This document shows, piece by piece, positions 1 to 64,000 of a stretch of DNA of 64,000 bases. The notes below the pieces were generated by a model that worked only from the letters and a program-made list of their open reading frames with translations, had not been told where the DNA came from and ran no database searches. Positions within the stretch are counted from its first letter, which is position 1. Each line of letters begins with the position of its first letter. The stretch is from Amoebophrya sp. A120 (taxonomy: Eukaryota > Protista > Dinoflagellata): assembly GCA_905178155.1 (NCBI GenBank), contig CAJINV010000014.1:2203923-2267922 (forward strand). Reading direction: 5' to 3'. Both the position numbers and the translations under genes were made by a program.

Positions 1-1421
1 GTAAAGATTTTACTCAGGACCGTGGTCCCTGCTCAAGATTTTACCAGGGACGGCTGGCCCAGGTAAAATCCGAACGAAACAGCGTGCCACGGGGTCGATT
101 TGAGTCGGAACCTTCAATCATTTTCATCATGGAACAGGCTTCATTTGGGGCGATCGTGTTACGTGTGTGCGGGATCGATTTCCATGACCAACAGGTTGAA
201 AAGTAGCCGTTTTTTAGTATATAGGCTGGCAAGCTGAACGCACGGGCGCTGCGCAACGCGGTTTGTAGAACAGCCATTCACTTTCGCTAAGAGAAGACAC
301 ATGGTCAGGCTTAGACACACCCGAACACGGAGCGTCGTGGACAATTAGTTTTTTGCTTTAGCAAGAAGCGACCCTGAAAGGGAAACTAGTTTTCAACCTA
401 AGTAGTCACTTTTGCAACAAGATTCTTCAGCGAGCGGGGATTTGCGCCGGCAACGCTGGAAAAAGATTCTGAGTGCTCTCTTCCGGCACTGATACTTCTC
501 TTCTGCGCTCGACAATTGGACTTCTGTCGTCAGGCAGCGAGTACAGAAAGGTGAAAAACCTTGGAAATGCTGTACCTGTAGCACCTCAGATCTGCTACTA
601 AACTCCGCGAGAACTCGATGCGAGATCTAGCCTGTAGAAAGGCAGAATGATGTCAGAACCACGACGGCGAGCGCCTCGAGAAAATTTTCGAATATCGCAA
701 AAAACTATGCGAAAACTCTCACGAATTGCTGAAGTTTGTGCTGCATATGTGAAGAATATTTAGACAAACAACGGACAAGTCCCACTGTGTGCGGCGAACG
801 ACATCTACCTCTACGTTCTACAATATACTAGAATCGGCGCACATGAGTGCAGCTGCGGGTTAAATAGAAAAAACCTTCGAAAATATACCGAACCCGTGGA
901 GGGCCATAGATGCAGAGCCGTACGCAAACGCTGAAAAAGGCACGGATATTGTCTACATCGGAGGACAATCACGTGCGCAGTAAAAATTGCATATTGCTTC
1001 CTGCTAGCGGTGGTGAAACAGAAATACAATCTTGAAACAGATGTGTTCAGCACGTGGAATAAACTGCATCTACCTGTAGAGAAATTTTGGCTACGGTTTT
1101 AACAGTTCTGCCAACAGATATGTTTTCGGAAAGATCTGCCGTCACTAATAATCGAACACCACTGCTGCAACGACAAGGAAGTTGTGTTCTTGCAGCAGGG
1201 ATGATACAATTATAAATTAGGTAGCTAGCATATAAAGTAGTTGCCTGTCGCAATGACAACGGAAATTACTGCTCAAGCGTAATGTCGGCTTATCTAAGAT
1301 GGTCGTTTTCTTTTCCGAAGGAGTATAAAATTGCTGAAACAACATGGGTTGTTCCGTAGGGCGACGCAGATTCTGTGTCACAGAATGCTGCGTCGCGTCT
1401 AATCGAGTGACAGAAAAACGA

Positions 1422-4267
1422 TTACGCAGGACGCGTACTTTGTTTGAGCAGCAGCCCAGTTTCGTCACTAACAAAGAGCTTTGCCAATTTCGCAATGTAG
1501 TTTGTACACTTATGCGAAAGAAAGCCGGTCATTCCAATAATGGGATTCAAAACAGTGGCTGAAGCCACAAACGCGAAGCCGAATTTTTCCGCCATACGGC
1601 TTCTCTGCTTTTCCTCCTCGCCGTCAGCAGCCACACTTTTCGCAGGCTCCCAGGGAAACGATTCACCATCTGTTGCCTGGTGTCCTGTTTTCCCTTCTTC
1701 TGCTGCTGCGGGTTCTGGTTCTGGAGGACCTGGCAAATAGAGCATCACCTGCCCCGAGGGTAATGCACCACCAGACTGAGCATCTTTCTTGGTGTGTAGT
1801 ACTTTCGATTGGGCTGCGTCGACTTTCGTCCAGATGTTGCGGGCATGTTCGATCGTCCATTCTTCGGAAACCGGCTCGTCCGATAGGATTTCGAGCGCCG
1901 TTGCAGCCATTTTCAGCATCCGCTGCGGGTAGTTCCCACGCGGGATGATATCGTCACCGGCAATCACCTATGCATTGCAAATATGATGTCTGAATCTGCT
2001 GGAAAATTGCACGTCTACGTCCATGATGCTAATTCTGTTTCTGGGTCACACGAACAACAAAATCTGGTGTGTTTACATTGGTACACATTCAAAGTTATCC
2101 AGTTCTTTCGACACACTGAGCGAACTTCCACTGGAGAATAAGCATTGAAAAGCCTTCGATAGACCCGTAAGGCCTACGCGTGCAATCCAGATACGGGACC
2201 ATCTTCGACTCGAAGACGGTCCCGTATCTCAATTGCAGACAATAAACAAGCGAACTCCACTACTAGACCCAGTCGTTGTATTTGAAGTGCATATGACCGA
2301 CAGAAACGATTTCACCGGGAAAAGCTCGTCACGGTCCTCGATGATCTCCTTGCTCTTGGCCTTTTCCTTCAAATGGTGCATTTGCGCGTGGGTACTGATC
2401 ATGCCCGGGTTCGCGTGGGCGTAGCACTTGACTTCGATAGGGTGATGGTCGTGCTCATGCTTGTCCTCGGCTTGAGTATGTTTTTGTTTCTTTTGTTCAC
2501 GACGAGCGTGATCGATGTCGTGAAACACTTTCTGACCGCGCCACATCGCGTACACCAGCTGCGCTACTCCTGCACCGAGAGAGTGCCCCGTGATGATCAC
2601 GCTTTTGTAATTGGGGTGTTTCTTCAACATCAAGGCGTGCACATCATTGAACGTCTTGTAGCTGATGTAGTGCGCTGCTTTGAAGAAACCCTCGTGCACC
2701 CTTATCATCGTCTTGGGGTCTGGATTGTGTACCCTATTGTGCTCAGCACAGATGTGGTCCTCGTGATGATTGTGGTGCTCGTTCTTGTCGTGGTGTTTAT
2801 GCACGGCCGGGTGATGTGAGTTGTATTTCACCCGCCCTTCTTTGTCGACGAAATGGTGATGTTTGTCCTCGTCGCCGACGCCGAAGTCCGCCAACTTCAC
2901 CCAGCAGTTTCCGAAGTGTGCGTCTGTTTTGACGTCTCCGAGGGTTGCAGTCCCTTGAACAACCACAACAACAGCCTGCAACGAGTCGTCTCGCAAAATC
3001 ATGTACGCAGGATGAGCATGCGTTGCCGCGATATAGTGACCAAACTCCACAACGTGTGCGAAGTGGTCTACACGTCCATGGTCTCCTCCAGCCGAGTCTT
3101 TCATCAGCAGATGATGATGCTCTCCCGCTGTTGCACTTTTTATTTCAAAAGGATTTTTATCAGCACTTTTGATGACGTCAATCCGGCCAAACTTGTAAAC
3201 ACAGTAAGAGAAAACGGCTGTGCGGTAGAGTTCTGCTTTCCGCCGTTGGTCCAGACTGAAGTAAGCACGTTCATGTTGCTCGTCAACTGTGACCCCCTTG
3301 TGGTTTTCGAAGACCAAGTTGTCGCTGACGCTGATGTCGACCTCGCGATCATGGGAAGCTTCGCCCGTCCAAACTTGCAGGTGTTCGATGGAGTTGAGCA
3401 CGCCTTGGTTCTCCCAAAACAAATGTTGCAGCGTCGTCCAAAGCGAAAACTTCCATCTCGCACTCTTGATCATGTCGATGTGGTCCTGGATGAAGTGTAG
3501 GCCTGATGTCATCGAATCCACAGCTGACGCGAGCTCGGGATGCTGTTCGTTAATGATATGGTTCCCAACCTCTTCCAACACAGTGAAGGTTTGTATAATC
3601 TTCAGGTTGAACTTAGCCTGTAAGTCTCTTGCTTCTTGGACTATTTCGTCTCGGAGATTTTTCGCTGCGGTGCTGGCCCGCCCAAACCATCGTGCCGCGT
3701 ATGCTCGTCCTGTTGCGGCAGCGGCTGCTAGTACTCCTGTGGGTCCCGTTCTTGTGACTAGTAGAAACGACTCAGCCGCGCCTGTGGACTCCGTAGTTTC
3801 ATTCGTTCCTCCACCTAATCCGACCCGAGCCGTCCTCGTGTCCTCTCCGCTCCGCTCCGCTCCGCTCCGCTCCGCTCCGCTCCCAACCCCTCCACGGCAA
3901 CGCTGTAATCCCCGTGCGCCGTGGTCTTGCCATTCGCGGCAGCTCTCGTCGTGGAGGGTGCTTTTAACTCATCTCCACTAGTACTGGAGTCGCCAGATAG
4001 TGATTTCTCCACGAAACCCGACTCGCCCGCGCCTTCATCTTTGACTTCCTCATCCGTGAACTCCGCTGTTGTATCCACAATGGTCGTACGCACTTGCTGT
4101 GAGTCGTCGTGGCGGTTGTAGTGCGGAGAGCGGTCAGTGGTCAAGGCGTCAGTCGCGTTCTCCGCGAATAAGAAAGTTGGCGCTAGCTCGCCTGCTCCGC
4201 TCCACGGAAACCACCAGCCACACAGTAAGTACAGTGTGCAAGTATACGAACCTCGTGGAGGCGCCAT
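1422..4267 (-). CDS. Class 3 (fungal/DAG-lipase-like) triacylglycerol lipase, multi-exon; 3' end unresolved
   Basis: VVVVQGT, VHEGF and ITGHSLGAGVA (GxSxG) motifs in ORF 2229-3581. Removing the 1969-2293 element joins FLSV to IAGDDIIPR (catalytic Asp motif). The lipase frame is open upstream to ~3968. A signal-peptide-like N-terminus (ATG 4267) lies in another frame across the (TCCGC)7 tract. The catalytic His was not located, so further exons below 1422 are likely. Confidence 0.85.
1969..2293. mobile_element. Introner (TAT...ATA element acting as an intron) in the lipase gene
   Basis: Left end tatgcattgcaaata, right end reverse complement tatgcacttcaaata. Flanks TCACC/TGACC (4/5 match). Removal restores the frame. 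Also readable as a GT-AG intron on the minus strand (gtca-tat...ata-g). Confidence 0.85.
3846..3883. repeat. Pentanucleotide microsatellite (TCCGC)7
   Basis: Read directly; lies at the frame switch in the lipase 5' region. Confidence 0.95.
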
Positions 4268-5084
4268 CTTGTTTTGGCGTATAGTGCTGTATGATGCGCG
4301 AGTCAGAGTGTCCCACAGGAATCCAACAAGTCGCGCGCGAAATCAAAGAAGGTCCTGGTTTCCACCCGCGAGATATGAACCCTTGAACCAGATGAAAAAT
4401 GGCTACGGAAGACAAGAGGAAGAGGTGGAAAACGAAATGAAAATAAAAGATCGATACGAAAAACCACGAATAGTGCAGCCATCAAGTTCAAGCAACTGAG
4501 CATGCGCAATGACTGAAAACAAGGAAGAGGAAAGACATAGCACGCATGCAAATATCATTCCGTCCTATGTACAGCGTTCGGCTTGGGAAACTGCGGCCTC
4601 GCGTTTGCAGAGAGGACGAGAAGCAGAGACAGCTCTAAAACTAAATTGAGACCGTCGTGCTGTCCGATTTCGAGAGTGCACTTTTCTTATTGTGCGCTGC
4701 ACAGAAAGTAAGTCATGCTTTTCCTTTTTGTCGCTGTGCCATCGAGTTACTGTTGTAGTCGAAGTTTTAATTCATAATTGATCATTCATTATATCGTGTT
4801 CGTGCTTCACAATGCTGACAGCAAATAATAGTCCTAGAAAACCAAGCAGATACGATATTAAAGCTGACTGCAAATGCGCAGTAGTGCTATTATCATCATC
4901 TTCATCATCGTGGACAATCATGGTTGTCTTCTTGTGTCTGTGAGCAACGACTTGGGTGAAGTGACGCTTTCAGAGCTAATATTGATTTTTTTCTTCAAGA
5001 CTACACTCACGCTTTGCTACTGCCCTACTACCTTTTGCGTTTGGTATTGATAGTCATATCTACAACTTTAACAAAAATTCAAAA

Positions 5085-5180
5085 GAGTTCAGTGCACCTT
5101 TTGAGTTCAGTGCACCTTTTGAGTTCAATGCATCTCTTGAGTTCAGTGCACCTTTTGAGTTCACTGAACTTTTTGAGTTC
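5085..5180. repeat. 18-bp tandem repeat, ~5 copies (gagttcagtgcacctttt)
   Basis: Read directly. Confidence 0.9.
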
Positions 5181-5635
5181 TTCTTCGTCGCACATCATGA
5201 TAAGACTTGCTCGGAGTTCACAAAATTCACAGCATTCAGATTCACAAAATTCAATCTTGATCTTAGAATCATCAATCTTAGAATCATCATGAGCCACTAT
5301 CTCGACCTTCAAGTCATAATCTCATATAGAAAAACATAATCCATCATCTCGATCCCCGAATCATTCTCGCGATCTCAAAGCCATACCTTCTTTTCGAAAG
5401 TCATAATCTTCGATCTTAGACACAATGTCTCGATCTCGGAGTCTTCGTCTCAATCTCATTCATAGTCTCCATCTTGAAAAAATTATATACACTCTCATGC
5501 CATCACTATTTCAATCTTAAAATCTTCATCGCAGTCTTAAAATCATACTCTGCACTGAAAACGCAGACGAATGATCTCTATCATCATCATCGTCATTCAC
5601 ATCAGAGACTGGGGCGAAGAGGCGTCATTCACTCT

Positions 5636-5993
5636 TGAGACTGTGGCGACTCATCAGTCAACATATCAAAATGTCAACAACACATCATGAAAATCCCACA
5701 CATCCAGCCATCACCATCCTCATCGTCATATCGAAAGGGCGGGGGGGGCGCGGGGGGGGGCGAGGGCCCCCCGCACTTCCTCATCATCATCATCATCGTC
5801 ATCGTGTACGTGGGGCGGGGATAATAATCATGATCGTCGTCATCATTCGTGAGATTGTGGCGGTTCATCAAGCAACATATCCAAACGGCAGCAAAACATC
5901 ATAAAAATTTCACACGTCCAGCCATCACCATCATCGTCATCATATCGCAAGGGCGGGGGGGGCGCGGGGGGGGGCGAGGGCCCCCCGCACTTC
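5636..5993. repeat. Diverged tandem duplication (~210-bp period) with a conserved G-run core
   Basis: Copies at ~5636-5779 and ~5849-5993 each end in gggc-G run-cgc-G run-cgagggccccccgcactt, embedded in (ATC)n-rich sequence. Confidence 0.85.
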
Positions 5994-8220
5994 AATAAAT
6001 CGTCATCATCTTCATCATCATCGCCATCATTCATGTCCGAGAAGTTGTGGCACGGAGCTTCCGCTCAATTCGCGAAAGACGAAAGCACAGGCACCCGCGT
6101 AAACGATAGCTAGAACCTACCGACCCGGCGCCGCGACAGAAAGCGGCGACACGCTGAAGCCTAGCAGATGACAAAGGATAACAGCGACGATCGAGGGGCC
6201 GACGAGTTGCGCGTGGCGACGCCCTATCTAACGCAAAGAAAAAGCCGGGCGGAAGATGAAAATAGAACGATCGAGGCAGGGGCGCCACGTTTGAACTCAT
6301 CGCGAGGCAGCTTCCTACGCAGAAGTCAACAGTGCCGACAGACGCCAACGTGTCCACTTCGTTCTAATAACACCACAGGCACACCAGTGGCGCAACACAC
6401 GCTCGAGCCTCAGCCCCTGGGGAGACAACTCTTGCGACGCACGCGGCGCTCCCTGAACGTGCGCAAGAGGGCTACGCGCACGGAGCTGCTAGCGCGCCGC
6501 GTGAAAAATGTACTGCAATCGCAATTCAGCCCTGGACTTTGGGTTTTGGAAAATATATACGCAGAGCGATAACATAGCCGCGGAGACTTCGCAAAAGCTC
6601 GCCCTCATCTACAGATTCTAGCTCGGTGCCGTCCTGTTATCTACATACTTCTGAAATAGTTCGGACGCAGAGTCACGCCAGGCCGCAACTCGCGGAAGGC
6701 CCCATCCGCCACGTCTATAAAATTTTCCGAGGCTCGGTAGTCCAAGTCCATGATGTACTTCCCCGGGCGCCATGATTGATATCAGCCACCATTCGTCGCC
6801 CGCGCGCCAGCATAGCGCTGGCGGGCTCCTTTTGTCCCTTTGGTTCCTGCGACGTGAAGAACCAGCAAACGACGTGGCCGCTAGCGGCCTTCGTGTCCCC
6901 GACCCAGATGCATTCCGCAGGGTTTGCGCCGTCGGCGCGCTTCTCTCTCTCCGAACCCGTGCGCCGGTGGTACATGGCGCCCCGAAGTAAGTCCACCCTT
7001 CGCCCCTTCTCATCCGGGTGATTGGGAAAATCCGGCTTCGACATTGGTTGCAGAGTGGAGTGTATCTCGCAAGCTTCTACTACTAGATGCGAAATTGCGC
7101 TTGCAGGAGGAGATGGCGCGACGTGATAGAGAGTTACAAGACCGACGGCGCCAACACAGCGGCAGAGTTTCTAGCAATGGGTAAAAGCTGGGACTTCTGT
7201 AAATGTAAATGATTGCAGTGGAAAAAAGAAGCGCAGAAACTAGGTGCGTCGCTGTTCGGAAATGAAACGGGGATAGAAAAGGGTGGGGCGATTGTATGAA
7301 CCAAAGCCAGGCATACGTGCCCGACGTACCTTTTTGCTCATCGTTTCATGGTCCTCCTGGGCCTTGCCTGCTGCAGATCTCGCGTGCCGGCTAGCAGGCA
7401 TGACTGCGCGGCCGGCTGCGCAACTTCTAAAGTCCTTGGCTAAGTATCTTTTCTGATCGATCATTTGCTTTTTATCATCATCATCATCATCATCGTCATC
7501 ATCGCCATCGTCTATCCTGCGCGGGGTATTGCGCAGCAAAGGGCTAAAAAGTTTCTTCATGGAAGCAGGAGAGGGCGATTTTAGTCTCTTCATCGCTGCC
7601 GCAGCGACTTCTTCTCTCTGGGTGGTTCTGATGTGTACACAGGAAAATGAGTCGGATCCTCCATACATGCAACGCAGAAAAAGAAGCGCGCACACAGGGG
7701 GGGGCTTGGGGCGGTCTTCCCCGCGACCGGGAAACTGCGGCGCCATCCCCCAGCGAAGGCTTCGCGTGTGTTCCCTACCGAGTACCACTGCGCCTCTGCG
7801 AAAAAAGTTCGCGCAAGCGGCTGCGCGTTCCTGCAGGACGGGTTGGGGCCGGTCTCCCCCCCCGGAGTGGGCCGCCTTCCTTGCTTACTCAGCCACCACC
7901 TCCACGAAGCCCACTACCCATTCTAGCGCAAGTTTGCGTTGTCACGCCGAGCGGGCGAAGCTTTTCGAATCTCGTTACTATTCTACACAAACTCGTCGCC
8001 CGCCTGGGGTTCAGCGTGGTCCATGTTAAAAATAATGCTCGTCATCATGTGGCGACTACTACTGGGCCAGGGCCTGCTGGACGGGCCCCACCAGGCTTTC
8101 GTACTGTCTCTATGTGAGTACCTTGCTTGCAGGATAGTTGTAGTTCATCAACCAACTCAACATAAGCAGCTCATCCGGATCGACTTTGTTCTACGTAACT
8201 TACTTACTGTTACTTCACCC

Positions 8221-9162
8221 CTACTGCATCACATCTCTGATGTGGTAATCCCTCCGCGCTTCCCGCGCAGAATAGTCCGGCTTAGTATCAGCCACGGTTT
8301 TCACGAAAGACACTAACTCATGCTCCACACCGTACAACTTCTCCACGTCTTTCACGCCCTCTAACTTCTGAAACCCCATGAGCTTCCCCGCGACCTTCTG
8401 GCTCTTCAGGTTCCCGACGGCACAGGAGATGTCGAAGTGCTGCAGCTGAAACTCTCTTCGTCCATACTCCACCAGCTGCTCCACACATTTCGTCATCAGG
8501 CCGCACCTTTCAAAATCCTGCGACAGCCAGTACCCAATGTAGCCGATCCTTCGATCGTGGTCGATGAAGTTGAAACCACAGAGACCGGCGATTGTGGCAA
8601 CTGCCGGCACGTCGACATCAAAGGATGCGACGTCATCATCATCTGCAGCCGCGCTAGAAGCAGTCACAAGAACTTCGATCACCTGCACGAAAGATCTGCC
8701 TGCTTCCCCGTCTGATTTCGTCTTGTCTAGGAAGAAGAACTCGTCTTCGAATTTTCGCACGAAGTCCAGCCAGGGCAGCCATTCGCGCAAGTGCGTCCGG
8801 TTTTTGTCGATCACTTCGAAAAGTCGCTTGGCCTCGAGGTCCTTACTGGCATCTGCGTGGCGAACGTTGCGCAGGGAAACGTGGAGAAGGCCTCGAGGTT
8901 TCGAAGAGGAGAGTGAGGTGGAGGAGTTGGCATCAGCTGCAGTGGGAGTTGAAGATGAAAACGCGGGCGAGACTTCATGTGTGAAGGACAAACTTACCTC
9001 ACCAGATGGATAGGGGTGGTGGGGAAAGTCTGGTCGTTTAGCCGTGCTCGTAATTATGGGATCCTTGATGTCACGAGGGCCAGTAAGCAAGTCAGTCTCG
9101 TCGTCAATGGCACTTCTGCGCTCGTCCATCGACCCCGCCGATGAAACTGGAGGAGGCACCAT
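8221..9162 (-). CDS. GNAT N-acetyltransferase, RimJ/RimL family
   Basis: LFEVIDKNRTHLREWLPWLD, IGYIGYWLSQDFERCGLMT and CAVGNLKSQKVA match the RimL/YdaF pattern; 313-aa uninterrupted ORF. Confidence 0.88.
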   Translation of the reverse strand: MVPPPVSSAGSMDERRSAIDDETDLLTGPRDIKDPIITSTAKRPDFPHHPYPSGEVSLSFTHEVSPAFSSSTPTAADANSSTSLSSSKPRGLLHVSLRNVRHADASKDLEAKRLFEVIDKNRTHLREWLPWLDFVRKFEDEFFFLDKTKSDGEAGRSFVQVIEVLVTASSAAADDDDVASFDVDVPAVATIAGLCGFNFIDHDRRIGYIGYWLSQDFERCGLMTKCVEQLVEYGRREFQLQHFDISCAVGNLKSQKVAGKLMGFQKLEGVKDVEKLYGVEHELVSFVKTVADTKPDYSAREARRDYHIRDVMQ

Positions 9163-9791
9163 AGTTTGATTTTCTGCTTTATCAAGGGTGCAATCTACTA
9201 AGTAAGCCGTCGAGGGTCAGGTTATTCTTAGTCTGAGAGAGAGGGGAATATCAAAATACGCAGCTGCTGGGGGGGGGCAGCAGCAGCTTGCGTTGCAAAA
9301 TTGCTTGCTCTTTGATGCGAAGGATTTGATGCAAAGAGAGCGCTCTAATGACACCGAGTGTTCCAATAAAAATGCTTCTGATGTACCACAAGAATTTTTG
9401 CAATTGTGAAGTCATTCGCTTGATGAAGCCTCTTGTTCTGCTTGGCGACACGCGTTTCGTGTGCGTCTCAGCATGTCACAGCAGAGCAGGCAGAGAAAAA
9501 TTTTGTCGAAGTCCATAAAAAAAAGACCTATGTATTCGTCCATTCGCGGTCTGTTCTCACGTATTTTTTTCCGTTCCTGAACATGGGAGACTATACACGA
9601 CGCTTCTTCACCGAAGCAGAAGTCTTTGAACTTTTCTGTTATGTTGAGCATGTCGTGCTTAGATCATCACGCAGACAGTATTTCCATCGATTCGTGGAAC
9701 GGTTTTGAGTCTGATCTTCCACAGTGAAGCTTATGGGGTCGATCCGTACTGCACAGGACCCTGGATCGAGCTGACCAGAGCCAGACAACCA

Positions 9792-11879
9792 CTACCGTGT
9801 GTGTGTGTGTGTCAACCGGAGGAAAGGTGGTCCAAAAATGGACAAGGACAAGACCGACTGAACACAGAATGACCCAGCCAAGAAGAGCGTCCACTTGGCC
9901 GTCCATTTGTCCACCCGCCGCACCGAGCAGGTAGAAACAGGATATTCTTCAACTGATATTTTTTTGGGTACGATCGTACTAGAAGATGCATGATCTCTTT
10001 GCGTCACATTGCGAATCGCGCGTCTCTGTTCCAAATAGGTCATGTGTTTCAGCGCAGTAGCGTAGTCGTCTTCGTCAAAAGCAGCAAAATGGTTCCGACG
10101 GAAGCCATTCTTCTTTACTTTACTGCTCTGAGCGCCATTCTTATTGCCAGTTCCTGGAGCAGCATTTCTGCCAGATGCTGGAGCTGTTTTCACCACTTTC
10201 ATTTGTTCTCTACCAGCAACCCGATGTTGCTCCCGCTCCCGCTTTTTCGGCAATACATCATCATCACCAGCATAAAAATCGTCCTGCTTGTTTCCAATTG
10301 AGTTTGAAACAGCACGCTCCTTCCCCTCATCCCTTCGTTGGAACAAGGAGGCGTGATTCTCGTGGCCAAAGAACTTTGTCATCGTCATCTCATCATCCGC
10401 GTAATTATTTTGCAACTCTTGCCGAGCTCGAAGATCCGCAACCGCGCCAAGGCTCTGGCTTGCACTTGTCGAAGTCCTCTCGCGTCCCCCAAGTAAGACC
10501 ACACCGTCCGGATCTGTAGTTCGCGAAATTTGACGCTGCTGTGATGAAGGGAGCGAAGATGAGATTTTTCTTATCTTCCCAAATATGAGCTCGGAATCTG
10601 TAGCTCGTTCTGGCTGCGCTCTCTGCTCCTGCTCCAATTCTGCACGTTGTTCCTGTTCCTCATCCCGCATCTGGCTCCTCAGCAATTCCGCCATGGACAG
10701 TGGATCATTCCCGTTGTCAATGTCCCGAAGCAGAATGTCCTTCGACATTTGCTTCTTGTAACCCTTCCGCAGTGTCTGAATGTCCTGCGACGCATTCTCC
10801 AGCATGTCCAAGGCGGCGTAGAGTTGCGCGGAGGAAGGTTCGAGGTGCTTGTTCCCAGCGATGCCAATATCAAGAATCACATCCTGTTCGCGAAGAGCGT
10901 CGTCTTCTTCGGTGCCGTCCTCTACAGGATGAAAACCCTCCGCGTTGCTTTTCGCGTTCAAGTTCCTGTCGTCGTGGTCTCTCCGGCGCCTCGTGTCGCT
11001 CGCCCGTTTCAACAGCGCCCTTCTTTCCGTGGCGTGTTTCAAAGGTTGCGATTGGTGCGACGCCTGCAGCTCCTCGTTGATCTTCTGAACCAGTAACGCC
11101 TGCTGCTCCTTCGCGTACCTCTTCGCCAAGAGAGGTTTTTTCTTTTTCGGCTGCTTCAGGAGCTTTTTTTCGTGCTCTGCTTCAACGCGGGCCTGCAGAT
11201 TCGGGTCGAGGAGGTCGATGTAAGTGCTTGTTTTTATTTGTCGATCTGCACCGGTTGCAGCTGTTGCCGAAATTAATGTGTGCTCATCGCCTGCTGCAGC
11301 TGCTCCGGAATCCATTCCTACCACGTGTCCAACACCTGCATCAGTTGTGTCTTCACTTCGAGCAGATACGGAAACTACATCTTCAACCACACCGGTGGCC
11401 GTTCGAACGAGATCGGTTAGATGAAGCTTCTTTTGTTCCCGCGTGTTCCTGCTGCTCCTACTGCTGGCTGTTCGTGTCGACAACGAAGAGGATGCTTTTC
11501 TCGGAAGAGCAGCACCAGCCGGGCCTGTAACTTCTTCTGCATGATAATTTGGAGAACGTTTCCTGGCCCCGCCTACAGCTTCGTGACTTACCCCTATTGC
11601 GCTTTCTTTTGAAGCAGCCGAGGAACTGCCGGCCTGAATAGACTGCGTCGGCACAAGCTCCTTCCTCTCTCCCGACGCGAAGTAATCGGAGGAAAACAAG
11701 AACTGCTGCGAAGTCGGCGGCGGCACTCCCTTGGATGGTACGTTCCTCCGGAAGTAGATGCTGCCCACTGTGGAATTCGACGCTTGTCTCATCGAGGACA
11801 AAACCTCGTCTCGACCATCTGCCAGCTCTTTTCGCAGGTTCAGGAGATTCCTGGAGGTGGTTTGGTGGTGGAAGTTCAT
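9792..11879 (-). CDS. Hypothetical low-complexity/coiled-coil protein (probably one exon of a larger gene)
   Basis: 695-aa ORF on the resident-gene strand; no recognisable domain; ends uncertain. Confidence 0.6.
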   Translation of the reverse strand: MNFHHQTTSRNLLNLRKELADGRDEVLSSMRQASNSTVGSIYFRRNVPSKGVPPPTSQQFLFSSDYFASGERKELVPTQSIQAGSSSAASKESAIGVSHEAVGGARKRSPNYHAEEVTGPAGAALPRKASSSLSTRTASSRSSRNTREQKKLHLTDLVRTATGVVEDVVSVSARSEDTTDAGVGHVVGMDSGAAAAGDEHTLISATAATGADRQIKTSTYIDLLDPNLQARVEAEHEKKLLKQPKKKKPLLAKRYAKEQQALLVQKINEELQASHQSQPLKHATERRALLKRASDTRRRRDHDDRNLNAKSNAEGFHPVEDGTEEDDALREQDVILDIGIAGNKHLEPSSAQLYAALDMLENASQDIQTLRKGYKKQMSKDILLRDIDNGNDPLSMAELLRSQMRDEEQEQRAELEQEQRAQPERATDSELIFGKIRKISSSLPSSQQRQISRTTDPDGVVLLGGRERTSTSASQSLGAVADLRARQELQNNYADDEMTMTKFFGHENHASLFQRRDEGKERAVSNSIGNKQDDFYAGDDDVLPKKREREQHRVAGREQMKVVKTAPASGRNAAPGTGNKNGAQSSKVKKNGFRRNHFAAFDEDDYATALKHMTYLEQRRAIRNVTQRDHASSSTIVPKKISVEEYPVSTCSVRRVDKWTAKWTLFLAGSFCVQSVLSLSIFGPPFLRLTHTHTR

Positions 11880-12034
11880 GACGATTGTCTTGCGCCATCA
11901 CAGCACAGTGTTGTTGAGCAGCAACACAGAGTAACAGCGGTGCTGCAGCAGTTCCCGCCCTCATAGTTCCAGCTTCTAGACCTACCGACCTAGTAGACTA
12001 CGTGCATTTTGAAGGTGAAATCAGGCATGACAGG

Positions 12035-15000
12035 TCACATCAGCCAGCAAAATATGGGCGTAAGAAAAAAGAACCAAAAGTACCGTAATCGTTTCGCATG
12101 CCTTTCCACTTTTTTCTCCGCGTCCTCTTCGAGTCCCACCATCTCCGCGTGAAACACGCTGATTTCAGGCAACAACCCAAATCGCATCCCACTGCGCCAC
12201 TTCAGGACCGCTTTTTTCAGCATTCGCTTCGCCAACGGGACACGATTGTACGAAGAAGCCGGCCGATTGAAAAGCAGTTCTCCATGTAGTGCTTCCTGGT
12301 GGGGTCGTCCACTCCGCGTGTTCATCCGCGACCAGTTTTCTTGAAGGCTTTGCTTCTCCGAGCGACTGGGCCGCAGCAACGCGAGTTTTCCTGCTTCCGG
12401 AGGAGAGCTGCAGGCTAGCAACGGTGAGAACCCCCCTTCTGCGATCGAAGACGCAGCGGAGGAGGAGGAGGATAACATCAGCGGCGTCGAAACACCTCCC
12501 TGTTCGATGAACAGCATGTGCGCTAATTTCCAACTGAGGAATCCTTTTCTCAGCAAGACAAACAAACTCCGCATCCTCGCCACGTGGTTCAGCGTTTTCC
12601 ACCGGAGCAAGCTCGCAACCTTCTCCGTCCTCACCACCCACCGCCACGCGGACAGGGAAAGCGCCTCCACGCCGATGGTACCCCGCCTCCAGCGAAAGAA
12701 GGCCCTCCTTTGCTGGTCTTTGACGCGGTCGGTTTCGGTGAGGGGAGGGGACGACGGAAGGAAAGGGCGCGGGCCGAAAGTTTTGTTTCCTTTAGATGCT
12801 GGCTGTAGTTCATCTTCTTGCGAGGTGTTCTTACTTTTGGACGACTTCGACCTTCGACGCTGCTTTCGCTCGCCTGATGTTTTCCTTTTCTTCCTCCGTA
12901 TCTCGTCGATTTTCTTTTTCGCGGTTTTGGTGGTCTGAAAGGGATTGTACTGGGACAAGATGGTCTCTATTTTGACCGCATTGTCCTCACCGTCGTTGTA
13001 GTCTTGGGGATGAGCAGTGCCACTTTCGAGAAGACGCTCATCGGCTCGACCTGGCGCGGCGCTCGACTTACTCCCTGCTTCTTTGTGACCCACCAAGGGG
13101 GAGAACGCAAGGTCTTCATCAGACTCTGGTCCGCTGGGGATACAACTACTTGAGCCGTCCGAGTCGAATGAAGACGATGTCAATTGTGGGGACGAGGTGC
13201 GAGAGTTTTCGTCATTGTCGACTTCCGCTTTGGTAGTTTCGCCAATCTGGACAAGAACGACATTTCTTTCACTCGTGGTTTTTCTCCCCCTCCTCTCTAC
13301 AGCATTCTCCCTCAACCCCGTCACCGCCAACATTGCCAATTTCCGCACGCGGAACCCCCAGGCCAATTCCGTGTGCATCTTCTGCTTCAAAAGATTCAGC
13401 AGACAAGTCATCTTCTTCGCACTTTCCCGTTGCACCACTCTCCCCGATTTCCAGCTCTCCAAACCGTGTTTCCGGAAATGTCTGTTGACAAAACGGACGA
13501 CGGCAGTGCAAAAAGGTCGCCACTTCGCGCGATACTGCCTTCCGCTGGTTGCAATCGCGGCTTGTTCTTCGGCACGGTCGAGGTGGAGCAGCCAAGAACT
13601 GATTTTGGTCGAGGAGTCCAGCACCCCGAAAGCTGTTTGCAGTCCGAAAGCGGTGCTCGTCAAATCGTGGTCGCCGGCGGTCTTGAGCAGGGCGGTTTGC
13701 GCGTCTTCATGCTCGTAATGCGCCTCGTTTATCACTCTGTGGCTGTGCCGTTCGCTGGTGGCATCAAAAGGACGCAATGCGGTGCTTTCTGCAACATTTG
13801 TGTGTTCAAGATCGTCTACTTCGTTTTCATCCTCGCAGAGTTGCTCCTTTCGCGATACGTAAAACCGCCAGCGGTGGAGGATTCTCGGTGCGCGGTTCAA
13901 AAGGAAAAACCTGTTTGCAACTCGTGTGTACTTTCCAACCAAAGCACTGTCCTGCCACCAGTGGCTGTTGTTTTTCAGGTGTTCTTCAAATTTGGATGTA
14001 CGACGGTGGTCCGCTTTAGCGTTTTTCAGAATGTTGCTGCTCTTGGAAAGCCTATTCGCTACGCGTCCTGGAGGTGGGGGTGGTGTTGCGCTACAAGCGG
14101 TTCGGGTGAGAAAGTCCTCTCGATGATTTGGCATGCATTCGAACATGCTAGTACTCGCAGGCTCCGCGTAGAAGAGCTGCTGAGGCGGTTGGTGAACAAC
14201 CGGGTGTCGTGTTTCATCCGCACCTCCTTCTGCGGCGACGAAGTTCATCTGGGCGCGACCTCTTGTTGTATTTTTGCTCCTGAGAATGTCCGGTGTCGCA
14301 GACAAAGAGGAGGGGTTTGATGTCATGTTGCCGCTACTGATTCTGTCGCCAGCGTTCATCCTGCTGAATGGACCAACGTATGGAGAGTTATCATCTTGCT
14401 CCTGTCGTAGAAAGTGAAAATTCTCGTCGCCAGTTCTGTTCAAGAAATCGTTCACAACATCCAGGTCTTCCCTCTCCTTCGCCCGCAGCTGCAGCTTTGC
14501 CCGGGAAACTTGGAGGGAGGAAGTCCCGCCCACTGAAAAGGTAAGATTTCTCTCACTGGTAAGAGCTGAAGACGGTGTCATATTACTCGCTTCCGTTCTT
14601 TTACTCGGCGTCGATTCGACACTGGACAGCATTCCCTGCTTTGGCTGAGGACCGAGATAGAGTGGCTGCTGCTGTTCCTGTCGAGAGAATGTAGTTTGGC
14701 GTTGGTCTACTTGCTTGTTGTTTCGCGCATGTATTGCCAGCCTCTTCTGCCTGGTAACCGTCTGTCCATCTTTTGCGTAGAAGTTCCCCATCGAGCTACC
14801 TTCTGCAGGAGCTCCGGCAAAATTCATCCGTTCTGTACCTCCTTGCCGGTACTTGAGCAGTTCTTCCAGCACGGCAATAGCTTCAGGCTCAACATCTGTG
14901 ACAACGTCGTGATCAACAGCATCTTGTTTCGTAGTAGTTCCTTGATGATGGAGGTCATGCGGCAGGACCCGCTGATGATCTTCCTGGGTACGCTCATACG

Positions 15001-15691
15001 CGGTATACCCTCCACTTTTTGTAGGCTCCATGCGATAATGAAAACGTCGTCCAGCTGCAACATGTTGATGCCCAGCAAGCGCCAACTGTCCCTCGGTGCG
15101 CCGCGCGATCTTCCCCGCACTGCGCTTGGCGAAATACGCGGACTGTTGCGCAAGAGAGACATGCTGTTCGTGTGTTTGATCGACATCCTGATGATAATCC
15201 AGCTTGTTCCAGTCATGATCGTCCACCTCGTGATCCACTCGCTCTCCGTCCTCGTCACTGGCGTTGTCCGCGAGAAATTTCTGCAATTTGCTCGAAAAAT
15301 AACTGGTCCTGTATGCGCTCCTCGTGGGGTCGTTCAGCTCCCTCCGTTTCTGCAAGGAATGGTCGATGAGCAGGTCTTCTTCCCAGCACGTGGACAGCAG
15401 CTTGTCTCGGGAGTGCTTCAGCTGAAACGAAGGTCCGGCTCCTCTTGCTGCGAAAGTTGCACTAGATGGTGGAGTTGCGATTGCAGATAGCACAACCTGT
15501 TGCTGTTGGTCGTGATATTTTTCTCGCAAGAGGAGCGCCTCCTCGCGGGCGAATAGTTGACTATCAGTTCTTGCTTCACGACCTCCCCGACGCGGTTCTT
15601 GCGAGGTGGACGGAGCCAGACCATGCGCGATTTTTCCGGGTGGAAACTGCTCGGCCCCGGCTGCGGAGGAAGAGGAATAGGACGATCGCAT
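12035..15691 (-). CDS. Hypothetical 1218-aa protein; large transposon inserted 26 bp upstream of the ATG
   Basis: Long ORF with basic W-containing helical segments near the C-terminus; probable GT donor near 12083. Confidence 0.7.
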   Translation of the reverse strand: MRSSYSSSSAAGAEQFPPGKIAHGLAPSTSQEPRRGGREARTDSQLFAREEALLLREKYHDQQQQVVLSAIATPPSSATFAARGAGPSFQLKHSRDKLLSTCWEEDLLIDHSLQKRRELNDPTRSAYRTSYFSSKLQKFLADNASDEDGERVDHEVDDHDWNKLDYHQDVDQTHEQHVSLAQQSAYFAKRSAGKIARRTEGQLALAGHQHVAAGRRFHYRMEPTKSGGYTAYERTQEDHQRVLPHDLHHQGTTTKQDAVDHDVVTDVEPEAIAVLEELLKYRQGGTERMNFAGAPAEGSSMGNFYAKDGQTVTRQKRLAIHARNNKQVDQRQTTFSRQEQQQPLYLGPQPKQGMLSSVESTPSKRTEASNMTPSSALTSERNLTFSVGGTSSLQVSRAKLQLRAKEREDLDVVNDFLNRTGDENFHFLRQEQDDNSPYVGPFSRMNAGDRISSGNMTSNPSSLSATPDILRSKNTTRGRAQMNFVAAEGGADETRHPVVHQPPQQLFYAEPASTSMFECMPNHREDFLTRTACSATPPPPPGRVANRLSKSSNILKNAKADHRRTSKFEEHLKNNSHWWQDSALVGKYTRVANRFFLLNRAPRILHRWRFYVSRKEQLCEDENEVDDLEHTNVAESTALRPFDATSERHSHRVINEAHYEHEDAQTALLKTAGDHDLTSTAFGLQTAFGVLDSSTKISSWLLHLDRAEEQAAIATSGRQYRAKWRPFCTAVVRFVNRHFRKHGLESWKSGRVVQRESAKKMTCLLNLLKQKMHTELAWGFRVRKLAMLAVTGLRENAVERRGRKTTSERNVVLVQIGETTKAEVDNDENSRTSSPQLTSSSFDSDGSSSCIPSGPESDEDLAFSPLVGHKEAGSKSSAAPGRADERLLESGTAHPQDYNDGEDNAVKIETILSQYNPFQTTKTAKKKIDEIRRKKRKTSGERKQRRRSKSSKSKNTSQEDELQPASKGNKTFGPRPFLPSSPPLTETDRVKDQQRRAFFRWRRGTIGVEALSLSAWRWVVRTEKVASLLRWKTLNHVARMRSLFVLLRKGFLSWKLAHMLFIEQGGVSTPLMLSSSSSAASSIAEGGFSPLLACSSPPEAGKLALLRPSRSEKQSLQENWSRMNTRSGRPHQEALHGELLFNRPASSYNRVPLAKRMLKKAVLKWRSGMRFGLLPEISVFHAEMVGLEEDAEKKVERHAKRLRYFWFFFLTPIFCWLM

Positions 15692-15717
15692 GGTTGGTGA
15701 CAGAGGACTTTCAATGA

Positions 15718-15982
15718 TATCGAAGGAAAAAACTGTTTCACTGTGGCGATACTAAAAAATCACTGATTTTTTTTTGGTGTGAACTTGCAGAATTTTTTTA
15801 AAGTGAGTTTGCATGTTGCTCGTGAAGTGTCTATGTCGAAACTACATATGACGACTCTAGCTATCGGTTGCTTCAGCTATAGGTTAGTTAATCTAGTTAG
15901 GAAGGCAGAACGTAAGCTAATTAAGTGCTATCCGGAGCGTCGGCTGAGGTAAGGGTGCTAGGCCGCATTCTGGCCCCACCTC
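15718..15982 (+). repeat. Left terminal inverted repeat (~265 bp, imperfect)
   Basis: Blocks mirrored at the right end: first 29 bp, aaaaatcactgattttttttgg, ctagctatcggttgcttcag (15857-15876), ctagttaggaaggcagaacgtaa, ttctggccccacctc. Confidence 0.92.
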
Positions 15983-16649
15983 ACAACAAAAAAACTCAAA
16001 TTTTTGCTAAGTACCCCATCCAGGTTCGAAATACAAGGCTCATCCGGGAAGCTCTAGAAAATCTGGGTTGATCAGGCATGCCAGGGCCAAATCCAGCCTG
16101 CTGGGCGATCGGAGTGCTGTGATCGAGATCTGTCATGCAAATGGTGGCAATTGGCTCAGAATGTCCCGCTCATGTCAGTCAAAATATCGATCGAGAATGA
16201 AACAGGTCCAGACCGCGCATCACAAATCGCACCATCCCTCCGCATGATCGGAATCGTGATCCTCGAAGCTCCTGCGTGTGGATCATGTGCATCAGCAGCG
16301 CCGCAAAAATGAAAACAACAACAACTCCATCTTCATACGAGCCAGGGCTTCTATCATTTGCTTCGCGCAAGTGATCTCAACTACTTCTTCCGTGACCCCT
16401 GGACTCGGATACAACTACTTCTAGAACATCTTCTTCGCTAGACGCGCAGAAACCTCCTCCGTAGAGCCACTTGCTGCACCGACTTTCCGTCGGCAATCTT
16501 ATCCGAAAAACAACCACGCAGCCGAGGGATAATCGATAAGCGCATGAAAGTAGTGGTCTCGTTTGATTTGATATACGAGTATCCGGCGGCTGAGTGGTTG
16601 TTTTTCGCAAGGATATTTGCGTCTTCTGCTGGTCCCTCACTCAAGCAAG

Positions 16650-19079
16650 ATGTCGCGCGCCAACATCGTCCACAACGCCAAGATGACTGGAGATTATTCC
16701 AGTTTGAATGCCGGCGAGAAGCGGAAGGAGTCCTCGAGACTCTGGAAGGCAAAGAAGTCGCTGGGCCTGCAGTACGACACGCCGAAGGATCTCCGCGAGA
16801 TGATTGCCGACTGCCAGGAGGCGCTGGATGAGCTGGAAAAGCGGCCGGAGGAAAAATTGGGCGGGCAGATCTTCTCGGGCGAAAAATACAAGAAGTATAC
16901 TTATCTCCGTTGGTTTTTTTTAGTAACGTAGACCGTCGCTTCAGCATGACAAATTCGGTTTTTTTTGTTTTTCTTGATCTACTACATGATGCGAAGACGC
17001 ATGTTGGGGCGGTCGGTGCAGGTCATTTGTCTTTAGAAATAGCAACACAGACTCGCGTCGGTCCCTACTATCAGCGTTGCCGGCCCCCCTTACGAAATAG
17101 CATGAGAGATTTCGCAATCTTGTATCAGACAGCATCACAAATTTCCATTGTCCAACCCAAAATCCCTCAGTGGCTGGGATGACATCGAGCTGAACTTTCA
17201 CACGAAATGGGTGGCGCTTTTGTTTGGTGAAGACCAACAGAACGTCCAACGGGCCATCCGCCACCCGTCGCAGGCGGTGGGCTTGTACAGAACCATGGGA
17301 ATTACCGATACGCACGCATAAGCATCTATACCCGTCTTCATATTTGTGAGTTTGTCATGCACGAGAGTGGTTGAAGTTTCGGCTTTTTAGAATGCGCGAT
17401 GTGCTTTTGTTCAAATCTCCATGTTCCTGAGAGTTTAAATTTTCCCCGCAACAACTAAAACAGCCCCCCAAGGGGAACGAAAAGGCGCCGAATGAACGCA
17501 CGGCGGTGGCCGAATTGATGTGGTGGCGGGCGAATGCGAAGCGGAAGTTCAAAAAGGCGGTGGCCGAATTCAAGAAGATGATGAAGAACACGGGCAAAAC
17601 GTTGGACACTTCCACGTCCGAAGCCGACGACTCCGACAAGACCAACGACCAGACCACGGACGACGAGGAGGAGCGCACCTACAAGCGTGGTCGCGAGACA
17701 AAGCGCTCTCTGCCGATCAAGGACACCAAGCGGAGCAAGCGTTCGGTATAAATAAATCTGTTATGCGTATTTCTTCCCGGTGTTAGCACATAGATCGAAT
17801 CTGTCATGTGTATCGCGAATCGAATGACTCACAAGAGCCAATCTTTCCCCAGCCCGCATGAGAAGCTTCTCAATTTTCCAAATCGCACACACAGGTGTTG
17901 GCCATCAAGGACCGTGCCCGCCGCTCCCGCGCCGAGTCGAGCTCCGAGGACAAGAAGCGCCGCGCCCGTGGCAGCCGCCGTGACACCAAGCGCCAGAAGA
18001 AGACGGGCGTTCTCTCGGAGTCCGATTCTCCGCCCCCCCGCAAAAAGCGCTCCCACAGCAACCACCGCGTGCAGAAATCCACTTCCTCGGCTGCCCGTGC
18101 GGCGAAGCAGATCCTCGCGTTGCCGGACAAACGTCGCGATTCCAAGGAAGAGAAGCTGAACAAGGAGAAGTCCCGCGCTGCCAAGCAGCCGCTGGGCAAG
18201 GGGAAGGAGAAAAAGTCTTCGGATCTGCGCCTGGAAGCGTCCTCGGACTTCGAGGAGCAGGATGCGGACTCCTTGGACGCTTTCTTTCGTAGCGACGAGG
18301 AGGAGGAAAACGACTCCGATGAGAAGCCGTCGAAATCCGACGAGGAGTTTGTGGATGATGAAGAGGCTTATGGAAATGATGAGCAGTCCTCCAACATGCC
18401 CTTTTCGGCGTTGCACCGTCAGAACATGCGGAAGCTGGGCAACAAGACCACGGTGGCTGCGGGGAAAAAGGCGGGAAAGGGAAATGTTGGCGGCGGCAAG
18501 AAGGAAAAATTGTTGCCCTCGGATTCCGAAGACAAGCTGGTGCCGCCGCGCCTGCGGAACGTCGAGGCCCCGGGCACGGGTGATCGTCCGATGAAGGCGT
18601 CGCGCCTCCCGCACCGGAACGCTCTGGAATGTTTGAACTTTTTGGAAAACCGTCAGAAGATGTCCTCCCCGGGTGAGACGCAGAAGTCAACCGACTTCGA
18701 ATCTCAGCAGACGTCTTCTGGTGGCACCCCGCAGCGCGCGTCGAAAAAGGGCATCAGCTCTGCCGAGAAGAGCTACTCTACGCCCGAATCGATGAAAAAG
18801 AAACGGAAGTCCGCTGCTGCGGGCGCGGGCAGCGTCATGAAGAAGTTAAAAGCCACCCCGTCCCAGAAATCCCCCGCTGCGTCGCAGAAGGAGGAGGTGA
18901 AGAAGCCGGCTGGTACTCCGGGTGGTGGGTCGAAGAGTGGAAAGTCGAAATCCACTCCGAACTCCGACAAAAAAACCCCGACCACCCCGCAGTCGGCGAA
19001 GAAGGAAGCTGCGAAAGCGAAGACGCCGGGCCAGGAACCGAAATCCGCGATGAAGTCGGATGCCGGGTCGAAGAAGTAG
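16650..19079 (+). CDS. Transposon gene A: multi-exon protein with a Lys/Ser/Arg-rich basic C-terminal region, function unknown
   Basis: GC-rich exons at about 16650-16894, 17171-17273, 17464-17745 and 17895-19079, separated by short AT-richer segments ending in AG; TAG at 19077-19079. Confidence 0.7.
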
Positions 19080-20598
19080 TTGAAATTTTTGAGGAGTTGC
19101 TGCTGATCTCGAGCACTTCGAGACCAGCCCTCTGGCAATACAAATGACAACTTAGATAGAAAATCGAAACTGATGTTTTTTTTCTAGGTAGTCGCCTAGC
19201 AAGAAGCGTTGACTGATACATCCAAAAGCGAATGCGTCAACTTTTAGACTCCTAGAAGCCGAATACCCCTGCAGCCACGGTTTTTCGCTCGCTGTTTTTT
19301 AAAACGACCGATCTCAACGCCGTATCTGCAGCATGGGCTGGCCACCTATTGCTGTAGACACGACGCGGAGTAGGTTTCATGCGAGCTTTTTATAAATATA
19401 CAGCACGCGATAGTACTACAAATATATTTCTACCTCGATATAGATGCTTTTCCTCTGCTGACGAGCAGAGTGTTTTATCCTCCTACTGCGCGCCACAGAC
19501 CACGATGATTGATTTTTTTTGTGTCTCGACACCAACATGAACCCCGCTTGAAATAACGAACCTGTGCGGCAGCTGCTCGAAGCCTAGTAATTGGGCAGAC
19601 TTGGCGCGGTTGCTCTTACTTGTCCCCTTTTCTTCCAGATAAACCGTTCCGCGATGTCTGCAGCAGATAAATCGAAATCCCGGGTCTAAATAAGTAGTTC
19701 CTCTAGCTCTTGGCTCGAAGTAGTTCCGCACTGCAGTCGAAGTCTTACAATGGAAATCTTGGCCCGAATTAGATCCGCACTACAAATGACGAAACTTCAT
19801 AGAATCCGCATTACAGATTACAAGTGGTCCTCTGGTTCTCATGGTTCGAAAACCTTCGGCAAAATCCAAAAAGCACAACCATTGAGATGCATATCGCTAA
19901 GCCATGACATTTCCAGCGGATTAGAAATTGCGGACTATCTTAAGTCTTATCGCATTTTACAACTTTACTCACTTCTTCATCTTTCTGTTCTGTGGTAGAC
20001 CACTACTCAAATCATTTTTGCCGTCGCGTTCTACTTCTTGACCTCGCGCACGCCACTACGAAATCGAGATGGTCGAGAAATCGAAGAAACACGTGCAGAG
20101 CGGGGTGCTGTCCCTGGTCCGGATGATGCCGGAAAAACAGCGCTGCAACTGGTACCGGAAGAAGTGCAGCCGTATGAATTGGAAAAGTTGGAAGGGGTTC
20201 TATTTTTGAAGCGTTTTGCATGATTTACGCATGACAAATCGACCGCGCACTCCTGGGCTTCACAAATGGAACTACTTCCAGTCTTTCCAATTTCATACTT
20301 CTGCGTGCTGCTTGGGAGACTTGGCGTTATGATAAGGCCATGGAGCACCCCCTCCCGGCGGGCTTGGATATGGAAAAAGGGGAATGCGTCGGAAGTTTCG
20401 GGTCTGAGATGGTATAAGCATTTTGATAGTTGTTTGTGATGCGTATTCCGGTCGTTTTCGTAGTTTGTTATGCAAAAAGCAAACTTCGTAGTAGTCTATC
20501 TGTCCTCTTCCATTTCTGTTTTCTCCTTGTGTCTCATGCATGTGGCTCCCCGGGCTGGAACTTCCTCACTCAATTCCAACAAAAATAAAAAGGCTCTC

Positions 20599-23500
20599 AT
20601 GCTGGACTGGATGGCCACGCGCGGGTACGCTGATACCGTGAAGGAGTACATCCAATCGGTCCGGATGCAGGAGTCGTGCCTCACCGACGAGGACCAGCGG
20701 CTGCTCCTTGCTGCGGCGCTGGAGAAGCACTACTGCGACGACGAGGCGACGAAGCACCACCAGCTGGTAACTTTTCTTCTGTTTCTTCTCGACCTTCTTC
20801 TGCATCAAAAGCAAATCTGTCATGCAGTTCTCCACTAGTCGACAGCAAAAAGCCCTCCCATCATGATTGCCAGAGTCTGTCATGCAATTTTTCACAATTC
20901 CAAACCAGATGAACGTGTTGCGGTCGTGCATGGCGGGAATCATCTTCGTCTGGAACTGCCTCGGGGTTTGTGCGCTGGATTACCCGCCCGAGTTCCAGTA
21001 CCTGTCGGACTACACGTGGCAGCGTACTCTGTGTCTGGCCCAGGACACGTCGACCAAAGGGTTGGAGACAAAAAACGGAATTCAGGTATATGGAAATTTG
21101 TCATGCATTTTTCGCGCGATAGTCATTTGCTGGCGTTTTAGCAACTTGCCACTTTGTTTCTCACCGATCGCTTTCAATGCGTGTGTCAAACCTCAAACAG
21201 GTCTACATGCTGTTCGCCCACAAGACCGCCGCGTCGTACCTCACGCACATGTGGGCGATGCCGTTGCAGCGGCCCAGTGGGGCACTCGGGGGCGGAAAAA
21301 ACAGGCAGCGGGCGGCCGCGCAAGCAAAGGCGTCGGACACGTTTGGTGTGTTGCACTGGCTGGGTGGTGCAAAGCTGATCGAGAAGCTGAAGGGCCCCTT
21401 CAAGACGGGATGGCGCACCACCTGCGTCTTGTCGGGGGATCAAGAGGAGACGCAAGTCCGCTCTTCGTACGGTTTGGCGATGGTCTTAAACTGCATCCCA
21501 ACTTTGGGAGTTCATCATCGTATTTCGAACATTTGTAACAAGCTGTATCCGCAGCTGTCGAAAGTGAGGGAAGCCCTCAGAATCTTTCTGGGCGGCCAGT
21601 GGTCGAGGCAGTCGCTTCGGGGCGCTTTTGAAGACGCCCGGGTCCGCCTTTTGGACTCGGCAGAAAACGACGGCTGGTTCAGCCAGGCCATCGAGACTCA
21701 GACCGGGAAGTCGACCGCGGAAGCCCTACGCGAAAGTAAGACTTACACCCTTTTTCACGATCTACGTTCTTGATTTGTCATGCTGAAGCTGGGGGGGAGG
21801 GCACAGCGAGGAACTGGCCACAAAGTGGCAAAGCAAGACGGGAATACTCTGCAAATCCCCCTCTGGGGGTGGTCGGGACAGGCAGCGCCAGGCCTGCGCT
21901 TCATTTTTCTCGCGCCACGGCTACGAGAACTACTCGCCCAGCAATTCTCTGTTTTCTTACCTCGCCCTGGCCAAACACCTTCAGCTGTAGGACTGAAGGT
22001 GTAAGAGCCACGCGCCACTTTCGGAGGGGTCAGAACTACCTCCGAAAAGTAATGACACAGTAGACAATTTCTGCCCCACACTAACTGCGTGAAACAGCTT
22101 CCGCGATTTGCAGTTAGGTGGGGATTAGAAACACGAGCATTACTGTTTCACCCTCGAGATGTAACGCGCCCGAACCCCTCAGCGAAGAGCATCACTCTAG
22201 TGAGATTCTTTGTTTCTCATCTGTTACACATGTGACGCCACACTTGCAATTTTCGATGATGAACATGCAGCAGTCTTGTTTTCGCAAATGATTATCTCGT
22301 ATCCGAAAAATGCATTACAGACGCATCATTGCTGTCGATGGTCGAAACTCGGTGGTTCGCGGAGATCAAAATTTGCTTGCTCCTGTTGGAAAATTCCGAA
22401 GTCATCCTGGCCATCCTGCGTGAGATGCTTACCAACAGCAGCCGCGTCCGGCTGTCGGTTGGGCCGGGCGAGGATCCGGGGGATGGCACGGCGGAGGACG
22501 GTACGTTGATCGATTTTTGGGATTTGGCGCCGCGTCCGCTCGTATCCACCGCGAAAACATCCAGCTGTAAATCTGTAATATGTCAGTCCTGCATGACAAA
22601 CTCACCACCTATGCCACTTTCCGCATTACAGATTTACTTCCTGGACCGTTTTCCGTTTCATAGTCTGAAATCACTCCGGACGGCGTCGTGCTCGGATTTG
22701 ATACGGATGTCAACGGGAACAGCTATGACGCGATCACCAACGCGGTTCTGGCGGACGATATGCGCCACATCATGCCCGGAGTGTTCGAGAGGCCGGAGGA
22801 ACTGGAGCCGGGCCGGGCACCGCCAGTCCTCGCCCCGATTATGGAGAACCGCCTCCTGCCGATGGACAACGTCGAGGTGGAAGCTTTCAATGCTCGCAAC
22901 CCGCCGGCTGATGGTGAAGCAGAACTGCTGTTCGGGAATTTGTCGCCCATCGCTGCCGATAAGGGGAAAGCCGATGACGAAGACCCCGAGTTATGAAAAT
23001 GCAAAAACTCATCTTCGCCGCAGGTGCTGATGGCGTGACGTGTCGCAGTTTGTCATGCGGAAATAGAGATAGATCACGCAGCATGGGCTATGAGGGTGAG
23101 TTTTTTTTGCGGTTGCATAGTCTCCGGCTCCTGCTGCCCCGCGCGCAGATCCCGGTGGGCAGCTGACGGACAGAAACAAGGTCGTGCAGCTGTACAACGC
23201 GATCAAGTACTGCGACATGGACCGGCTCAACCACTACAAGAACATGAGCGACCGTCTTTACAAGTACCACCTCTGCCACTTGGAGGTGACCGGCGGGGCG
23301 CTTCTGGACGACGAGAAGCGTCTGGAACTGATCAACAAGTATCAGGACCTGTCTCCGGGCCTGATGTTCGAGGCCGGGCACCACGAGTTCCTGCAGAGCG
23401 CGGAGAAGTGTTTTCCGGACATTCTGCTCCGGGCGATCACCGACTGCACGCGCCAAATCCACAACTCTGCCGAAATGCAGTCGGTGTTCATCTTCTTGAT

Positions 23501-25641
23501 CTTCGCCTTCAGATTTTGGCTGTGCACCGTCTTCGATCCGGCCTACAACTTGTGGCACACGCTGGGCCACCGCATCGGCGAAGCGAGCAGCTGGATCACC
23601 AACAGAGTGATCCGGTTCGACATTCTGGACGCCGAAAACTCCGAGGGGTTGTTTCTTCGCCCGAAAACTGTTTTTGCGGAGTGGATCCAGCGGCTTTTCA
23701 TCCACGACGAGGAGCTTGCGCGGGATGTGTTGGATAATATCCCGATAGCTGGGTCCACGTCGGACTTTGAACAGGAGAACCACTGGCGGTTCGTCACGAC
23801 CGCACAACGTATATTCAGGAAGTTGGCGGGTCGCTTCTCGTTGTCGGCCGCCCGCGTCCGCTGGGCGGGGAAGTTTCGGCTTTACAAGGCCTTTCCGAGC
23901 CTTTGGGGAAACTCGGCCCGACAATCGCCGGTTGCGATTTCGCAGCTGAAGCCGCACCTTCTGGATCCGGCCAATCCGCCCACGACCGCCAGTGTCAAAA
24001 ACCGCGTGATCGAGCTTGCGCGCGAGAACGTGTTCTCGCCGCTGAACATTTTCCGCAGTGTGGAAGATCTTCGCAGCTCGCACCAGCTCCCGTTCGACAT
24101 GAAGAAGATCCTCGACTCGGTGAGGCAGTGGTGCTTGTCGGACAAGATCGCGGCTCACAGCTCCAACTATTTTCTCCCCGGCCTGGAGATCGCGGCGTTT
24201 CTGGAAGCCAGCAAGACGGATGACCTCCGCATTATTCCGATCTTGCGGGAGCTCGGGGAGCGGATCGACAACTTCTTCAGGTTCCGGCACTGGGCTGCGA
24301 GCAAAAAACCGCTGGTGGCGATCAACGAGGAGAGTCACGCGTTTCAGGTGGTGCTGATTCTGCAGGTCATCTTATCAGCTGGGGAAAACGGCCAAGCTTG
24401 TTGAATTTGTCATGCAAAGCAGCATGTTGGGGTGGTCGGGACAGCTCCATTTGCAGCTCCGTTTTTGCATGATAAACCCGAGGAGCGCAAGTTTGTCATG
24501 CGGGAGCATGATCAGAATGTCATGCATTTTTAGAATCTTTGGCGAATTATGCATGACAAGTTCATCAAGCTTGGCGCATTTTCATCCGGATATCGCCGCG
24601 GGCTGTACTACGGGGTGACTTTGGAGAAGAAGGAGCTCGGGGTCTACATGCTGAACCCGGCCAGTTTTCTCCCTGTGTTCGGCCTGACCGCCAACCTCGC
24701 CGTTCTGGTGCTATGCACTCAAAAACTGTCCTGTCCCGACCACCCCAGCATGCGGAGAGTGAAAGAGTATCCCTCCCTATGTGGCTCGTGCAAACAAGCA
24801 GCATGCTGGGGTGGTTGGGGCAGGAAAGTTTTTCAGTGCATAGCGCCACTACCACATCTCGTTCGACAACGGGCGCTTCTTGGTGAATTTCCTGAACTCG
24901 GATTACGTTCTTTTTCGCGACGCTGTGCTGCAGGGCCTGGACCACATTCCGAGCCGCATGTTGAAGGATGTGGTGAACATCTATTCCGGGGTGAACATCA
25001 TTTCGGATCCGCCGGCCTCCGAATTGCGGAAAGTACTGCGGGTCATGGCGGGCGACGCGGTTCCGATCGAACAAGCGAAGGAGACGATGCAGCATTTGAT
25101 CCGCTCCGAGATCATCGATCTTGGGGCCATCGATGATGCCCCGAATGCCCGGCGCCGCCGCGGAAACGACGGGAACGCTGCCGGCCGCCCCGAAGGAGCT
25201 GGTGGTGGCGAGGGGGAGGCTGACGGTCCGCGCGGCCGGCAGGAATTGGGGCGCGTGATGAACAAGACCCAGTGGGCCTTGGTGTGCTCGCACTGCAACA
25301 CCGACGTGGTGAATGTCCGCCGCTCCATCAAGCGGACGGGCGGCGGGGGTGCCATGCTCCGCGCTGTGTGGCCCGCCGGCACCTCCTGGGAGGGCGAGCG
25401 GAAGCCGCAAATGAGCACCTTCATCGGGGCCCGGAACGACGAGCAGGAAATTGTGGAGAAGGTTTTCAAGGGTCCGGCGACCGAAAAGCACAAGCAGATG
25501 TGCCCGGAATGCGACGAGTTGCTCCTGATGCAGCGGGACATGCGCTGCAAGGCCGCGGAGGTGCTGGAGATGAATGAAGAAATTTCGATTCCGGGTGGCG
25601 GCAATCTCCTCGATAATCAAAATGATGATATGGTGTTGTAG
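20599..25641 (+). CDS. Divergent hAT-like DDE transposase (~1200 aa or more) with a C-terminal CxxC...CxxC extension
   Basis: Exons at about 20599-20766, 20909-21085, 21201-21735, [21736-22320 unresolved], 22321-22541, 22664-22990, 23121-24347, 24534-24707 and 24844-25641. Motifs in hAT order: LCLAQDTSTKG (D1), VLSGDQ (D2), VHHRISNI (CxxH-like), VETRWFAEIKICLLLLE (TRW), ARENVFS (ERxFS-like). C-terminal CSHC...CPEC. True start may be further upstream. Confidence 0.72.
22543..22662. mobile_element. Introner inside the transposase gene
   Basis: Left end tatccaccgcgaaaacatccag..gtaaatctgtaat, right end reverse complement tatgaaacggaaaacggtccag..gtaaatctgtaat. Removal joins LAPRP(L) to SEITPDG and avoids an in-frame TAG; readable as GT-AG. 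Confidence 0.8.
22992..23119. mobile_element. Introner inside the transposase gene
   Basis: Left end tatgaaaatgcaaaaactcatc, right end reverse complement tatgcaaccgcaaaaaaaaactcacc. Removal joins DDEDP(E) to SPAPAAPRAD in frame with ORF 23184. Direct repeat degenerate. Confidence 0.78.
24712..24842. mobile_element. Introner inside the transposase gene
   Basis: ~40-bp IR: tatgcactcaaaaactgtcctgtcccgaccaccccagcatgc / gcatgctggggtggttggggcaggaaagtttttcagtgcata. GT-AG intron 24708-24843 joins NLAVL to RHYHISFDNGRF in frame. Confidence 0.85.
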
Positions 25642-26420
25642 ATAAGACGTGTCCGTTTAGAAGTTCGCGCAGGAGCTTAGGAAAATTCGCACACCAAAAC
25701 ACGCACCGCTCCTTCTGCAATTTTAGAAATACAAGTTAGCACAGCCGCAAGCAACAGATATTCTTTTTGTTCGTTTGGAAATAGCAATTTGCAATGCCAA
25801 ATGTAGTCCTTTTATCCTTGAGCTCGAGTCGTCAGCAGTAGATTTTATCAGATTCCGACCTGTTTTTGCACAGTTTTAGCGCGCAAATTTACAACCTAGA
25901 CATCTCCGCTGTGCCATCGTTTTGTCTTTTATTCCGGAGCTCGGTCTCATACTAATTACATTCTCGGAAGCTTTTTCTTCTGCCTAGGCTCTACCACGCT
26001 ACTATGAAAGGGACACAAAAGTACAGGGATATAAATAAAGGCTTTCAAATACAAAAGGAATAAAGTGCTGCGCTGAACTACCTGAAGATGAGAATTGGAA
26101 GACTAGAGCCTCCTGCTGCGCGCCCCTAGTCCTTGAAGCTTGCGCCATTTTCACTGGCAGCTGGCAGGGGTGGCAGCGGGACCAGCGCACTACTGTCCAA
26201 ACAGCAGCACACGCCCCGGAATCTTTACAATCGAAAGCAGAAAGAGCATATCCAAAAAGATCACAACGTAAGGAAATCGCACACAGTAAAATCAAAAAAC
26301 TCCGCTCCTCCACCGAGATAGTTCATAAAAGTCCTCTGGTTCACGCTTGAAATCTTCGCATCAGCCAAATTTGCAATGCTGCTCGCACTGATCAGGAGGC
26401 TCCTCACCAATCAACTAACC

Positions 26421-27861
26421 CTACGGCGCCGCCGCTCCGAGGCTGTTTGTCTGTTGGACATTCAGAAGCATGTTGCGTAGCGAGGCCGGGTCCGCGATCT
26501 CCTCCGCAGTCAAATAAAAATCATCCGTCCAGTCCCAACCTCCGCTCTGTTTTACATAGTCCAGCTGGGACGGATACAGTGTGATCGTTCGAGTCCATGG
26601 CATCCTGCAGTTTTTGAAGTCTTATCCTTGCGTCAGATGTTTTGGTTTCTTTCGCCTTCGAATCTGTCATGCGCAAAAACAACTTATCACAGGCCAAGAA
26701 TCGAGAGAGAGGTAGACTAGAATCTCGACGTAGCTCGTAGTGCTTGCTGCTGTGCGTAGTTCGTATCGCTTGCACCGTGCTAGTGCCTGTGCTGAGATTA
26801 AGTACTCCTATCGAAACAATGGCCATATTACCCCGGCGCCTCCGGGTCTGGCGCATATCCGTTGGCCGCCAGGCCCTGGATCGGCAAGAAGTACGTGCCC
26901 GCAAGGGTTCTTTCGGGGCCCGTTTCTTCGCGGCAGTGCAGGAGGAGAACTTCGAGGTCTTGCAGGAGAAACCCGTCGCCGTTTTTGCTGGTATAAAATC
27001 TTGATTTGTGTTGCTTGAGAGAGAGATAAGAGCGTAAGGATAGGGATTTTCTCACTCTTTCCGTCATATGCTATACAAGTTTGCCTCCTCCTTGCACATA
27101 GTGTTGAAAACAGGGCCGCACTATTTGCCCCTACTAGGCGAGAAAAAGTGCCGGGTGGTGCTTGCCCGAACTCCTTGCACGTCCCCCATCGTGCTTCGCT
27201 TGAGCTTGAGAGTCCGCTCCTGGCAGCGGAGCACGAACTCCTGGTGCCTCAAGGTGCCATCGACCACAGAGAGCCCGCGCCTGCTAAGCGAATACGCGCC
27301 CCCTGCGGTGCTCACGCAGTCTGTAAGCTGCTGCCGCATCCGCTGTTCAACAGCCTGGTTGCGTGAGGACGCGTTTCGGTGCCCCATCGCGCCGCGTTTT
27401 TCAATGGCGAAATCGCCCCAGTACTGCTCGAGGCGCGGCCGAATGGCATCCCGGCTGCGCCACCACCTGTCGTGGCGCAGGTCAATTGCGGCCCAATCGT
27501 AGTACCGGTACACCGGTACTACGAGCAGCATGTCCTCCACTTCGGAGCTAATGCCCACGACGATGCTGCCGCCATAGGCTTCTCGCTTCTTTTTGATTTG
27601 GCACTTCAGATTTCTACACCACTGGTCCCAGTTACTCCAGGACCCCTTGGCCTGAATGAGCATGACGGTCGCGGACTGGTTTCCGCCCGCTGCCGCCGGC
27701 CCGCCGACGGCAGCCTCATTGTTGGCCGGGGGTTGGGGCGTCCTGGCGATAGTCAGATCAGCCAAATACTCCGGCGTTTCCACGATGTCGAAGAGGGGGC
27801 TGAGGATCTCGTAGATCTGCGCCACGGACCACTCTTCCACGTCCCGCGGCTGTGTCCCCAT
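26421..27861 (-). CDS. Transposon gene C: unknown protein, probably multi-exon, convergent with the transposase
   Basis: GC-rich ORF 27121-27861 plus probable downstream exons at ~26830-26990 and 26421-26610; splice junctions not resolved. Confidence 0.55.
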
Positions 27862-28243
27862 GGCTGCGGAGGCAAATAGCAGGGCCCGAAGGGGCTGCCG
27901 CCGGCAGCAGGCTCGTTACAGGCAGGGCCCAGGCAGCTGGCTGGGCGATAATAGGTGGGCTGGAGCAGCTGCTTTGAGGCTGCTCTGGCCCTGTAGCTAG
28001 GGGGGCTAATTCTCAAGGGGGATTTGCGGGCTCGGGGGACCTGTTTTTGGCCTATTTGCAGGGCTTTTGCCTATATATCCTCTATTTTCATGCGTGATTG
28101 ACGGCATAGTGCTCTATTATGGCTCAATTTGCCTATCCTCCACCACAGATACGTCGATACTGGCCCAGCTTGGCGACCGACCAGCTCCTCCACGACTCCA
28201 ACCGACTTGATCCTCATCTCTTAACAGATTCCGCCCGTGTTAC

Positions 28244-28508
28244 GAGGTGGGGCCAGAAGCGCGGTAAGCGAAGATGCAACACGTGGAACGCTGCTGCCGC
28301 CACTTTAGCTTTACGTTCTGCCTTCCTAACTAGTTAATGTAACTGAAGCAACCGATAGCTAGTTTCATATCTAACAATTTGCAATGCAAAGAAAAAGGTC
28401 CACCAGATGCAGCGGCTCCGGGCAAGTCGAAAAATATTCAACTTTAACCCAAAAAAAAATCAGTGATTTTTCGAGATGACCACAGTGAAACAGTTTTTTC
28501 CTTCGATA
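28244..28508 (-). repeat. Right terminal inverted repeat (~265 bp, imperfect)
   Basis: Reverse complement of the blocks in 15718-15982; the innermost block sits the same distance from the end on both sides. Confidence 0.92.
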
Positions 28509-31500
28509 AATGATGCCATTCGATTATTACCTCCTCTTGGCGACATCAGTTTTTGGTTTTGAATCAAAGAAATGCACGCAAAAATATTTCTGTGTGAGTT
28601 TTGAAATGCTGCTGACGTCGGCCACATATTGCAACGCAGTGCTCATTTTTGCACTAAAACTACACACACTCACCCTCATAAAGTACACGCCCTCGTCGAC
28701 GCACCACTGAGTTTATCTTGCTCCCTCCACTGACAGCGTCCTCAACCACGTACCTACTTCTAGTATTTCTTTAATCGGACATAGGTACGTCTATTCTCAA
28801 GTAAGTACCAACATGTTTGCAAGTTGAGTCTTCCTCTCTGGAACTACCGCTAGCGCGGCCACACCAAGGACGAGGACCATATCAAAACATCACGATGGTC
28901 ATCTAGACCACCTCCAGAGTGAAAAGTTATAATCGGCGCACAAACAAAGCAGGACCTGCACCACCAGCATAAGCCGCTCATTGCTTTTATTTTCCTCTCT
29001 GCGCTGGTGTTCTTCGCAGCGTCTGCTCCCGAGAAGCGAATGAGAAAGTGAAGAAGACGGGGCTGCTGGCATGATGTGCAGCAGCATGCACCTGCTTCTT
29101 GACGCGTTTGTCATGACTTTCTCTCGAAGAGATTGAGATTTTTAGTTCTTGCCAAGCTTCTTCAGGCTGGCGAGTCTAGTTACAGACCACAACCTACCTC
29201 CCGGAAATAACGCACAGCGGAAGAAGCAGAGGCATAAAATTCAGTTTGCTGATGTAGCACATCTATCATGACGATGGTCATGTAGTATCGCCGTCCCATT
29301 TGTTGCGGTCGGGGTCGCGTTCTCGTACCACATGCACATGATCTAAAAGAAAAACTTCAACAACTCGGTAGAGCATACAACGATCGGCGTCGAAGGTGGG
29401 TAGCAAAGTAGCCCTCACTTTCACAACAACTTCTACATGAAGACTAGGAAGACGCATCATATATTTTATTTTTCAAACGTTTTCACAAGCGCTGGAATAC
29501 GCACGGCACCCCAGACTCGTCTAGCGTTCTTTTGTTTAATATCTGAAAAAAGTCAGGAGAATCAGTAGAATAGATGCTATCACACACAGTCTGACATTGA
29601 CAACGCCCCCTTGTGCCCGTCTTTGTCGCCCAGAAAATTGATTAATGGATTTTTGCGCAAATCCAAGTCATTGTACCACGTCAAAGTAGTAAAAACAAAA
29701 ACTGCTGCTCCTGCGTGTGCGCGACTTGCATCGCTATTGGTGTAACTACACGAAGCAGAATAGGAAGACAAAACAAGATGGACGATGCATCTTCAACTTG
29801 TAAAACCCGTTTTGTAGAAGGTAGTCGCGCCATCGCTTGCCCAAAAGAAGCTGCTCTAGGGTGAAACTCAAGCCCAGGATGTCCTTGCCTTTTCTGTTGT
29901 CCGAGTGTTCAACCTATACGGCCAAATGAGAATTCGATTTGACATGAACACAAAACTACTACAAAAACAAATACTGTTTGTGTAATTTTTTGAAATTTCA
30001 GAAATGTCGTTGTTTCGTCGCTTACGTTTCCTTGCATGATGAAGCAGCGAGGTGGGCCACAAGTACAACAAGCAGCAGCTGCGAGTTGGAGTTGCTCAAG
30101 TTCAACGTTGCCCCTGATGGTGTTGCGGTTTGTTACTCCTGATCTTTAGGTGGAAAATGGTCAGCACAGCCGCAAGAAGGGATTTTTATTCTCCAAACCG
30201 CGGGTAAGTACGTATGATCAAACGAAACTGTGCCTGCCTCTGTACGAGCAAGAGCTTCTTTCTTTTCTCGATTCGGGCGGCTGTAATTTTATTTGTGTGT
30301 GTGTGTGTGTGTGTGTGGAAAATTGATGCTCTACTACACAGCTGCGCTACATTAACCGAAAAGACGCTTTCTAAAAGAAGCAGCCACTGCTATGTTGACT
30401 ACGAGGTCTTTGTGGTCGTGCAGCTTCTTTTTCACAATTGCAGCTCAAGAAGAATGCAGATCCGATATACGGATGCTGGTGTTGGAAGTAGTCAAATCAT
30501 TTGTGGTCGTGGTGCCGTGCGGCTCATCAATTATTTCGCGACTTCTAGGAGCATGCCGCTCAGTAGTGCAGTTCATCCCCGACCCCGTGGCATGCACACA
30601 GGTTGGCTCCCTCCAACCTCGTGGCAAACCGCCCATCATGTATTTTAAAAATACATGATGGACTGCATGAGCTTTGATGTTTCTATTAAAGATACGGAAA
30701 ATTAGAAACTTGCTCTTGTTGCCGCGCTGTCACGTCTAGATAAGTATCGAGAGAAACTGCTTGCGTGCCCGTACTTATTGTCATTTTCTTGATTAATGGT
30801 CTTCCAAAAAAAAGGAACGACGGTCTCCTTACAGATACAGTCCATCGGTTCTTTTTCTGATTTTGTTACTTAATCATAATCACCCCGGCAGCTGCGTGAG
30901 CCTGGTTCTGTCGTTTCGTTGGCCGACGAGTTCTGGCGCCTTCAAATATGAGGCAGAAGGGTAATAAACTAAAGCAAATGTGGAAAAGGAAAACGTAAAA
31001 TATCACAATGACAACTTTGATGAGATATTCGATCGATCACGATCGTCTCGCTATTTTACAAGAAAGAGGTACAACATAAACATGATGTGTCGTGAAGATG
31101 AGATGGATGAAGCAGTAAATAGCTTTTTTATGTCCCCTCGTCACTACGCTTCGATATTCATTTTAAACGAAGTTCTTGGTCACCCCATAGAAATATTAAG
31201 TGGTATCATCTATCATTCATCGTCGTATGAAACAAGAGTCAGTTGGTTCGGCGCCGGCACAGCAAGTTGTTCGAGTTGAGCTCCAGCGGAGTAATTTGAT
31301 GCTGTTGTTGGCGTGTTCCTCAGCGCGTCGACTGCAGGAAGAGGAAACATCGAACAAGAAGTATGCTACGACTGATAGTTCCCGGCTTGCGCTGGTGTGA
31401 TCCCGATGATCTTGGAGGTGGTGGTTGCGCCCGGAACTCGGTACGTCTGGTGGTGTTGTATTTTTCATATGAGTTGCAATTTGAATTTCTTCTTTTTTGC

Positions 31501-31558
31501 ACTGCGCTTCATATTGCGATTGCATTATTTGTGACCAGAAGAACTACATCAATGTTCG

Positions 31559-32074
31559 CTATCGGCATCGATATCCTTGCGAAATTAATACAAAAAACAA
31601 AATGAATACGTCTGCCGGCGGTTCCTCTGCGATTGCGTTCAGCCCGCCAAAGGGCGCCACCCCGTGTGCCGTTTTTTCCAACCTTATCAGTGCTTCCGCC
31701 CGACTGTAGACTACCGTGTCCTCCTGTGACTCCGACAACTCCTCTTGCTGGTGATGATGTTCCTGAGCAGACGAAGTGGGTAAAATTATGTCCTCCTGAC
31801 TGTTGTAGGGTATTGTCGGATCGTCGGCTGTGACGACCAACGAGGATGACGCGGCTGCGGAGGTAGACGCCGTCACGTCGCTCGTGGCCGTTGGTATGGA
31901 AAGCGGGTTGGCGGAAAAAATTGCGGTATTCTTACCCGTTGCCTGCTGATATTCTACTCCTGATGAGGAATTATTATTCTTTGCCGACGCATGGTGCGGC
32001 GCCGGGTCGTGTCCTTGTGCCGTTCCGTCTTCATCTCCTGCCAGGTCTATCCCTAATGTTCTCGGATCGAACAC
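31559..32074 (-). CDS. Low-complexity coding segment, possibly a downstream exon of the FLZ gene
   Basis: 171-aa S/T/A-rich ORF 200 bp below ORF 32274-33191 on the same strand. Confidence 0.45.
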   Translation of the reverse strand: MFDPRTLGIDLAGDEDGTAQGHDPAPHHASAKNNNSSSGVEYQQATGKNTAIFSANPLSIPTATSDVTASTSAAASSSLVVTADDPTIPYNSQEDIILPTSSAQEHHHQQEELSESQEDTVVYSRAEALIRLEKTAHGVAPFGGLNAIAEEPPADVFILFFVLISQGYRCR

Positions 32075-32273
32075 ATCTTCGGGATCGTAAGTCGCCGAGC
32101 TCGTGCCGCTCGTCGGACTTTTGATTGACTGCTTGTTCCTCTTGTTAGACGTGCTTTGTTGCTGTTATGCACCAGTACAAAATTTTTACAGTACACACAC
32201 AAAAACAAGCATCACAAATTTTCGCATATGGCGCCTTTTTAACGAAACATGGGAATTGAAGATGATATCGCTG

Positions 32274-34090
32274 TCATGTTCTTAAACTACAGCTACGCGG
32301 TCGACCGCGTAATTGATCTTGGCGGGGTAACGAAATGGTCGAAGCGGAAATAGCCGAACCCAAGCCGACATTTGAGATGTCCAAAAGATGAAGAACATTT
32401 GATTGTGTGCGTGCGAAAAATTTTTTAGCAATGGATAGCTGTCCTGTTGATGTCGGCGAGCTGCCTCCGGTACCGACGTTCGCGAAGTTGTTGCTGTTGC
32501 TCAAATTGCTGAGGACCTCGGAGGAAGAGGATTGCAACGGCAGCAGATTCTCCTCGCCAGAGACCACCGCGTTGGTTGGGGAGGGTCGCTGATGTATTGT
32601 TCTGCCGTCGTGCTGGTGCAGCTCTACCTTCGCACGACCACGTCCTTCGTCAACAGTGTCGTCTTCTGTTATCTCCATGCTGTTGCTATCTGCGAGCTCT
32701 ACTTGCTCTTGACCTGCTCTACTCTGTCCTGCTCCTGGCGATCTCTCTATTACTTCACCAGCTCGCCCGCCGTCTAGATTCCCGAACCCGTCCGGGCTGT
32801 TGGCGGGGTAGTTTCCGTTTTCGTCGACATTTTCGGGGTAGTAGGCGTCCAGGTTCGGAAAGTACTGGAAGAGAAAGTTAAACGAACTGTTCCGCGTATA
32901 CTCCTTCCCCCAGATCAGCCCGCTGCTGTAGGTCCGCAAAATCCGGTCCCCCGCCGGGTTTTCCTTCACGACGGGGATGAGCTTGTCCAGGATTTTCTGC
33001 CCCAGTTTCGCGACGAGACGGAAGGGAAGCTTCGTCGTGGTGTTGTTGCTGTCGTCCTCCGTGGTGTGGTGGCTGCTGTCGTGGGTGTCCGACCGGTCGC
33101 CGATACTGGATTCGGACCGAACACTGCTCATCGGCACGTGCTCCGTCTCCTTGGTCTGGGAGGGGGTTTGTTTTCGTAGTCTTTGCGTCACAACATCCGC
33201 TACGCACTCGTACTACACTGCGTTGTACGCGAAAATGACTTCTAAAAGCACGACCTGCATAAATATCGATGAGAAAACTGAAACTACACTAACACTATAC
33301 CTGCATCAGCCTGAGTTGGTGCCCCACGAGGTTTATCCTGTGCAAAAGTATCGTACTCGACTCGTATAATTGCAATCATGCAAAAATTCTTTTTTTTTAG
33401 GTAAATCCGCATTACAAATTTTATCTCTCATGCTGAGGAAATTTGTCATGCATTCATACGAGTACGATACTTGTGCAGTTCATAAGGTTCGTGTAGTGTG
33501 GACTGATCCCCTTCTTCCGGCATACCGTGCTGCAATAGGAACTGTCGTTGCGCTATGGAAGCCTCAGGTTTGAAGTCGACAAATAAGTTGAAAATGAAAT
33601 AATTTGTCATGCATAAAATGCAAGGCATGAAGTGCCTGTCTTGCCGGGATGGCAAGTGAGGTCGATTGTGAGCCTGTTTAGGGTTTGAAGTAGAGCTGCT
33701 AAAGCAGCATGACAAAAGCAGTCTTCTGTGCCTAAACAGCATGACAAACTGGATTCCGGTGCTCGGAAGATTTGTCATGCGCCACTTGATAAGTGGGCTT
33801 CCGACTGGCATGGGCAAGGGCATCCATTTCATGCATGGCAAACTATTTCAACTTTGACGATTTCGATCCTGACACATCCATATGCGCATGTAGATGGCGG
33901 CGGCTTCCGGGATCAGTTTCACGCAGTGGTTACACCGGAACAAGAAATCTACTTGCTGGTGTGGTCCTCCGGCGTTATTGGCATTCGTCGCGCCCAGACC
34001 CGTAGTAGCACCGGTGTCCGTCGCCGTGGTCGACGTCATCGTGGCTGTGGTCATGTTGCTGGCGGGGGCAACAGAGAAGTTGTGCAGCAT
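32274..34090 (-). CDS. FCS-like zinc finger (FLZ/DUF581) domain protein
   Basis: Removing two introners gives FLFRCNHCVKLIPEAAAIYMRNDSSYCSTVCRKKGISPHYTNLVGHQLRLMQ (CX2CX17-YCSX2C). A GT-AG intron starting at 33300 then leads in phase into YECVADVVTQRLRK (ORF 32274-33191). Confidence 0.8.
33334..33484 (+). mobile_element. Introner family 1 (151 bp), antisense to host gene relative to sister copies
   Basis: tatcctgtgcaaaagtatcgtactcg ... cgagtacgatacttgtgcagttcata; perfect DR AGGTT; homologous to 40118-40254 and 47847-47999. Confidence 0.92.
33554..33882 (+). mobile_element. Introner family 2 (329 bp)
   Basis: tatggaagcctcag ... ctgacacatccata; perfect DR TGCGC; splits the FLZ finger; homologous in inverted orientation to 39738-40044. 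Confidence 0.92.
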
Positions 34091-34789
34091 CAAGATCTTG
34101 GTACTAAATGTTGAGCCCTCGTGGTGGACCACGTGCACGTTACTTAAGCAGTTGAAAATGAAGATGCTCTTCACAGCCGCGTGCCTCCGAGTTCGCTTCT
34201 ATTGATTTTTTTTCTCCTGCTCCCCGAGAATGATCCCCAAGAAGCGCTGCAGCAGATGCAAGAAGCTCAGCTTGTGGAAAAAAAGGCTGCTGGAGATGAA
34301 TGGACTCTACTGAAGACCGGTGGTGCAGCGTGTATTTCTTTTCAGCCAAGAACCACTGCTGACGATGAAGCCGTCGTGCTGTCGAGGAAAACGCAGAAGA
34401 AGAACAGCAGGGGACGGCGGAGGTATAACGTGTTGAGTAGATTGAGCGTCTGCAGCAACTGTGCTGAGGATGTCAATGGCTCCTGCTGTACTCAAAAAAA
34501 GTACATAGTTGTTCACACACACACTCCTGCTCCTCTCCGATTTACAACTTTGAAAACACCTAAAGTTGAATTGGAGAGTGAAATATAAATACTTCACAAG
34601 AGGAATAATCCTCGTCAAAGTTGTTCGACTTCGAAGAGGCACATAGGAAGGTCTTGGGCATGGGCGTTTCCACGCAGTACAAATAAACAAGGTAATACTA
34701 ATAATTGAGGAACTTCTTGTGTTCCATATAAATCTCTACCATGACTAGATATAAGTCAGAAAACCCATTATTTAATAGTATCCCGCAAT

Positions 34790-34981
34790 AGAAACAAAGA
34801 ATAGAAACGAAAAACAAAAACAAAGAACGGAAACGAAAAACAAAAACAAAGAACGAAAACGAAAAACGAAAACAAAGAATGGAAACGAAAAACGAAAACA
34901 AAGAATAGAAACGAAAAACGAAAACAAAGAATGAAAACAAAAAAGGAAAACAAAGAATAGAAACGAAAAACAACAACAACG
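34790..34981. repeat. A-rich degenerate tandem repeat (aaacaaagaatagaaacgaaa-type)
   Basis: Read directly. Confidence 0.85.
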
Positions 34982-35013
34982 ACATGCAGACAAAGTGCCC
35001 AAGCTTCTAAGCG

Positions 35014-35404
35014 GCGAAGCCTCGAAACGCCGGAGGAAGCAGCGAAGCCTCGAAGCAGCGAAGCTTCGAAGCAGCGCAGCCGCGAAGCAGCGCAGCCCCG
35101 AAGCCTCGAAGCAGCGAAGCCTCGAAGCAGCGACGCCTCGAAGCAGCGAAGCAAGCCACGAAGCCTCGAGGCAGCGAAGCCTCGAAGCAAGCCGCGAAGC
35201 CTCGAAGCAGCGAAGCCTCGAAGCAGCGAAGCTTCGAAGCAGCGAAGCCTCGAAGCAGCGAAACCTCGAAGCCTCGAAGCAGCGAAGCCTCGAAGCAGCG
35301 AAGCCTCAAAGCAGCGAAGCCTCGAAGCAGCGAAGCCTCGAAACAGCGAAGCCTCGAAGCAGCGAAACCTCGAAGCAGCGAAGCCTCGAAGCAGCGAAGC
35401 CTCA
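35014..35404. repeat. 8/16-bp minisatellite (cgaagcct / cgaagcag)
   Basis: Read directly. Confidence 0.95.
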
Positions 35405-36560
35405 GGTTTGTCGCTGCGCCGGACCGGAGCGACAAGTCCAGGAGTCCCCGGACCCGTCATTTTGTCGTTGCGCCGGACCGGAGCGACACAACCAGGGGTC
35501 CCCGGACCCGTCATTTTGTCGTTGCGCCGGACCGGAGCGACACAACCAGGGGTCCCCGGACCCGTCATTTTGTCGTTGCGCCGGACCGGAGCGACACAAC
35601 CAGGGGTCCCCGGACCCGTCATTTTGTCGTTGCGCCGGACCGGAGCGACACAACCAGGGGTCCCCGGACCCGTCATTTTGTCGTTGCGCCGGACCGGAAC
35701 GACAAATCCAGGGGTCCCCGGACCCGCCATTTTGTCGTTGCGCCGGACCGGAGCGACAAATCCAGGGGTCCCCGGACCCGTCATTTTGTCGTTGCGCCGG
35801 ACCGGAGCGACAAATCCAGGGGTCCCCGGACCCGCCATTTTGTCGTTGCGCCGGACCGGAGCGACAAATCCAGGGGTCCCCGGACCCGCCATTTTGTCGT
35901 TGCGCCGGACCGGAGCGACAAAATCAGGGGTCCCCGGACCCGCCATTTTGTCGTTGCGCCGGTCATTTTGTCGTTGCGCCGGACCGGAGCGACAAATCCA
36001 GGGGTCCCCGGACCCGTCATTTTGTCGTTGCGCCGGACCGGAGCAACAAATCCAGAGGTCCCCGGACCCGCCATTTTGTCGTTGCGCCGGACCGGAGCGA
36101 CAAATCCAGGGGTCCCCGGACCCGTCATTTTGTCGTTGCGCCGGGGCGGAGCGACAAAATCAGGAGTCCCCGGACCCGTCATTTTGTCGTTGCGCCGGAC
36201 CGGGGCGACAAAATCAGGAGTCCCCAGACCCGTCATTTTGTCGTTGCGCCGGACCGGAGCGACAAAATCAGGAGCCCCCGGACCCGCCAATTTGTCGCTG
36301 CGCCGGACCGGAGCGACAAAATCGAGGGTCCCCGGACCCGCCAATTTGTCGCTGCGCCGGACCGGAACGACAAATCCCGGGGTCCCCGGACCCGCGAATT
36401 TGTCGCTGCGCCGGACCGGAGCGACAAATCCCGGGGTCCCCGGACCCGCGAATTTGTCGCTGCGCCGGACCGGAACGACCAATTCGGGGGTCCCCGGACC
36501 CGCGAATTTGTCGCTGCGCCGGACCGAAGCGACAAATTCAGGGGTCCCCAGACCCGCGAA
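35405..36560. repeat. 54-bp minisatellite, ~21 copies with graded divergence
   Basis: Unit approximately tttgtcgttgcgccggaccggagcgacaaatccaggggtccccggacccgtcat; 18-aa periodicity in the ORF track. Confidence 0.95.
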
Positions 36561-36561
36561 G

Positions 36562-36657
36562 TCCGGTGCCGGACCATGGCCGCCGAGCCGGTGCCGGACC
36601 ATCGCCGCCAAGCCGGTGCCGGACCATGGCCGCCAAGCCGGTGCCGGACCATGGCCG
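36562..36657. repeat. ~23-bp GC-rich tandem repeat (gccggtgccggaccatggccgcca-type), ~4 copies
   Basis: Read directly. Confidence 0.85.
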
Positions 36658-38690
36658 GGCCCGCCGCCCGGCGCCAGAACGCGGCCCCGCCGGTGCCAGC
36701 ACGCAAGATGGCGGCAAAGGCCAACCTGCCAGCCGCGCCGGTGCCGGATCGTGGCCAAGCCAGTCTGGCGCTTTCAAAATCGCAGGCGGATGGGCCTGCC
36801 TGTGCTGAAGCGCCGGAACCGATTTTCCACAGATGGACGCTGAGTCTGTGCTACTATTCATCTAGCGGAATACTATTAAGTCTGCAGGTTACTGGACACG
36901 GGAAGCGGGATAAGGCTAGTTATTGCTACTGCTAGTGCTATATCTTTAAAAAACTCCTCAGGCGCCTGCCGAGTCGACCTAGTGCTAGTAATATCAAACG
37001 ACCACGTCCGTGCGTGCCTATTCAGACTATGCACCACGCAGGGACCGGCGAGGTCCGGGAGCAGCCCGAAAGAACGGCATGTAGGCATGTACATTTACAG
37101 GTGAGTGAAAATGGCAGCTGCACCTGCAGTACAGTTCAAGAACATCAACCGCATAGATATGATGCACTTGAGAAAATCTTGGTAATGGGCCCCCGGGTAG
37201 GACGCGAGATAGTATCAGTGGTAAGACATGCTGACGAAAAGGAAATAAAAACAAAACAGGTATATAAATATTGTAGCGCAATCCAGAGCTTGCAAATGAG
37301 TTAGAGTTAGTATTAAAGTCAATCGATTGAAAAAAAAAAAAACGAAGAAAAAGCTACAAGACCTTCTTGGGTGAGCAGGTGGGGGGAGTAGTGCAGCAAA
37401 CGGGTAGGCGAAAGGGGATGAAGAGGAAGAGGTAGAGATTTACGCTAGATGTGGATACGGCACTTCGAAGGGGGCGTGCAATTGATTTCCAATAGTTAGG
37501 GCTAGGGGGGGCACCTGCGCATGCGTTGAGTTGTCCTTGTCTTCGTCTGAGATGAGGTTGCGTCTACTTGACCACCAGCTGTGATCGTAAGCGTGTGAAG
37601 CTCCACCTCCCAACAGTGTCAGTGGTGAATCAGAACCACGTAGAAGTTCATCATCATTGCGGAGATGGTGGGCGACTGCTCCTTAGTTACCTCACAAAAA
37701 CACTCACGCTTTCGCTTGTTTCCCACAAACAAAATATTTTCTCTCGCCTTTAAGTCTTGCGTAACTACACTCAGGTAACTCCACAGTTGCAAATGCTTTT
37801 GTGCCCTCCGAGGGCATCTGTACTCGAATTCATCGATAAAATAAAATCATCACGACAACAGCGACCGTGCAAGGAAAATTCCTCGTCGTGGTTTAAGAGT
37901 AAAAGATCAACAGGCTCAGGTTCTCACCAGCGACTTTTCCTTTTGTTTCATTTGTAGTTTCGCTCATCTCGCTGCTCACTTTGGGATCATGATTAGTGTA
38001 CTGCTCTCGTCGCTGCAGATGCAGTCTGCTCTCGTGATTGCTCATACATATTTTGGTCGAGTTCAAGACTTGGAACACCTTGCTTTCTAGTTTCATTATT
38101 ACCTTAACCTTTATCATCCCTCAGACGAGAAGGAGAAACAACAAAAAGTAGAGTGGTGCTAACGTGTCATTATTTCCGCTTACAGGGATAGCAACGAGCT
38201 GCTCTTGGCTAACATGTCCGAAATTATCTGCCTACATCTCGATTCAAGCGACATCATACAGGAAACTTTTTTTCGGAATGGATAGTGATTACAGCATTGC
38301 ACATTATTATAGATGGTCGCGCAATAAGAATCATATTAATTTACAATGTTTAATTTCTCAAAAGCCCATGGCTGGCTTGCTACAATCATAGACTCCAACA
38401 TTCTGAGTAAGAGAGAGAGTCAAGAATCTACAACAAATTAATTTGCTTTTGCATCGAATGCGACAGCGAGGATAATAGCTAGAAAACTCTCGTTTGCACT
38501 GCAACATTCTTAATCTGGGATTTTCTTTTTTTTTTGTACAGAAATCAATTTCACAAAAGTAAGTAGTGTACGTGCGTCAGCGAGATAGAGCCTCTACTAC
38601 AACTTCAATACAAGTAAAATCGGTACAACTGTGCTGCGAGATAGTGATAAGGTACTGCTTCGTTCCAACAACATCTTCCTCGTGCTCGCT

Positions 38691-41403
38691 TTATGGATCG
38701 ATCCCAAACCCGCCTTGACTTTCGTCGACCGCGGCTCCTTCGTGGTCCGAGCTGGGCGCCTCTTCATCTGACATCACCGCGCCCTGCTGTTGCTGCACCG
38801 TGATGGCACTGCTTCCGTGGTTCACCGAGCTGGAGCTCGCAGACGTGCGAGCCGCCGCCGATGCACTGTTTCTGCTCCCACCCGTGGATCGTCCCGAAGT
38901 AGAACTAGTACTTCCATTCGAGCCGCGGCTGCAGTAACCGGCAAAAACCGCATAGACGCCCATCAGTGCGAGGACCACGAGAAACACGAACAGTCCGATG
39001 GTCGCGGCGCCGGTGTCCAGGGTGAATTTGCTCGCGGTTTCGTCTCCTCCGGCTATGGTGGTACTGGTTCCCGCGTCGCCGTTCGCCAACTCCTCTCCGG
39101 CTTGGATTGGCTTCATCTGTTCTTGCTTTTTCTTCTCCACTTCGTACACTTCCTTTGCTTCGTATGCAATGCAACATCACTTCTGCACGGCAGAGAGGAC
39201 ACGTAAGTACAAAATAATGCATCGCAGAGACGAGAATAGTCTCGTCGTTGTCATGCAGAGACTGTTCCATTTTGATCTTTGGTACCTGGTGTACGTCTCC
39301 TCCAGCGCAGGATTTTTTTCACTGTGGATACCTCATTCAGCTGTTTCAAAGTGCACTTTTCCGGCTTGTTTTCCTGGTCTGCGGAGAGGTTAAGAACCCC
39401 ATCGGCAAACTCGGAGACACTCGGGTCGTCGGCCGCAACGATGCTGTTTTATTTGGTGAAGATGTGTGACTGCTTATATATACGCTTTTCTTGTTTTTTT
39501 TTCCCGGAATTTATTTGCTCCTGGTAGTAGAACTACACGACCATAGCATAATCGAGAAAATCTGGTTCTGGCATCTATCTTCCAGTAGCAACGAACAATG
39601 AAGTACTCTTCAACTACATCAAAAAACCAACATCGATACAGACTGAAGCCATCGGAGTCCCAGAATTTCTTGGTGAGACACTTCTGTCCCGAGGCCAGCA
39701 TGGCCCAGCCGACGCCGTTTTTGACCTTGACGCGGTCTATGGAAGTGTCAGAAACGAAATATGGCAAAATCGAAAAATTTGCGATGCACAAAATCGAATC
39801 CAGTTAGAGCCTCAGTCTCCAAGCGCCGCATGACAAATTTCGAGAGCACCCAGATCCAGTCTGTCATGCTGTTTGGGCAAAGAAGACTGCTCCTGTCGTG
39901 TTACTCTGGCAGCGCATTGCATTGCCCTAAACAGGCTTGCGATCGGTCTCATTTGCCTGCTCCCCAATACAGGCCCTACGTTCCCTACATTTTACGCAAC
40001 ACAAGTTTTTCGATTTTGTCGATTTAGGTTCTGACGCTTCCATACGGTCCGTGTTCACCGTGTCCGCCTCCACCTGCTGCTGCTCCCCGAGCGGCACCGG
40101 GCCGGGACCGCTTCCCGTATGAATTGCGAAAATATCGTGGCACTCGTATAAATGCATTACAAATTTTCTCAGCATAAGAAATGAAATTTGTGATGCGGAT
40201 TTACCTTGAGTAATGCATGATTGCTATACGAGCGCGATACTTTTGCACGGGATATCCCGCCCGGGCCGGCAGCTGCTGTTTCAGTGGCGGCGCCGTGTTC
40301 ACCACCGGCTTCGGCATCACCACCCCCGCGTTCGCGACTGCCTGCGCCTTCGGAACCGGCGTCGTGGTTTCCGGTTTCGGGGGCGTGGGGGTCATCTTGC
40401 CGACGGGCGCAGGTGGCAGACGAACCGCGGTGGGCGGAGGCCCGGCGGCGACCGCAGCGGTAACCCGCTCTTTTTGTTGCAGAAACGCGGTTCCGGTCTC
40501 GTCCGTAGAAGAAGTCGTCTCCACGACCGGTCTTGGCGCAATAGAGCGAGATGAAGTTCTTGTCCTCGAAGGTTGTTCTTTCGCGCTTTCTGCACTAGCG
40601 TCTTTGTTGTCAAACCCGAAGCCGATTTGGATCTTTTCCGCAAGCTGGATCAAGGTCGAGGCCAGCGAAGAATTGTTGTTTTCGGTGTCCTCGTCAAAGC
40701 CGGTCTGCAAAAACGCGGAAAACGCGTTTCGCTCGCCCACCCGGTTTCCCTCCACCTGCTCGTCCCCTGCCGAAAATGTGCCGTCGTTGTTTCGTCCCCC
40801 AGCTCCTGCTCCCGTATTAAAAGAAGCGCTTGTAGTACCACTTCCCGGTGGTCCATTTGCGGAGAGAAATAGCGCTGAGGAAGAGGAGGCTGCTTTGATG
40901 TCACTTTCGTGCTGCAGCCCGCTGCCCGAAGAACTCAAGCTGCGGGCCGAGGATGCGCCTTCAGTGGTGCCGCCTGCGCCGTTCGTTGTTTCAAAGGCCT
41001 GCCGCTCCGCAGCGAGTTCTTCGAAGTGCTGGCCACCGCCATTGGCGTTCGAAGAACCGGAGGACTCGAGGGAGGTTCTGTGGTTCGTTGATTGTGGCGG
41101 CGTCCGCTTCAACATCGCGAGAAACAAAACAAAGACAAAAACATTTTTTGGACGTGCATAACAAACTTGACTAGTCGCGGCCAAAGGTAGTTCCGCTACA
41201 GCTAGTCTTACAAACAACAAACAAAAACACAACGATGAACATCGTCGTCTGTCCCGTGCTCCGCTGCAAGAGCATCCATTTCCATTAGTACCTGCTGTGT
41301 CGATTGGTTTTCCCGCGAAACCTCGGGTAAGCAAACGCCTGCTGCAGCAGCTGGTGTTGTAGTCCCGGAGCAAAGCCACCAGTGCTCGCCGCGAACGCGG
41401 CAA
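38691..41403 (-). CDS. Probable single-pass membrane protein, multi-exon
   Basis: Introner removal joins PARAG|SGPGPV and NTDR|VKVKNG. P/T/S-rich stalk; C-terminal hydrophobic helix IGLFVFLVVLALMGVYAVFAGY. Start codon and junctions in 39150-39640 uncertain. Confidence 0.7.
39738..40044 (-). mobile_element. Introner family 2 (307 bp)
   Basis: tatggaagtgtcagaa ... ttctgacgcttccata; perfect DR CGGTC; removal restores the frame. Confidence 0.92.
40118..40254 (-). mobile_element. Introner family 1 (137 bp)
   Basis: tatgaattgcgaaaatatcg ... cgatacttttgcacgggata; perfect DR TCCCG; removal restores the frame. Confidence 0.92.
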
Positions 41404-43604
41404 AAAGTGCTGATTTCGTGCTGGTCCTCGTGCGGGGCATCATCTTGTACTTTCCGCTCCTACTTACGGTAACGGCTGGTGTTACTCTACGGAGAGTGGA
41501 TTTTGATGAAGCAGTAGCACATTGGTAAAAAGACATCTTCATCTTCTGCCTGGATGTAGTACCCCTTGCAGTTCTGCTTCGTCGTCGGTCCAGCAGTTGA
41601 GCAGGAGGAGAAGCAGGCGTGGACGAGGAACTCGATGTTGTTGTAGTTTTTGTCTCTAAGATCTTGCACACCGGCAAGGCGCCTTGAAACGATGGTGGTA
41701 AAACCTCCGAGCAAGGTGAAGCTGACATTTTGATATGCCTCTCAACACCACGCAGCTATTTGATGTTCCTGAAACTTCGACACTGGTGACTTGTTCGAAG
41801 ACGGAAGACCACAATCTCGTCAGAGTCCGCGGGCGCGGCGTACTTGGAAAATATTATATCTTTTTTTCACTTACTAGCACAAGAACCTCTTCCTTCACTA
41901 CACCTGCTCCTGCGGTGTCTAGTGCTGTGTGGTACGTTAAGGTTACGTTGAGATCAAGATGGAACAAAGCCTCTGCTGGATGCAAGAACTACTGATCGAG
42001 CTGCTGGACTTCGAGCAACAAGCTCCAGTCAACACGGCCAACATACAGACAGAGTAAAGATCGATTCGATGTCTCATCAATCTCAATCTCTCTGGTTTCG
42101 GGTCTTCTCTCTACGAAAAAGGAAACGACAAGACTACACCTTGGCTGTAGAACCAAGACCCTTGCGATCTTCACGAGAAACGGACATATTCCCGGCGACG
42201 ATTTAGATTTTTCAGAGCGTACGACTTGGACTTCAGACGATGCACAACAATTGTTCAGAATTGTTCAGGAGTCTAGGCACCATTGATAATATCACGGAAA
42301 AAACCGAATCTGTACGTAGAGAATTGATGTCTTCTTAAATGCAGGAGGCGCGGGGTCAGCCAGCCAGCACCGCACGCTAGGAACAAACGCGAGATGATAG
42401 CCGCGCTCATGTTCATCTCGTCCAGCAAAAATTGCGCAGCTTGCTTTCAACAGCGCAAGCATTTCTAGATGGTTTTTTTGAGGGGGATGAATGACATACT
42501 TCCGTAAAAAGGGGCTTTCTACTCAGAGCCTCTGAGGTCCGCGACCAAAGAGGTGTCAAGAAGACAGGAGAGTCATTCGCCCTCTGTTTCGATAGATTTT
42601 TCTTCTTTTCGCAAACATAAGTAGAAAAAAGGTTTTTGGAGCTGCTGCTTTCCATTTCGCTTTCCACTTGCACCAATGGACTGACATGATAAATGAAGTA
42701 GGGTCTGTGTCAATATGTGAATAAAATGTAGTAAACTACCTACCAGGTTCAGCCGCACTTGCTCGATGTTCGACGCAGATAAACTAGAAGTTTGCGTTAA
42801 CGCGGACTTGTCACTAGTTTATGCCAGTGAAAATGTGCAGATCTATGTGATGGTCGCTGACAAAGAGAATCATAGCTGTCGCATCCATGTTGAAAATATT
42901 GAGGTAGGTACTTACTAGTCGCAAAATTTCATGAAAGTGAAGCTGACATGGATTGTACAAGGGCTACTAAATTTTCATCACGAATAACACAATACCACAA
43001 CGAACTATGGTGAATATATGCTCAAACTGCGGGGTTTGTCGCGACATATCCTGAAGAATCAATGTCAATGGGGCGGGCCTAGCAAAAACGAAGTTCGTGA
43101 GCTCGATGCACTTCTTTGCGAAAAAAAGATGCTGTCAATATGGTAAAAAGAGAAGCCTCCGGTGTTCCTGGTTGCAGCCGTTTTTGCAGATGTTCTTGAA
43201 GCGTTGTTTTCAAATGAAGCCATTCGTTGTTGTTGTTCATCACGAATAAAAATGAGAAGAATACGACTAGCGTGCGTTGAGCTCGTTTAGAACGATCTCC
43301 CACGCAGCATAGACCGATTGACATACTTGTTAGAAGTAAGCAGAAGCACGAAAATGATCATGGCACTGAAAGACGAGACATGGAAGTGTATTATAGTTAA
43401 TGAGGAGGTTTTTGTTTTTTAGGGTCATCAATTATACAAGCGCCGGCGGTTTGCTCCATCTTTCTCGCCGTTCCAAAATCGTCTGCGAAACTGTTCGCAA
43501 GATTAGTGAAAGACTCCGGGATGTTGAAGTGTCTCAGCCGCGCGTCGTTTAGCTTATGTTGATGAAAAAAACGTCAAAGCTTCCGAAGCCGAAGAGTTGT
43601 TCTT

Positions 43605-44768
43605 TTACAAATCAGCGTCAGCCGGCGCGGCTTCGGCTTCCGGAGCGGCAGCTTCGGGAGCGGCAGCCTCCGCCTCGGCCTCGCCTTCGGCCGGCGCGGC
43701 GGCGTCCTCGGAGACAACCTCCGGAACGCCGGACTCCAGCTCCTCGGAGACGGTAGCCTCGTCCTCCTCATCCATGGCGGCGGCGGCCTCGTCGTCCATC
43801 TCCGCCAGCGGGTCTTCCTCGGGCATCTCGCCTTCCTCGCCGCCCATCTCGCCCTGGAGCTGCGACATCATGTCCGCCGGAAAAACTTCCTGGAAGATCT
43901 CGGTCAGAGTCTCCGGGGGAAGAGTGGCAAGAACCTTGTCCAGCTTCTCCTCGGCACCCTCAACCTGCTCGCCGGCCAACTGTATAAGTAGGAATTCATT
44001 CAGTATAACGAAAGTAGAAGATGAGCTTGACCAGTAGAGTGGCTATAATTTCCATGCAGCCATGCAGCTGGTGGGGAACTACTTCGCTCTCCGTCAATTA
44101 TTAGTTTTTTACCTTAGTAGAAAAGCCTGAAATCTATATACCAGTCTCTTCAGGAGATCCTTGATTTCGGTGAGTTCTTCGGCAGAGGGCGGTGCTGGCT
44201 CGCTATCCATGTCATCCAGTTCCTCATCCTCGGACTTCTCTACTGCGGCCTTGGGTTCCTCCTCCTTTTCCTGAGTAGTTGCGGCAGCTTCAGCCTGTTC
44301 CTCAGAAGTAGCGACTTCAGCCTGTTCAGCATCCTGAGGGGTGGTTGTCGTGGTTTCGGTCGATGTTTCGGCCGCCACAGCCTCCTTCAACTCCGCATCA
44401 ACCTCAGTGCGCAGGGCCGCGTCGACGTCTGGTGTTTTTTTGGCATGCGAAATTGCATCGGTAGATCATGCTTTCTGTAGCCATGCGATCCTGCAGTGCG
44501 AGTGCTGCTCCTCTTTATCTTGCAAGACATCAAAAGCAAAAGCAGGAAAATAAGTTTTCTGAATAATCAACTCAACTACAATTTGTTGCAACAACATGCT
44601 GGTCGTGCGCAACGCAGCATATTAACAGCTGATTTCATCTGTGATGAAGAGAGAAGCAGCATTATTATAGTACTTACCCGTGGCGGCAGGAGTGCTGATC
44701 TCAGCCCGGACGAAAGTGGCGAGGACAGCGGCGGAAGCGCCGACAGCAAACTTGGAGAAGGCAACCAT
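43605..44768 (-). CDS. Secreted highly acidic Ala/Glu-rich protein, about 3 exons
   Basis: Signal peptide MVAFSKFAVGASAAVLATFVRA, then a gtaag donor; exons at ~44140-44435 and 43605-43981; GC-ending codon bias in the last exon. Confidence 0.75.
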
Positions 44769-46135
44769 TTTGTTTGGTGTTGGGTTTTTAGAGATGAAAA
44801 TACGATGAAATCGAGTCGTTGAACAAACTTGTTGAAAAGGTTCTTGGATAAATCCAGGCTTCAAATCACGGAGCAAAAACTACTTTGAAGAACAGAAGGC
44901 TGTCGTTAGTATTTTCGTTTGGTTTTATTCGGTTCGTTGGTCAAAACAAGTTAGTATCGCGGTGTAAATGGGTTTAATTTCAAAGAACGATCAAGTCGTG
45001 TGTGCGATTCGTTAACAAGTTGTGGACAGGTTGTCGTCAAAAGTAGAGTGGCTGGTCATTTACGATAATTTTAATTTGTTCCTATGATCATGATCGTTCT
45101 ACAATAATTTTCTCGTACGTGGCAGTGCAGGATCGGTGTATGCGAGAGTAAGGATTTTTCAGTCGTGGAACAGAACCTTCTTCTTCTTCTCTTCGCGTTT
45201 CCATTTTCACAACCCTCTCTTACTTTACTATCACGAGCAGCCGACAGCAGGTGCGCCACTAATTGTTGACGTGGTCTCACCGAGAAATATAATTTTAATT
45301 GCAATTCTTCTACTAACCGAGGTTTATCCTCTTCGACTTCATGCATGCACGTGACCGACAGTAATCTACTTTTGGAAAAGCCGAGACAGCAATTACTATC
45401 ACAGTAGAACTGGTACAACCGACAAGTTAGCAACACTTCTTGCACCGACGATACTCGGTCATACGTTCGGTCCCCGAGGAGCTGAAAACAATTGTTGCAC
45501 CCTACTGGTATGATCAAGAACTTCACGATTTTTTCGTAATACACATCATCAGAAGACACGACAGTAGAGACGAGACACAGGGCGAGACCACGTGTTGAGT
45601 TGCTGTTTTAGACTGGTGCTGGACCACGATAGAAGTGGGACTCTGCAACAATAATTAGGATTTTTGCTTTCTTTAAATTAGTGGTTCGTCCACTATGTTT
45701 AAACCTTGCAGTTTCAAGTGCAGCTTGAACATTCTTGTCACACGGTTTACACCAGTAAAATCCCATCTATAATGTTGTAGAAGAGAGCTCGCTTCACATG
45801 AAAATATCCATACACGATCGGAAAAAAGAACATACAAGAACTCTCAGAAGTGTAGTACTTACATGGCTCTACTTACAAATCAACCACTCAGCCACAGGTC
45901 GCGAAGAACGATCAACTTCAAGAAGATGAAAAAAAAACGCGGCAACCAGACGAGTGCAAGGACACACAAATCTTTAACAGCGCATCCTCTCCTGTATGTA
46001 GGTGGAGGGAGGACGAAGAGCTGTGTTGAGCATGATCCTCTTGTATTTTAATCCAGAACATCAAACCTGCTGAAGAAAAGAAACGCCAGCCTCAGGTGCG
46101 GCTTGATTCCAAAGCGACGCGTCTCGAAGAAGACT

Positions 46136-49100
46136 TTATCGTTTTTTTCTTCTCCCGGGCGGTTTCCACTCCTCATCACCACTGTCGCTATCGTCCTCGC
46201 TTCCGCTGACAATCCAGCTGAGCGTTCTTTTCTTCTTTTTCTTCTTAGGGTTGGTTACTCCACCTGCGGCCTTACCAGCCAGCGCTTTGGGTTTCTTCTG
46301 ACCGCCTCCGAGTGGAGCTGCTGCTCCTACCTTCGATACTTTCGGTTTCGCGGTACTAGCTGCTGTTGCGCCGCCAGCAGCAGGCGAATCTTCTTCTTTT
46401 CCCGCCTTGTTCTGCCCGCCCTTCTTACCTTTCCCCTTTGCGAGCAGTGCCTGCTCTTTCAGCATCTTGGACTTCAACACGCTGGCCTTTTGGTTGCTGG
46501 TGAAGTTCGGAAATAGAATCTTGATTGCCGCATTGTAGTCCTTTTCCGCCTCGGTCACAGCCTGTATCCCGACCTTGTTCAGCTTCTCATCCAGGCGAAA
46601 GTACCGCTTCTTCAGCTTTTTGATGTACCTCTTCGGCATGGTAAACTGGTTCGCGCACCGCACACAGGTCCGGTTGAAACACTCCTGCAGCACCTGGAGG
46701 GCGGCGAGGGGAAGGTTCTTAAGCGGTTTTTCTTTTTGTTCCATTTTCTCTCTACTGCTGCAGCTTCCCGATCTGCTCGCAGCCTGAAGATGTTCATCTC
46801 TGGAAGAAGTTCTCGATGCTGCAGTTGATGCACGGGACGACGATGCAGATAAACGCGAGGAACCCGCCGAGGACACGGTATACTCGTGAAAGTGCAAGCG
46901 AAAGTGCTCGGAAATTTGAAAAAACGTCATCTCCGGGTTCAGGTCGAGGAGTTGATGCATTTTCAGCTGGACCGCAGACCGGTCTAGTGGTGGATCTGGT
47001 TGAAGATTTATTGGCTGAAGAGTCTGTGCCTGCGCAGCTCCCCCCTCGTCCATCATTTTTTCCTCCTTCTGCTGCACAATCCTCGCGCGCTCCAAGTCGT
47101 GGTGCTGCAGGCTGTGGTTGAGCTGTTGAAGCGGAAGCGGTAGGGGTCGAGTTCTCTCCGTTTCTAGGGGTTTCATAGACGCGGTTCTTGTGAAGGTGAT
47201 CTCATCTTCATCGTCTTTGATCGGAAGCACCGTTGCTTCGCCATCCGCACTAACTGCAATGCGCGGCGGGGGACGTCGACCTCCGGGGGTAGGCTTCTGT
47301 CGAAGACCAGAGATGGTTGTGCCAGAAAGCTCCGCCTTCCTCTTAGCCTCTTTTTGCAACGTGACACAATCCCGGCCCTGGAACAGCGTCGGTGTGCGCA
47401 GACGACATCCCGGCTCGTTTAAAACTGTGTAGTACCGCATGTGCTCGCACTGGTCTTTCAGTTTGTGCATCGGCGTATGCAACACAAATCTACATCTACC
47501 GCAGCACAACTCATTGAAAATACGTCTTCAGAAATTTTGACTACAACCTTCAGAGCCGGAGACAAAAATTGTTGTCCTACTAGGAGAATAGCAAAATTTT
47601 TGTCATGCTTGACTCTGGGACAGCGACAGTGTGAAAAAGACTCCGTTTCTCCTTCTACGTCGTGCTCGTGTTTTACGGTAAATCCATAATGAATTCTCTC
47701 TGCATACGGAAACGGAGATACATGTTTTGACGGTTTGGGCAACACAGCCAGCTTTTCCCGACTCGCCGCCGCGTCGTCGTCGACCAAAGTCTTTTGCCCG
47801 GGCCGATCGGAGGTTGTGACAATGTGCGCGGGGTCGACACAGGTTTTATGCATTACAAAAGTATTGTATCGTACTCGTATAAATGCATTACGTATTTCCT
47901 CAACAGCATGAGAGAGAAAATTTGTAATGCTGATTTACCTCAAGAAAAAGATTTGTAATGCATGTTTGCAATACGAGTACGATACTTTTGCACAGGATAG
48001 GTTTTCAATAACTGCAAATCCTCCACCCCCAAAATCCCCACAAAGCTGTGCGGGTCGAAGGAGTAGCGGCCGTGGCAAATACCCCGGTACTCCGGGCGGT
48101 GGTAAATATGCAGAAATTTGGGCAGCTTCTTCCGCGAAGGCAGCTGCCGCCGCCGCCCGAACCCCCGGCCTCGGCGAGCGACCGTCTTTTTGCCGTTTAT
48201 TTTCCTACTGTAATCGATGAACACCGTGCCGTTGAGTTGCGCCATACGACTGAGGAACGAGGGCCGGAGAAAACCTTGGTAGATGTGCCGGTTGCTCGCG
48301 TCGTACCAGTATTTGTTGGGCTCCTCCTGGAGAACGTGCGTAGTTGCGTCGGGCGGACGCGCAGGTACAACTTGTACAGCAGAAGACGAGGCGGAGCTGC
48401 AGCTGCGTTTTGATGTCAACGTGGCTTGGTTCTTTTGGCGAACCCCGAGGACCACCGGAGGTTTATTGTGCCGCGCACTTGAGGAAGACGATGTTGATAC
48501 GAAACCGACGAATTTTTGCCCCGTGGTCCGGGCCCGGGGCCTTTTCAGCGAAGTAGAAGTACTTATTGAGGCACCTCCAGAGGGCATCAATCCAGAGGGC
48601 GGAAGTTGTCCTGCATATTGCGGAACAAGCACTGGTGGGGCCTGGAGCTGCTGTTGCGGCTGGATGAACTGGCGGCCAGAAAAAGCCGCTTGCGGCTCTA
48701 ATCCTCTTCCTGGTCTTGCAGTTGCACCTCCAGGTGGTGATCCTACTATGGGAGGCACGGCTGATTGCATTCCAGATACAGGAGCTTCAGCCGGCGGTCG
48801 TTGTACGGCACTGTAGTAGTTCGCAATCAGTCCCTGTTCGTAGTCCACCTTGCCACAGCTGACGCAGGTCTGCAACTTTTTCACCACCTGGTGCGGAGGT
48901 GGCGCCAGCGAAACATGGTGACCACCTGCTGCTGCTGCAGCCTCCGGACAAGTCAAATCAACACCGTTCCTCGCGGCTTTGCTTTCGCGCAAGGCGGCAA
49001 ACGCAGCGGAATACAGCTGTTTTTTCTTCAAAAATGGTTCACACGTAAAGGAAAGCTTGTTTGTTTTCACAAACCTCGCCAGCCCGGCTTTCCAGCGGCA

Positions 49101-52100
49101 CTCCCTGCAGAGCCGCGGCAAAAAGGCCCGGCCCAGCCCGGGGAGAAGCCGCGCTCCCGCAGCGTGTACCGGGGGGCAGTTGACTCCGGGGATGTTGAGG
49201 GTGGTCGTGTTGTCGAGCGTGCAAGACCGGGAAATTCTCCAATCATCCAAAGTTCTCAGGGAAAATGGTGGTCGCAAGAGTTGTGTCGTGTGCACTTCTG
49301 TACCTGGTTCCTTGTTATGATCCTCAAGAACCTCTCTCGCACTCCACAGTGCGGTCGACGACGGTTTTCGCAGATTACCGGAGGAAGATCTTGCTGAGGC
49401 AGCGGCCGCTCTGCTTGATGAAATTGAAGAAGAAGCTGGCTTCTTCGACGACGAATCATGAACAACATCCTGATCACCCTCCTCGTCAACGTCCTCAATA
49501 AGCTCAATTTGCGCCGTCCTCGGCCCATTGTTTTTACTCACAAGGGCCTTGTCGTTGCCGTTCTCAGCAGCTTCTAAAAACGACGACCCTGTACTCCTCG
49601 ACGTCATCCCGAGCTCTGGTGCGAAAGCGGCCTTGCAAAATTCCCTTATTAGAGCATGTTGGGCTTCGGCTTGTTGTGCGTCCAGATTGTCAAGAAGAGA
49701 ATCACAATCTTTATTCTGTTCATCGTCATCAGGCCGCGAAGTAGCAGATGCAGTGGACAACACGTCCTCCAATTGCAGCCCCCAGTCTTGCGGCGTTTTC
49801 CGCAGAATGCTGCTGCAGAAATCCTTAGCAAGCTCTAGTTCGCGTTGCTCTTCCAACCGCATCTTGGCATCTTCAGCATCTTGCTCCATATGTCGACGTG
49901 TAGTTTGTTGTACTACTATACTCAAACTTCCCGTACTGCCGGGCAGCAGAGCAGATGATGATGCTGGTGGTGAGCCTCTGCTGAGCCCTTCTCCTCGATG
50001 AGGTGTTTTCTGGCCTCTGCTTCCCCTCGCGGCGGCCTCCTTGAGCTGCATCAGCTGAGAAGCAGGCATGTTCTTCTTATCTGCGCGCTGGGGCGGCTCA
50101 AACTTCAAGCTCTTGCTGCTGCTAGTGCTCTTGCTCGAGGAGGGGCTGGGTTGCAAAGGCAAAGCTGAGGATGATGACGAGGAATTATTTTTCAGGATGC
50201 CTTTCAGTGGAGGTGGACGTGAGGCTGTGCTAGATGAAGTAGCCGTTTCTGATGTGTTCACTATTCCAAGTGAATCTTCAAACTTCGAAATGGACGACGA
50301 CGAGGAGGAAAAGCTGCTGCCGGGAAAACTATTCGAAGAAACTACTGTCGCTGTTGTTTCACCTTCTGAGAAACGTGAAACTGGAACTGGATGCGACGAA
50401 CTTGAAGAAGGAGCCGCTGAGACTAATTTTTCCGCCGCTGGCTGTATTGCAAGATGAGGTGCAGGAGCACGAAGACCACGACTTTGACCTGTATCCAGTT
50501 CTTCCGTAGTTGCATTCTGTTTCAGCAACACCGGCCCGCCCACATGAGGCAAGCACGTATTTTCCACATCTCCAAGGTCCCCGACCACCGAAAACGTCGC
50601 TGGTGCAGCTGCATCGGCGAACTTCACCGAGGGTCGGTCGGTTTTCTCTTGCAGCACGACCTGCTCGTCCTCTGCACCTGCAAACGGCGGCGGACAGGAC
50701 AGCAAAGATGATGAGCGAGAAGCTCCTGCACCCGAAGGACCGGCTGAGGTCAATACGGGCGATGACGAGGAACTAGAGGGTGCGAAGATTGCTGTTTCCT
50801 TCACAGCAACATCTGACATCTCCTCGTCCTCTTCCGTGACAGTCGGGAGCTGCGGGCGGTGCTTTTTCTTGTTCATGATCCTTGAAGATACGGACCGAGA
50901 GGTAGAGGATGCGGATCCGCTGCTTACAACTGACGCAGTGGAAGATGAAGAGAGCGCGTTACTGGCTTTTGCTGTCCCGTGGTCGGGCACCAGCTGCCCC
51001 CGTCTAGAAGCAGCAGCAGCAGCAGCAGCAGTCCCTGGTCTTGTATTTCCTGCGGACGCGACGGCGGCGAATGAAGGCACTTTGTTCGTCCCAACGGATT
51101 GCGCAGGGTTGTTTGCGGCGCCGGCCATCTGCCTTCGGGGCGAAGCAGTGCAACTGGATCTTGTCGAAGATTGTCCCTCTCGTTGTGCATATGCTTTCTC
51201 GTCCCCAATAATTTCAATTCCCATTTCCAGCGCAAGTTTTCTGTCCAGCTCTTCCTGAGTCCACCAAATCCCCTGAAACGGTCCGTCCTCCCGGTACGCC
51301 ATCTCCCGCACCTGTTCTTCTTTTTCCTTGTCCAAAAAGGCTTGCTGCAGGTCGTCTAATCGGCTGAAATTTTCCTCAACCCGGTCGAAATATCTCGCGT
51401 CAAACGCTTGCTGTCGCGGCTTGTCGGGGAGCGGCTTCACGGCGTGCTTGGAGGACAAGGGTTTTGTCTTTGTGTTCTCATTTTTGTTCTTTCTCCTAGT
51501 GTTCATCCTCGTCCTGCTTTCCGCACTACTGCTTCTGCCATGGGACGACCCGGCAGACGCGCTTCTTGAAGCTCCTGCTTTCGCGGTTGCTTTTGCCTTA
51601 GGCTTCGTGGTTTCCTTTCTGGTCCGCGTCCTACTAGCGGATGCGGAACTGCTGGCCTCAAGGTCTACACCTTCGTCCGCGTCTTCATCCGTTTCCATTT
51701 CCACGTCCAATAGATCTTTTCGTACCTTCATGGTTGTGTTCTGCCGCACCTTCAAGTCTTTCACAATCCACTCCCGCACGGACGCAGGCCAGTGAACCGG
51801 TACGTTCCTGTATCGTGGCTTTATTTTTGTAGAACCGTAGAAATGGTCGTCAGGATCGCTGGTCTCCGAGCAGGCACCATTTCTCTCTTCGGGACGACAA
51901 TGCTCTTTTGCAAGTTGTGTAGAAGGTGACGGTGAGGACCATGCATCCAGCCCTGCAGCTGCTGAGTTCTTGCCGTCTTCGTTTATTTTCATGTCAATGT
52001 CGTGGCTTGTTTCTGTTTGTCCGTCATCACGACCCCCCGCGACACTCTCTCTTTCCTCTTCCTCAACTCCGAGAACCTCCATCATTTTACGAAGCTCCTG

Positions 52101-53267
52101 CTCGTACGTAGCCTCCATCCAGAAGGGCTGACCACGGGGGCGGCTGTGTCTTGTGTGCCTAAAAGTAGGAGAAGGGGAACAAGAAGTGCCGGTAGGTGAT
52201 GAAGATCCGTGGCTTTTTGAAGACGACCTGTCTCTGTCGTAGTACTGTGGCTCGCCCAGAAGTCTCGAGGACACCTGCGCGAGGTAGTTTTTTGCCTTTC
52301 GTGGTTCGAGGCGATGTAGTTGATGACCTCCTGCGTGCTGAGCCGCGCTTGGATCATTTTCATCTCCAACTCGAAAAACTGGTGCGCGATCTTTCGCAGT
52401 CGTTTCCTCAACATGAATTTTTGCATCTTCGTCATCGTCCCCTCTCGGTGAGCTGGAGTGAGAGGAAGCTACAGAACAAGGATCCACTACTGCACGGCCA
52501 TCATCAAAATCAGAGTTTTTGCTTTGTCGTCTTTCCTCCCTCCGCAGATTTCGCGCCACAAAGTCCGCCTCAAAGCCCTGCAGTTCCCGCGCGAGGTTCT
52601 GCAATTTTGCCGACGTGACGCTGACCGTGCGTCGCTCCGCTTCCTGCTGGAGTTGCTCCTGGTCGTACTGGTGGATAACTGCCGGCGCGGAACCATGAGC
52701 CTTATTTGTTTTGCTTTTGCCCGAGGTAGTTTTTGATGAACAGGAGGAAGACGACGAGGAGGATGTTGCCACGCCGCCCGACGTCCTCTCTAAATACCTT
52801 TTGACGACGTCGTCCAGTCCGACAGCAGGTCCTCGCGGAGGTCGTGGACCAGCCCCTTTCACGAGAACTTGGTTTCTGGCGGCTCCTGGTTCTTGTACAT
52901 TCGGGTTACTTGTTCTTACCAGGAACTGCTGTTGATGATGCGGTGCAGCTGCTGCAGCTCGCTCAAGACCGTACAGTCCCCTCTGTTGCTGCGCTGGTGT
53001 GGCGTTTGCGGGATGCTGTAGGAGAACCGTGGCCCCCGCCGCCTCCACATCCGGCGGCAAAAGGAATCTTCCGTCGTACAGACCGTCGTGGCCAGCTTGC
53101 ACGAGGTTGCTCCCGTGAACTGTCGATGAAGGAAATCGAGGATCTGGTGGCCTGGGGCGCTTCTTGACGGAGGACGAGGAGCTGCTTGCTGCTTGATGTT
53201 CTGCGTCCGGGCCTCCTGTCTGCATCGACCGCTGCGGTTGGAGCGGCCGAAATGAGGATGAATCCAT
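46136..53267 (-). CDS. Large hypothetical protein (~2250 aa), Ser-rich, with Cys-containing C-terminal part
   Basis: ORF 47940-53267 is joined through two introners (LLKT|CVDPAH and VSPFP|MHKLKD) to ORF 46136-47509. Confidence 0.75.
47476..47706. mobile_element. Introner (231 bp), diverged
   Basis: Left end tatgcaacacaaat, right end reverse complement tatgcagagagaat; flanks CGGCG/CGGAA (3/5); removal restores the frame. Confidence 0.78.
47847..47999 (-). mobile_element. Introner family 1 (153 bp)
   Basis: tatgcattacaaaagta ... tacttttgcacaggata; perfect DR GGTTT; removal restores the frame; no GT or AG possible at any sliding position. Confidence 0.92.
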
Positions 53268-53831
53268 TTTGACAGCGATTGCGGATCATGCGGGAGCGTG
53301 GTTAATTCAATGGCGTAGAGGCTTCTACGGCTAGGAGATAGAAAAGGAAATGTGCTACTTGTTGGTCTTAAACAAAAGAAAAAGACAGTACTAAGCTGCG
53401 CGACCTCGTGCAGCTGCAGCTCGTCCGCCACCTCATGTAGTAGCATGTCTGTACGTCTCGTAGTCGTAACTCTCTGAATAAACTCTAACTCATGAAAACC
53501 ATACGACCTGGTCGGGGTAGAAACAGATATATGCGGATGGATTGAACCAAAAGCAAAAATTAAGGGAAGGAAAACCAATTGCACACTAAAAACTTCAAGT
53601 TCAAAATAAGTAAACCAAACCCAGACAGGAAGAATTGGAGATGGATTCTAGCTCTCGACGACTGACACCACGACCAGGCCTGTTCTTGTTGCTCACACGA
53701 AGCCGTTACATTCGTGAAAGTTTTCTTTCATTTTTCTTTGTGGAGACCAGTGCAACTGCCAGCCACCTCGCCCAGGTCAGGTCTAAAGTCGAGGCGTGCG
53801 GCGACGCTCGACTATGAATGTAGAATCATTA

Positions 53832-54463
53832 GAACGGGGTCACAAAATGTCCGACTAAGTCCTCGGGGGACCTGCGACCCACCCAGCCGGGTGGGCCTTA
53901 GGTCCCCTGTCCCAATAATTAAGTTATCTATGACTCCGCCACAGCTCGCGTCCGCCCATATTGTTTTCTCGCCGTTCGTTTTTGTGGGTGTAAATCTGTA
54001 TTTGTATTAGAGTTTTGCACTGTTGTACTTGTGCCTCCATTTGTCGCTATTTATCCAAGAAAAGAGCTTGTAAATCTGTGATGCAGAAAATGCAAAACTG
54101 TTTCACAGGAAACTGCAGAAACACTTTTGCATTTTCCGCATCACAGGTCCCTTTTGCGTAAAAACGGCTTTGCATTTTCTGCATCACAGATTTAACCCAC
54201 AGCAAAGCTTTTTTCTTGGATCAGTGCAGTGCACAAGTGTTTTTTCTTGGATAAGTGCAGTGCGCAAATACAATAATACATAAGCTACTGTGTCACAGAT
54301 TGACACCCACGAAAAAGAACGGCGAGAAAACTGGAACGGGCGGACGCGAGCTGTGGCGGATTCGTAACTTAATTCTATATTGGGACAGGGGACCTAAGGC
54401 CCACCCAGCTGGGTGGTTCGCAGGTCCCCCGAGGACTTAGTCGGACATTTTGTGACCCCGTTC
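53832..54463. mobile_element. Fold-back MITE with TTA target-site duplication (PIF/Harbinger-like)
   Basis: TTA|gaacggggtcacaaaatgtccgactaagtcctcggggga ... tcccccgaggacttagtcggacattttgtgaccccgttc|TTA; ~85-bp near-perfect IR with further inverted blocks toward the centre. Confidence 0.88.
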
Positions 54464-54727
54464 TTATTGGAAAAGAAATCATGTAGCAGGAACTCCTTCA
54501 TTGGGAGACGGAAGCGGAACATCTGGAGGCAATTTCTTAGCACGCAGGAGCGAATCCCTCTTCACGAGCAGTTCTGCTTTTGCTTCATCTTGCTTTCGTT
54601 GTTTGTGTCACATCGCAGTGTGCAAGTGCATGTGCTTATGTTGCGCATGTAGGCTCTACTTCGTGCGGCTGTAGGTCCTTCTAGTAAAAAAGAGGATGAA
54701 ATGAATCTTTCAACACCACTAGAAGCC

Positions 54728-57700
54728 TCAGACAGTCAAACTGTTCAGCATACCAGGTGCTTTTTCAAAAAAAGACTTCAGCGTTTCCCCCGGTGTCAGC
54801 TGCTTCACAAAGTCATCCGCAACATCATCATCGACCGTTTTTTTGTTCTTTTTCTTTTTCTTGGTCTTCGAAGAGGTGTTGGCGAGCTCTGCTTCATCTA
54901 CTTTGTCTGCAGACGCAAGTGTGCTTTTGTCCTTGTCGCTGTTCATGCCAGGAGGTAGTATCTGCTTCTTCATCTTCACGACAGAAGTCTTACTACCGCC
55001 CGTCTTCTGGTCCTGTTCCCAAGCCAAGACCTGCGGCAGGGAATCTTTGCATTTGAAGAGGCACGCACGGAGAATACTGTTGTCTTCCTTGATCAGCTTT
55101 TCGATTTCGGTTTCGCTTTCCACACTGTTGTGTCCGTCCCCGTTCTTCACACTTTGTTTCTGTGTTTCCTTCCCTGAAGATTCGCCGATGGCCGCGCTTT
55201 TCTTGTTCTTCTCTGCAAGAGCTTCCTTCTTTTTCTTCCGCCCTTTGTTCGCATCATGCTCCTCACCATCCGAGTCGGATTCTGTACTAGAATCCGAACC
55301 AGACTCCTCCGCTGATGACGAAGTGCCGTCTTCCTCTGCGTCAGCACTAGTAGGCTTGGTTGAGTTCATCTTGTTGGTGACTTTCTGACCATTTTCCGCG
55401 AGATCTTCGTCCATCGCGGTCTCTCCTCGGTGCTGGTGGTCTTCATCGGTATTTTTTTCCGAAACTGCGCTAGTCCCCATCTTCTTTCCCACAAAGTCCG
55501 TATTCTTGAAGAACGTCAACTCCTTCTTCGTTGTGCTGTTGTCGTACCGCACCGCCTTCCAGCCCTTTTCCGTGTTACGGAGCAACAGCTTCAACTTCTT
55601 CAAAGTCTTCAAGGTCACAATGGACACCGCCCGATTACTTCTACTGCATGATGCAGTCCCCGCCGTTCCTCGAGCCGTCCTACCGACCCGGTGGATGTAC
55701 GTTTTCAAATACGCCGGGACATCGAAGTTCACCACGACGTCGACCTGCGGCAAGTCCAACCCACGGGCGGCCGCGTCGGAGCAAACCATGATTTTCAACT
55801 GCTTCTTCGTTTGCGACGAGGAAGATGTTGATGGTACCACTGTCGCGGAGGTGGATGAAGATGAAAAGTCCCGCACCAAGCGTTCGCGCTCCGGTTGCGA
55901 CAATGAGGAGGAAAACTCTGTGATGTCGATATTGCTTTTCTCAGTGCTGAAAATCTCCTGCAGCTTATTCTTCAGTTCGGATTTTTGGTTTGGATTTTGC
56001 TTTGTTCCCCCCGCTTCTTGAGCGAAAAAGAATTCTCCGCTCTGCTTCATCAGTTCGAAAAAAAGCTGCAGAAATCGACACAGCTTGTGTGTTTCCTCGA
56101 CGTTCCCGCAGAAAATCAGGACGGAGAGACACGTAGAGCCCGCCTCTACTTTTGCACCTGGTGCAGCTCCACTGTGCATCCTGAAGAGCTCGCTCAACAG
56201 CCAGGACAGCATCGCCCGCGGTCGGTCCCGCGTGAACACCGATTCTTGCTGCAAGTTCTCCGGCAGCGCGTACTGCCCAGATTCCGTGGAGACGAAGAAA
56301 AACGGCTGCTGGAGGTTCAGTTGCGCCAGTTTCCGCGGGTTTTTCGTCAGCGTCGCGGACGCCAGGATTTTCCGCAGCCTGGGTGGACCCAGGTTGCTGG
56401 TTTTGGTGTCGAAACAAGAAGACCGATTATCATCCTCCTCCTCACAGCGGGAAAATTTCGCTTTTGCGACCGCGAGGTCCGCGTTTGGCCCCAGAATTTC
56501 CGGGCAGACATTGTCGAAAAAGTCGAGTGTTCTTGGTGTCGTGGTTGTGCCAGAGCCAGAGCCAGAGGCAGCTTTGGCTGTAGCTGAACACGTGGACGCT
56601 GTCGGTGCGATAATATCACCTTTCGTCACCTCCTCGTCCTCCTCCTCCTCCACTCGAAACCCGAGTTTCACTGTGTTCAACTCAAACTCGTTCAGCGGAG
56701 GGACGAACGACCGCCGCTTTTGCCAGGGCTGCTTCAGCAAGTCGATTTTCGCCACGACCTCCAGCCACTTGTTACTCGTGTTGGTGTCGGACAGCAGTCG
56801 GTCGGCCTCGTCGAGCACGAGAAACTGGAGGTTGGAAATCACCCCGCGATTGCCCAAAATCCCGCGGTAAAAATGGTCCACGAACTTCCCGATGGTGGTC
56901 ACCACGATGTCGGGCATTTTCGTGCTTTGGGGAATAGGTCGTGGGAAACGGTGCCCGTTCACGACATTAGTTGGCGTTTGCTCGAACACGACCTCTACGC
57001 CCGCAAGTTGCCGGGTTTCTTTCTGAAACGTGCTCCACTCGCCGCCGTTCCCGGCTAAGCCCAGGACCCGTGCGGGGTTGTCGAGGAGGGGGTTTCTGTC
57101 TTGATGTAGCTTTGTGCTGTTTTCGTTTTGATGAATTTCCGCGGTTGTTGTACTTTGGCCTGGGCAAAAATTGTACACGCTTTCCACCACCTCAACGACC
57201 TGTTGGACCAACTCCCTCGTGGGTACAACGACGATGGAACTGATGTGGGGGACGCGATCCACCTTGAGAAAGTTCAGCATCGGGAGCAAGTAGGCGAGAG
57301 TTTTCCCCCGTCCGGTCGGCGCGCCGATGAGCACGTCGCAGTCCGGGTTGTTAAGGAAAAAGGGGAGCGTTTGCGCTTGGATCGGGAAAAAGTGCGTCAG
57401 GTGCAAATTCTGTTTTAGCAAGAGGACGAGGTTACGGTCGAGGGGAGTTTGATGTCGATTTTGATGACGCTTGGTAGACGTCTTGCGCACGTTCGACTCT
57501 CGCACTCGCTGTTCTTGTGCATCTTCAAGACCCGGACTTCCTTCTTCTTGCTCCAGAAGATAGGCGTCCAAGTTAGAGGACGAAACAACCTTCGTAGTGC
57601 CATTGGCCTGCGTAACCACGACACCAGAGGATTTAGTATTTGCGACATGCTCCGCCCCAGCAGGTCCGTTCAGCAAGAACGCGTCATCATCTTCGTCATG

Positions 57701-59017
57701 ATCCAAAACGACTTTGTAGCGCTTCGTGAAATCGATGGCTTTTTCGATTTTCTTTTTCGCCGCCTGCAGGTTGTTCCGGATTTGCTCCGCATTCTTCGCC
57801 TTTGCAGCCTGTAACTCCATTGCGGCTTGCGCACCCCCGGGCTGCAAAGCCGCGCGCAGGGCTTCCAGGGAAAGCGCGGCTTGAGCATCGGCTGCGTCGA
57901 AGGCAGCTGCTTGCTGGTTTTGGCCTTGTTCTTCTGCGTCTTCCATCACAACATCGTCGTCCTCTTCTTCCTGCTTGACAGTTCCATCCGTTGCATTCGC
58001 CACGTTGTTGCTCTCACCGTCATTCGCATCCTTTTCTCCTTTCGCTTTTTTCTGCCGCTTCGTAGGAGGTTCTACCGCAGCATCGTGCTGCTCATGATCA
58101 TCTGCCTTCTCTTCTCCTACTCCCGCGTTGTGGTGCGGCTCACGCTTGGATGTCACCGGTGTCGCGCACTCTTTGTCGCTGATGTTCACTGCAGCAACGG
58201 TGCGTGTTCCTGCCTCCGCTGCGTGATCCGCATGATCTTCTACGGCTACATCTTCCCCCGCCGCGGTCGCCGTATCTTGATCCTCACCAGCTCCTTGTGC
58301 TTGCTTCTTCAAGTTCTTTTTGCGCAAATTCTTCTTCTGATTTTTGGTCAACTTCTTTCCACCCGCGGCTGCCAGAGTGCCATCAGCGTTTTCTCCTTCT
58401 TCAACAGCGGCACCTCCTTCATCTTCATGGTGATCTGGTTGAACTTGGCCCTGCTTCAAAACTTCTGGAGCGACGTGCTTTTCCACTTCGACAACGTTCG
58501 CATTCGCTTCCTCCTCCTTCTTTTTCTTCTTCAGCAACTTCGCCTCCCGCTTTCGCCTCTGTTTCTCTTCGGCAGATTCTTTGATTTTCCACTCATTTTT
58601 CTTCTGGACCGCCAGAATCCGCTTCTTGGCCTCCTCCCCCTGCTGCTTTTCAGCCACCGCCTTCCGCTTGCGCTGGAAGTTTCGCTTGTTCGTCCGGGAA
58701 AACTCCACGCCGTGGAACACAGAGCCGGATGTAGATGTAGTTGAACAAACGCCTGCTCCACCGCCACCGCCAGCTGCACTTGTCCTGTCCACGTTTGTTT
58801 CTCCTTGTGTGGTCTTATCCTTCTTTGCGACGTTTTTCTTGTTTGCACCAGCGGCTCCTGACCCGGAATTGCCACCGCTCGTGGATGTTGTCGCGGTGGA
58901 GGTTGTAGGCGGGGCTACAGCTGCTGCAGCTGCAGCGGTGGTATTCGCAGGACCTGCAGACTGGCTTTCCGTGCGTGTCGCCGGCTTCTTCTTGGGGACA
59001 AAGCGCTGGACTAACAT
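54728..59017 (-). CDS. DDX51: DEAD-box RNA helicase, DDX51/Dbp6-like
   Basis: FPIQ (Q motif), [28 protein letters not shown] and [29 protein letters not shown] suggests the Dbp6/DDX51 subfamily. Confidence 0.88.
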
Positions 59018-60269
59018 CTTGTTTCTTTGATGCTATAGATGTAGTAGCGTAGTCTTCCTCCTAGTTGTAGGTGGACTTTTTGTCGACCTTTAGCGTTACA
59101 GAAAATTCAGCAGGTGCTGTCAAGTATGTTTCTGATCCTTCATGCTAGTGCTACTCACCGAAGATAAACAACGTCACCTGGTGCTGGGTGAAGGGAGAAA
59201 GAGAACAATCAGAACGAAGCTAGCTATGCATTTAGGACTAGCAATTCTACGTTTACTCGTCGTGAACGATTGATCGAGCAAGGCAAGAAATGTCGTTAGA
59301 AACCTTGAGCAGGTGCAGTATCCCCCTCCATTTAAATTTTTTTGTGTCTTAGTAGTTTTGGACCTCTCGTCTGCTCTACGAGCGTTTTTATAGGCAGGGC
59401 TTCGGAATTTCATTTCAAGGGAGAACATTTTCTATCCGGAACTAGGCGATCACCATCATTTTCGAATTTATTTTCACAAACGGACCATAGAGCGGCAGTG
59501 AACCCGAGCTCTCTTTCATATTTCTTCAGATCCTGCAAAGAATATGATCCAGCCCCCTCTTATTTTCTTCGCTTCATCATTTGTGATCCTGAACCTGAAG
59601 ACCAAGCAGTAGCACAAGCCTACTGCCATGCATGCTGCACATCTTGATCATGATCCCTTCGTTCCTGTCGATGTAGTCACAGTCTTCTTCAGCACAAACA
59701 CCGCTATCGATCCGCAAGCACACAAATTGCTTCTTATTGAATCAAAAGCAGCGAGATATGCTTGCTGAAAGACCACATGGGCCTGCAACAACTTCCTCAT
59801 CTATCTTCAGGAGCGCCATGCAGCTGTACGCGACCTCCTCAGTCTCAAAACTGTTACACACGTGTTCGTCCAAAAGAAAACAACATATAGACGGCTTGTC
59901 CATGCGCTTGCAGTTGTGCCTCTTTATATAGCTTGAACCTCTCTACTTACTGAATTAGAATTGCTCATCAATCGCTGGGTGGTATAACGTCTACTACTGA
60001 GTGGTCTTCAAAAATCCAGTCCTGCTTGCTTCCAGAACTTGAACTACATAGAAACTGCTACTCATACTCAGTTCCTTCCTGGGAGTGTATCTTATCTTTT
60101 TCGAATTTTGTGAGTTAGCTGCCTGCGATTTTATTTGGGAATGTATCTCTATCAATGCATATGAGCGTGTCGCTCATTTACTTCATCGAATTAGCAGGGA
60201 AAAACAAATGATTGAATGTGAGTCGTACACAAAAAACTCAGTGGATATCAGAAATGCGCGATGAAGTGA

Positions 60270-63200
60270 CTAGCGATCGTTCTTTCGTGTTCTCAATACC
60301 ACAAGCGGATTGGTGTTTTTTTCTTCATCCACCGGTGCTTTTTCCGGAGAAGGACCCGAGTCATCATCTCCCGCAAGTTGGTCATCGCTTCTCGTTTGTT
60401 TTTCTGCCGCCTGCCAGAATCCCATGCCACCAGCGCACGCGGGTTCCGCTCCTCCAGGGCCAGTGGGCTCTTCCAGGCACCGGGCCAGTGTCTGCGCTAA
60501 GGTGCTGAACTGCGACTGACCGCCGGCGACAAAGCCCGTGGCCCCGACCACCATATTGTAGAGATCGTTGTCGGCCGAACGCTGTTGCAGGTCCTGGCGA
60601 TGGAGGTACTGGCGGTGCTCTTTCTGCTCCTCCAGCGGGAACAACCGGTGCTCTTCTGATATAACCGCTGCACCACTTTCGGGATGACGCGGTAAAAATG
60701 CGCGCGGTGCGGCGCCTGCTTCATGCAGCTCCTGCTGGTTTGACGTGGATGAATTTGCACAGGTGGAAGCCGCGCCGTGAGTCGAGTGTAGTGTGGCTGC
60801 GACCCCAGCAGCACCAGCAGGATCCCTGGTGTGGCTCGGTCTACCTGTAATTTCAGACTGCTCTTCTACCGCGTCGGCAAACAGCGGCGCTACATAGCGC
60901 ACGCTCGGCAATTTCCGCTCCAACAGTTCCCGCACCAACTTCAAATAGTGCATGCTTTTCGGGTTCTTCCGGCTCGCCTCCCGATATGCTGCGACCTCTT
61001 CTGCCGTCTTGAGGGAATCTGCATCCTGTACAGTTGCGCCTCCGGCGACGCCGGGCTTCATCATCCACGAGCGCCGGTGATTCGGGTTCGACACAATCAG
61101 CAGCTTGTCGGCGGAGCTCTTAAGCTGCGCATAGTCCAGGGCCTCCCAGGCATCCCGTGGCGGCACGTAATACGGCCGGTAGCCGGGTTCCGAGGACAAA
61201 TACGGCGTCCATGTTTTCCAGAACTCGGACACTTTTGCTCGTTCATCATCCAATACGTCGCCGGAGCGCACGTGCGCAACCACGATGCCCTGACCGGTGA
61301 ATCGCAAGAGTTCCTTGCGCTCGCGCAACATGCGTTTCGCAACGCACAGCTGGGAGCGCCAGACGGGGCTGTGGAGGTCATCGGTTGTAGCTGTACCATC
61401 ATCAGAGACGTAAACACCTTGAGCTGCAAGTTCATCATCTCGCAGATCGTTTGGAGCGACAAAACCCGTGCTAGTCGACACCGCGACGCGGTCAACAACC
61501 CAACCTCCCCCCACAAGGGCCCGGCGGATCCCGTGCCAGAGTGCGCAGTTTAGCGCTGTTCTGTAGTCGCGCCATACTTTCTGACTGTTCCGTAGAATAC
61601 ACGCGGCGATGCTGGTCGGGTAGGCCTGGCGATAGTACGCTTCCGCGCCCCAACTCTCCATACGCATCGTGGTTTCCACCATCTCGCCGAGGCGGTAGGC
61701 CCGGATTTCGTTGATGATGCTATGCCAGCCCTTATCTGCGAACACACGGATCGCGAACCACAGAAAACTTCGCTTCCCAGCCTGATCTTCTGCTGGTAAT
61801 GTTCTTGATGTTGACGGGTTATTCATCTTCTCTTCGTCCAGCGGCCCCAAGGCCGCAGAGAGTGCAGCTTCTTCATTGGAAGAGTTCTCGATACTCCGCT
61901 TTACTGCCGCGGCCGGAACTTGTTGCAAAGCTTTCATCGCGGACATGACGTCTGCAGTGGTGGGGGTGGGCTTTTCTCGCGGACAGATTCCGTGCCACCA
62001 GGTAAAGCCAAACGGACCGACCGGCTCCCAAGCGCTGTCGGGCATGTAGAAGTCACCATCATCAATCTGATCTCCTTGTTCACCAGCAGCGGAAGGCGCC
62101 ACAACAGCCGCTTCTGCGCAGGCGTCCTCGTGCTTGCGCATACGCGCGGCGAGCCATGCGTGCTCCTCGGCGGGGGGCCGGCAGGCGGGAAGCCGTGTCA
62201 ACTTCTCGTATTTATCTTCGGCCGACGTCAAGGAGGATCGTTCGCAAAGCTGCCGACGGAGGGCGGGGGGGTGCGTTCCAAATTGTTCCCCAGCACTTCG
62301 TGGCGAACTGGATTCCTCGATCCGAAACACTCTGTTGGCGCTTTTGCTTTTCGTATTGCTCCGCCACCATGGTCCGCGCCCGCTGTTCCTGGATCTGGAT
62401 GTGCTTCTGCTGCTGCGGCTTCTCTTTTGCGACGAGAGGCTGCGTGTGCGTTTGTGCTTCGTCGATTTTTTGACAAAGAGGTCATCCACTCCGCCCGCTT
62501 TTCGGAGACTTCTACCCGCACTGGCGCTCCGACTCCGACCTCCTCCCGCGGCCAGCGCGGGCCAATCGTTGTGCCGAATGCCGGGGTAGGGATGCGCGAC
62601 GTCGAGGTCGTAGTAGGGAAACGGAGCTGCAGATCCAGTCGGGGAAATTTCCAGGCCCCGTAACTCAATCGTGAACCGGGACAGATCGCTATCAGAGAAG
62701 GAGGCAGCTGAAGATGTTGATGTTCGATGGTGAGTTTCCGCATGATAACTCTCGCTCCCACGACCTCCCAACTGCGTGACTACCACCTCGGAGTATCGAG
62801 CAAGCCAGAAAACCTCGGCGAGCTTGCGCGACTGAAGCTGCTGCGTGTCGGGCAACAATGACGCTGTTGAGATCTTCGGCCTCGACGCGAGTACCTCACT
62901 CGCGGTTAGAATTTGAAGAGGGGGCACACTTCCAGCGAGAGTTGCAATTTCGCGGATCAGACGCTCTTTTAGTCTCGATTCAACTGCAGAGCCCAGGTGG
63001 TTGTTGAATATGAGAAAAACGCTGTTGCACCGATACTTTTCCGCTTGCGCACTCACCACAGAAGCGGCTCGCTTCCAAAAGTCTGTCGCCCGGTCAGTTT
63101 CATCTTCAAGCGGGGACGAGGTTGCAGCACCGGATAAAGAAGACGAGGACAGCATCGGACTACGACTAAAATCATCCAACTGCAAGCCGATAACTCGAGG

Positions 63201-63989
63201 GCCCCGACGCGATGCTTGGCGAAGGCCCTGCTCGTCCTCGCCAACAGTAAGTCCCGTTGCTGGAGGTGCCATGGACGCGCTCAATTCTTCCACTATCGCC
63301 GCTTGCAAATTTTGAATTTCCGTCTCCAGCAGCAGGTTCGGGACAAAAATGCTCTGGATGACTTCGCTGTAGAAGGCAAAAAACGAAGTATGCTTGGACG
63401 TGGTCAGCGTTGTGCTTTCAACATCGCAGATTTTCGAAATAAACGAGCTGCGAATCGGACGCACGAAGAAGGCCTCAAACTCCGCAAGGAAAAGCCCGGT
63501 TTTCCGAAACGCCGTCTCCAAGCGGTCCGTGGAAGTCGTCGTGGAAAAATCATGTTGATGTTGGCCCTGCTTCATCCGAGAAGTGTGCGCCAGCCTACGT
63601 ATTTGACCCCGGCAACTGTTCTGGACCGCGAGCGCCATTTGATGCAGCTTCAACCCGAGTGGCTGTAAAAAAAGTTCGCTCCTAGACAAGGATCTCTGTT
63701 GTAGTGAACCGCGTCGTGCTCGTTCTCCAAACGGATTTTCGCTTCTCGTTCTCCTCGAGTTGGATGTCGTCGAGTCGGCTCCGTCATTTTTTCCACTTGC
63801 ACGAGCTGTCTCATGTTGATCAACATCCAGCACCGTGTGCTCGTCGTCTTTGCTCCTGTGTCTTACCAAGTATGGCTGTAGTCCTTGCTTGATTTTGAAG
63901 TCCGGATCGTTAATCGCCTGGCCGTAGTACCCGGAAAAGTTGTGTTCTGCGATGGAAACCTCGGGGTCTAGTTCTTCCCACGCAAGCAT
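60270..63989 (-). CDS. Large protein with a possible fucosyltransferase-like (HxRxGD) domain; may start beyond the window
   Basis: 1239-aa ORF whose frame stays open to the window edge. VVAHVRSGDV and ADNDLYNMVVGATGFVAGGQSQFSTLA resemble GDP-fucose-binding motifs of GT11/GT23-type enzymes; the function is an inference. Confidence 0.6.
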   Translation of the reverse strand: MLAWEELDPEVSIAEHNFSGYYGQAINDPDFKIKQGLQPYLVRHRSKDDEHTVLDVDQHETARASGKNDGADSTTSNSRRTRSENPFGERARRGSLQQRSLSRSELFLQPLGLKLHQMALAVQNSCRGQIRRLAHTSRMKQGQHQHDFSTTTSTDRLETAFRKTGLFLAEFEAFFVRPIRSSFISKICDVESTTLTTSKHTSFFAFYSEVIQSIFVPNLLLETEIQNLQAAIVEELSASMAPPATGLTVGEDEQGLRQASRRGPRVIGLQLDDFSRSPMLSSSSLSGAATSSPLEDETDRATDFWKRAASVVSAQAEKYRCNSVFLIFNNHLGSAVESRLKERLIREIATLAGSVPPLQILTASEVLASRPKISTASLLPDTQQLQSRKLAEVFWLARYSEVVVTQLGGRGSESYHAETHHRTSTSSAASFSDSDLSRFTIELRGLEISPTGSAAPFPYYDLDVAHPYPGIRHNDWPALAAGGGRSRSASAGRSLRKAGGVDDLFVKKSTKHKRTRSLSSQKRSRSSRSTSRSRNSGRGPWWRSNTKSKSANRVFRIEESSSPRSAGEQFGTHPPALRRQLCERSSLTSAEDKYEKLTRLPACRPPAEEHAWLAARMRKHEDACAEAAVVAPSAAGEQGDQIDDGDFYMPDSAWEPVGPFGFTWWHGICPREKPTPTTADVMSAMKALQQVPAAAVKRSIENSSNEEAALSAALGPLDEEKMNNPSTSRTLPAEDQAGKRSFLWFAIRVFADKGWHSIINEIRAYRLGEMVETTMRMESWGAEAYYRQAYPTSIAACILRNSQKVWRDYRTALNCALWHGIRRALVGGGWVVDRVAVSTSTGFVAPNDLRDDELAAQGVYVSDDGTATTDDLHSPVWRSQLCVAKRMLRERKELLRFTGQGIVVAHVRSGDVLDDERAKVSEFWKTWTPYLSSEPGYRPYYVPPRDAWEALDYAQLKSSADKLLIVSNPNHRRSWMMKPGVAGGATVQDADSLKTAEEVAAYREASRKNPKSMHYLKLVRELLERKLPSVRYVAPLFADAVEEQSEITGRPSHTRDPAGAAGVAATLHSTHGAASTCANSSTSNQQELHEAGAAPRAFLPRHPESGAAVISEEHRLFPLEEQKEHRQYLHRQDLQQRSADNDLYNMVVGATGFVAGGQSQFSTLAQTLARCLEEPTGPGGAEPACAGGMGFWQAAEKQTRSDDQLAGDDDSGPSPEKAPVDEEKNTNPLVVLRTRKNDR

Positions 63990-64000
63990 CCGGCGGGACA

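Follow-up and report, generated by a model that had tools for sequence, protein, structure and literature searches.

TAT...ATA introners and a 12.8-kb candidate autonomous transposon in a window of the Amoebophrya sp. A120 genome

Introners of the dinoflagellate Amoebophrya sp. A120 carry inverted repeats of 8–20 nt that start with TAT, followed by about seven variable bases and then at least three A, and are bordered by direct repeats of 3–5 nt (PMC7789003). The study that described them (Farhat et al. 2021) leaves two questions, how the elements move and how they are spliced; putative transposases are reported there only in strain A25, with none found in A120 (PMC7789003). A later dataset comprises 58 A120 families (Gozashti et al. 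2025); among the rows listed, fam38 (Ginger-like) and fam65 (Mutator) are the only two assigned to a named superfamily (PMC12130899). Neither source, in its available text, names an autonomous DDE element for the A120 introners. Introners of Micromonas and Aureococcus are likewise non-autonomous transposons turned introns via target duplication, but carry or co-opt canonical splice motifs (PMC11282704; PMC7789003). Nonconventional introns of Euglena have non-GT-AG junctions and ends drawn together by base pairing (PMC12501133).

We analyzed a window of 64,000 nt of the A120 genome in which an initial annotation had named ten TAT...ATA elements as precisely removable introns. These elements are introners already described for A120 (Farhat et al. 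2021, PMC7789003). Because their TAT ends, 3–5 nt repeats and hairpins match the published ones, the introns themselves are not new. Indeed, relative to PMC7789003 and PMC12130899 the short elements differ in nothing: genome, end layout, direct repeats, hairpins, non-canonical junctions and repetition in the genome as multicopy families all agree, as does removal from transcripts, seen in a contig at 33334, 33554 and 32166 and in annotation at 1969, 47476 and 47847. All ten start with TAT and end with ATA, with 9–13 of the 14 terminal bases complementary; TAT begins each of the 20 ends, and AAA begins at position 10–12 in 14 of them. Canonical splice motifs, which distinguish the Micromonas and Aureococcus introners, are missing from half of the ten.

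An exact 5-nt flanking repeat borders only five of the ten (33334, 33554, 39738, 40118 and 47847). Repeats at 1969 and 47476 are imperfect, with four and three of five bases matching, and those at 22543, 22992 and 24712 have decayed to two or fewer. Choosing ends by inverted-repeat match alone (at least 9 of 14) gave 220 TAT..ATA pairs in the window, a number barely above chance (shuffle mean 175, maximum 219). Exact 5-nt direct repeats flanked five of the 220, versus a mean of 0.22 and a maximum of 3 in 200 Markov shuffles; flanking repeats of 6–8 nt were found at none. An end-profile scan, which is circular, returned 63 versus 30 at threshold 7, just twice chance, and was used for leads only.

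Two multicopy families are represented within the window: family 1 by 33334, 40118 and 47847, and family 2 by 33554 and 39738. Both occur in minus-strand genes in both orientations, 33334 being opposed to 40118 and 47847 (82% between 47847 and 33334) and 33554 to 39738 (71%). Summed DNA depth in run X1 reached approximately 100,000 in the bin of 33334 and 33554 versus approximately 44 elsewhere, in coverage that did not include 1969, 47476 or 39738–47847. Predicted coding-strand hairpins had z values of -2.6 to -13.3 for the named ten and -1.2 for 32166. A 10-nt motif picked by eye from the same window, TYTGYVATGC, has 43 matches, 22 of them in 12 short elements and 18 in a 12.8-kb element considered below; the remaining three lie in two other element-like stretches, and shuffles give 2.2. 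Opposite-orientation copies of one family provide a clean pair for separating a hairpin from strand-specific sequence as the splicing signal.

All ten elements do interrupt open reading frames, as the initial annotation held. If retained, three would introduce stops in every frame and seven would shift the frame; deletion of each element with five flanking nt ("element+5") leaves a continuous chain at all ten, again as proposed. A120 proteins at NCBI, P0001 and P0003, match window exons at 100% and are joined as element+5 at three sites, all on the minus strand: 1969–2293, in a lipase class 3 gene (repeat GGTCA/GGTGA), 47476–47706 (TTCCG/CGCCG) and 47847–47999 (AAACC). Removal at 1969 rebuilds the predicted lipase motif SVIAGDDIIPR, identical to that of P0001, and the lipase paralog P0002 is colinear across the junction. 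Transcript evidence with non-canonical junctions comes from the RNA-type contig X7/13, which is 3336 nt long at depth 18.9; its listed pieces contain no deviating letters. The contig skips the GT-AG introns 31447–31609 and 33156–33300 together with three minus-strand elements, each by exactly element+5: 32166–32437 (repeat ACAGC, 277 nt), 33334–33484 (AACCT, 156 nt) and 33554–33882 (GCGCA, 334 nt). This skipping covers two of the named ten in one contig from one sample labelled RNA by guess, and is possibly not independent of annotation. Raw RNA runs X4–X6, in which the organism is not present, gave 1, 6 and 2 reads on 14600–34500. The joined form opens a 585-codon frame. Excision of 33554 restores a motif resembling an FLZ finger, as had been suggested, but the Pfam zf-FLZ match was only E 0.13 and fell on the upstream exon. 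For the other five, removal is suggested by frame or homology: 22543–22662, 22992–23119 and 24712–24842 on the plus strand, and 39738–40044 (GACCG) and 40118–40254 (CGGGA) on the minus strand. At 24712, which has a near-perfect hairpin, element+5 removal is gapless at the junction against relatives from strains A25 and AT5.2.

Junction sequences divide the ten into halves. Neither a GT/GC donor nor an AG acceptor exists at 33334 or 47847 in any of six registers, in agreement with the initial annotation, and no GT/GC/GA-AG pair occurs at any register of the three elements skipped in X7/13. A frame-preserving GT/GC/GA-AG pair is absent from the ends of 33334, 33554, 40118, 47476 and 47847. In-frame ordinary pairs are present at 1969 and 24712 (GT-AG, register -4/+1), 22543 and 39738 (GT-AG, -1/+1) and 22992 (GA-AG, -4/+1). 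Because the first five have no frame-preserving pair and one family occurs in both orientations, the element ends are likely the signal at those sites. The initial proposal that junctions are defined by element ends is thus supported, with the limit that ordinary splice sites would serve equally at the second five. Thus the dinucleotides of major spliceosomal introns are absent in half of the ten and present in half. A fixed -4/+1 register for all elements was considered and set aside; the annotated residue F of P0003 at 47476 argues against it, fitting registers -3/+2 to 0/+5, none canonical. The Euglena signature (N3CDG...CH'GN5-6|R; PMC12501133) is also absent, C-D-G not occupying intron positions 4–6 in any of six registers of the ten elements by inspection. 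In contrast to Euglena nonconventional introns, the ends here consist of a transposon's inverted repeats, bordered by target duplications.

Collectively, we regard it as highly probable that the short elements are MITE-like introners of the following kind. They would have been inserted by a transposase of the cut-and-paste type that duplicates 5 nt of target, the element would leave transcripts together with one duplication copy, and pairing of the inverted ends would place the two junctions side by side for a relaxed spliceosome of the host. A role of the hairpin as removal signal is suggested by predicted folds and by a family working in both orientations. That the cutting itself is done by the spliceosome we favor only slightly. 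In-frame GT-AG or GA-AG pairs at the ends of five of the ten speak for the spliceosome, and 83 of 89 spliceosomal proteins are reported in A120 (PMC7789003); the same source records U1 as not detected in the genome. Orientation-independence is no less compatible with an enzyme other than the spliceosome.

A structure-recognizing nuclease and ligase, as proposed for euglenid nonconventional introns, could instead cut and join these as real introns. The three X7/13 junctions without a GT/GC/GA-AG pair, the removal of one family in both orientations with ends predicted to pair, and the undetected U1 would all fit. We nonetheless consider this doubtful: half of the ten have ordinary in-frame pairs at their ends, no such enzyme has been identified, and the inverted- and direct-repeat layout is also reported for 15% of A120 canonical introns (PMC7789003), which suggests a continuum with ordinary introns. 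Direct repeats and structure also favor template switching by reverse transcriptase, a known artifact (PMC4176328), and perfect 5-nt repeats border all three X7/13 skips; the elements would then stay in mRNA, or the genes would be dead. This we judge very unlikely, since three consecutive skips share a single unbranched contig with the removal of two GT-AG introns and open a 585-codon frame, the lipase paralog and the A25 and AT5.2 relatives of gene B (below) are colinear with the spliced form, and 47476 is annotated as removed despite its imperfect repeat. Least probable of all is excision from DNA in expressing cells, in the manner of ciliate IES, although transposon-like ends and a transposase-like gene are present. 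DNA-type contigs of runs X1 and X3 retain elements, among them a gap-free X1 contig, 30326–33356, that spans 32166 and reaches into the left end of 33334, and no element+5 joint was found among the joints listed, albeit in contigs that drop rare variants; moreover, the skipping contig lacks ordinary introns too.

The window also holds a 12.8-kb element on the plus strand (15718–28508) with the same TAT...ATA ends, which did not figure in the original list. It is bordered by copies of the exact 5-nt target duplication AATGA at 15713–15717 and 28509–28513. Its terminal inverted repeats are identical over 29 nt, agree at 54 of the first 60 columns and remain recognizable in patches to about 290 nt. 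A 1218-codon minus-strand open reading frame has its first in-frame ATG at 15691, and the element is situated 26 nt upstream of it; interruption of host coding sequence was thus ruled out. DNA depth is approximately 10x at the ends and single copy in the interior, and one contig joins 15977 to 28245. RNA-type contigs X7–X9 hardly cover its interior, and none has a joint that bridges the element, which is evidence neither way on expression of its gene B (below) or on splicing of the 12.8-kb element. Three of the named ten (22543, 22992 and 24712) lie within it. What the short elements have in common with its ends is limited to the 10-nt motif and the initial bases; blastn gave no match. We propose it as a candidate autonomous partner of the introners, which the 2021 paper did not find in A120; as such it is new here.

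One of its genes, gene B (20069–25641, plus strand), was modelled with nine introns and 1286 codons with no internal stop, and probably encodes a DDE transposase. Candidate motifs are the first Asp in QDTST (21041), the second in GDQE (21435), GxHHRxxN (21507), TRW (22347) and the Glu in QENHW (23772). Full-length relatives occur in A25 and AT5.2, the latter carrying three or more divergent family members, as expected of a transposon, and the three acidic motifs are kept in all four full-length sequences. The candidate D..D..E triad, the long helical insertion and a His-containing motif that follows the second Asp recall the hAT, P, MuDR and Kolobok groups, which the TRW motif and the last-Glu motif presumably resemble as well. 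These groups have C/DxxH after the second Asp (PMC3706591), whereas gene B has GxxH(R)xxN, in which the His is kept and C/D is replaced by Gly. The inverted ends and the 5-nt duplication, read from one insertion only, likewise recall hAT elements, in which duplications are typically 8 bp but 5 bp in hAT5. Unlike hAT, gene B and its relatives (1150–1290 aa) have no Pfam hAT domain (PF05699 etc.), and the element is 12.8 kb, with two extra genes and TAT...ATA ends. The closest family-bearing Atlas look-alikes carry hAT domains (0.76–0.79, below 0.9 and a lead only). Pfam gave no match for gene B exons or for P0004, P0012 and P0016, PDB sequence searches gave no hits, and exon 23121–24368 as query found no longer relative. 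Predicted folds were of low confidence (pLDDT 39 for a single exon, 44 for P0004), and Foldseek and VIA-align returned nothing meaningful on a fold of pLDDT 44. Two of 13 hits, P0013 and P0014, were false positives from repeat proteins and were set aside. Metagenome and viral scans yielded no DNA surrounding relatives of gene B; one locus, L001, turned out to be an off-frame chance match within a bacterial contig.

Whether gene B mobilises these introners we rate at even chances. Equally balanced is the fuller reading, in which the 12.8-kb element would be the autonomous parent and gene B would encode a DDE transposase that is divergent, present across Amoebophrya, a member of the hAT/P/MuDR clade and invisible to Pfam, with a GxxH motif and 5-nt duplications. 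This enzyme would have spread orientation-independent introns defined by their hairpins, tens of thousands of them, and its gene would itself have been invaded by four. Somewhat less probable is movement of the short elements by another transposase, for instance an IS3EU-like enzyme or the Ginger-like family 38 (Gozashti 2025); the 12.8-kb element would then represent one family among several, or gene B would be a domesticated or captured gene. Family 38 has a 5-bp target duplication and TA/TA termini in the PMC12130899 dataset, the ends of family 2 (TATGG...CCATA) resemble the TAYGG..CCRTA of IS3EU (PMC12730594), and the 12.8-kb element has a single-copy interior with little RNA-type cover, the latter again evidence neither way. 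Against this, TATGG..CCATA ends occur only at 33554 and 39738, IS3EU duplications are 6 bp where those here are 5 nt and 6-nt repeats flank none of the 220 pairs, the 12.8-kb element combines the common 10-nt motif with a clean 5-nt duplication and ends of the TAT-N6-A-run consensus, and AT5.2 holds several divergent copies of the gene B family. The 12.8-kb element, whose ends and duplication length match, offers a named, intact candidate enzyme; mobilisation is thereby directly testable, and the relatives in A25 and AT5.2 yield a prediction of strain-specific ends.

Two further genes lie in the 12.8-kb element, neither with a Pfam family: gene A (16650–19079, plus strand), multi-exon, Lys/Asp/Glu-rich and modelled by eye only, and gene C (27124–27861, minus strand), a 246-codon exon. 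The list of ten short elements was itself incomplete. In addition to 32166–32437, an element of the same kind with a decayed repeat and no canonical pair at its ends lies in exon 1 of gene B (20173–20297, plus strand), and the hairpin element at 16500–16615, inside the large element and lacking a flanking repeat, is probably another.

The initial annotation had named ten TAT...ATA elements that interrupt ORFs and can be removed with 5 flanking nucleotides to restore the reading frame. All ten starts (1969, 22543, 22992, 24712, 33334, 33554, 39738, 40118, 47476 and 47847) read TAT and have an ATA partner at a distance of 120–329 nt, with 9–13 of 14 terminal bases complementary. Retention breaks the frame at each of the ten, and removal of the element plus 5 flanking nt (element+5) joins long open frames at each. 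The list thus holds for every member but is incomplete, as clear elements at 20173–20297 and 32166–32437 were absent from it. Picking end pairs on inverted-repeat match alone yielded 220 pairs in the window, of which five (33334, 33554, 39738, 40118 and 47847) carry an exact 5-nt flanking repeat versus a chance mean of 0.22 and maximum of 3 (200 shuffles); flanking repeats of 6–8 nt occurred in 0 of 220. Repeats are imperfect at 1969 (4/5), 47476 (3/5), and 22543, 22992 and 24712 (0–2/5), and the two copies have also diverged at 20173. Another TAT...ATA candidate at 39163–39330, between minus-strand ORFs, has one copy of a 10-nt motif (TYTGYVATGC) and no flanking repeat. A 670-nt element at 53813–54483 has 130-nt inverted repeats 91% alike, two copies of this motif, a left TAT, a right ATG instead of ATA, and a GC-AG pair at -4/+1 on the minus strand.

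RNA-contig or annotation support for removal covers five of the ten named elements. The A120 lipase P0001 matches both lipase exons at 100% and is continuous across the element+5 junction of 1969, where its A120 paralog P0002 is also colinear. The sequence of a third A120 protein, P0003, is contained without mismatch in the ORF that results when 47847 and 47476 are each excised with 5 nt. The organism was absent from raw RNA runs X4–X6. One 3336-nt contig of set X7, RNA by guess, lacks two minus-strand GT-AG introns and three elements, skipping 32161–32437 (272+5 nt), 33329–33484 (151+5 nt) and 33549–33882 (329+5 nt). At every one of these three skips the join is ambiguous over 5 letters. The joined form of the contig has a 585-codon frame that includes an FLZ-like finger. 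Mapping of presumed RNA contigs with non-canonical junctions allowed, a check proposed earlier, found 33334 and 33554 precisely skipped. Contigs of set X9 showed skips at the same two ordinary GT-AG introns only.

That junctions are set by element ends rather than splice dinucleotides was borne out directly at 33334 by the X7 contig and, via annotation, at 47847. This explanation can be dispensed with at 1969, 24712, 22543 and 39738, where in-frame GT-AG is available, and at 22992, which offers GA-AG. No GT/GC/GA-AG pair exists in any coding-strand register at 32166, 33334 or 33554; the GT..AG printed for 33334 by the mapping tool belongs to the antisense strand. Canonical GT-AG introns at 16897–17168, 17747–17894, 20412–20592, 21086–21200 and 33156–33300 open with GTATA, i.e. 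G plus the introner TAT start, and those inside a 12.8-kb element at 15718–28508 contain the 10-nt motif. Such introns may be decayed introners with an acquired AG. In dataset file 8 of Gozashti 2025 (PMC12130899), donors of fam2, the largest A120 family, are NT in 6681 of 9716 cases and acceptors AN in 6598 (our sums), a pattern that would agree with cutting one base beyond TAT or ATA, provided that fam2 is of the TAT type.

Predicted coding-strand folds pair the ends of all ten elements (z -2.6 to -13.3; 40 shuffles each). Elements 33334, 40118 and 47847 form one family (75–82% identity) and 33554 and 39738 another (71%). Both families have members in opposite orientations within minus-strand genes, and removal is seen for the oppositely oriented relatives 33334 (in the X7 contig) and 47847 (by annotation). 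The element itself is therefore unlikely to bear a branch or acceptor signal tied to one strand; any element-borne junction signal is likely symmetric. We lean toward removal by a relaxed, hairpin-guided spliceosome, since canonical pairs remain at half of the sites and A120 has a nearly full spliceosome. A separate nuclease and ligase that cuts and joins introners is a doubtful second choice. Template switching by reverse transcriptase is a highly improbable source of the skips, and excision at the DNA level is the least credible, as DNA-type contigs retain the elements. No discussion of orientation, lariats or template switching turned up in a search of the main text of Farhat et al. 2021 (PMC7789003).

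The short elements belong to an already published A120 introner class, and their detection here is a rediscovery. Farhat et al. report that >60% of A120 introns are non-canonical and 29,850 are repeated introns, with inverted repeats of 8–20 nt, TAT at the start, an A run at the end, direct repeats of 3–5 nt, and hairpins; U1 was not detected in A120, and A120 gene models were built from transcripts. Two putative transposases came to light there in A25 alone, a restriction said to be 'ruling out' general transposase-mediated mobilization. Dataset file 8 of PMC12130899 holds 58 A120 families, mostly unclassified TIR families, and that study describes one Ginger-like A120 family (808 bp, 5-bp TSD, TA/TA termini). 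What our analysis adds to the known introns is a testable candidate for the missing A120 introner transposase.

This candidate resides in the large element at 15718–28508, bounded by an inverted pair (15718–15796 and 28430–28508) with a TAT start, an ATA end and an identical first 29 nt. The ends fit the TAT-N6-A-run consensus, AATGA flanks both sides, and a host ORF of 1218 codons begins 26 nt away, with the element on its upstream side. The clearest plus-strand genes of the window lie inside it, the surrounding block being otherwise minus-strand. DNA depth in run X1 is 42–60 across the interior, as for single copy, and roughly 10-fold deeper in the end bins (519 and 552). One X1 contig joins 15977 to 28245 and is likely an internally deleted copy from elsewhere. 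Of the 43 occurrences of the 10-nt motif in the window, the 12 short elements account for 22, the rest of the large element for 18, and two other element-like stretches for three. Several DNA contigs join 28508/28509/28510 to 33334, placing the right end of the large element near the start of an introner of the 33334 family, which suggests that short relatives of the large element are located among introners of other genes. None of the papers listed by literature searches described an autonomous element of this kind; Repbase and journals behind a subscription (such as Curr Biol, with Roy 2023) lay beyond the reach of these searches.

Gene B of the large element (20069–25641) was modeled with nine introns, four of them TAT...ATA elements, and 1286 stop-free codons. 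Its exon 21201–21737 retrieved 13 protein matches; two were discarded as repeat artifacts, and the remainder include full-length P0004 (CAD7952400.1; Amoebophrya A25), P0012 and P0016 (both AT5.2), plus fragments. The model aligns over the length of P0004 (27%, E 3e-112), and the 24712 junction is gap-free in alignment to relatives. Conserved in each of the four full-length sequences are D-[GT]-S-[TV]-K, D-Q-E, G-x-H-H-R-x-x-N, R-W and S-D-x3-E-x2-W, which follow one another as they would in a DDE transposase carrying a helical insertion. We take these motifs to resemble those of hAT elements. Gene B is not classed as hAT because its family lacks C/DxxH, as that motif is defined in PMC3706591. 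Among family-bearing look-alikes of P0004 in Atlas, a protein look-alike search, the best are hAT-type, and nine of ten have a family or clan in common, but at scores of 0.76–0.79 this is a lead only. Pfam, PDB and fold searches with gene B and relatives gave no match, and fold models were poor. P0004 may or may not be one of the two putative A25 transposases of PMC7789003, whose supplement text lacks the word 'transposase'. Judged by its sequence, gene B is a candidate that likely works like a hAT-clade transposase, and we give an even chance that it mobilizes the A120 introners.

Elsewhere in the window, tandem arrays with long stop-free frames occupy 34766–36760 (a 26-nt A-rich unit, ~21 copies of a 54-nt self-complementary unit, and a 25-nt unit). 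On the minus strand, 8221–9216 encodes a GNAT acetyltransferase, and an intronless-looking ORF of 1434 codons at 54728–59032 carries DEAD and Helicase_C domains.

What the first reader, a model, noticed from the sequence alone, without database searches (positions are those of the whole stretch)
15713..28513. Candidate autonomous intron-generating transposon: 12.8-kb hAT-like element with introner-type ends
Seen: a 29-bp perfect and ~265-bp imperfect TIR beginning TATCGAAGGAAAAAA, a perfect 5-bp TSD and a transposase-like gene. Most small intronic elements here share the same end pattern, TAT-N7-A run (TATCCTGTGCAAAA, TATGCATTACAAAA, TATGCATTGCAAA, TATGCACTCAAAAA, TATGCAACACAAA), and five have perfect 5-bp direct repeats. 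Known: hAT transposases mobilise MITEs with matching ends, and Amoebophrya introners were described with short IRs and 3-5-nt direct repeats (from memory, TAT-initiated in strain A120). Inference: this element family supplies the transposase that creates these non-canonical introns. Caveat: TIR identity beyond TAT and the A run is low, so a relative rather than this copy may mobilise families 1 and 2.
Basis: partly seen in the sequence, partly recalled or inferred. Interest (0 to 1): 0.95.

Follow-up and report, generated by a model that had tools for sequence, protein, structure and literature searches.

The report
Likely missing transposase behind Amoebophrya introns
A 12.8-kb jumping gene in a parasitic dinoflagellate has the same end pattern and 5-base target duplication as the short intron-like inserts around it, and it encodes a highly divergent protein predicted to be a transposase, so its family is likely the enzyme source, reported missing in print, that spreads these unusual introns.

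Summary
Confirmed: a 12,791-bp TAT...ATA element (15718-28508) with a 29-bp perfect TIR and a perfect 5-bp TSD (AATGA). Its main gene models as 10 exons and 1,282 aa, aligning full-length to unnamed Amoebophrya proteins (7 homologues, 21-33% identity). Invariant D176, D269, H295, R378-W379 and E780 lie in hAT order. No Pfam hit, and both AlphaFold models failed (pLDDT about 45), so the DDE fold is inferred, not shown. The TIR fits the published A120 introner consensus (TAT-N7-AAA). Six short TAT...ATA elements here have perfect 5-bp TSDs. A DNA run holds about 80 contigs fitting both ends, and a junction implying a ~524-bp deletion derivative. Four introner-type inserts interrupt the transposase gene itself. 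The big element is not spliced from the neighbouring host mRNA, which runs into its left end. Farhat 2021 found no transposase in A120; Gozashti 2025 classed none of 58 A120 families as hAT. Against: the window's short families share only that short end pattern with this copy; a Ginger-like rival exists; no activity is shown. The scan had no note on this sequence, only analogous cases in other genomes. New hAT-like variant; link to introners about 60%.

The parts
15713..15717 (.). Left target-site duplication AATGA
28509..28513 (.). Right target-site duplication AATGA
15718..28508 (.). TAT...ATA TIR transposon, 12,791 bp; interior at the same DNA depth as the flanks
15718..15920 (+). Left TIR: perfect over 29 bp (15718-15746), imperfect to about 15920, one more patch to about 15988; fits TAT-N7-AAA
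28305..28508 (-). Right TIR (patch from about 28238)
16500..16615 (+). 116-bp TAT...ATA hairpin insert upstream of gene A, no TSD left
16650..19079 (+). Gene A model: 4 exons, three GT-AG introns, 605 aa, Lys/Ser-rich, GC3 0.78; function unassigned
   Evidence: model, no RNA junction
20069..25641 (+). Gene B model, predicted transposase: 10 exons (20069-20170, 20298-20411, 20593-20766, 20909-21085, 21201-21735, 22321-22574, 22664-22990, 23121-24371, 24594-24710, 24844-25641), 1,282 aa, no internal stop, GC3 0.78
   Evidence: homologues
21044..21046 (+). D176, predicted first catalytic Asp
   Evidence: invariant in 4 of 4 covering sequences
21438..21440 (+). D269, predicted second catalytic Asp
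   Evidence: invariant in 4 of 4; also in P0008
21507..21521 (+). G292-x-H294-H295-R296, in the place of the hAT CxxH motif
22350..22355 (+). R378-W379, predicted counterpart of Hermes W319
   Evidence: invariant in 5 of 5
23775..23777 (+). E780 in G-x-x-S-D-x-x-x-E-x-x-W, predicted catalytic Glu
   Evidence: invariant in 8 of 8
20173..20297 (+). Introner-type TAT...ATA insert 1 inside gene B (125 bp)
22992..23119 (+). Introner-type insert 2 inside gene B (128 bp)
24373..24592 (+). Introner-type insert 3 inside gene B (220 bp); one extra residue against homologues at the junction
24712..24842 (+). Introner-type insert 4 inside gene B (131 bp); one extra residue at the junction
26811..27861 (-). 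Gene C: first exon 27861-27135 (about 242 aa), GT-AG intron, second exon of uncertain frame; no Pfam hit
12035..15691 (-). Host gene (main ORF); its start codon lies 21 nt from the TSD
15692..16484 (-). Upstream part of the host transcript contig, running through the left TIR into the element
   Evidence: runs X3 and X4 (one sample)
32166..32437 (-). Short TAT...ATA element, TSD GCTGT, in a host coding frame
33334..33484 (-). Short element, family 1, TSD AGGTT
33554..33882 (-). Short element, family 2 (TATGG ends), TSD TGCGC; interrupts a weak zf-FLZ match
39738..40044 (-). Short element, family 2, TSD CGGTC
40118..40254 (-). Short element, family 1, TSD TCCCG
47847..47999 (-). Short element, family 1, TSD GGTTT
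1969..2293 (-). Short element, direct repeat 4 of 5, in a lipase-3 gene
47476..47706 (-). Short element, direct repeat 3 of 5

Best explanation
This is a cut-and-paste DNA transposon with TAT...ATA ends and a 5-bp target duplication, whose 1,282-aa protein is predicted to be a divergent hAT-like DDE transposase, and whose Amoebophrya-wide family likely mobilises the short TAT...ATA introner elements in trans. Shown: the ends, the TSD, an open 10-exon model backed by homologues, 5-bp TSDs on short elements, and many TIR-like ends elsewhere in the genome. Inferred steps: (1) the transposase (D176/D269/E780) binds TAT-N7-A ends, excises the element and inserts it with a 5-nt stagger; (2) short derivatives and related families land in exons; (3) in RNA their inverted ends pair and are cut one base outside each end (NT...AN), which removes the element plus 2 nt and leaves 3 nt of the duplication, one extra codon, so the frame survives in any phase; (4) the transposase gene needs four such cuts itself, which would tie its expression to introner splicing. 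This copy most likely serves elements with its own TIR; the window's families 1 and 2 more likely answer to a paralogue.
For: Ends and TSD. Exon 23121-24401 finds 7 of 1.84 billion representatives, all unnamed Amoebophrya proteins, 4 from A25 on scaffolds of 4 different lengths and 3 from AT5.2: a dispersed, divergent multicopy family. The spliced model aligns with them from residue 3 to 1277 (E 6e-61 to 6e-7), with D, D, HH, RW and E invariant in hAT order and a basic patch 12-20 residues after E780; Hermes H268, W319 and K585/R586/R588 are from PMC4763223 passages. ESM feature neighbours of P0001: 9 of the 10 best with a family share the hAT clan, scores 0.76-0.79, a lead only. TIR fits the published A120 consensus, TAT + 7 nt + at least three A. 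The 28 short-element ends match the TIR at 6.2 of 17 positions against 4.3 for background TAT sites (p about 1e-5; ends not independent). DNA run X1: interior depth 41.7-43.6 against flanks 44; end bins 485 and 529; 81 of 115 records fit two places; a junction 15977>28245 at depth 50 implies a ~524-bp deletion derivative; a variant end lies exactly 5 nt from a TATCGAAGG end. Removing element+5 (same frame as +2) gives the longest frame in 2 of 5 host genes, ties in 2, and is uninformative in 1. A120 family 2 splice sites are NT in 6,681 and AN in 6,598 of 9,716 (my sums). One extra residue against homologues at 2 of 4 internal junctions.
Against: No transposase Pfam hit for 18 window ORFs or 7 homologues, and no related PDB sequence. 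Both models were unreliable (pLDDT 45.9 and 43.6) and fold searches gave nothing significant. P0003 gave no usable Atlas hit. The Cys of CxxH is replaced by Gly. The window's short families show no BLAST similarity to the big element beyond the end pattern. The 10-mer shared by the short families occurs once within 300 bp of the big element's ends. Family 2 ends are TATGG...CCATA, the IS3EU-type end, and a Ginger-like A120 family with 5-bp TSD and TA/TA ends is published. A25 has homologues, but its introners start TTA. The four inserts in gene B keep no TSD (0-2 of 5). No RNA junction confirms gene B or any short element here.
Confidence: 0.6

Rival explanations
1. The element is a real hAT-like transposon that moves only its own MITE family. 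The bulk of TAT...ATA introners are moved by another enzyme, such as an integrase-like (Ginger/IS3EU-type) transposase, and the shared TAT-N7-A ends reflect selection for spliceability.
For: No similarity between the window's short families and this element beyond the end pattern. Family 2 ends match IS3EU-type TAYGG..CCRTA. Published family 38: Ginger-like, '5-bp TSD, TA/TA termini'. The shared 10-mer lies in introns (12 of 12 in gene B's span, none in exons), not at this element's ends.
Against: The big element is not spliced from the adjacent mRNA, so selection for splicing does not explain why its own ends fit the introner consensus. It has the same TSD length as six short elements. IS3EU makes 6-bp TSDs. 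A variant end differs from this TIR only at positions 4-8, within the variable N7 stretch.
Confidence: 0.27
2. Gene B is not a transposase but a passenger or domesticated gene inside a large non-autonomous TIR element moved by an unknown enzyme.
For: No Pfam, PDB-sequence or fold support. Twice the usual hAT length (recalled), with a C-terminal C-x2-C/H-x3-C motif instead of an N-terminal BED finger. Two further unexplained genes in the element. Interior single-copy.
Against: The invariant acidic residues, HH and RW fall in hAT order after hydrophobic strand-like runs in sequences only 21-33% identical. Atlas neighbours are hAT-clan (lead only). The family is dispersed and multicopy in two other strains.
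Confidence: 0.1
3. The whole 12.8-kb element is itself a giant introner, spliced out of the 5' leader of the host gene.
For: It sits 21 nt upstream of the host start codon and has introner-type ends.
Against: Spliced RNA contigs of X3 and X4 run from host exons through the TIR to 16484 and 16464 at depth 63-66, no joint skips the element, and the far flank is almost uncovered. Contigs drop rare forms.
Confidence: 0.03

Closest known systems
hAT superfamily (Hermes, Ac, Buster/ZBED5-DUF4371 type)
   Same: TA...TA ends, long subterminal TIR; D, D, H, RW, E in order with a long predicted helical insertion and a basic patch after E (Hermes residues from PMC4763223 passages); Atlas neighbours hAT-clan.
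   Different: 5-bp instead of 8-bp TSD; GxHH instead of CxxH; no PF05699 or DUF4371 hit; no BED finger; 1,282 aa with a C-terminal cysteine/histidine motif; two extra genes; gene split by four non-canonical introns.
hAT5 (hAT with 5-bp TSD; Kapitonov and Jurka 2007, as cited in PMC12730594, passages read)
   Same: 5-bp TSD in a hAT-type element. One A120 introner family (fam135) had a hAT5/hAT6 termini hit in Gozashti's table but was finally classed non-LTR/unknown.
   Different: hAT5 sits within the animal Blackjack lineage. No hAT5 sequence was available here, so relatedness is untested.
Amoebophrya introner elements (Farhat 2021, PMC7789003: sections 10 and 11, passages and supplement search read; Gozashti 2025, PMC12130899: passages and all 58 A120 rows of the classification table read)
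   Same: TAT-N7-AAA ends, short direct repeats (a 5-bp example in Fig. S19 legend), hairpin ends, insertion in exons.
   Different: Those are short and non-coding. Farhat found no transposase in A120 and took that to rule out transposase-mediated mobilisation. Gozashti assigns a superfamily to 2 of 58 A120 families (Ginger, Mutator), none hAT.
A120 family 38 (Ginger-like, about 810 bp) and IS3EU
   Same: TA/TA ends with 5-bp TSD (family 38); TAYGG ends like the window's family 2 (IS3EU).
   Different: Family 38 has LTR-integrase-like homology; gene B shows none. IS3EU makes 6-bp TSDs.

Membership tests
TIR (class II) DNA transposon | Terminal inverted repeats | tested here: met
   29 bp perfect, about 203 bp imperfect
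TIR (class II) DNA transposon | Target-site duplication | tested here: met
   AATGA on both sides; a second end pair 5 nt apart in run X1
TIR (class II) DNA transposon | Same ends at other loci | tested here: met
   End bins about 11 times flank depth, loose ends at the termini, deletion-derivative junction (one DNA run, possibly the assembly's own sample)
hAT superfamily | 8-bp TSD (PMC4763223) | tested here: not met
   5 bp; hAT5 is a published 5-bp exception
hAT superfamily | RNase H fold with DDE triad | tested here: inconclusive
   Invariant D176/D269/E780; models pLDDT about 45, fold searches uninformative
hAT superfamily | CxxH motif after the second Asp | tested here: not met
   G-x-H-H-R in all 5 covering sequences: His kept, Cys absent
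hAT superfamily | Conserved Trp (Hermes W319) in the insertion domain | tested here: met
   R378-W379 invariant in 5 of 5; equivalence rests on order, not on a structural alignment
hAT superfamily | C-terminal hAT domain (PF05699) | tested here: inconclusive
   No Pfam hit in 7 homologues or the exon; Atlas neighbours carry it, score under 0.9
hAT superfamily | N-terminal BED zinc finger (common, not universal; recalled) | tested here: not met
   No invariant Cys/His before residue 294; C1165, C1168, H1233, C1237 invariant at the C terminus
hAT5 | Phylogenetic placement with hAT5/Blackjack transposases | not testable with these tools
   No hAT5 sequences could be fetched
Amoebophrya A120-type introner (for the big element) | Ends TAT-N7-AAA with short direct repeat | tested here: met
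Amoebophrya A120-type introner (for the big element) | Spliced out of a host transcript | tested here: not met
   Spliced contigs read through the left TIR; no skipping joint (contigs drop rare forms)
Amoebophrya A120-type introner (for the short elements) | Spliced out in RNA | not tested
   No RNA junction seen; only frame restoration and homologue register
IS3EU | 6-bp TSD and TAYGG..CCRTA ends (PMC12730594) | tested here: not met
   Big element: 5 bp, TATCG end. Family 2 short elements have TATGG ends but 5-bp TSDs

The most novel reading that the evidence does not exclude
An undescribed, Amoebophrya-wide lineage of large three-gene hAT-like transposons with 5-bp TSDs is the general driver of the tens of thousands of non-canonical TAT...ATA introns. 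Its 5-nt stagger, combined with a cut one base outside each end, makes every exon insertion frame-neutral, and the transposase can only be made through splicing of introners that sit in its own gene.
Probability: 0.4. Interest if true: 0.9.

Novelty: new variant of a known kind. Interest (0 to 1): 0.74.

Why it matters
Amoebophrya A120 has 29,850 repeated introns. The genome paper rejected transposase-driven spread because it found no transposase in that strain, and a 2025 survey left the superfamily unknown for 56 of 58 families. This element supplies a concrete enzyme candidate that standard domain searches miss. It makes intron creation directly testable (end binding, 5-bp-TSD integration, splicing of the product) and offers a simple arithmetic reason, 5 minus 2 equals one codon, why such insertions are tolerated. 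It also shows a transposon end apparently contributing the 5' part of a host transcript.

Tried and rejected
No whole genome was held, so there was no genome-wide census. Pfam on 18 single ORFs and on 7 homologues: no transposase family. Word-index protein searches: nothing for exon 5, only P0001 and a 114-aa fragment for the alignment, nothing for the catalytic region among shorter proteins. PDB sequence search: 1 chance hit. AlphaFold on P0001 with 10 rows and on exon 5 with 5 rows: unreliable. Foldseek: no hit at E <= 0.001. VIA-align: best Z 6.7, generic helical bundles; not evidence against an RNase H fold. The exon-5 model was not searched. Metagenome scan for the 18-nt TIR start: 47 loci, none extending beyond 10 of 22 further bases, judged chance. 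Viral-contig search could not run on the alignment. No RNA holder on record was listed. Run X8 laid 2 reads and says nothing; in X3 and X4 the element's genes have only short contigs at depth 2-4, with no junction. Splicing of the short elements at 32-48 kb in RNA remains untested. Rejected readings: an 8-bp-TSD element at about 24404-24566 (it is part of the TAT...ATA insert 24373-24592); LDW at residues 76-78 as the first Asp (not conserved; D176 is); 33334-40254 as one composite element (no shared TSD, each short element has its own). Notebook entries 1-2 carry early residue numbers; one search gives the right ones (H294/H295, E780). Literature: six searches found no report of a hAT-like transposase for Amoebophrya introners. 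Repbase, subscription papers (Roy 2023 not read), figures and bioRxiv supplements were not seen and may bear on novelty. Only 30 of 60 A25 rows of Gozashti's table were read.
Full report
Observation. The element runs from 15718 to 28508 (12,791 bp), starts TATCGAAGG, ends CCTTCGATA and is flanked by AATGA on both sides. The TIR is perfect for 29 bp and aligns over about 203 bp, 161 of 222 columns identical, with one more 21-bp patch at about 251-271 bp. Six short TAT...ATA elements elsewhere in the window have perfect 5-bp direct repeats. That scan favoured perfect repeats; among the 6 elements outside the big one that passed on inverted-repeat score alone, 4 have them, and 20 shuffles gave none in a stricter scan where the real sequence gave 2 of 22. 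The TAT-N7-AAA pattern is in 12 of 28 short-element ends against 49 of 1002 background TAT sites: enriched, not universal.

Genes. None of 18 single ORFs hit a transposase family. Reading across five GT-AG introns and four TAT...ATA inserts gives gene B: 10 exons, 1,282 aa, no internal stop. Its largest exon found 7 proteins in the 1.84-billion library, all unnamed Amoebophrya proteins, 4 from A25 and 3 from AT5.2. The model aligns with them along its length at 21-33% identity, which supports the exon structure independently of my reading. The strain of the window was not determined by any search; the homologues and the end pattern point to Amoebophrya. Gene A (16650-19079, 605 aa, Lys/Ser-rich) and gene C (minus strand, from 27861) have no Pfam family; all three have GC3 0.75-0.78 against 0.58 for the host gene.

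Is gene B a transposase? Invariant columns include D176 and D269, each after a hydrophobic run, G292-x-H294-H295-R296, R378-W379, and S775-D776-x3-E780-x2-W783 followed by basic residues. This is the order of the Hermes catalytic Asp, Asp, CxxH His268, Trp319, Glu and K585/R586/R588; His268, Trp319 and the basic residues are from PMC4763223 and PMC5225508 passages, while the triad order and hAT consensus wording are recalled. Nine invariant D/E columns exist in all, so the choice of these three rests on motif context. ESM features of P0001 gave hAT-clan neighbours at 0.76-0.79, below the 0.9 bar; P0003, which lacks the N-terminal part, gave none. Two AlphaFold runs failed and fold searches were uninformative. 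I put a DDE transposase at about 85-90% and do not file it as a hAT member: the TSD is 5 bp, CxxH lacks its Cys, and there is no BED finger or PF05699 hit. hAT5 is the published 5-bp precedent.

Mobility. In DNA run X1, which may be the assembly's own sample, the interior has flank depth (41.7-43.6 against 44), so this element is single-copy. The two end bins sum to 485 and 529; 81 of 115 records fit two places, 79 are 90-95% alike, and loose ends fall 28-33 nt inside the termini (most rows were not shown and depth is no copy number). Many other elements therefore share the outer TIR without the interior. An 82-nt contig joins 15977 to 28245 at depth 50, as expected for a separate ~524-bp deletion derivative (inferred; the tool marks letters between as not known). 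Another contig has a variant end, differing at TIR positions 4-8, exactly 5 nt before a TATCGAAGG end, in line with a 5-bp TSD and a variable N7 stretch.

Link to introners. Farhat 2021 (section read) defines A120 introner ends as TAT, seven variable bases, then at least three A. The TIR fits. The same paper found no transposase in A120 and ruled out transposase-mediated spread. Gozashti 2025 lists 58 A120 families: none hAT, one Ginger-like with '5-bp TSD, TA/TA termini', one Mutator. The short elements here interrupt coding frames: removing element plus 5 nt (same frame as plus 2) gives the longest frame in 2 of 5 genes (615 against at most 456 aa, 458 against at most 312), ties in 2, and is uninformative in 1. 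The largest A120 family has 5' sites NT in 6,681 and 3' sites AN in 6,598 of 9,716 introns (my sums), which is what a cut one base outside T...A ends gives. That leaves 3 nt of a 5-bp TSD, one codon. Gene B shows one extra residue against homologues at 2 of its 4 insert junctions; the other two lie in poorly aligned regions.

Against a direct link for this copy. Families 1 (33334, 40118, 47847; 75-82% alike) and 2 (33554, 39738; 71%) show no similarity to the big element or its ends by BLAST. Family 2 ends are TATGG, IS3EU-like. A 10-mer, TYTGYVATGC, occurs 43 times against 2.4 expected: 22 in the big element, 20 of the other 21 in short TAT...ATA elements. It is found once within 300 bp of the big element's ends, and within gene B's span all 12 copies lie in introns, so it may be a splicing signal, not this transposase's binding site. 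A25 has homologues but TTA-type introners. The family, not this copy, is the better candidate.

Host gene. The insertion lies 21 nt upstream of the start codon of a minus-strand host gene. Contigs of X3 and X4 (one sample; RNA status guessed by the tool, but they lack a GT-AG intron at 11851-12083) run through the TIR to 16484 and 16464 at depth 63-66, with no joint skipping the element and almost no cover of the far flank. The big element is thus retained and likely supplies the transcript's upstream part; contigs cannot fix the start.

Verdict. A real, intact-looking, undescribed large TIR transposon with a predicted hAT-like DDE enzyme: a new variant of a known kind. That its family drives TAT...ATA introner spread is likely (0.6) but not shown. 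Earlier scan notes held nothing on this sequence and two analogous cases in other genomes, which I did not test.

Noticed in passing
window, 43 sites from 1972 to 54190: The 10-mer TYTGYVATGC (core TGTCATGC) is 18-fold enriched and lies almost only in TAT...ATA elements and in introns of the big element, in both orientations: a candidate splicing or protein-binding signal in an organism reported to lack U1 snRNA.
   Followed up: partly
window 22575-22663: A GT-AG intron of gene B contains TAT...ATA exactly 4 nt inside its 5' end and 1 nt inside its 3' end: possibly an old introner turned canonical.
   Followed up: partly
window 53828-54467: A 640-bp element with 130-bp, 91% TIRs and different ends, enclosing a TAT...ATA pair at 54052-54253; another MITE family.
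   Followed up: no
window 7513-8274: A 762-bp TAT...ATA element with GC-rich ends, no A run and only a 3-bp direct repeat; removing element+3 gave the best minus-strand frame.
   Followed up: partly
window 34780-36700: Three abutting tandem arrays, one of palindromic ~54-bp units, framed by family 1 and family 2 elements in mirror order.
   Followed up: no
window 33485-33976 (minus): A small gene with a weak zf-FLZ match (E 0.017, below the cut-off) carries two short elements 69 bp apart.
   Followed up: partly
window 28224-28257: RNA-like contigs from other loci match this inner part of the right end, so related ends occur in other transcripts.
   Followed up: no
window 20994: The DNA run reads A where the window has T, in gene B exon 4.
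   Followed up: no

Follow-up and report, generated by a model that had tools for sequence, protein, structure and literature searches.

The window analysed here, a stretch of 64,000 nucleotides from Amoebophrya sp. A120, contains an element of 12.8 kb with terminal inverted repeats (TIRs) and, inside it, a gene interrupted by nine predicted introns (Table 1). We hold with moderate confidence that this gene encodes a divergent hAT-like transposase, that the single-copy element matches the introners of A120 in its ends and in the length of its duplication, and that five likely old introners within the gene would be passively spliced, as those of host genes are. As judged from sequence, this element is a candidate for the autonomous counterpart of A120-type introners. 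The need for splicing to obtain the full-length protein is a constraint and not a control circuit, because this need is not specific to the transposase gene. A previous sequence-only reading described three TAT...ATA inserts in the transposase gene: all three are real and bear TIRs, and the count is five, since E0 and E4 had been missed.

Table 1. Features of the 64-kb window; positions are counted from its first letter.
Feature	Positions	Strand	Description
TIR element with TAT...ATA ends	15718..28508		12,791 bp, single full-length copy
5-bp target-site duplication, left copy	15713..15717		same letters as 28509-28513
5-bp target-site duplication, right copy	28509..28513		perfect match to left copy
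Left terminal inverted repeat	15718..15920	+	about 203 bp at 71%; first 29 bases equal right end
Right terminal inverted repeat	28305..28508	-	pairs with left TIR
Second gene in element, probably spliced	16650..19079	+	Lys/Ser-rich C-terminus; start not fixed
Likely hAT-like DDE transposase gene	20069..25641	+	predicted product of 1,266 aa from 10 exons; frame free of stops
E0 insert	20173..20297	+	125 nt, upstream of the span of the sequence-only reading; retention gives stop at codon 47
Predicted GT-AG intron	20412..20592	+	181 nt
Predicted GT-AG intron	20767..20908	+	142 nt
Predicted GT-AG intron	21086..21200	+	115 nt
Predicted GT-AG intron	21736..22320	+	585 nt; 17-nt motif common to E3 and E4
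E1 insert	22543..22662	+	120 nt, codon 439, between W378 and E766
E2 insert	22992..23119	+	128 nt, codon 547
E4 insert	24373..24592	+	220 nt, codon 963, within the span of the sequence-only reading; no canonical register
E3 insert	24712..24842	+	131 nt, codon 1001; 48-nt arms 90% complementary
Third open frame in element	27121..27915	-	264 aa stop to stop
Host TAT...ATA introner (control)	32166..32437	-	perfect 5-bp duplication

The 12.8-kb element and its putative transposase gene

The element shows TAT, six bases and an A-run at both tips, and its target-site duplication is perfect, as the sequence-only reading had stated; compared at 8 bp, the flanks match at 3 of 8 positions, and the duplication is of 5 bp. 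The marks of an autonomous TIR transposon are all present, namely TIRs, a duplicated target site and a transposase frame free of breaks, and the label transposase within this assignment is likely on the grounds of sequence. Beyond TAT and the A-run, the ends of the short introners differ from those of the element. In the DNA contigs, the interior of the element has a depth of 41.7-43.6 versus 44 in the flanks, and no second full copy was found among these contigs and their listed joints. The bins at the tips reach 228-562 versus the single-copy level of 44, and near-identical pieces of the ends are present elsewhere: the joint 15977->28245 corresponds to an internal-deletion derivative, and a single contig of 203 nt contains both ends. 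Upstream of the transposase gene lies the second gene, immediately preceded by a TAT...ATA unit at 16500-16615; neither this gene nor the third frame matched a Pfam family in profile searches. The idea of the element as a giant intron of a host frame found no support: a stop lies two codons ahead of the empty site in that frame, whose first ATG is at 15691.

Removal of the five inserts and the four predicted GT-AG introns gives the 1,266-aa frame without stops. The exon order is backed by tblastn of seven homologues, collinear with the model, and GC3 in frame is 0.72-0.88 across the nine exon stretches tested. The motif common to E3, E4 and one GT-AG intron is confined, within the 64-kb window, to the element.

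Transcript data are sparse over the whole region. Three raw RNA runs place 1, 0 and 2 reads across 14000-30000; the element receives none of them and the host flanks almost none, so that these runs say nothing either way. Two RNA-type contig sets span the host gene (29.2-34.3 kb) and have depth 0 over almost every bin of the transposase gene, apart from 0.49 and 0.38 in two bins in one of them; contigs of this kind are a record of presence and not of absence. A third set contains one 151-nt piece at 23126-23276, which bridges no junction, and in these data no read or contig crosses a junction of the five inserts. A further dataset has pieces of the flanks and the tips of the element with very little of its interior, where a hole proves nothing. 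The copy might be the last full one, intact and silenced, with introns no longer used and short introners no longer moved by it. The existence of one full copy only is consistent with this, as is the lack of any close protein among 1.84 billion representatives (the closest shows 29-30%), which is expected if RNA-guided annotation missed the gene. Against silencing stand 1,266 codons without stop or frameshift and the in-frame GC3, and the perfect duplication, the identical terminal bases and the near-identical end pieces point to recent activity and not to decay; we judge this reading unlikely.

The predicted protein

The seven homologues (E 2e-35 to 1e-11) are all unnamed proteins labelled Amoebophrya, and their clusters come from two strains: four from A25 and three from AT5.2. 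The alignment of the gene model with one of them, P0001, extends over 1,234 columns at 27%. Residues D175 and D268 are invariant in the four alignment rows that cover them, W378, upstream of E766, in five of five, and W692 and E766 in eight of eight; H293-H294, D762 and W769, as well as the C-terminal set C1149/C1152/H1217/C1221, are invariant in every covering row. A first aspartate initially guessed in an upstream motif was abandoned, as the homologues place it at D175. The hAT criterion used was (C/D)xxH 15-45 residues after the second aspartate: the histidines are located 25-26 residues after it, but in four of four rows they are preceded by G (GxHH) and not by C or D.

In a fold search over 48,161 chains, Hermes ranks first (Z 7.6, rmsd 7.7, 185 aligned residues), but unrelated helical bundles score 6.9, less than 1 lower, and the Z score of Hermes stays below the level that the tool regards as telling. 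The predicted structure of P0001 has a mean pLDDT of 50, and of less than 50 over residues 16-308, the span of the first two aspartates; one exon folded alone gave a pLDDT of 39 and was left out of the analysis. In the Atlas, nine of the ten best family-assigned matches fall into a single family or clan; the matches listed are mostly of hAT type at 0.76-0.84, all below 0.9, a lead only. No transposase family was found by Pfam in 13 stretches of the window and the seven homologues, word-indexed protein searches gave no match beyond the query, PDB sequence searches nothing under E 0.06, Foldseek no match at E<=0.001, and metagenome and viral contigs no related loci.

The conserved residues, the fold rank of Hermes and the place of the gene within an element that has TIRs and a duplicated target site make it likely that the product is a divergent hAT-like cut-and-paste transposase, on sequence and modelling; the sequence-only reading had called it a transposase. 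The gene might instead be a domesticated or captured cargo gene in an element moved by another enzyme, a reading that would suit the lack of Pfam, PDB-sequence and Foldseek matches and the two other unexplained frames of the element. The invariant D, D, HH, W and E in hAT/MULE order and spacing, the first place of Hermes in a wide search and the presence in each genome of several diverged paralogues, as transposon families have, argue against cargo, which we consider quite improbable.

The five inserts, their predicted removal and their likely age

TAT..ATA pairs were scanned irrespective of direct repeats, with expectations from eight resampled windows: 17 pairs were observed versus 0.75 expected at a TIR score of at least 10, the cut used, and 23 versus 1.6 at a score of at least 9. 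The five inserts span scores of 9-22; E1 has 10, E3 22 and E2, just below the cut, 9. E1, E2 and E3 all fold as hairpins (z -3.3 to -10.1, 60 mononucleotide shuffles each), and E0 and E4 are likewise hairpin inserts. All ten ends of the five inserts fit TAT, loose bases and at least three A, versus 15% of background TAT sites. In the window as a whole, 23 of the 28 ends examined fit TAT-N4-10-AAA versus 15% of all 1,002 TAT sites, and four of the five host ends off the pattern come from two elements with another end type.

The host introner used as a control gives one case of how such a unit is removed: positions 32161-32437, that is the insert plus five bases with one copy of the duplication, are missing from an RNA-type contig, one contig from one study, and the observed cut has no GT-AG register. 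In the transposase gene, the coding frame requires the insert plus five bases, modulo 3, at all five inserts ((1/3)^5=0.004). Registers were judged by residue counts between conserved anchors, in place of HMM scoring, which did not discriminate among cuts (at E1 it preferred insert+5, at E3 insert+2 and at E2 longer cuts, and at E4 it put insert+11 narrowly above +5). Insert+5 matches the homologue spacing at E3 (seven of seven), E4 (six of seven) and E1 (five of six); at E0 the spacing is three residues longer than in three homologues, and E2 is in an unalignable stretch. That two inserts can be read as GT-AG introns, as proposed earlier, was borne out. E3 is readable in frame as 24708-24843, which is insert+5 and agrees with the seven homologues. 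E1 is readable as 22542-22663 (122 nt), which leaves one residue more than in five of the six homologues covering the site, and a cut of 125 nt (CT-AG) agrees with their spacing. E2 has no in-frame GT-AG register, and GA-AG (133 nt) fits.

The flanks of the inserts do not show the eroded direct repeats once ascribed to them: E1, E2 and E3 match at 2, 0 and 2 of 5 bases and the other two at 1 and 1, so that 6 of 25 bases match, the level of chance (P=0.62), and erosion is deduced from the host introners. The best single border repeat is 3/4 at E3; a 4-bp duplication there was dropped, since a cut of insert+4 fails to restore the coding frame. Among the host inserts first chosen by eye, six of seven have a duplication matching at 5/5. 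Inside the element none of six loci keeps a duplication, versus six of eight outside at no less than 4/5 (P=0.009), or five of eight with one nested pair scored at its own ends (P=0.028). On this contrast, and with relatives of the inserts at 80% or more almost absent from the DNA contigs, the five inserts are likely older than the present insertion of the element, as the sequence-only reading had suggested for the three it named. In the DNA contigs, the bins over the inserts are at 41.7-55 versus 44 for single copy, and host introner bins reach up to 29,862-93,144.

E3 combines the complementary arms given in Table 1 with no duplication, which fits an old insert only if its hairpin is under selection.

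Retention of any single insert truncates the frame, with stops at codons 47 (E0), 604, 550, 975 and 1144, so each has to be removed to keep it, as had been claimed for three of them. The further proposal that expression depends on introner splicing stands in part: the predicted full-length frame needs all inserts out, but this dependence is shared by many host genes, since more than 60% of A120 introns are non-canonical (passages of Farhat et al., 2021, PMC7789003). The feedback control proposed with it finds no such footing. Retention would limit the transposase and throttle transposition with introner load or life stage; if E1 or E2 were retained, the protein would lack E766, and if E4 or E3 were, it would lack the C-terminal zinc module, and such proteins would perhaps be repressors like the 66-kDa protein of the P element. 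The truncation by each insert, the location of E1 and E2 ahead of the third predicted catalytic residue, and the precedent of P element IVS3, whose retention gives a repressor (PMC7776569, in part), are in its favour. Against it, a total of five introners is within expectation at the genome-wide rate for a coding sequence of 3.8 kb (2.4, P=0.098), many host genes depend on introner splicing likewise, the region of the second gene also bears a TAT...ATA unit, and the data examined show no sign of regulated retention. The total of nine introns in the gene versus 5.4 expected gives a similar value (P=0.097). Feedback control thus appears very improbable.

Proposed history and comparison with known systems

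In the preferred reading, that of a hAT-like transposase with passively spliced introners, the protein would bind the TAT...ATA ends, insert with a 5-bp stagger and move its own element, the derivatives that arose from it by deletion and at least part of the short introners. The transposase gene would once have received short elements, as any gene can, and these would have been tolerated because non-canonical host splicing would take out the insert with one copy of the duplication and so restore the protein length. The duplication copies may then have drifted apart, the hairpins being kept, probably because splicing needs them, and the whole element would later have jumped to its present site, introns included. 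The element would provide a concrete candidate enzyme and substrate for introner movement in Amoebophrya. A transposase gene that tolerates its likely passengers as introns would indicate that, with removal of insert plus duplication, an insertion does almost no harm, even to the transposon itself. With seven unnamed members from two other strains, the family would broaden the hAT-like enzymes to include duplications of 5 bp. Very little credence is given to the boldest version, an element that is master of the roughly 30,000 TAT...ATA introners of an A120-type genome, founds a Syndiniales-specific 5-bp hAT-like lineage and, with rising introner load, limits itself through truncated repressors that result when any of its five former passengers escapes non-canonical splicing.

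The nine predicted introns, the lack of a profile match and a length beyond a 10-kb search reach would explain why the gene was overlooked. The mobiliser search of Gozashti et al. (2022) had this reach, and its main text names Amoebophrya only in the reference list. Putative transposases number two in A25 and none in A120 in the relevant passages of Farhat et al. (PMC7789003), who could name no mover of the Amoebophrya introners and argued against a general transposase-mediated movement because none was found in A120. The same passages report that A25 introner ends start with TTA and that 99.98% of AT5 introns are canonical; homologues are also present in A25 and AT5, so that the transposase family and TAT introners do not go strictly together. 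In the open-access literature, no paper on such a hAT-type element of Amoebophrya was found.

The A120 introners described in the available parts of Farhat et al. (PMC7789003) show inverted repeats with TAT, about seven loose bases and an A-run, and have hairpins, non-canonical splice ends and short direct repeats, of 5 bp in the legend of Fig. S19. The 12.8-kb element shares their end pattern and duplication length, and differs from them in carrying a transposase-like gene without breaks; direct repeats, in turn, no longer remain at the five inserts of this gene. The inserts also resemble the A120 TIR introners of Gozashti et al. (2025, PMC12130899), short TIR elements that make introns with mixed splice ends. 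Among the rows listed in the available portions of that paper, most A120 TIR families have the superfamily 'Unknown' and none is finally hAT, and those portions do not describe an autonomous partner of this kind.

The protein resembles the hAT/MULE group, as far as the accessible part of PMC5499845 outlines it, in its D, D, H 25-26 residues after the second D, W, long helical insertion and E, and its best fold match is with residues 248-460 of Hermes (PDB 8edg). Unlike hAT elements, it is associated with a duplication of 5 bp instead of 8 bp, shows GxHH instead of C/DxxH, has no Pfam hAT match, is 1,266 aa long, ends in a zinc-binding set near the C-terminus and is accompanied by two extra frames. 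The length of 12.8 kb and the imperfect TIRs of about 200 bp are more MULE-like. For the P element, retention of IVS3 yields a repressor in a regulated, tissue-specific and tested manner, according to the sections of PMC7776569 on this intron. As in IVS3, the full-length transposase requires intron removal and retention truncates it; unlike in the P element, the introns here come from the likely passengers of the element itself.

Inserts of the likely transposase gene and their predicted removal

The likely transposase gene shows five TAT...ATA inserts (E0, E1, E2, E4 and E3, in 5' to 3' order): the three named by the sequence-only reading are all present, and E0 and E4 bring the count to five. 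A scan for TAT...ATA pairs, blind to direct repeats and with a terminal inverted repeat (TIR) score of at least 10, found 17 pairs in the window versus 0.75 expected from eight resampled windows. E0, E1, E4 and E3 are among these pairs, and E2 has a score of 9. Hairpin folding was found in 5/5 inserts (z -3.3 to -10.1). With the five inserts and four GT-AG introns removed, the gene model contains 1,266 unbroken codons; retention of any single insert would lead to a premature stop, as had been proposed for the three first named, at codon 47, 604, 550, 975 or 1144 (E0, E1, E2, E4 and E3, respectively). Likewise, two of the three inserts first named can be read as in-frame GT-AG introns, E1 and E3, and E2 shows no such reading. 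The eroded direct repeats described at the inserts are not visible: the 5-bp flanks match at 1, 2, 0, 1 and 2 of 5 positions, in the same order, which makes 6 of 25 bases (P=0.62). The inverted repeat of E3 alone extends six bases into its flanks (24706-24848, 5/6 complementary), which may lengthen the RNA stem.

Features of the element and of its likely transposase gene (window coordinates)
Feature	Position	Strand	Description
Element	15718-28508		12,791 bp; starts TAT, ends ATA
Second gene region	16500-19079		several probable introns; long Lys/Ser-rich C-terminus
TAT...ATA unit	16500-16615		in second gene region; without duplication
TAT...ATA inverted-repeat pair	19347-19669		323 nt, score 12; lies between the first and second genes of the element; without duplication
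E0	20173-20297		in transposase gene; outside the span of the sequence-only reading
E1	22543-22662		TAT...ATA insert; named in that reading
E2	22992-23119		TAT...ATA insert; named in that reading
E4	24373-24592		inside that span, not named
E3	24712-24842		TAT...ATA insert; named in that reading
Open frame	27121-27915	minus	GC-rich, 264 aa, faces transposase gene; no Pfam family

The removal registers were predicted from the frame and from homologue spacing. The cut length needed at all five inserts is the insert plus five bases, modulo 3 (probability 0.004 by chance, for a class set beforehand), and a cut of insert plus five bases reproduces the homologue spacing between conserved anchors for E3 (7/7), E4 (6/7) and E1 (5/6). 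Under it E0 exceeds three homologues by three residues, and E2 falls in an unalignable stretch. HMM scores of the junction registers did not separate the alternatives. From the anchor spacing, the GT-AG reading of E3 would be the exact register, and E1 would fit a CT-AG cut of 125 nt better, since its GT-AG reading adds one residue.

Introner retention as a feedback control of transposase expression is very improbable. The P element offers an example of regulated retention (part of PMC7776569), but no sign of it was seen here, and the RNA runs yielded no usable coverage of the gene. The introner count of this gene is not clearly above the genome-wide rate: 5.4 introns and 2.4 introners are expected in 3.8 kb of coding sequence, and nine and five were seen (P=0.097 and 0.098). 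The portion of Farhat et al. consulted (PMC7789003) gives 1.42 introns per kb for A120 and counts 29,850 of its 66,565 introns as repeated. Moreover, reliance on non-canonical splicing is common to this gene and much of the A120 genome.

Ends, copies and insertion site of the element

The element is flanked by a perfect 5-bp duplication, in agreement with the sequence-only reading. Its 29 terminal bases are identical, within an inverted repeat of about 203 bp at 71%. In run X1, treated as DNA because introns and spacers are covered at flat depth, the interior is contained in two contigs with depths of 41.7 and 43.6 versus 44 for the flanks, which shows one complete copy. Two end pieces (239 and 264 bp) have depths of 65.6 and 79.1, bins over the tips reach 228-562, and a joint 15977->28245 (depth 50) corresponds to an internal-deletion derivative. 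Both tips are on one 203-nt contig of run X8. The raised tip depth, the deletion joint and this contig indicate that short elements with the same ends are present elsewhere. Another joint, 28500->15718 with 13 letters between, is apparently a pair of short tip-bearing elements back to back. Contigs of run X3 cover flank pieces and both tips and hardly the interior (15950-28250), which is no proof of its absence.

The element is inserted upstream of a host frame (12035-15751, minus; 1,218 aa, no Pfam family), about 20 bases from its first ATG (15691, minus strand), and may separate this gene from its promoter. A G-rich motif shows six copies in the window (17006, 18988, 21866, 24429, 24746 and 24808), all within the element, which may reflect local hopping or a common origin of the element's introns. 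The window also contains GC-rich nested tandem repeats at 34780-36800, in which short units are followed by units about 46 bases long and both strands show long open frames. A minus-strand frame at 54728-59032 (1,434 aa) contains a DEAD-box and a helicase C domain.

Proposed link between the element and the introners

Both element ends show TAT, six bases and an A-run, and the short inverted-repeat inserts of the window also start with TAT, as those of A120 do in the part of PMC7789003 consulted. These TAT starts, and the Amoebophrya A25 or AT5.2 labels of all homologues of the gene, make an Amoebophrya genome of the A120 type the likely origin of the window. Among 28 ends (the element, six units inside it and seven host units outside it), TAT-N4-10-AAA is present in 23, versus 154 of 1,002 background TAT sites; all five misses are host ends. 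Six of the seven host units, first picked by eye, have a perfect 5-bp duplication. In the blind scan, the 11 pairs outside the element make eight loci after merging three nested pairs, the pair at 40133 being scored at its outer ends, 40118-40254 (TIR score 9). Duplications matching at four or more of five bases are found in 6/8 outside loci versus 0/6 inside (P=0.009), or 5/8 versus 0/6 without that substitution (P=0.028). The host introners 33334-33484, 40118-40254 and 47847-47999 are related and show a second TAT...ATA pair about 15 bases inside their outer ends.

The evidence for host introner removal is one contig of one study: in the RNA-type contig 20 of run X7, 32161-32437 is missing, which corresponds to the host unit 32166-32437 with five further bases and offers no GT-AG register. 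This contig has 92 unlisted letters (28+64), the number that would result if the host units at 33334 and 33554 were likewise removed with five bases, to judge from their positions.

Relatives of the gene inserts at 80% or more are nearly absent (bins of 41.7-55 versus 44 in X1), whereas the bins of host introners go up to 29,862 and, as summed depth for 33334-33484, 93,144. The duplications lost inside the element and the few close relatives fit inserts older than the present insertion, or inserts that came from another lineage together with the element; the earlier proposal that they predate the present insertion is likely. Two caveats concern age: the host unit at 32166 also has few relatives and still has a perfect duplication, and the E3 arms are still 90% complementary. 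Taken as a whole, the element is probably a candidate autonomous, hAT-like partner, with 5-bp duplications, of the TAT...ATA introners, a stronger result than the feedback idea.

Identity of the likely transposase and comparison with known systems

Profile and word-indexed searches with the gene gave no match. A full phmmer scan with its largest exon found seven unnamed proteins (E 2e-35 to 1e-11, 21-30% identity), four labelled Amoebophrya A25 and three AT5.2, in which Pfam showed no transposase family. Their matches follow the exon order of the gene between 20087 and 25623, and one of them, P0001, aligns with the gene model over 1,234 columns. D175, D268, E270, H293 and H294 are invariant in the four covering rows, W378 in five, D762, E766 and W769 in eight, and C1149, C1152, H1217 and C1221 in seven. 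The AlphaFold model of P0001, built from 11 rows, is of mediocre quality, with a mean pLDDT of 50, and gave no Foldseek match. In a wide fold search Hermes ranked first of 48,161 chains (Z 7.6, rmsd 7.7, 185 aligned), with unrelated bundles at 6.9. Residues 295-669 of the model align on Hermes 248-460; residue 248 is the second catalytic aspartate of Hermes. Atlas look-alikes with an assigned family are mostly hAT-type (scores 0.76-0.84), a lead only. The conserved residues, the fold rank, these leads and the place in a TIR element make a hAT-like transposase likely.

Farhat et al. reported two putative transposases for A25 but found none for A120, and argued against transposases as the general means of introner movement (PMC7789003). 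In supplementary file 8 of Gozashti et al. 2025 (PMC12130899), the A120 TIR families are of superfamily 'Unknown' in one part of 33, and none of the Amoebophrya rows in places 1-60 of 63 has hAT as its final class. A literature search, with subscription papers and repeat databases outside its scope, found no published description of such an element. Membership of hAT was rejected on the 8-bp duplication and C/DxxH (the duplication here is 5 bp, and G precedes the histidines). Enzymes of the hAT and MULE groups have in common a (C/D)xxH that follows the second D by 15-45 residues, and a W that precedes the E (part of PMC5499845): the histidines of this gene are preceded by G instead of C/D, but they are 25-26 residues past D268, within that range.

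Follow-up and report, generated by a model that had tools for sequence, protein, structure and literature searches.

In the 64,000-nucleotide stretch of Amoebophrya sp. A120 DNA analysed here (the window; GC content 51.8%), repeated inverted-repeat elements are removed from transcripts in both orientations, and the segment removed is the element plus 5 nt. The best explanation, with a probability of roughly 55%, is that a relaxed U2-type spliceosome reads the element tips. The window elements are the introners already published for this strain, whose TAT-started inverted repeats (8-20 nt criterion), 3-5-nt direct repeats, repeated families and RNA-supported removal with non-canonical boundaries they share, and whose splicing has already been described under the term 'non-canonical introns' (Farhat et al. 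2021, PMC7789003). The available part of that paper's text gives no orientation count and calls the splice positions 'variable/unknown'; the paper left open how tens of thousands of non-canonical Amoebophrya introns are removed and what moves them. New here are the occurrence of six families both ways round, a fixed register in which removal starts at N-TAT and stops 4 nt after ATA, hybrid introns, and a 12.8-kb element with the same tips, a 5-bp duplication and a transposase candidate.

Introner copies in both orientations

Family 1 is represented by F1a (33334-33484, plus strand, 151 bp, target duplication AGGTT), which lies antisense to the reference orientation in a minus-strand gene, and by F1b (40118-40254, minus strand, 137 bp, TCCCG) and F1c (47847-47999, minus strand, 153 bp, GGTTT), both reversed relative to F1a. 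In family 2, F2a (33554-33882, plus strand, 329 bp, TGCGC) interrupts a zf-FLZ-like domain, and F2b (39738-40044, minus strand, 307 bp, CGGTC) is reversed relative to it. The zf-FLZ label on this host gene is tenuous: the match has E 0.14, covers positions 4-31 of the 54-position model and ends at F2a. All five copies start with TAT, end with ATA and carry a perfect 5-bp duplication, and their inverted tips match at 14-17 of 20 bases. Scanning the window for TAT…ATA elements with a 5-bp duplication returned 6, against 0-3 per shuffle in 10 shuffles. After 30 nt had been trimmed off both ends, alignment scores in the same and opposite directions were -36/45 for F1a-F1b, -36/64 for F1a-F1c, 55/-8 for F1b-F1c and -90/104 for F2a-F2b. 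Because the end-trimmed scores still differ by direction, the opposite orientations are real and not an artefact of the inverted ends, in agreement with the assignments of the original prediction.

The RNA evidence consists throughout of cDNA assemblies. RNA contigs of both X1 and X4 skip 33329-33484 (F1a) and 33549-33882 (F2a), and X1 contigs skip 39733-40044 (F2b) and 40113-40254 (F1b); in each case this is the element plus 5 nt. Since the same contigs skip CT..AC introns, the host genes lie on the minus strand, as had been proposed for all five copies. The FLZ-like host transcript (29113-34735, minus strand, canonical introns 31447-31609 and 33156-33300) is both expressed and spliced, as seen from the contigs that lack F1a and F2a exactly. 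Among the 15 of 29 joints listed, exact RNA joints thus exist for four of the five copies; for F1c the reading frame, which all five copies had been expected to restore, is restored in silico only. Two further elements, 32166-32437 and 39163-39330, are removed in the same way, so that RNA joints at element plus 5 are confirmed for six elements. Raw RNA runs scarcely reach the host genes, with depth in only 4/30 (X15), 6/30 (X16) and 1/30 (X17) bins, and in 4/30 for metatranscriptome X5.

A wider sample of 134 loci beyond the window contains both orientations in six families, and the frame is kept across the removed element in all 92 testable cases. Direct repeats are perfect in 101 of 132 elements, and 26 more match at 4/5 positions. 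Pairs of family 1 copies at the same locus have the same orientation in 7 cases and opposite orientations in 7. An apparent family 1 orientation bias of 63:29 was distrusted, as the split is 61:23 among copies whose left end holds the search word and 2:6 among the others (p 0.011).

Splice register and hybrid introns

No GT or AG is required at the element junctions in any register. GT-AG is possible in some register for only 9/127 elements, 29/127 lack GT and AG alike in every register, and no single register gives both in any of the six RNA-confirmed elements; the GT/GC-AG ends that mark U2 spliceosomal introns are not a feature of these elements. No base is required within the target duplication, whose composition matches the exon background (p 0.02, 0.56, 0.44, 0.52 and 0.24 by position, uncorrected). 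The alternative that each strand has its own branch point and ordinary GT/AG sites, taken from the target repeat in the manner of Aureococcus and Polarella introners, is largely refuted by these counts and retains very little probability, although it has that precedent and a TAG end is possible for each family 2 copy and a GTATGG start for F2b.

The cut register is fixed, lying one base upstream of TAT on the 5' side and four bases beyond ATA on the 3' side, at three places, each resting on one contig or homologue fit; it ignores the identity of the target repeats, and removal does not depend on their being alike. At the decayed element 39163-39330, the tips are alike at 10/20 positions and the duplication at 3/5, and no end pairing is predicted. 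Its RNA joint (39157->39331) has 1 base of slide and leaves -1 or 0 relative to TAT as the 5' cut; in the -1 register the element reads GT..AA, and this canonical GT may compensate for the missing stem. The second place is a 2178-nt hybrid intron (34736-36913, minus strand) that contains tandem arrays. One element tip supplies its T-TAT start, and its end is a canonical AG, with CTGAC upstream, that lies 43 nt beyond the other tip; the joint 36913->34736 is in the -1 register with no slide possible, and is supported by one X4 contig, which ends at 34735 and whose loose end equals window positions 36914-36943 (30/30). At the third, the nested element 24373-24592, the repeats are alike at 1/5 positions, and element plus 5 fits seven homologues best, scoring 267 when 3-4 upstream bases are kept vs 238 when 5 are kept vs 231 at element plus 2. 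Mismatched repeats in the further loci resolved no register, and the homologue alignment of the nested element at 20173 was uninformative. On balance, a relaxed spliceosome is favoured by the fixed register and by the hybrid introns, in which a single tip is combined with a canonical AG or GT. The register turns 'variable splice sites' into a single testable rule, for which inverted copies, stemless copies and hybrid introns offer natural controls.

Recognition of the elements

From the use of both orientations it had been argued that recognition is symmetric, through the terminal hairpin or an end-binding protein, and that the splicing mechanism is unusual. The two-way use, the non-canonical splicing and the lack of a strand-specific signal hold. 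Orientation alone proves no odd mechanism, because an inverted-repeat element shows identical 5' and 3' ends either way and because introners that work both ways with ordinary GH/AG sites have been described from Aureococcus anophagefferens and Polarella glacialis (bioRxiv 2020.10.14.339549) and in Huff 2016, as related in the available parts of that preprint and of PMC10228655. In those species, too, inverted-repeat elements with target duplications yield introns both ways, often with an orientation bias; unlike here, either the element itself or the duplication supplies their GH and AG. Unusual splicing is better supported by the dispensability of GT and AG described above. Between orientations, 3 of 149 alignment columns differ at p<0.05, and none was credited as a strand-specific internal signal. 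The transcribed strand shows no folding-energy advantage (p 0.47), tip positions 4-7 show no excess of pairing, no consistent branch-point motif occurs near the 3' tip, and an Rfam search gave no match.

A relaxed U2-type spliceosome would read the mirror-image tips as linear marks, with no need for GT-AG or a hairpin. Since the tips are reverse complements, either orientation gives the machinery the same polar signals. N-TAT may act as this organism's version of the GTAT donor in which the first base is unconstrained, and the acceptor would be set by distance from the T-run/ATA end; GTAT is found in 4/5 RNA-confirmed canonical donors of the window. Family 1 and most other families fit a tip pattern of TAT, 7 variable bases and at least 3 A, and family 2 has the TAT but lacks the A run at that place. 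A120 possesses U2, U4, U5, U6 and 83/89 spliceosomal proteins, and U1 was not found (PMC7789003); in Fritillaria borealis, MITE-derived non-canonical introns are handled by an adapted U2 spliceosome (PMC11282704). The latter resemble the window elements in their transposon origin and non-GT/AG ends (PMC11282704, PMC13326754), and their A-rich 3' ends are shared with the canonical introns of the window. Fritillaria introns differ in having a preferred target and, for the most part, AG-AC or AG-AT ends; in the window elements neither junction base is constrained. More tentatively, a U1-less spliceosome might measure both sites from the tips (N-TAT; ATA plus 4) with no conserved junction base, so that any tipped element from 110 bp to 12.8 kb would form a scarless intron either way and the 12.8-kb hAT-like element would be both an intron and the engine of spreading. 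If true, a spliceosome working without a +1 G or an AG would stretch the known limits of splice-site chemistry, and a self-removing transposon end would make insertions into coding sequence harmless.

Against a tip-reading spliceosome stands the strong end-to-end stem in most copies. In family 1, pair probabilities of 0.86-0.97 are predicted at tip positions 8-20, and predicted folding z-scores reach -3.9 to -8.2 for four copies. An asymmetry that favours tip reading, with tip positions 1-2 varying more often at the 3' than at the 5' end (8 vs 1, p 0.039, loose strand threshold), loses significance at stricter thresholds (5' vs 3', 1 vs 6, p 0.125; 1 vs 5, p 0.22). These stems, alike on both strands, would suit protein enzymes of a tRNA-intron-like or euglenid-like kind, an endonuclease and a ligase, that cut at fixed distances from the stem base and involve no spliceosome. 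That U1 was not found and that neither junction has a sequence need fit as well, and euglenid nonconventional introns likewise have paired ends, no GT/AG and repeats at their junctions, and leave as circles (PMC11282704; PMC11170887). Such an activity nevertheless seems unlikely. No tip pairing is predicted in two RNA-confirmed elements, the decayed one and 32166-32437, whose tip positions 1-13 are unpaired in the predicted fold and whose duplication (GCTGT) is perfect; by prediction, stable end pairing is hence not general, as it would be in euglenid-type introns. Euglenid introns also differ in end motif, and the window tips combine with canonical sites, as in the hybrid intron. Finally, in families other than family 1 the transcribed strand does not favour G-U over A-C pairs (20 vs 27), and the G-U excess within family 1 (45 vs 20) is confounded by uneven sampling. 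The predicted folds weaken the idea that a hairpin must be recognized and suggest that the stem is not required; under tip reading it would be helpful and optional.

An internal motif, GCATGACAAA, occurs 16 times vs 0.21 expected, on both strands, spaced 31-35 nt inside the elements and, in family 1, directed inward from both ends. Its place within the 5' half of family 1 led to its rejection as a branch point. Binding of a protein to DNA or nascent RNA, at GCATGACAAA or at the tips, could mark the element and recruit the splicing machinery, with sites on both strands. This reading is rather improbable, since some elements lack GCATGACAAA, conservation does not depend on orientation, and subterminal repeats are expected anyway as transposase sites; such a protein can also form a component of a tip-reading spliceosome. 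It is far less probable that the joints are falsitrons, that is, reverse-transcriptase template-switch artefacts at hairpins with direct repeats in unspliced genes. Falsitrons are documented (PMC8240250, in the part available), the anatomy fits and the RNA data are all cDNA, yet stops occur in at least one frame of all 128 strand-called elements (in all three frames of 93) while the flanking frames are open and continuous, some joints have 1 base or zero microhomology, and the only long contig, with depth 58 and 174, is the spliced host path. Excision from DNA in the transcribing stage, or RNA from empty alleles, is about as improbable. The TA-bounded inverted ends resemble those of ciliate internal eliminated sequences, and the 12.8-kb joint could come from an empty allele; on the other side, DNA run X12 is continuous through the 39163 element and contains none of the RNA joints across 38400-53700 (F2b and F1b included), and the elements would be lost from a cell with no separate germ line.

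The 12.8-kb element and its transposase candidate

Copies of these miniature inverted-repeat transposons would spread on DNA by a hAT-like transposase. The candidate autonomous element (15718-28508, 12,791 bp) has TAT..ATA tips that agree over 29 nt, inverted repeats some 200 bp long and the duplication AATGA (15713-15717 and 28509-28513); a minus-strand ORF of 1238 codons has its first ATG downstream of the element. There is also a 216-bp relative (L118:30-245). It is missing from one X1 RNA contig (depth 5.56), which joins 28509-28569 to 15683-15712, with the element plus 5 nt removed; this joint is a single low-depth contig. The 5-bp duplication and terminal inverted repeats resemble hAT5 (PMC12730594), from which the element differs in its 12.8-kb length with two extra genes, its removal from RNA and the T at its third end base. 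hAT ends have G there (PMC1131882), and because of this T the element is called hAT-like and not filed as hAT.

Three genes lie inside: gene A (16650-19079, plus strand; multi-exon, basic, low-complexity, with no function found), gene C (26524-27915, minus strand), for which no homologue was found, and the multi-exon gene B (20070-25641, plus strand), the hAT-like transposase candidate. In gene B, D-D-E-like, H-cluster and TRW motifs follow one another in the order expected of a candidate hAT-type transposase. Its motif order is like that of the Hermes transposase (PDB 8edg), and a low-confidence model of a gene B homologue (mean pLDDT 45.8) aligned to Hermes with Z 7.2 and rmsd 3.4 over 151 positions, tied first. 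Searches of gene B gave no match in Pfam at a useful level, none among PDB sequences, no word-index homologue, none in viral contigs, and nothing in Foldseek at E<=0.001; a single-exon fold had pLDDT 39.7, and atlas scores of 0.76-0.84 lie under the 0.9 line. The element likely carries the transposase that, in the available part of the genome paper (PMC7789003), was not found in A120, and this candidate contradicts the view that transposase-mediated spread is ruled out there. All seven homologues of gene B are from Amoebophrya (A25 and AT5), with collinear exons, and gene B itself contains three nested TAT..ATA elements (20173-20297, 24373-24592 and 24712-24842).

Removal of both orientations from RNA

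All five introner copies are present where they were first described, namely F1a (33334-33484), F1b (40118-40254) and F1c (47847-47999) of family 1 and F2a (33554-33882) and F2b (39738-40044) of family 2, and each runs from TAT to ATA with a perfect 5-bp target duplication. Alignments restricted to the element interiors show F1a inverted relative to F1b and F1c, and F2a relative to F2b. The stretches 39733-40044 (F2b) and 40113-40254 (F1b) are missing from the RNA contigs of run X1, and neither joint occurs in the DNA run X12. Likewise, 33329-33484 (F1a) and 33549-33882 (F2a) are skipped in one long contig each of the RNA runs X1 and X4 (depths 57.9 and 173.8), two samples of a single study; since CT..AC introns are skipped in the same contigs, the minus strand of the host is fixed. 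Therefore, among the contig joints listed, which cover four of the five copies, both families lose one copy of either orientation as the element plus one 5-nt target repeat (element+5), which confirms the original observation that the families are used both ways round.

An exact 20-mer scan of one assembly, covering at least 134 loci, gave 137 matches among the loci listed, 133 with a second end and 132 unique; target duplications were perfect in 101 elements and 4/5 in 26. A wider scan of the loci listed found 189 elements, and 0 in two shuffles. A codon-phase model, with 14 ORFs of the window as its training set, called the host strand for 128 of them and left 61 without a call; at the threshold used, its calls on held-out cases were right in 17/18, 40/43 and 69/70 for flanks of 75, 150 and 300 nt. 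Among the loci listed, the two orientations of family 1 relative to the host stood at 63:29; we do not rely on this skew, which goes with the word searched for. Four other clusters there gave 5:5, 3:2, 2:1 and 1:1, and the remaining clusters 2:0 and 1:0. For family 2 the ratio was 2:1 (three full copies among six loci), or 3:2 with the window copies added. Same-locus family 1 pairs at the loci listed, a model-free count, were 7 same and 7 opposite. At loci L013, L036, L039 and L079, family copies 230-500 bp long carry a second insertion within.

Junction register and splice signals

Removal of element+5 kept the frame in all 92 elements whose flanks both score as coding, drawn from 127 strand-called elements with full flanks. 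Element lengths modulo 3 are even (58, 62 and 69 of 189), and none of the 128 strand-called elements is free of stops in all three frames. The rival explanation, ordinary splice sites on each strand, finds little room: GT-AG is possible in only 9 of 127 elements, and 29 of 127 have neither a GT nor an AG site in any register. Target duplication composition agrees with the exon background, and no family 1 column is conserved according to orientation.

The terminal hairpin, originally proposed as one possible basis of recognition, is weakened, as 39163-39330 and 32166-32437 have no predicted tip pairing and are still removed; the former, whose repeats are only 3/5 alike, leaves as element+5, and the repeat upstream of it stays in the RNA. 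In addition, an X4 contig departs at 34735 and resumes with 36914-36943, giving a 2178-nt intron with a T-TAT start, without slide, and a canonical AG end. Within gene B (20070-25641, plus strand), the best fit of nested element 24373-24592 to seven homologues is element+5 with 3-4 upstream bases kept, and for 24712-24842 +5 (265) is preferred over +2 (253). Taken together, these cases place the cut one base before TAT and four past ATA, each register datum being single. N-TAT, with its first base free, would then be the donor. Element tips and canonical sites would be interchangeable, and hence one spliceosome may serve both element and canonical introns. Against a ruler reading stand strong stems in most copies and a 5'/3' tip asymmetry that is marginal.

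The hybrid intron (34736-36913, 2.2 kb) holds 13-, 8- and 54-nt tandem arrays within a decayed element (34779-36912). Canonical introns 31447-31609, 33156-33300, 39444-39639 and 44429-44677 have A/C-rich 3' tracts instead of polypyrimidine, and most canonical donors are GTAT (4/5 of those confirmed). The motif GCATGACAAA is strongly enriched, with 16 window sites on both strands (for example 21097, 21774, 33442 and 47599), in elements and some apparently canonical introns, often spaced 31-35 nt.

The 12.8-kb element and gene B

The 200-bp stretches that match each other in inverse orientation at 15718 and 28508 are the two ends of a 12.8-kb TAT..ATA element (15718-28508) with 29 identical tip bases, a 5-bp duplication (AATGA) and three genes whose GC3 exceeds that of host genes. 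Its tip shares 26/28 bases with a 216-bp element in locus L118 and a match in L056. A single X1 RNA contig of 568 nt, at depth 5.56, links 28509-28569 to 15683-15712, so that element+5 is removed; the joint may reflect either splicing or an allele that lacks the element.

The 7 homologues of gene B, which lies inside this element, are unnamed proteins from Amoebophrya A25 or AT5 (E 1e-34 to 1e-11) and are collinear with it over its exons. In the alignment, conserved DxS, DQE, HHRxxN, xRW/TRW and SDxE motifs follow one another as in hAT transposases. By its atlas features, P0001 matches hAT families in 9 of the best 10 hits (0.76-0.84), a lead only; when a homologue's low-confidence model was compared with 48,161 chains, Hermes shared the top place (Z 7.2, rmsd 3.4, 151 residues), a score that unrelated models often reach. 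Duplications of 5 bp are described for hAT5 families (PMC12730594), but the third end base here is not the G given for hAT (PMC1131882). Gene B is a probable hAT-like transposase. That it moves families 1 and 2 is rated lower, because their tips differ after TAT. Family 2 tips (33554, 39738), TATGG..CCATA, fit the IS3EU ends TAYGG..CCRTA given in PMC12730594, where IS3EU duplications are 6 bp; judging from the tips, an IS3EU-type transposon is a possible second mover for family 2.

Relation to reported introners and minor features

In tip motif, in direct repeats and in their non-canonical ends, the elements match the introner elements of Amoebophrya A120 (PMC7789003). The text covered gives over 60% of introns as non-canonical and splice positions as variable, and states that neither U1 snRNA nor a transposase was found in A120; where it speaks of 'orientation', genes are meant, not elements. 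Excerpts of a Roy et al. preprint describe Polarella introner classes that yield introns either way round, as in Aureococcus, with biases, and a review passage (PMC10228655) ascribes the same two-way use to Huff 2016; unlike the elements here, those introners use GH and AG sites, so far as the excerpts go. Gozashti 2022 permitted opposite-orientation matches, whereas Gozashti 2025 demanded the expected orientation and placed A120 introners in several transposon classes. No text in our literature search, which lay outside most subscription journals, gave orientation or register of Amoebophrya elements. The elements are already known and their two-way use is known in kind. The originally proposed symmetric recognition by an unusual mechanism is partly supported: the non-canonical junctions speak for it, but two-way use, known elsewhere too, does not by itself imply it. 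None of the texts searched contains the fixed register, the hybrid introns or the transposase candidate, and with these three, two open questions can be put to a direct test.

A further TAT..ATA element lies at 1969-2293 (4/5 duplication), and shorter palindromes at 2181-2237 and 16504-16607. Between two long ORFs, a 640-bp inverted repeat (53828-54467; 130-nt arms, 91%) has no TAT..ATA tips, and its inner parts recur in loci L007, L052 and L077. In the raw RNA runs, coverage is high for one gene only (42472-44795), two upstream exons of which are present in run X16 and missing in X15.
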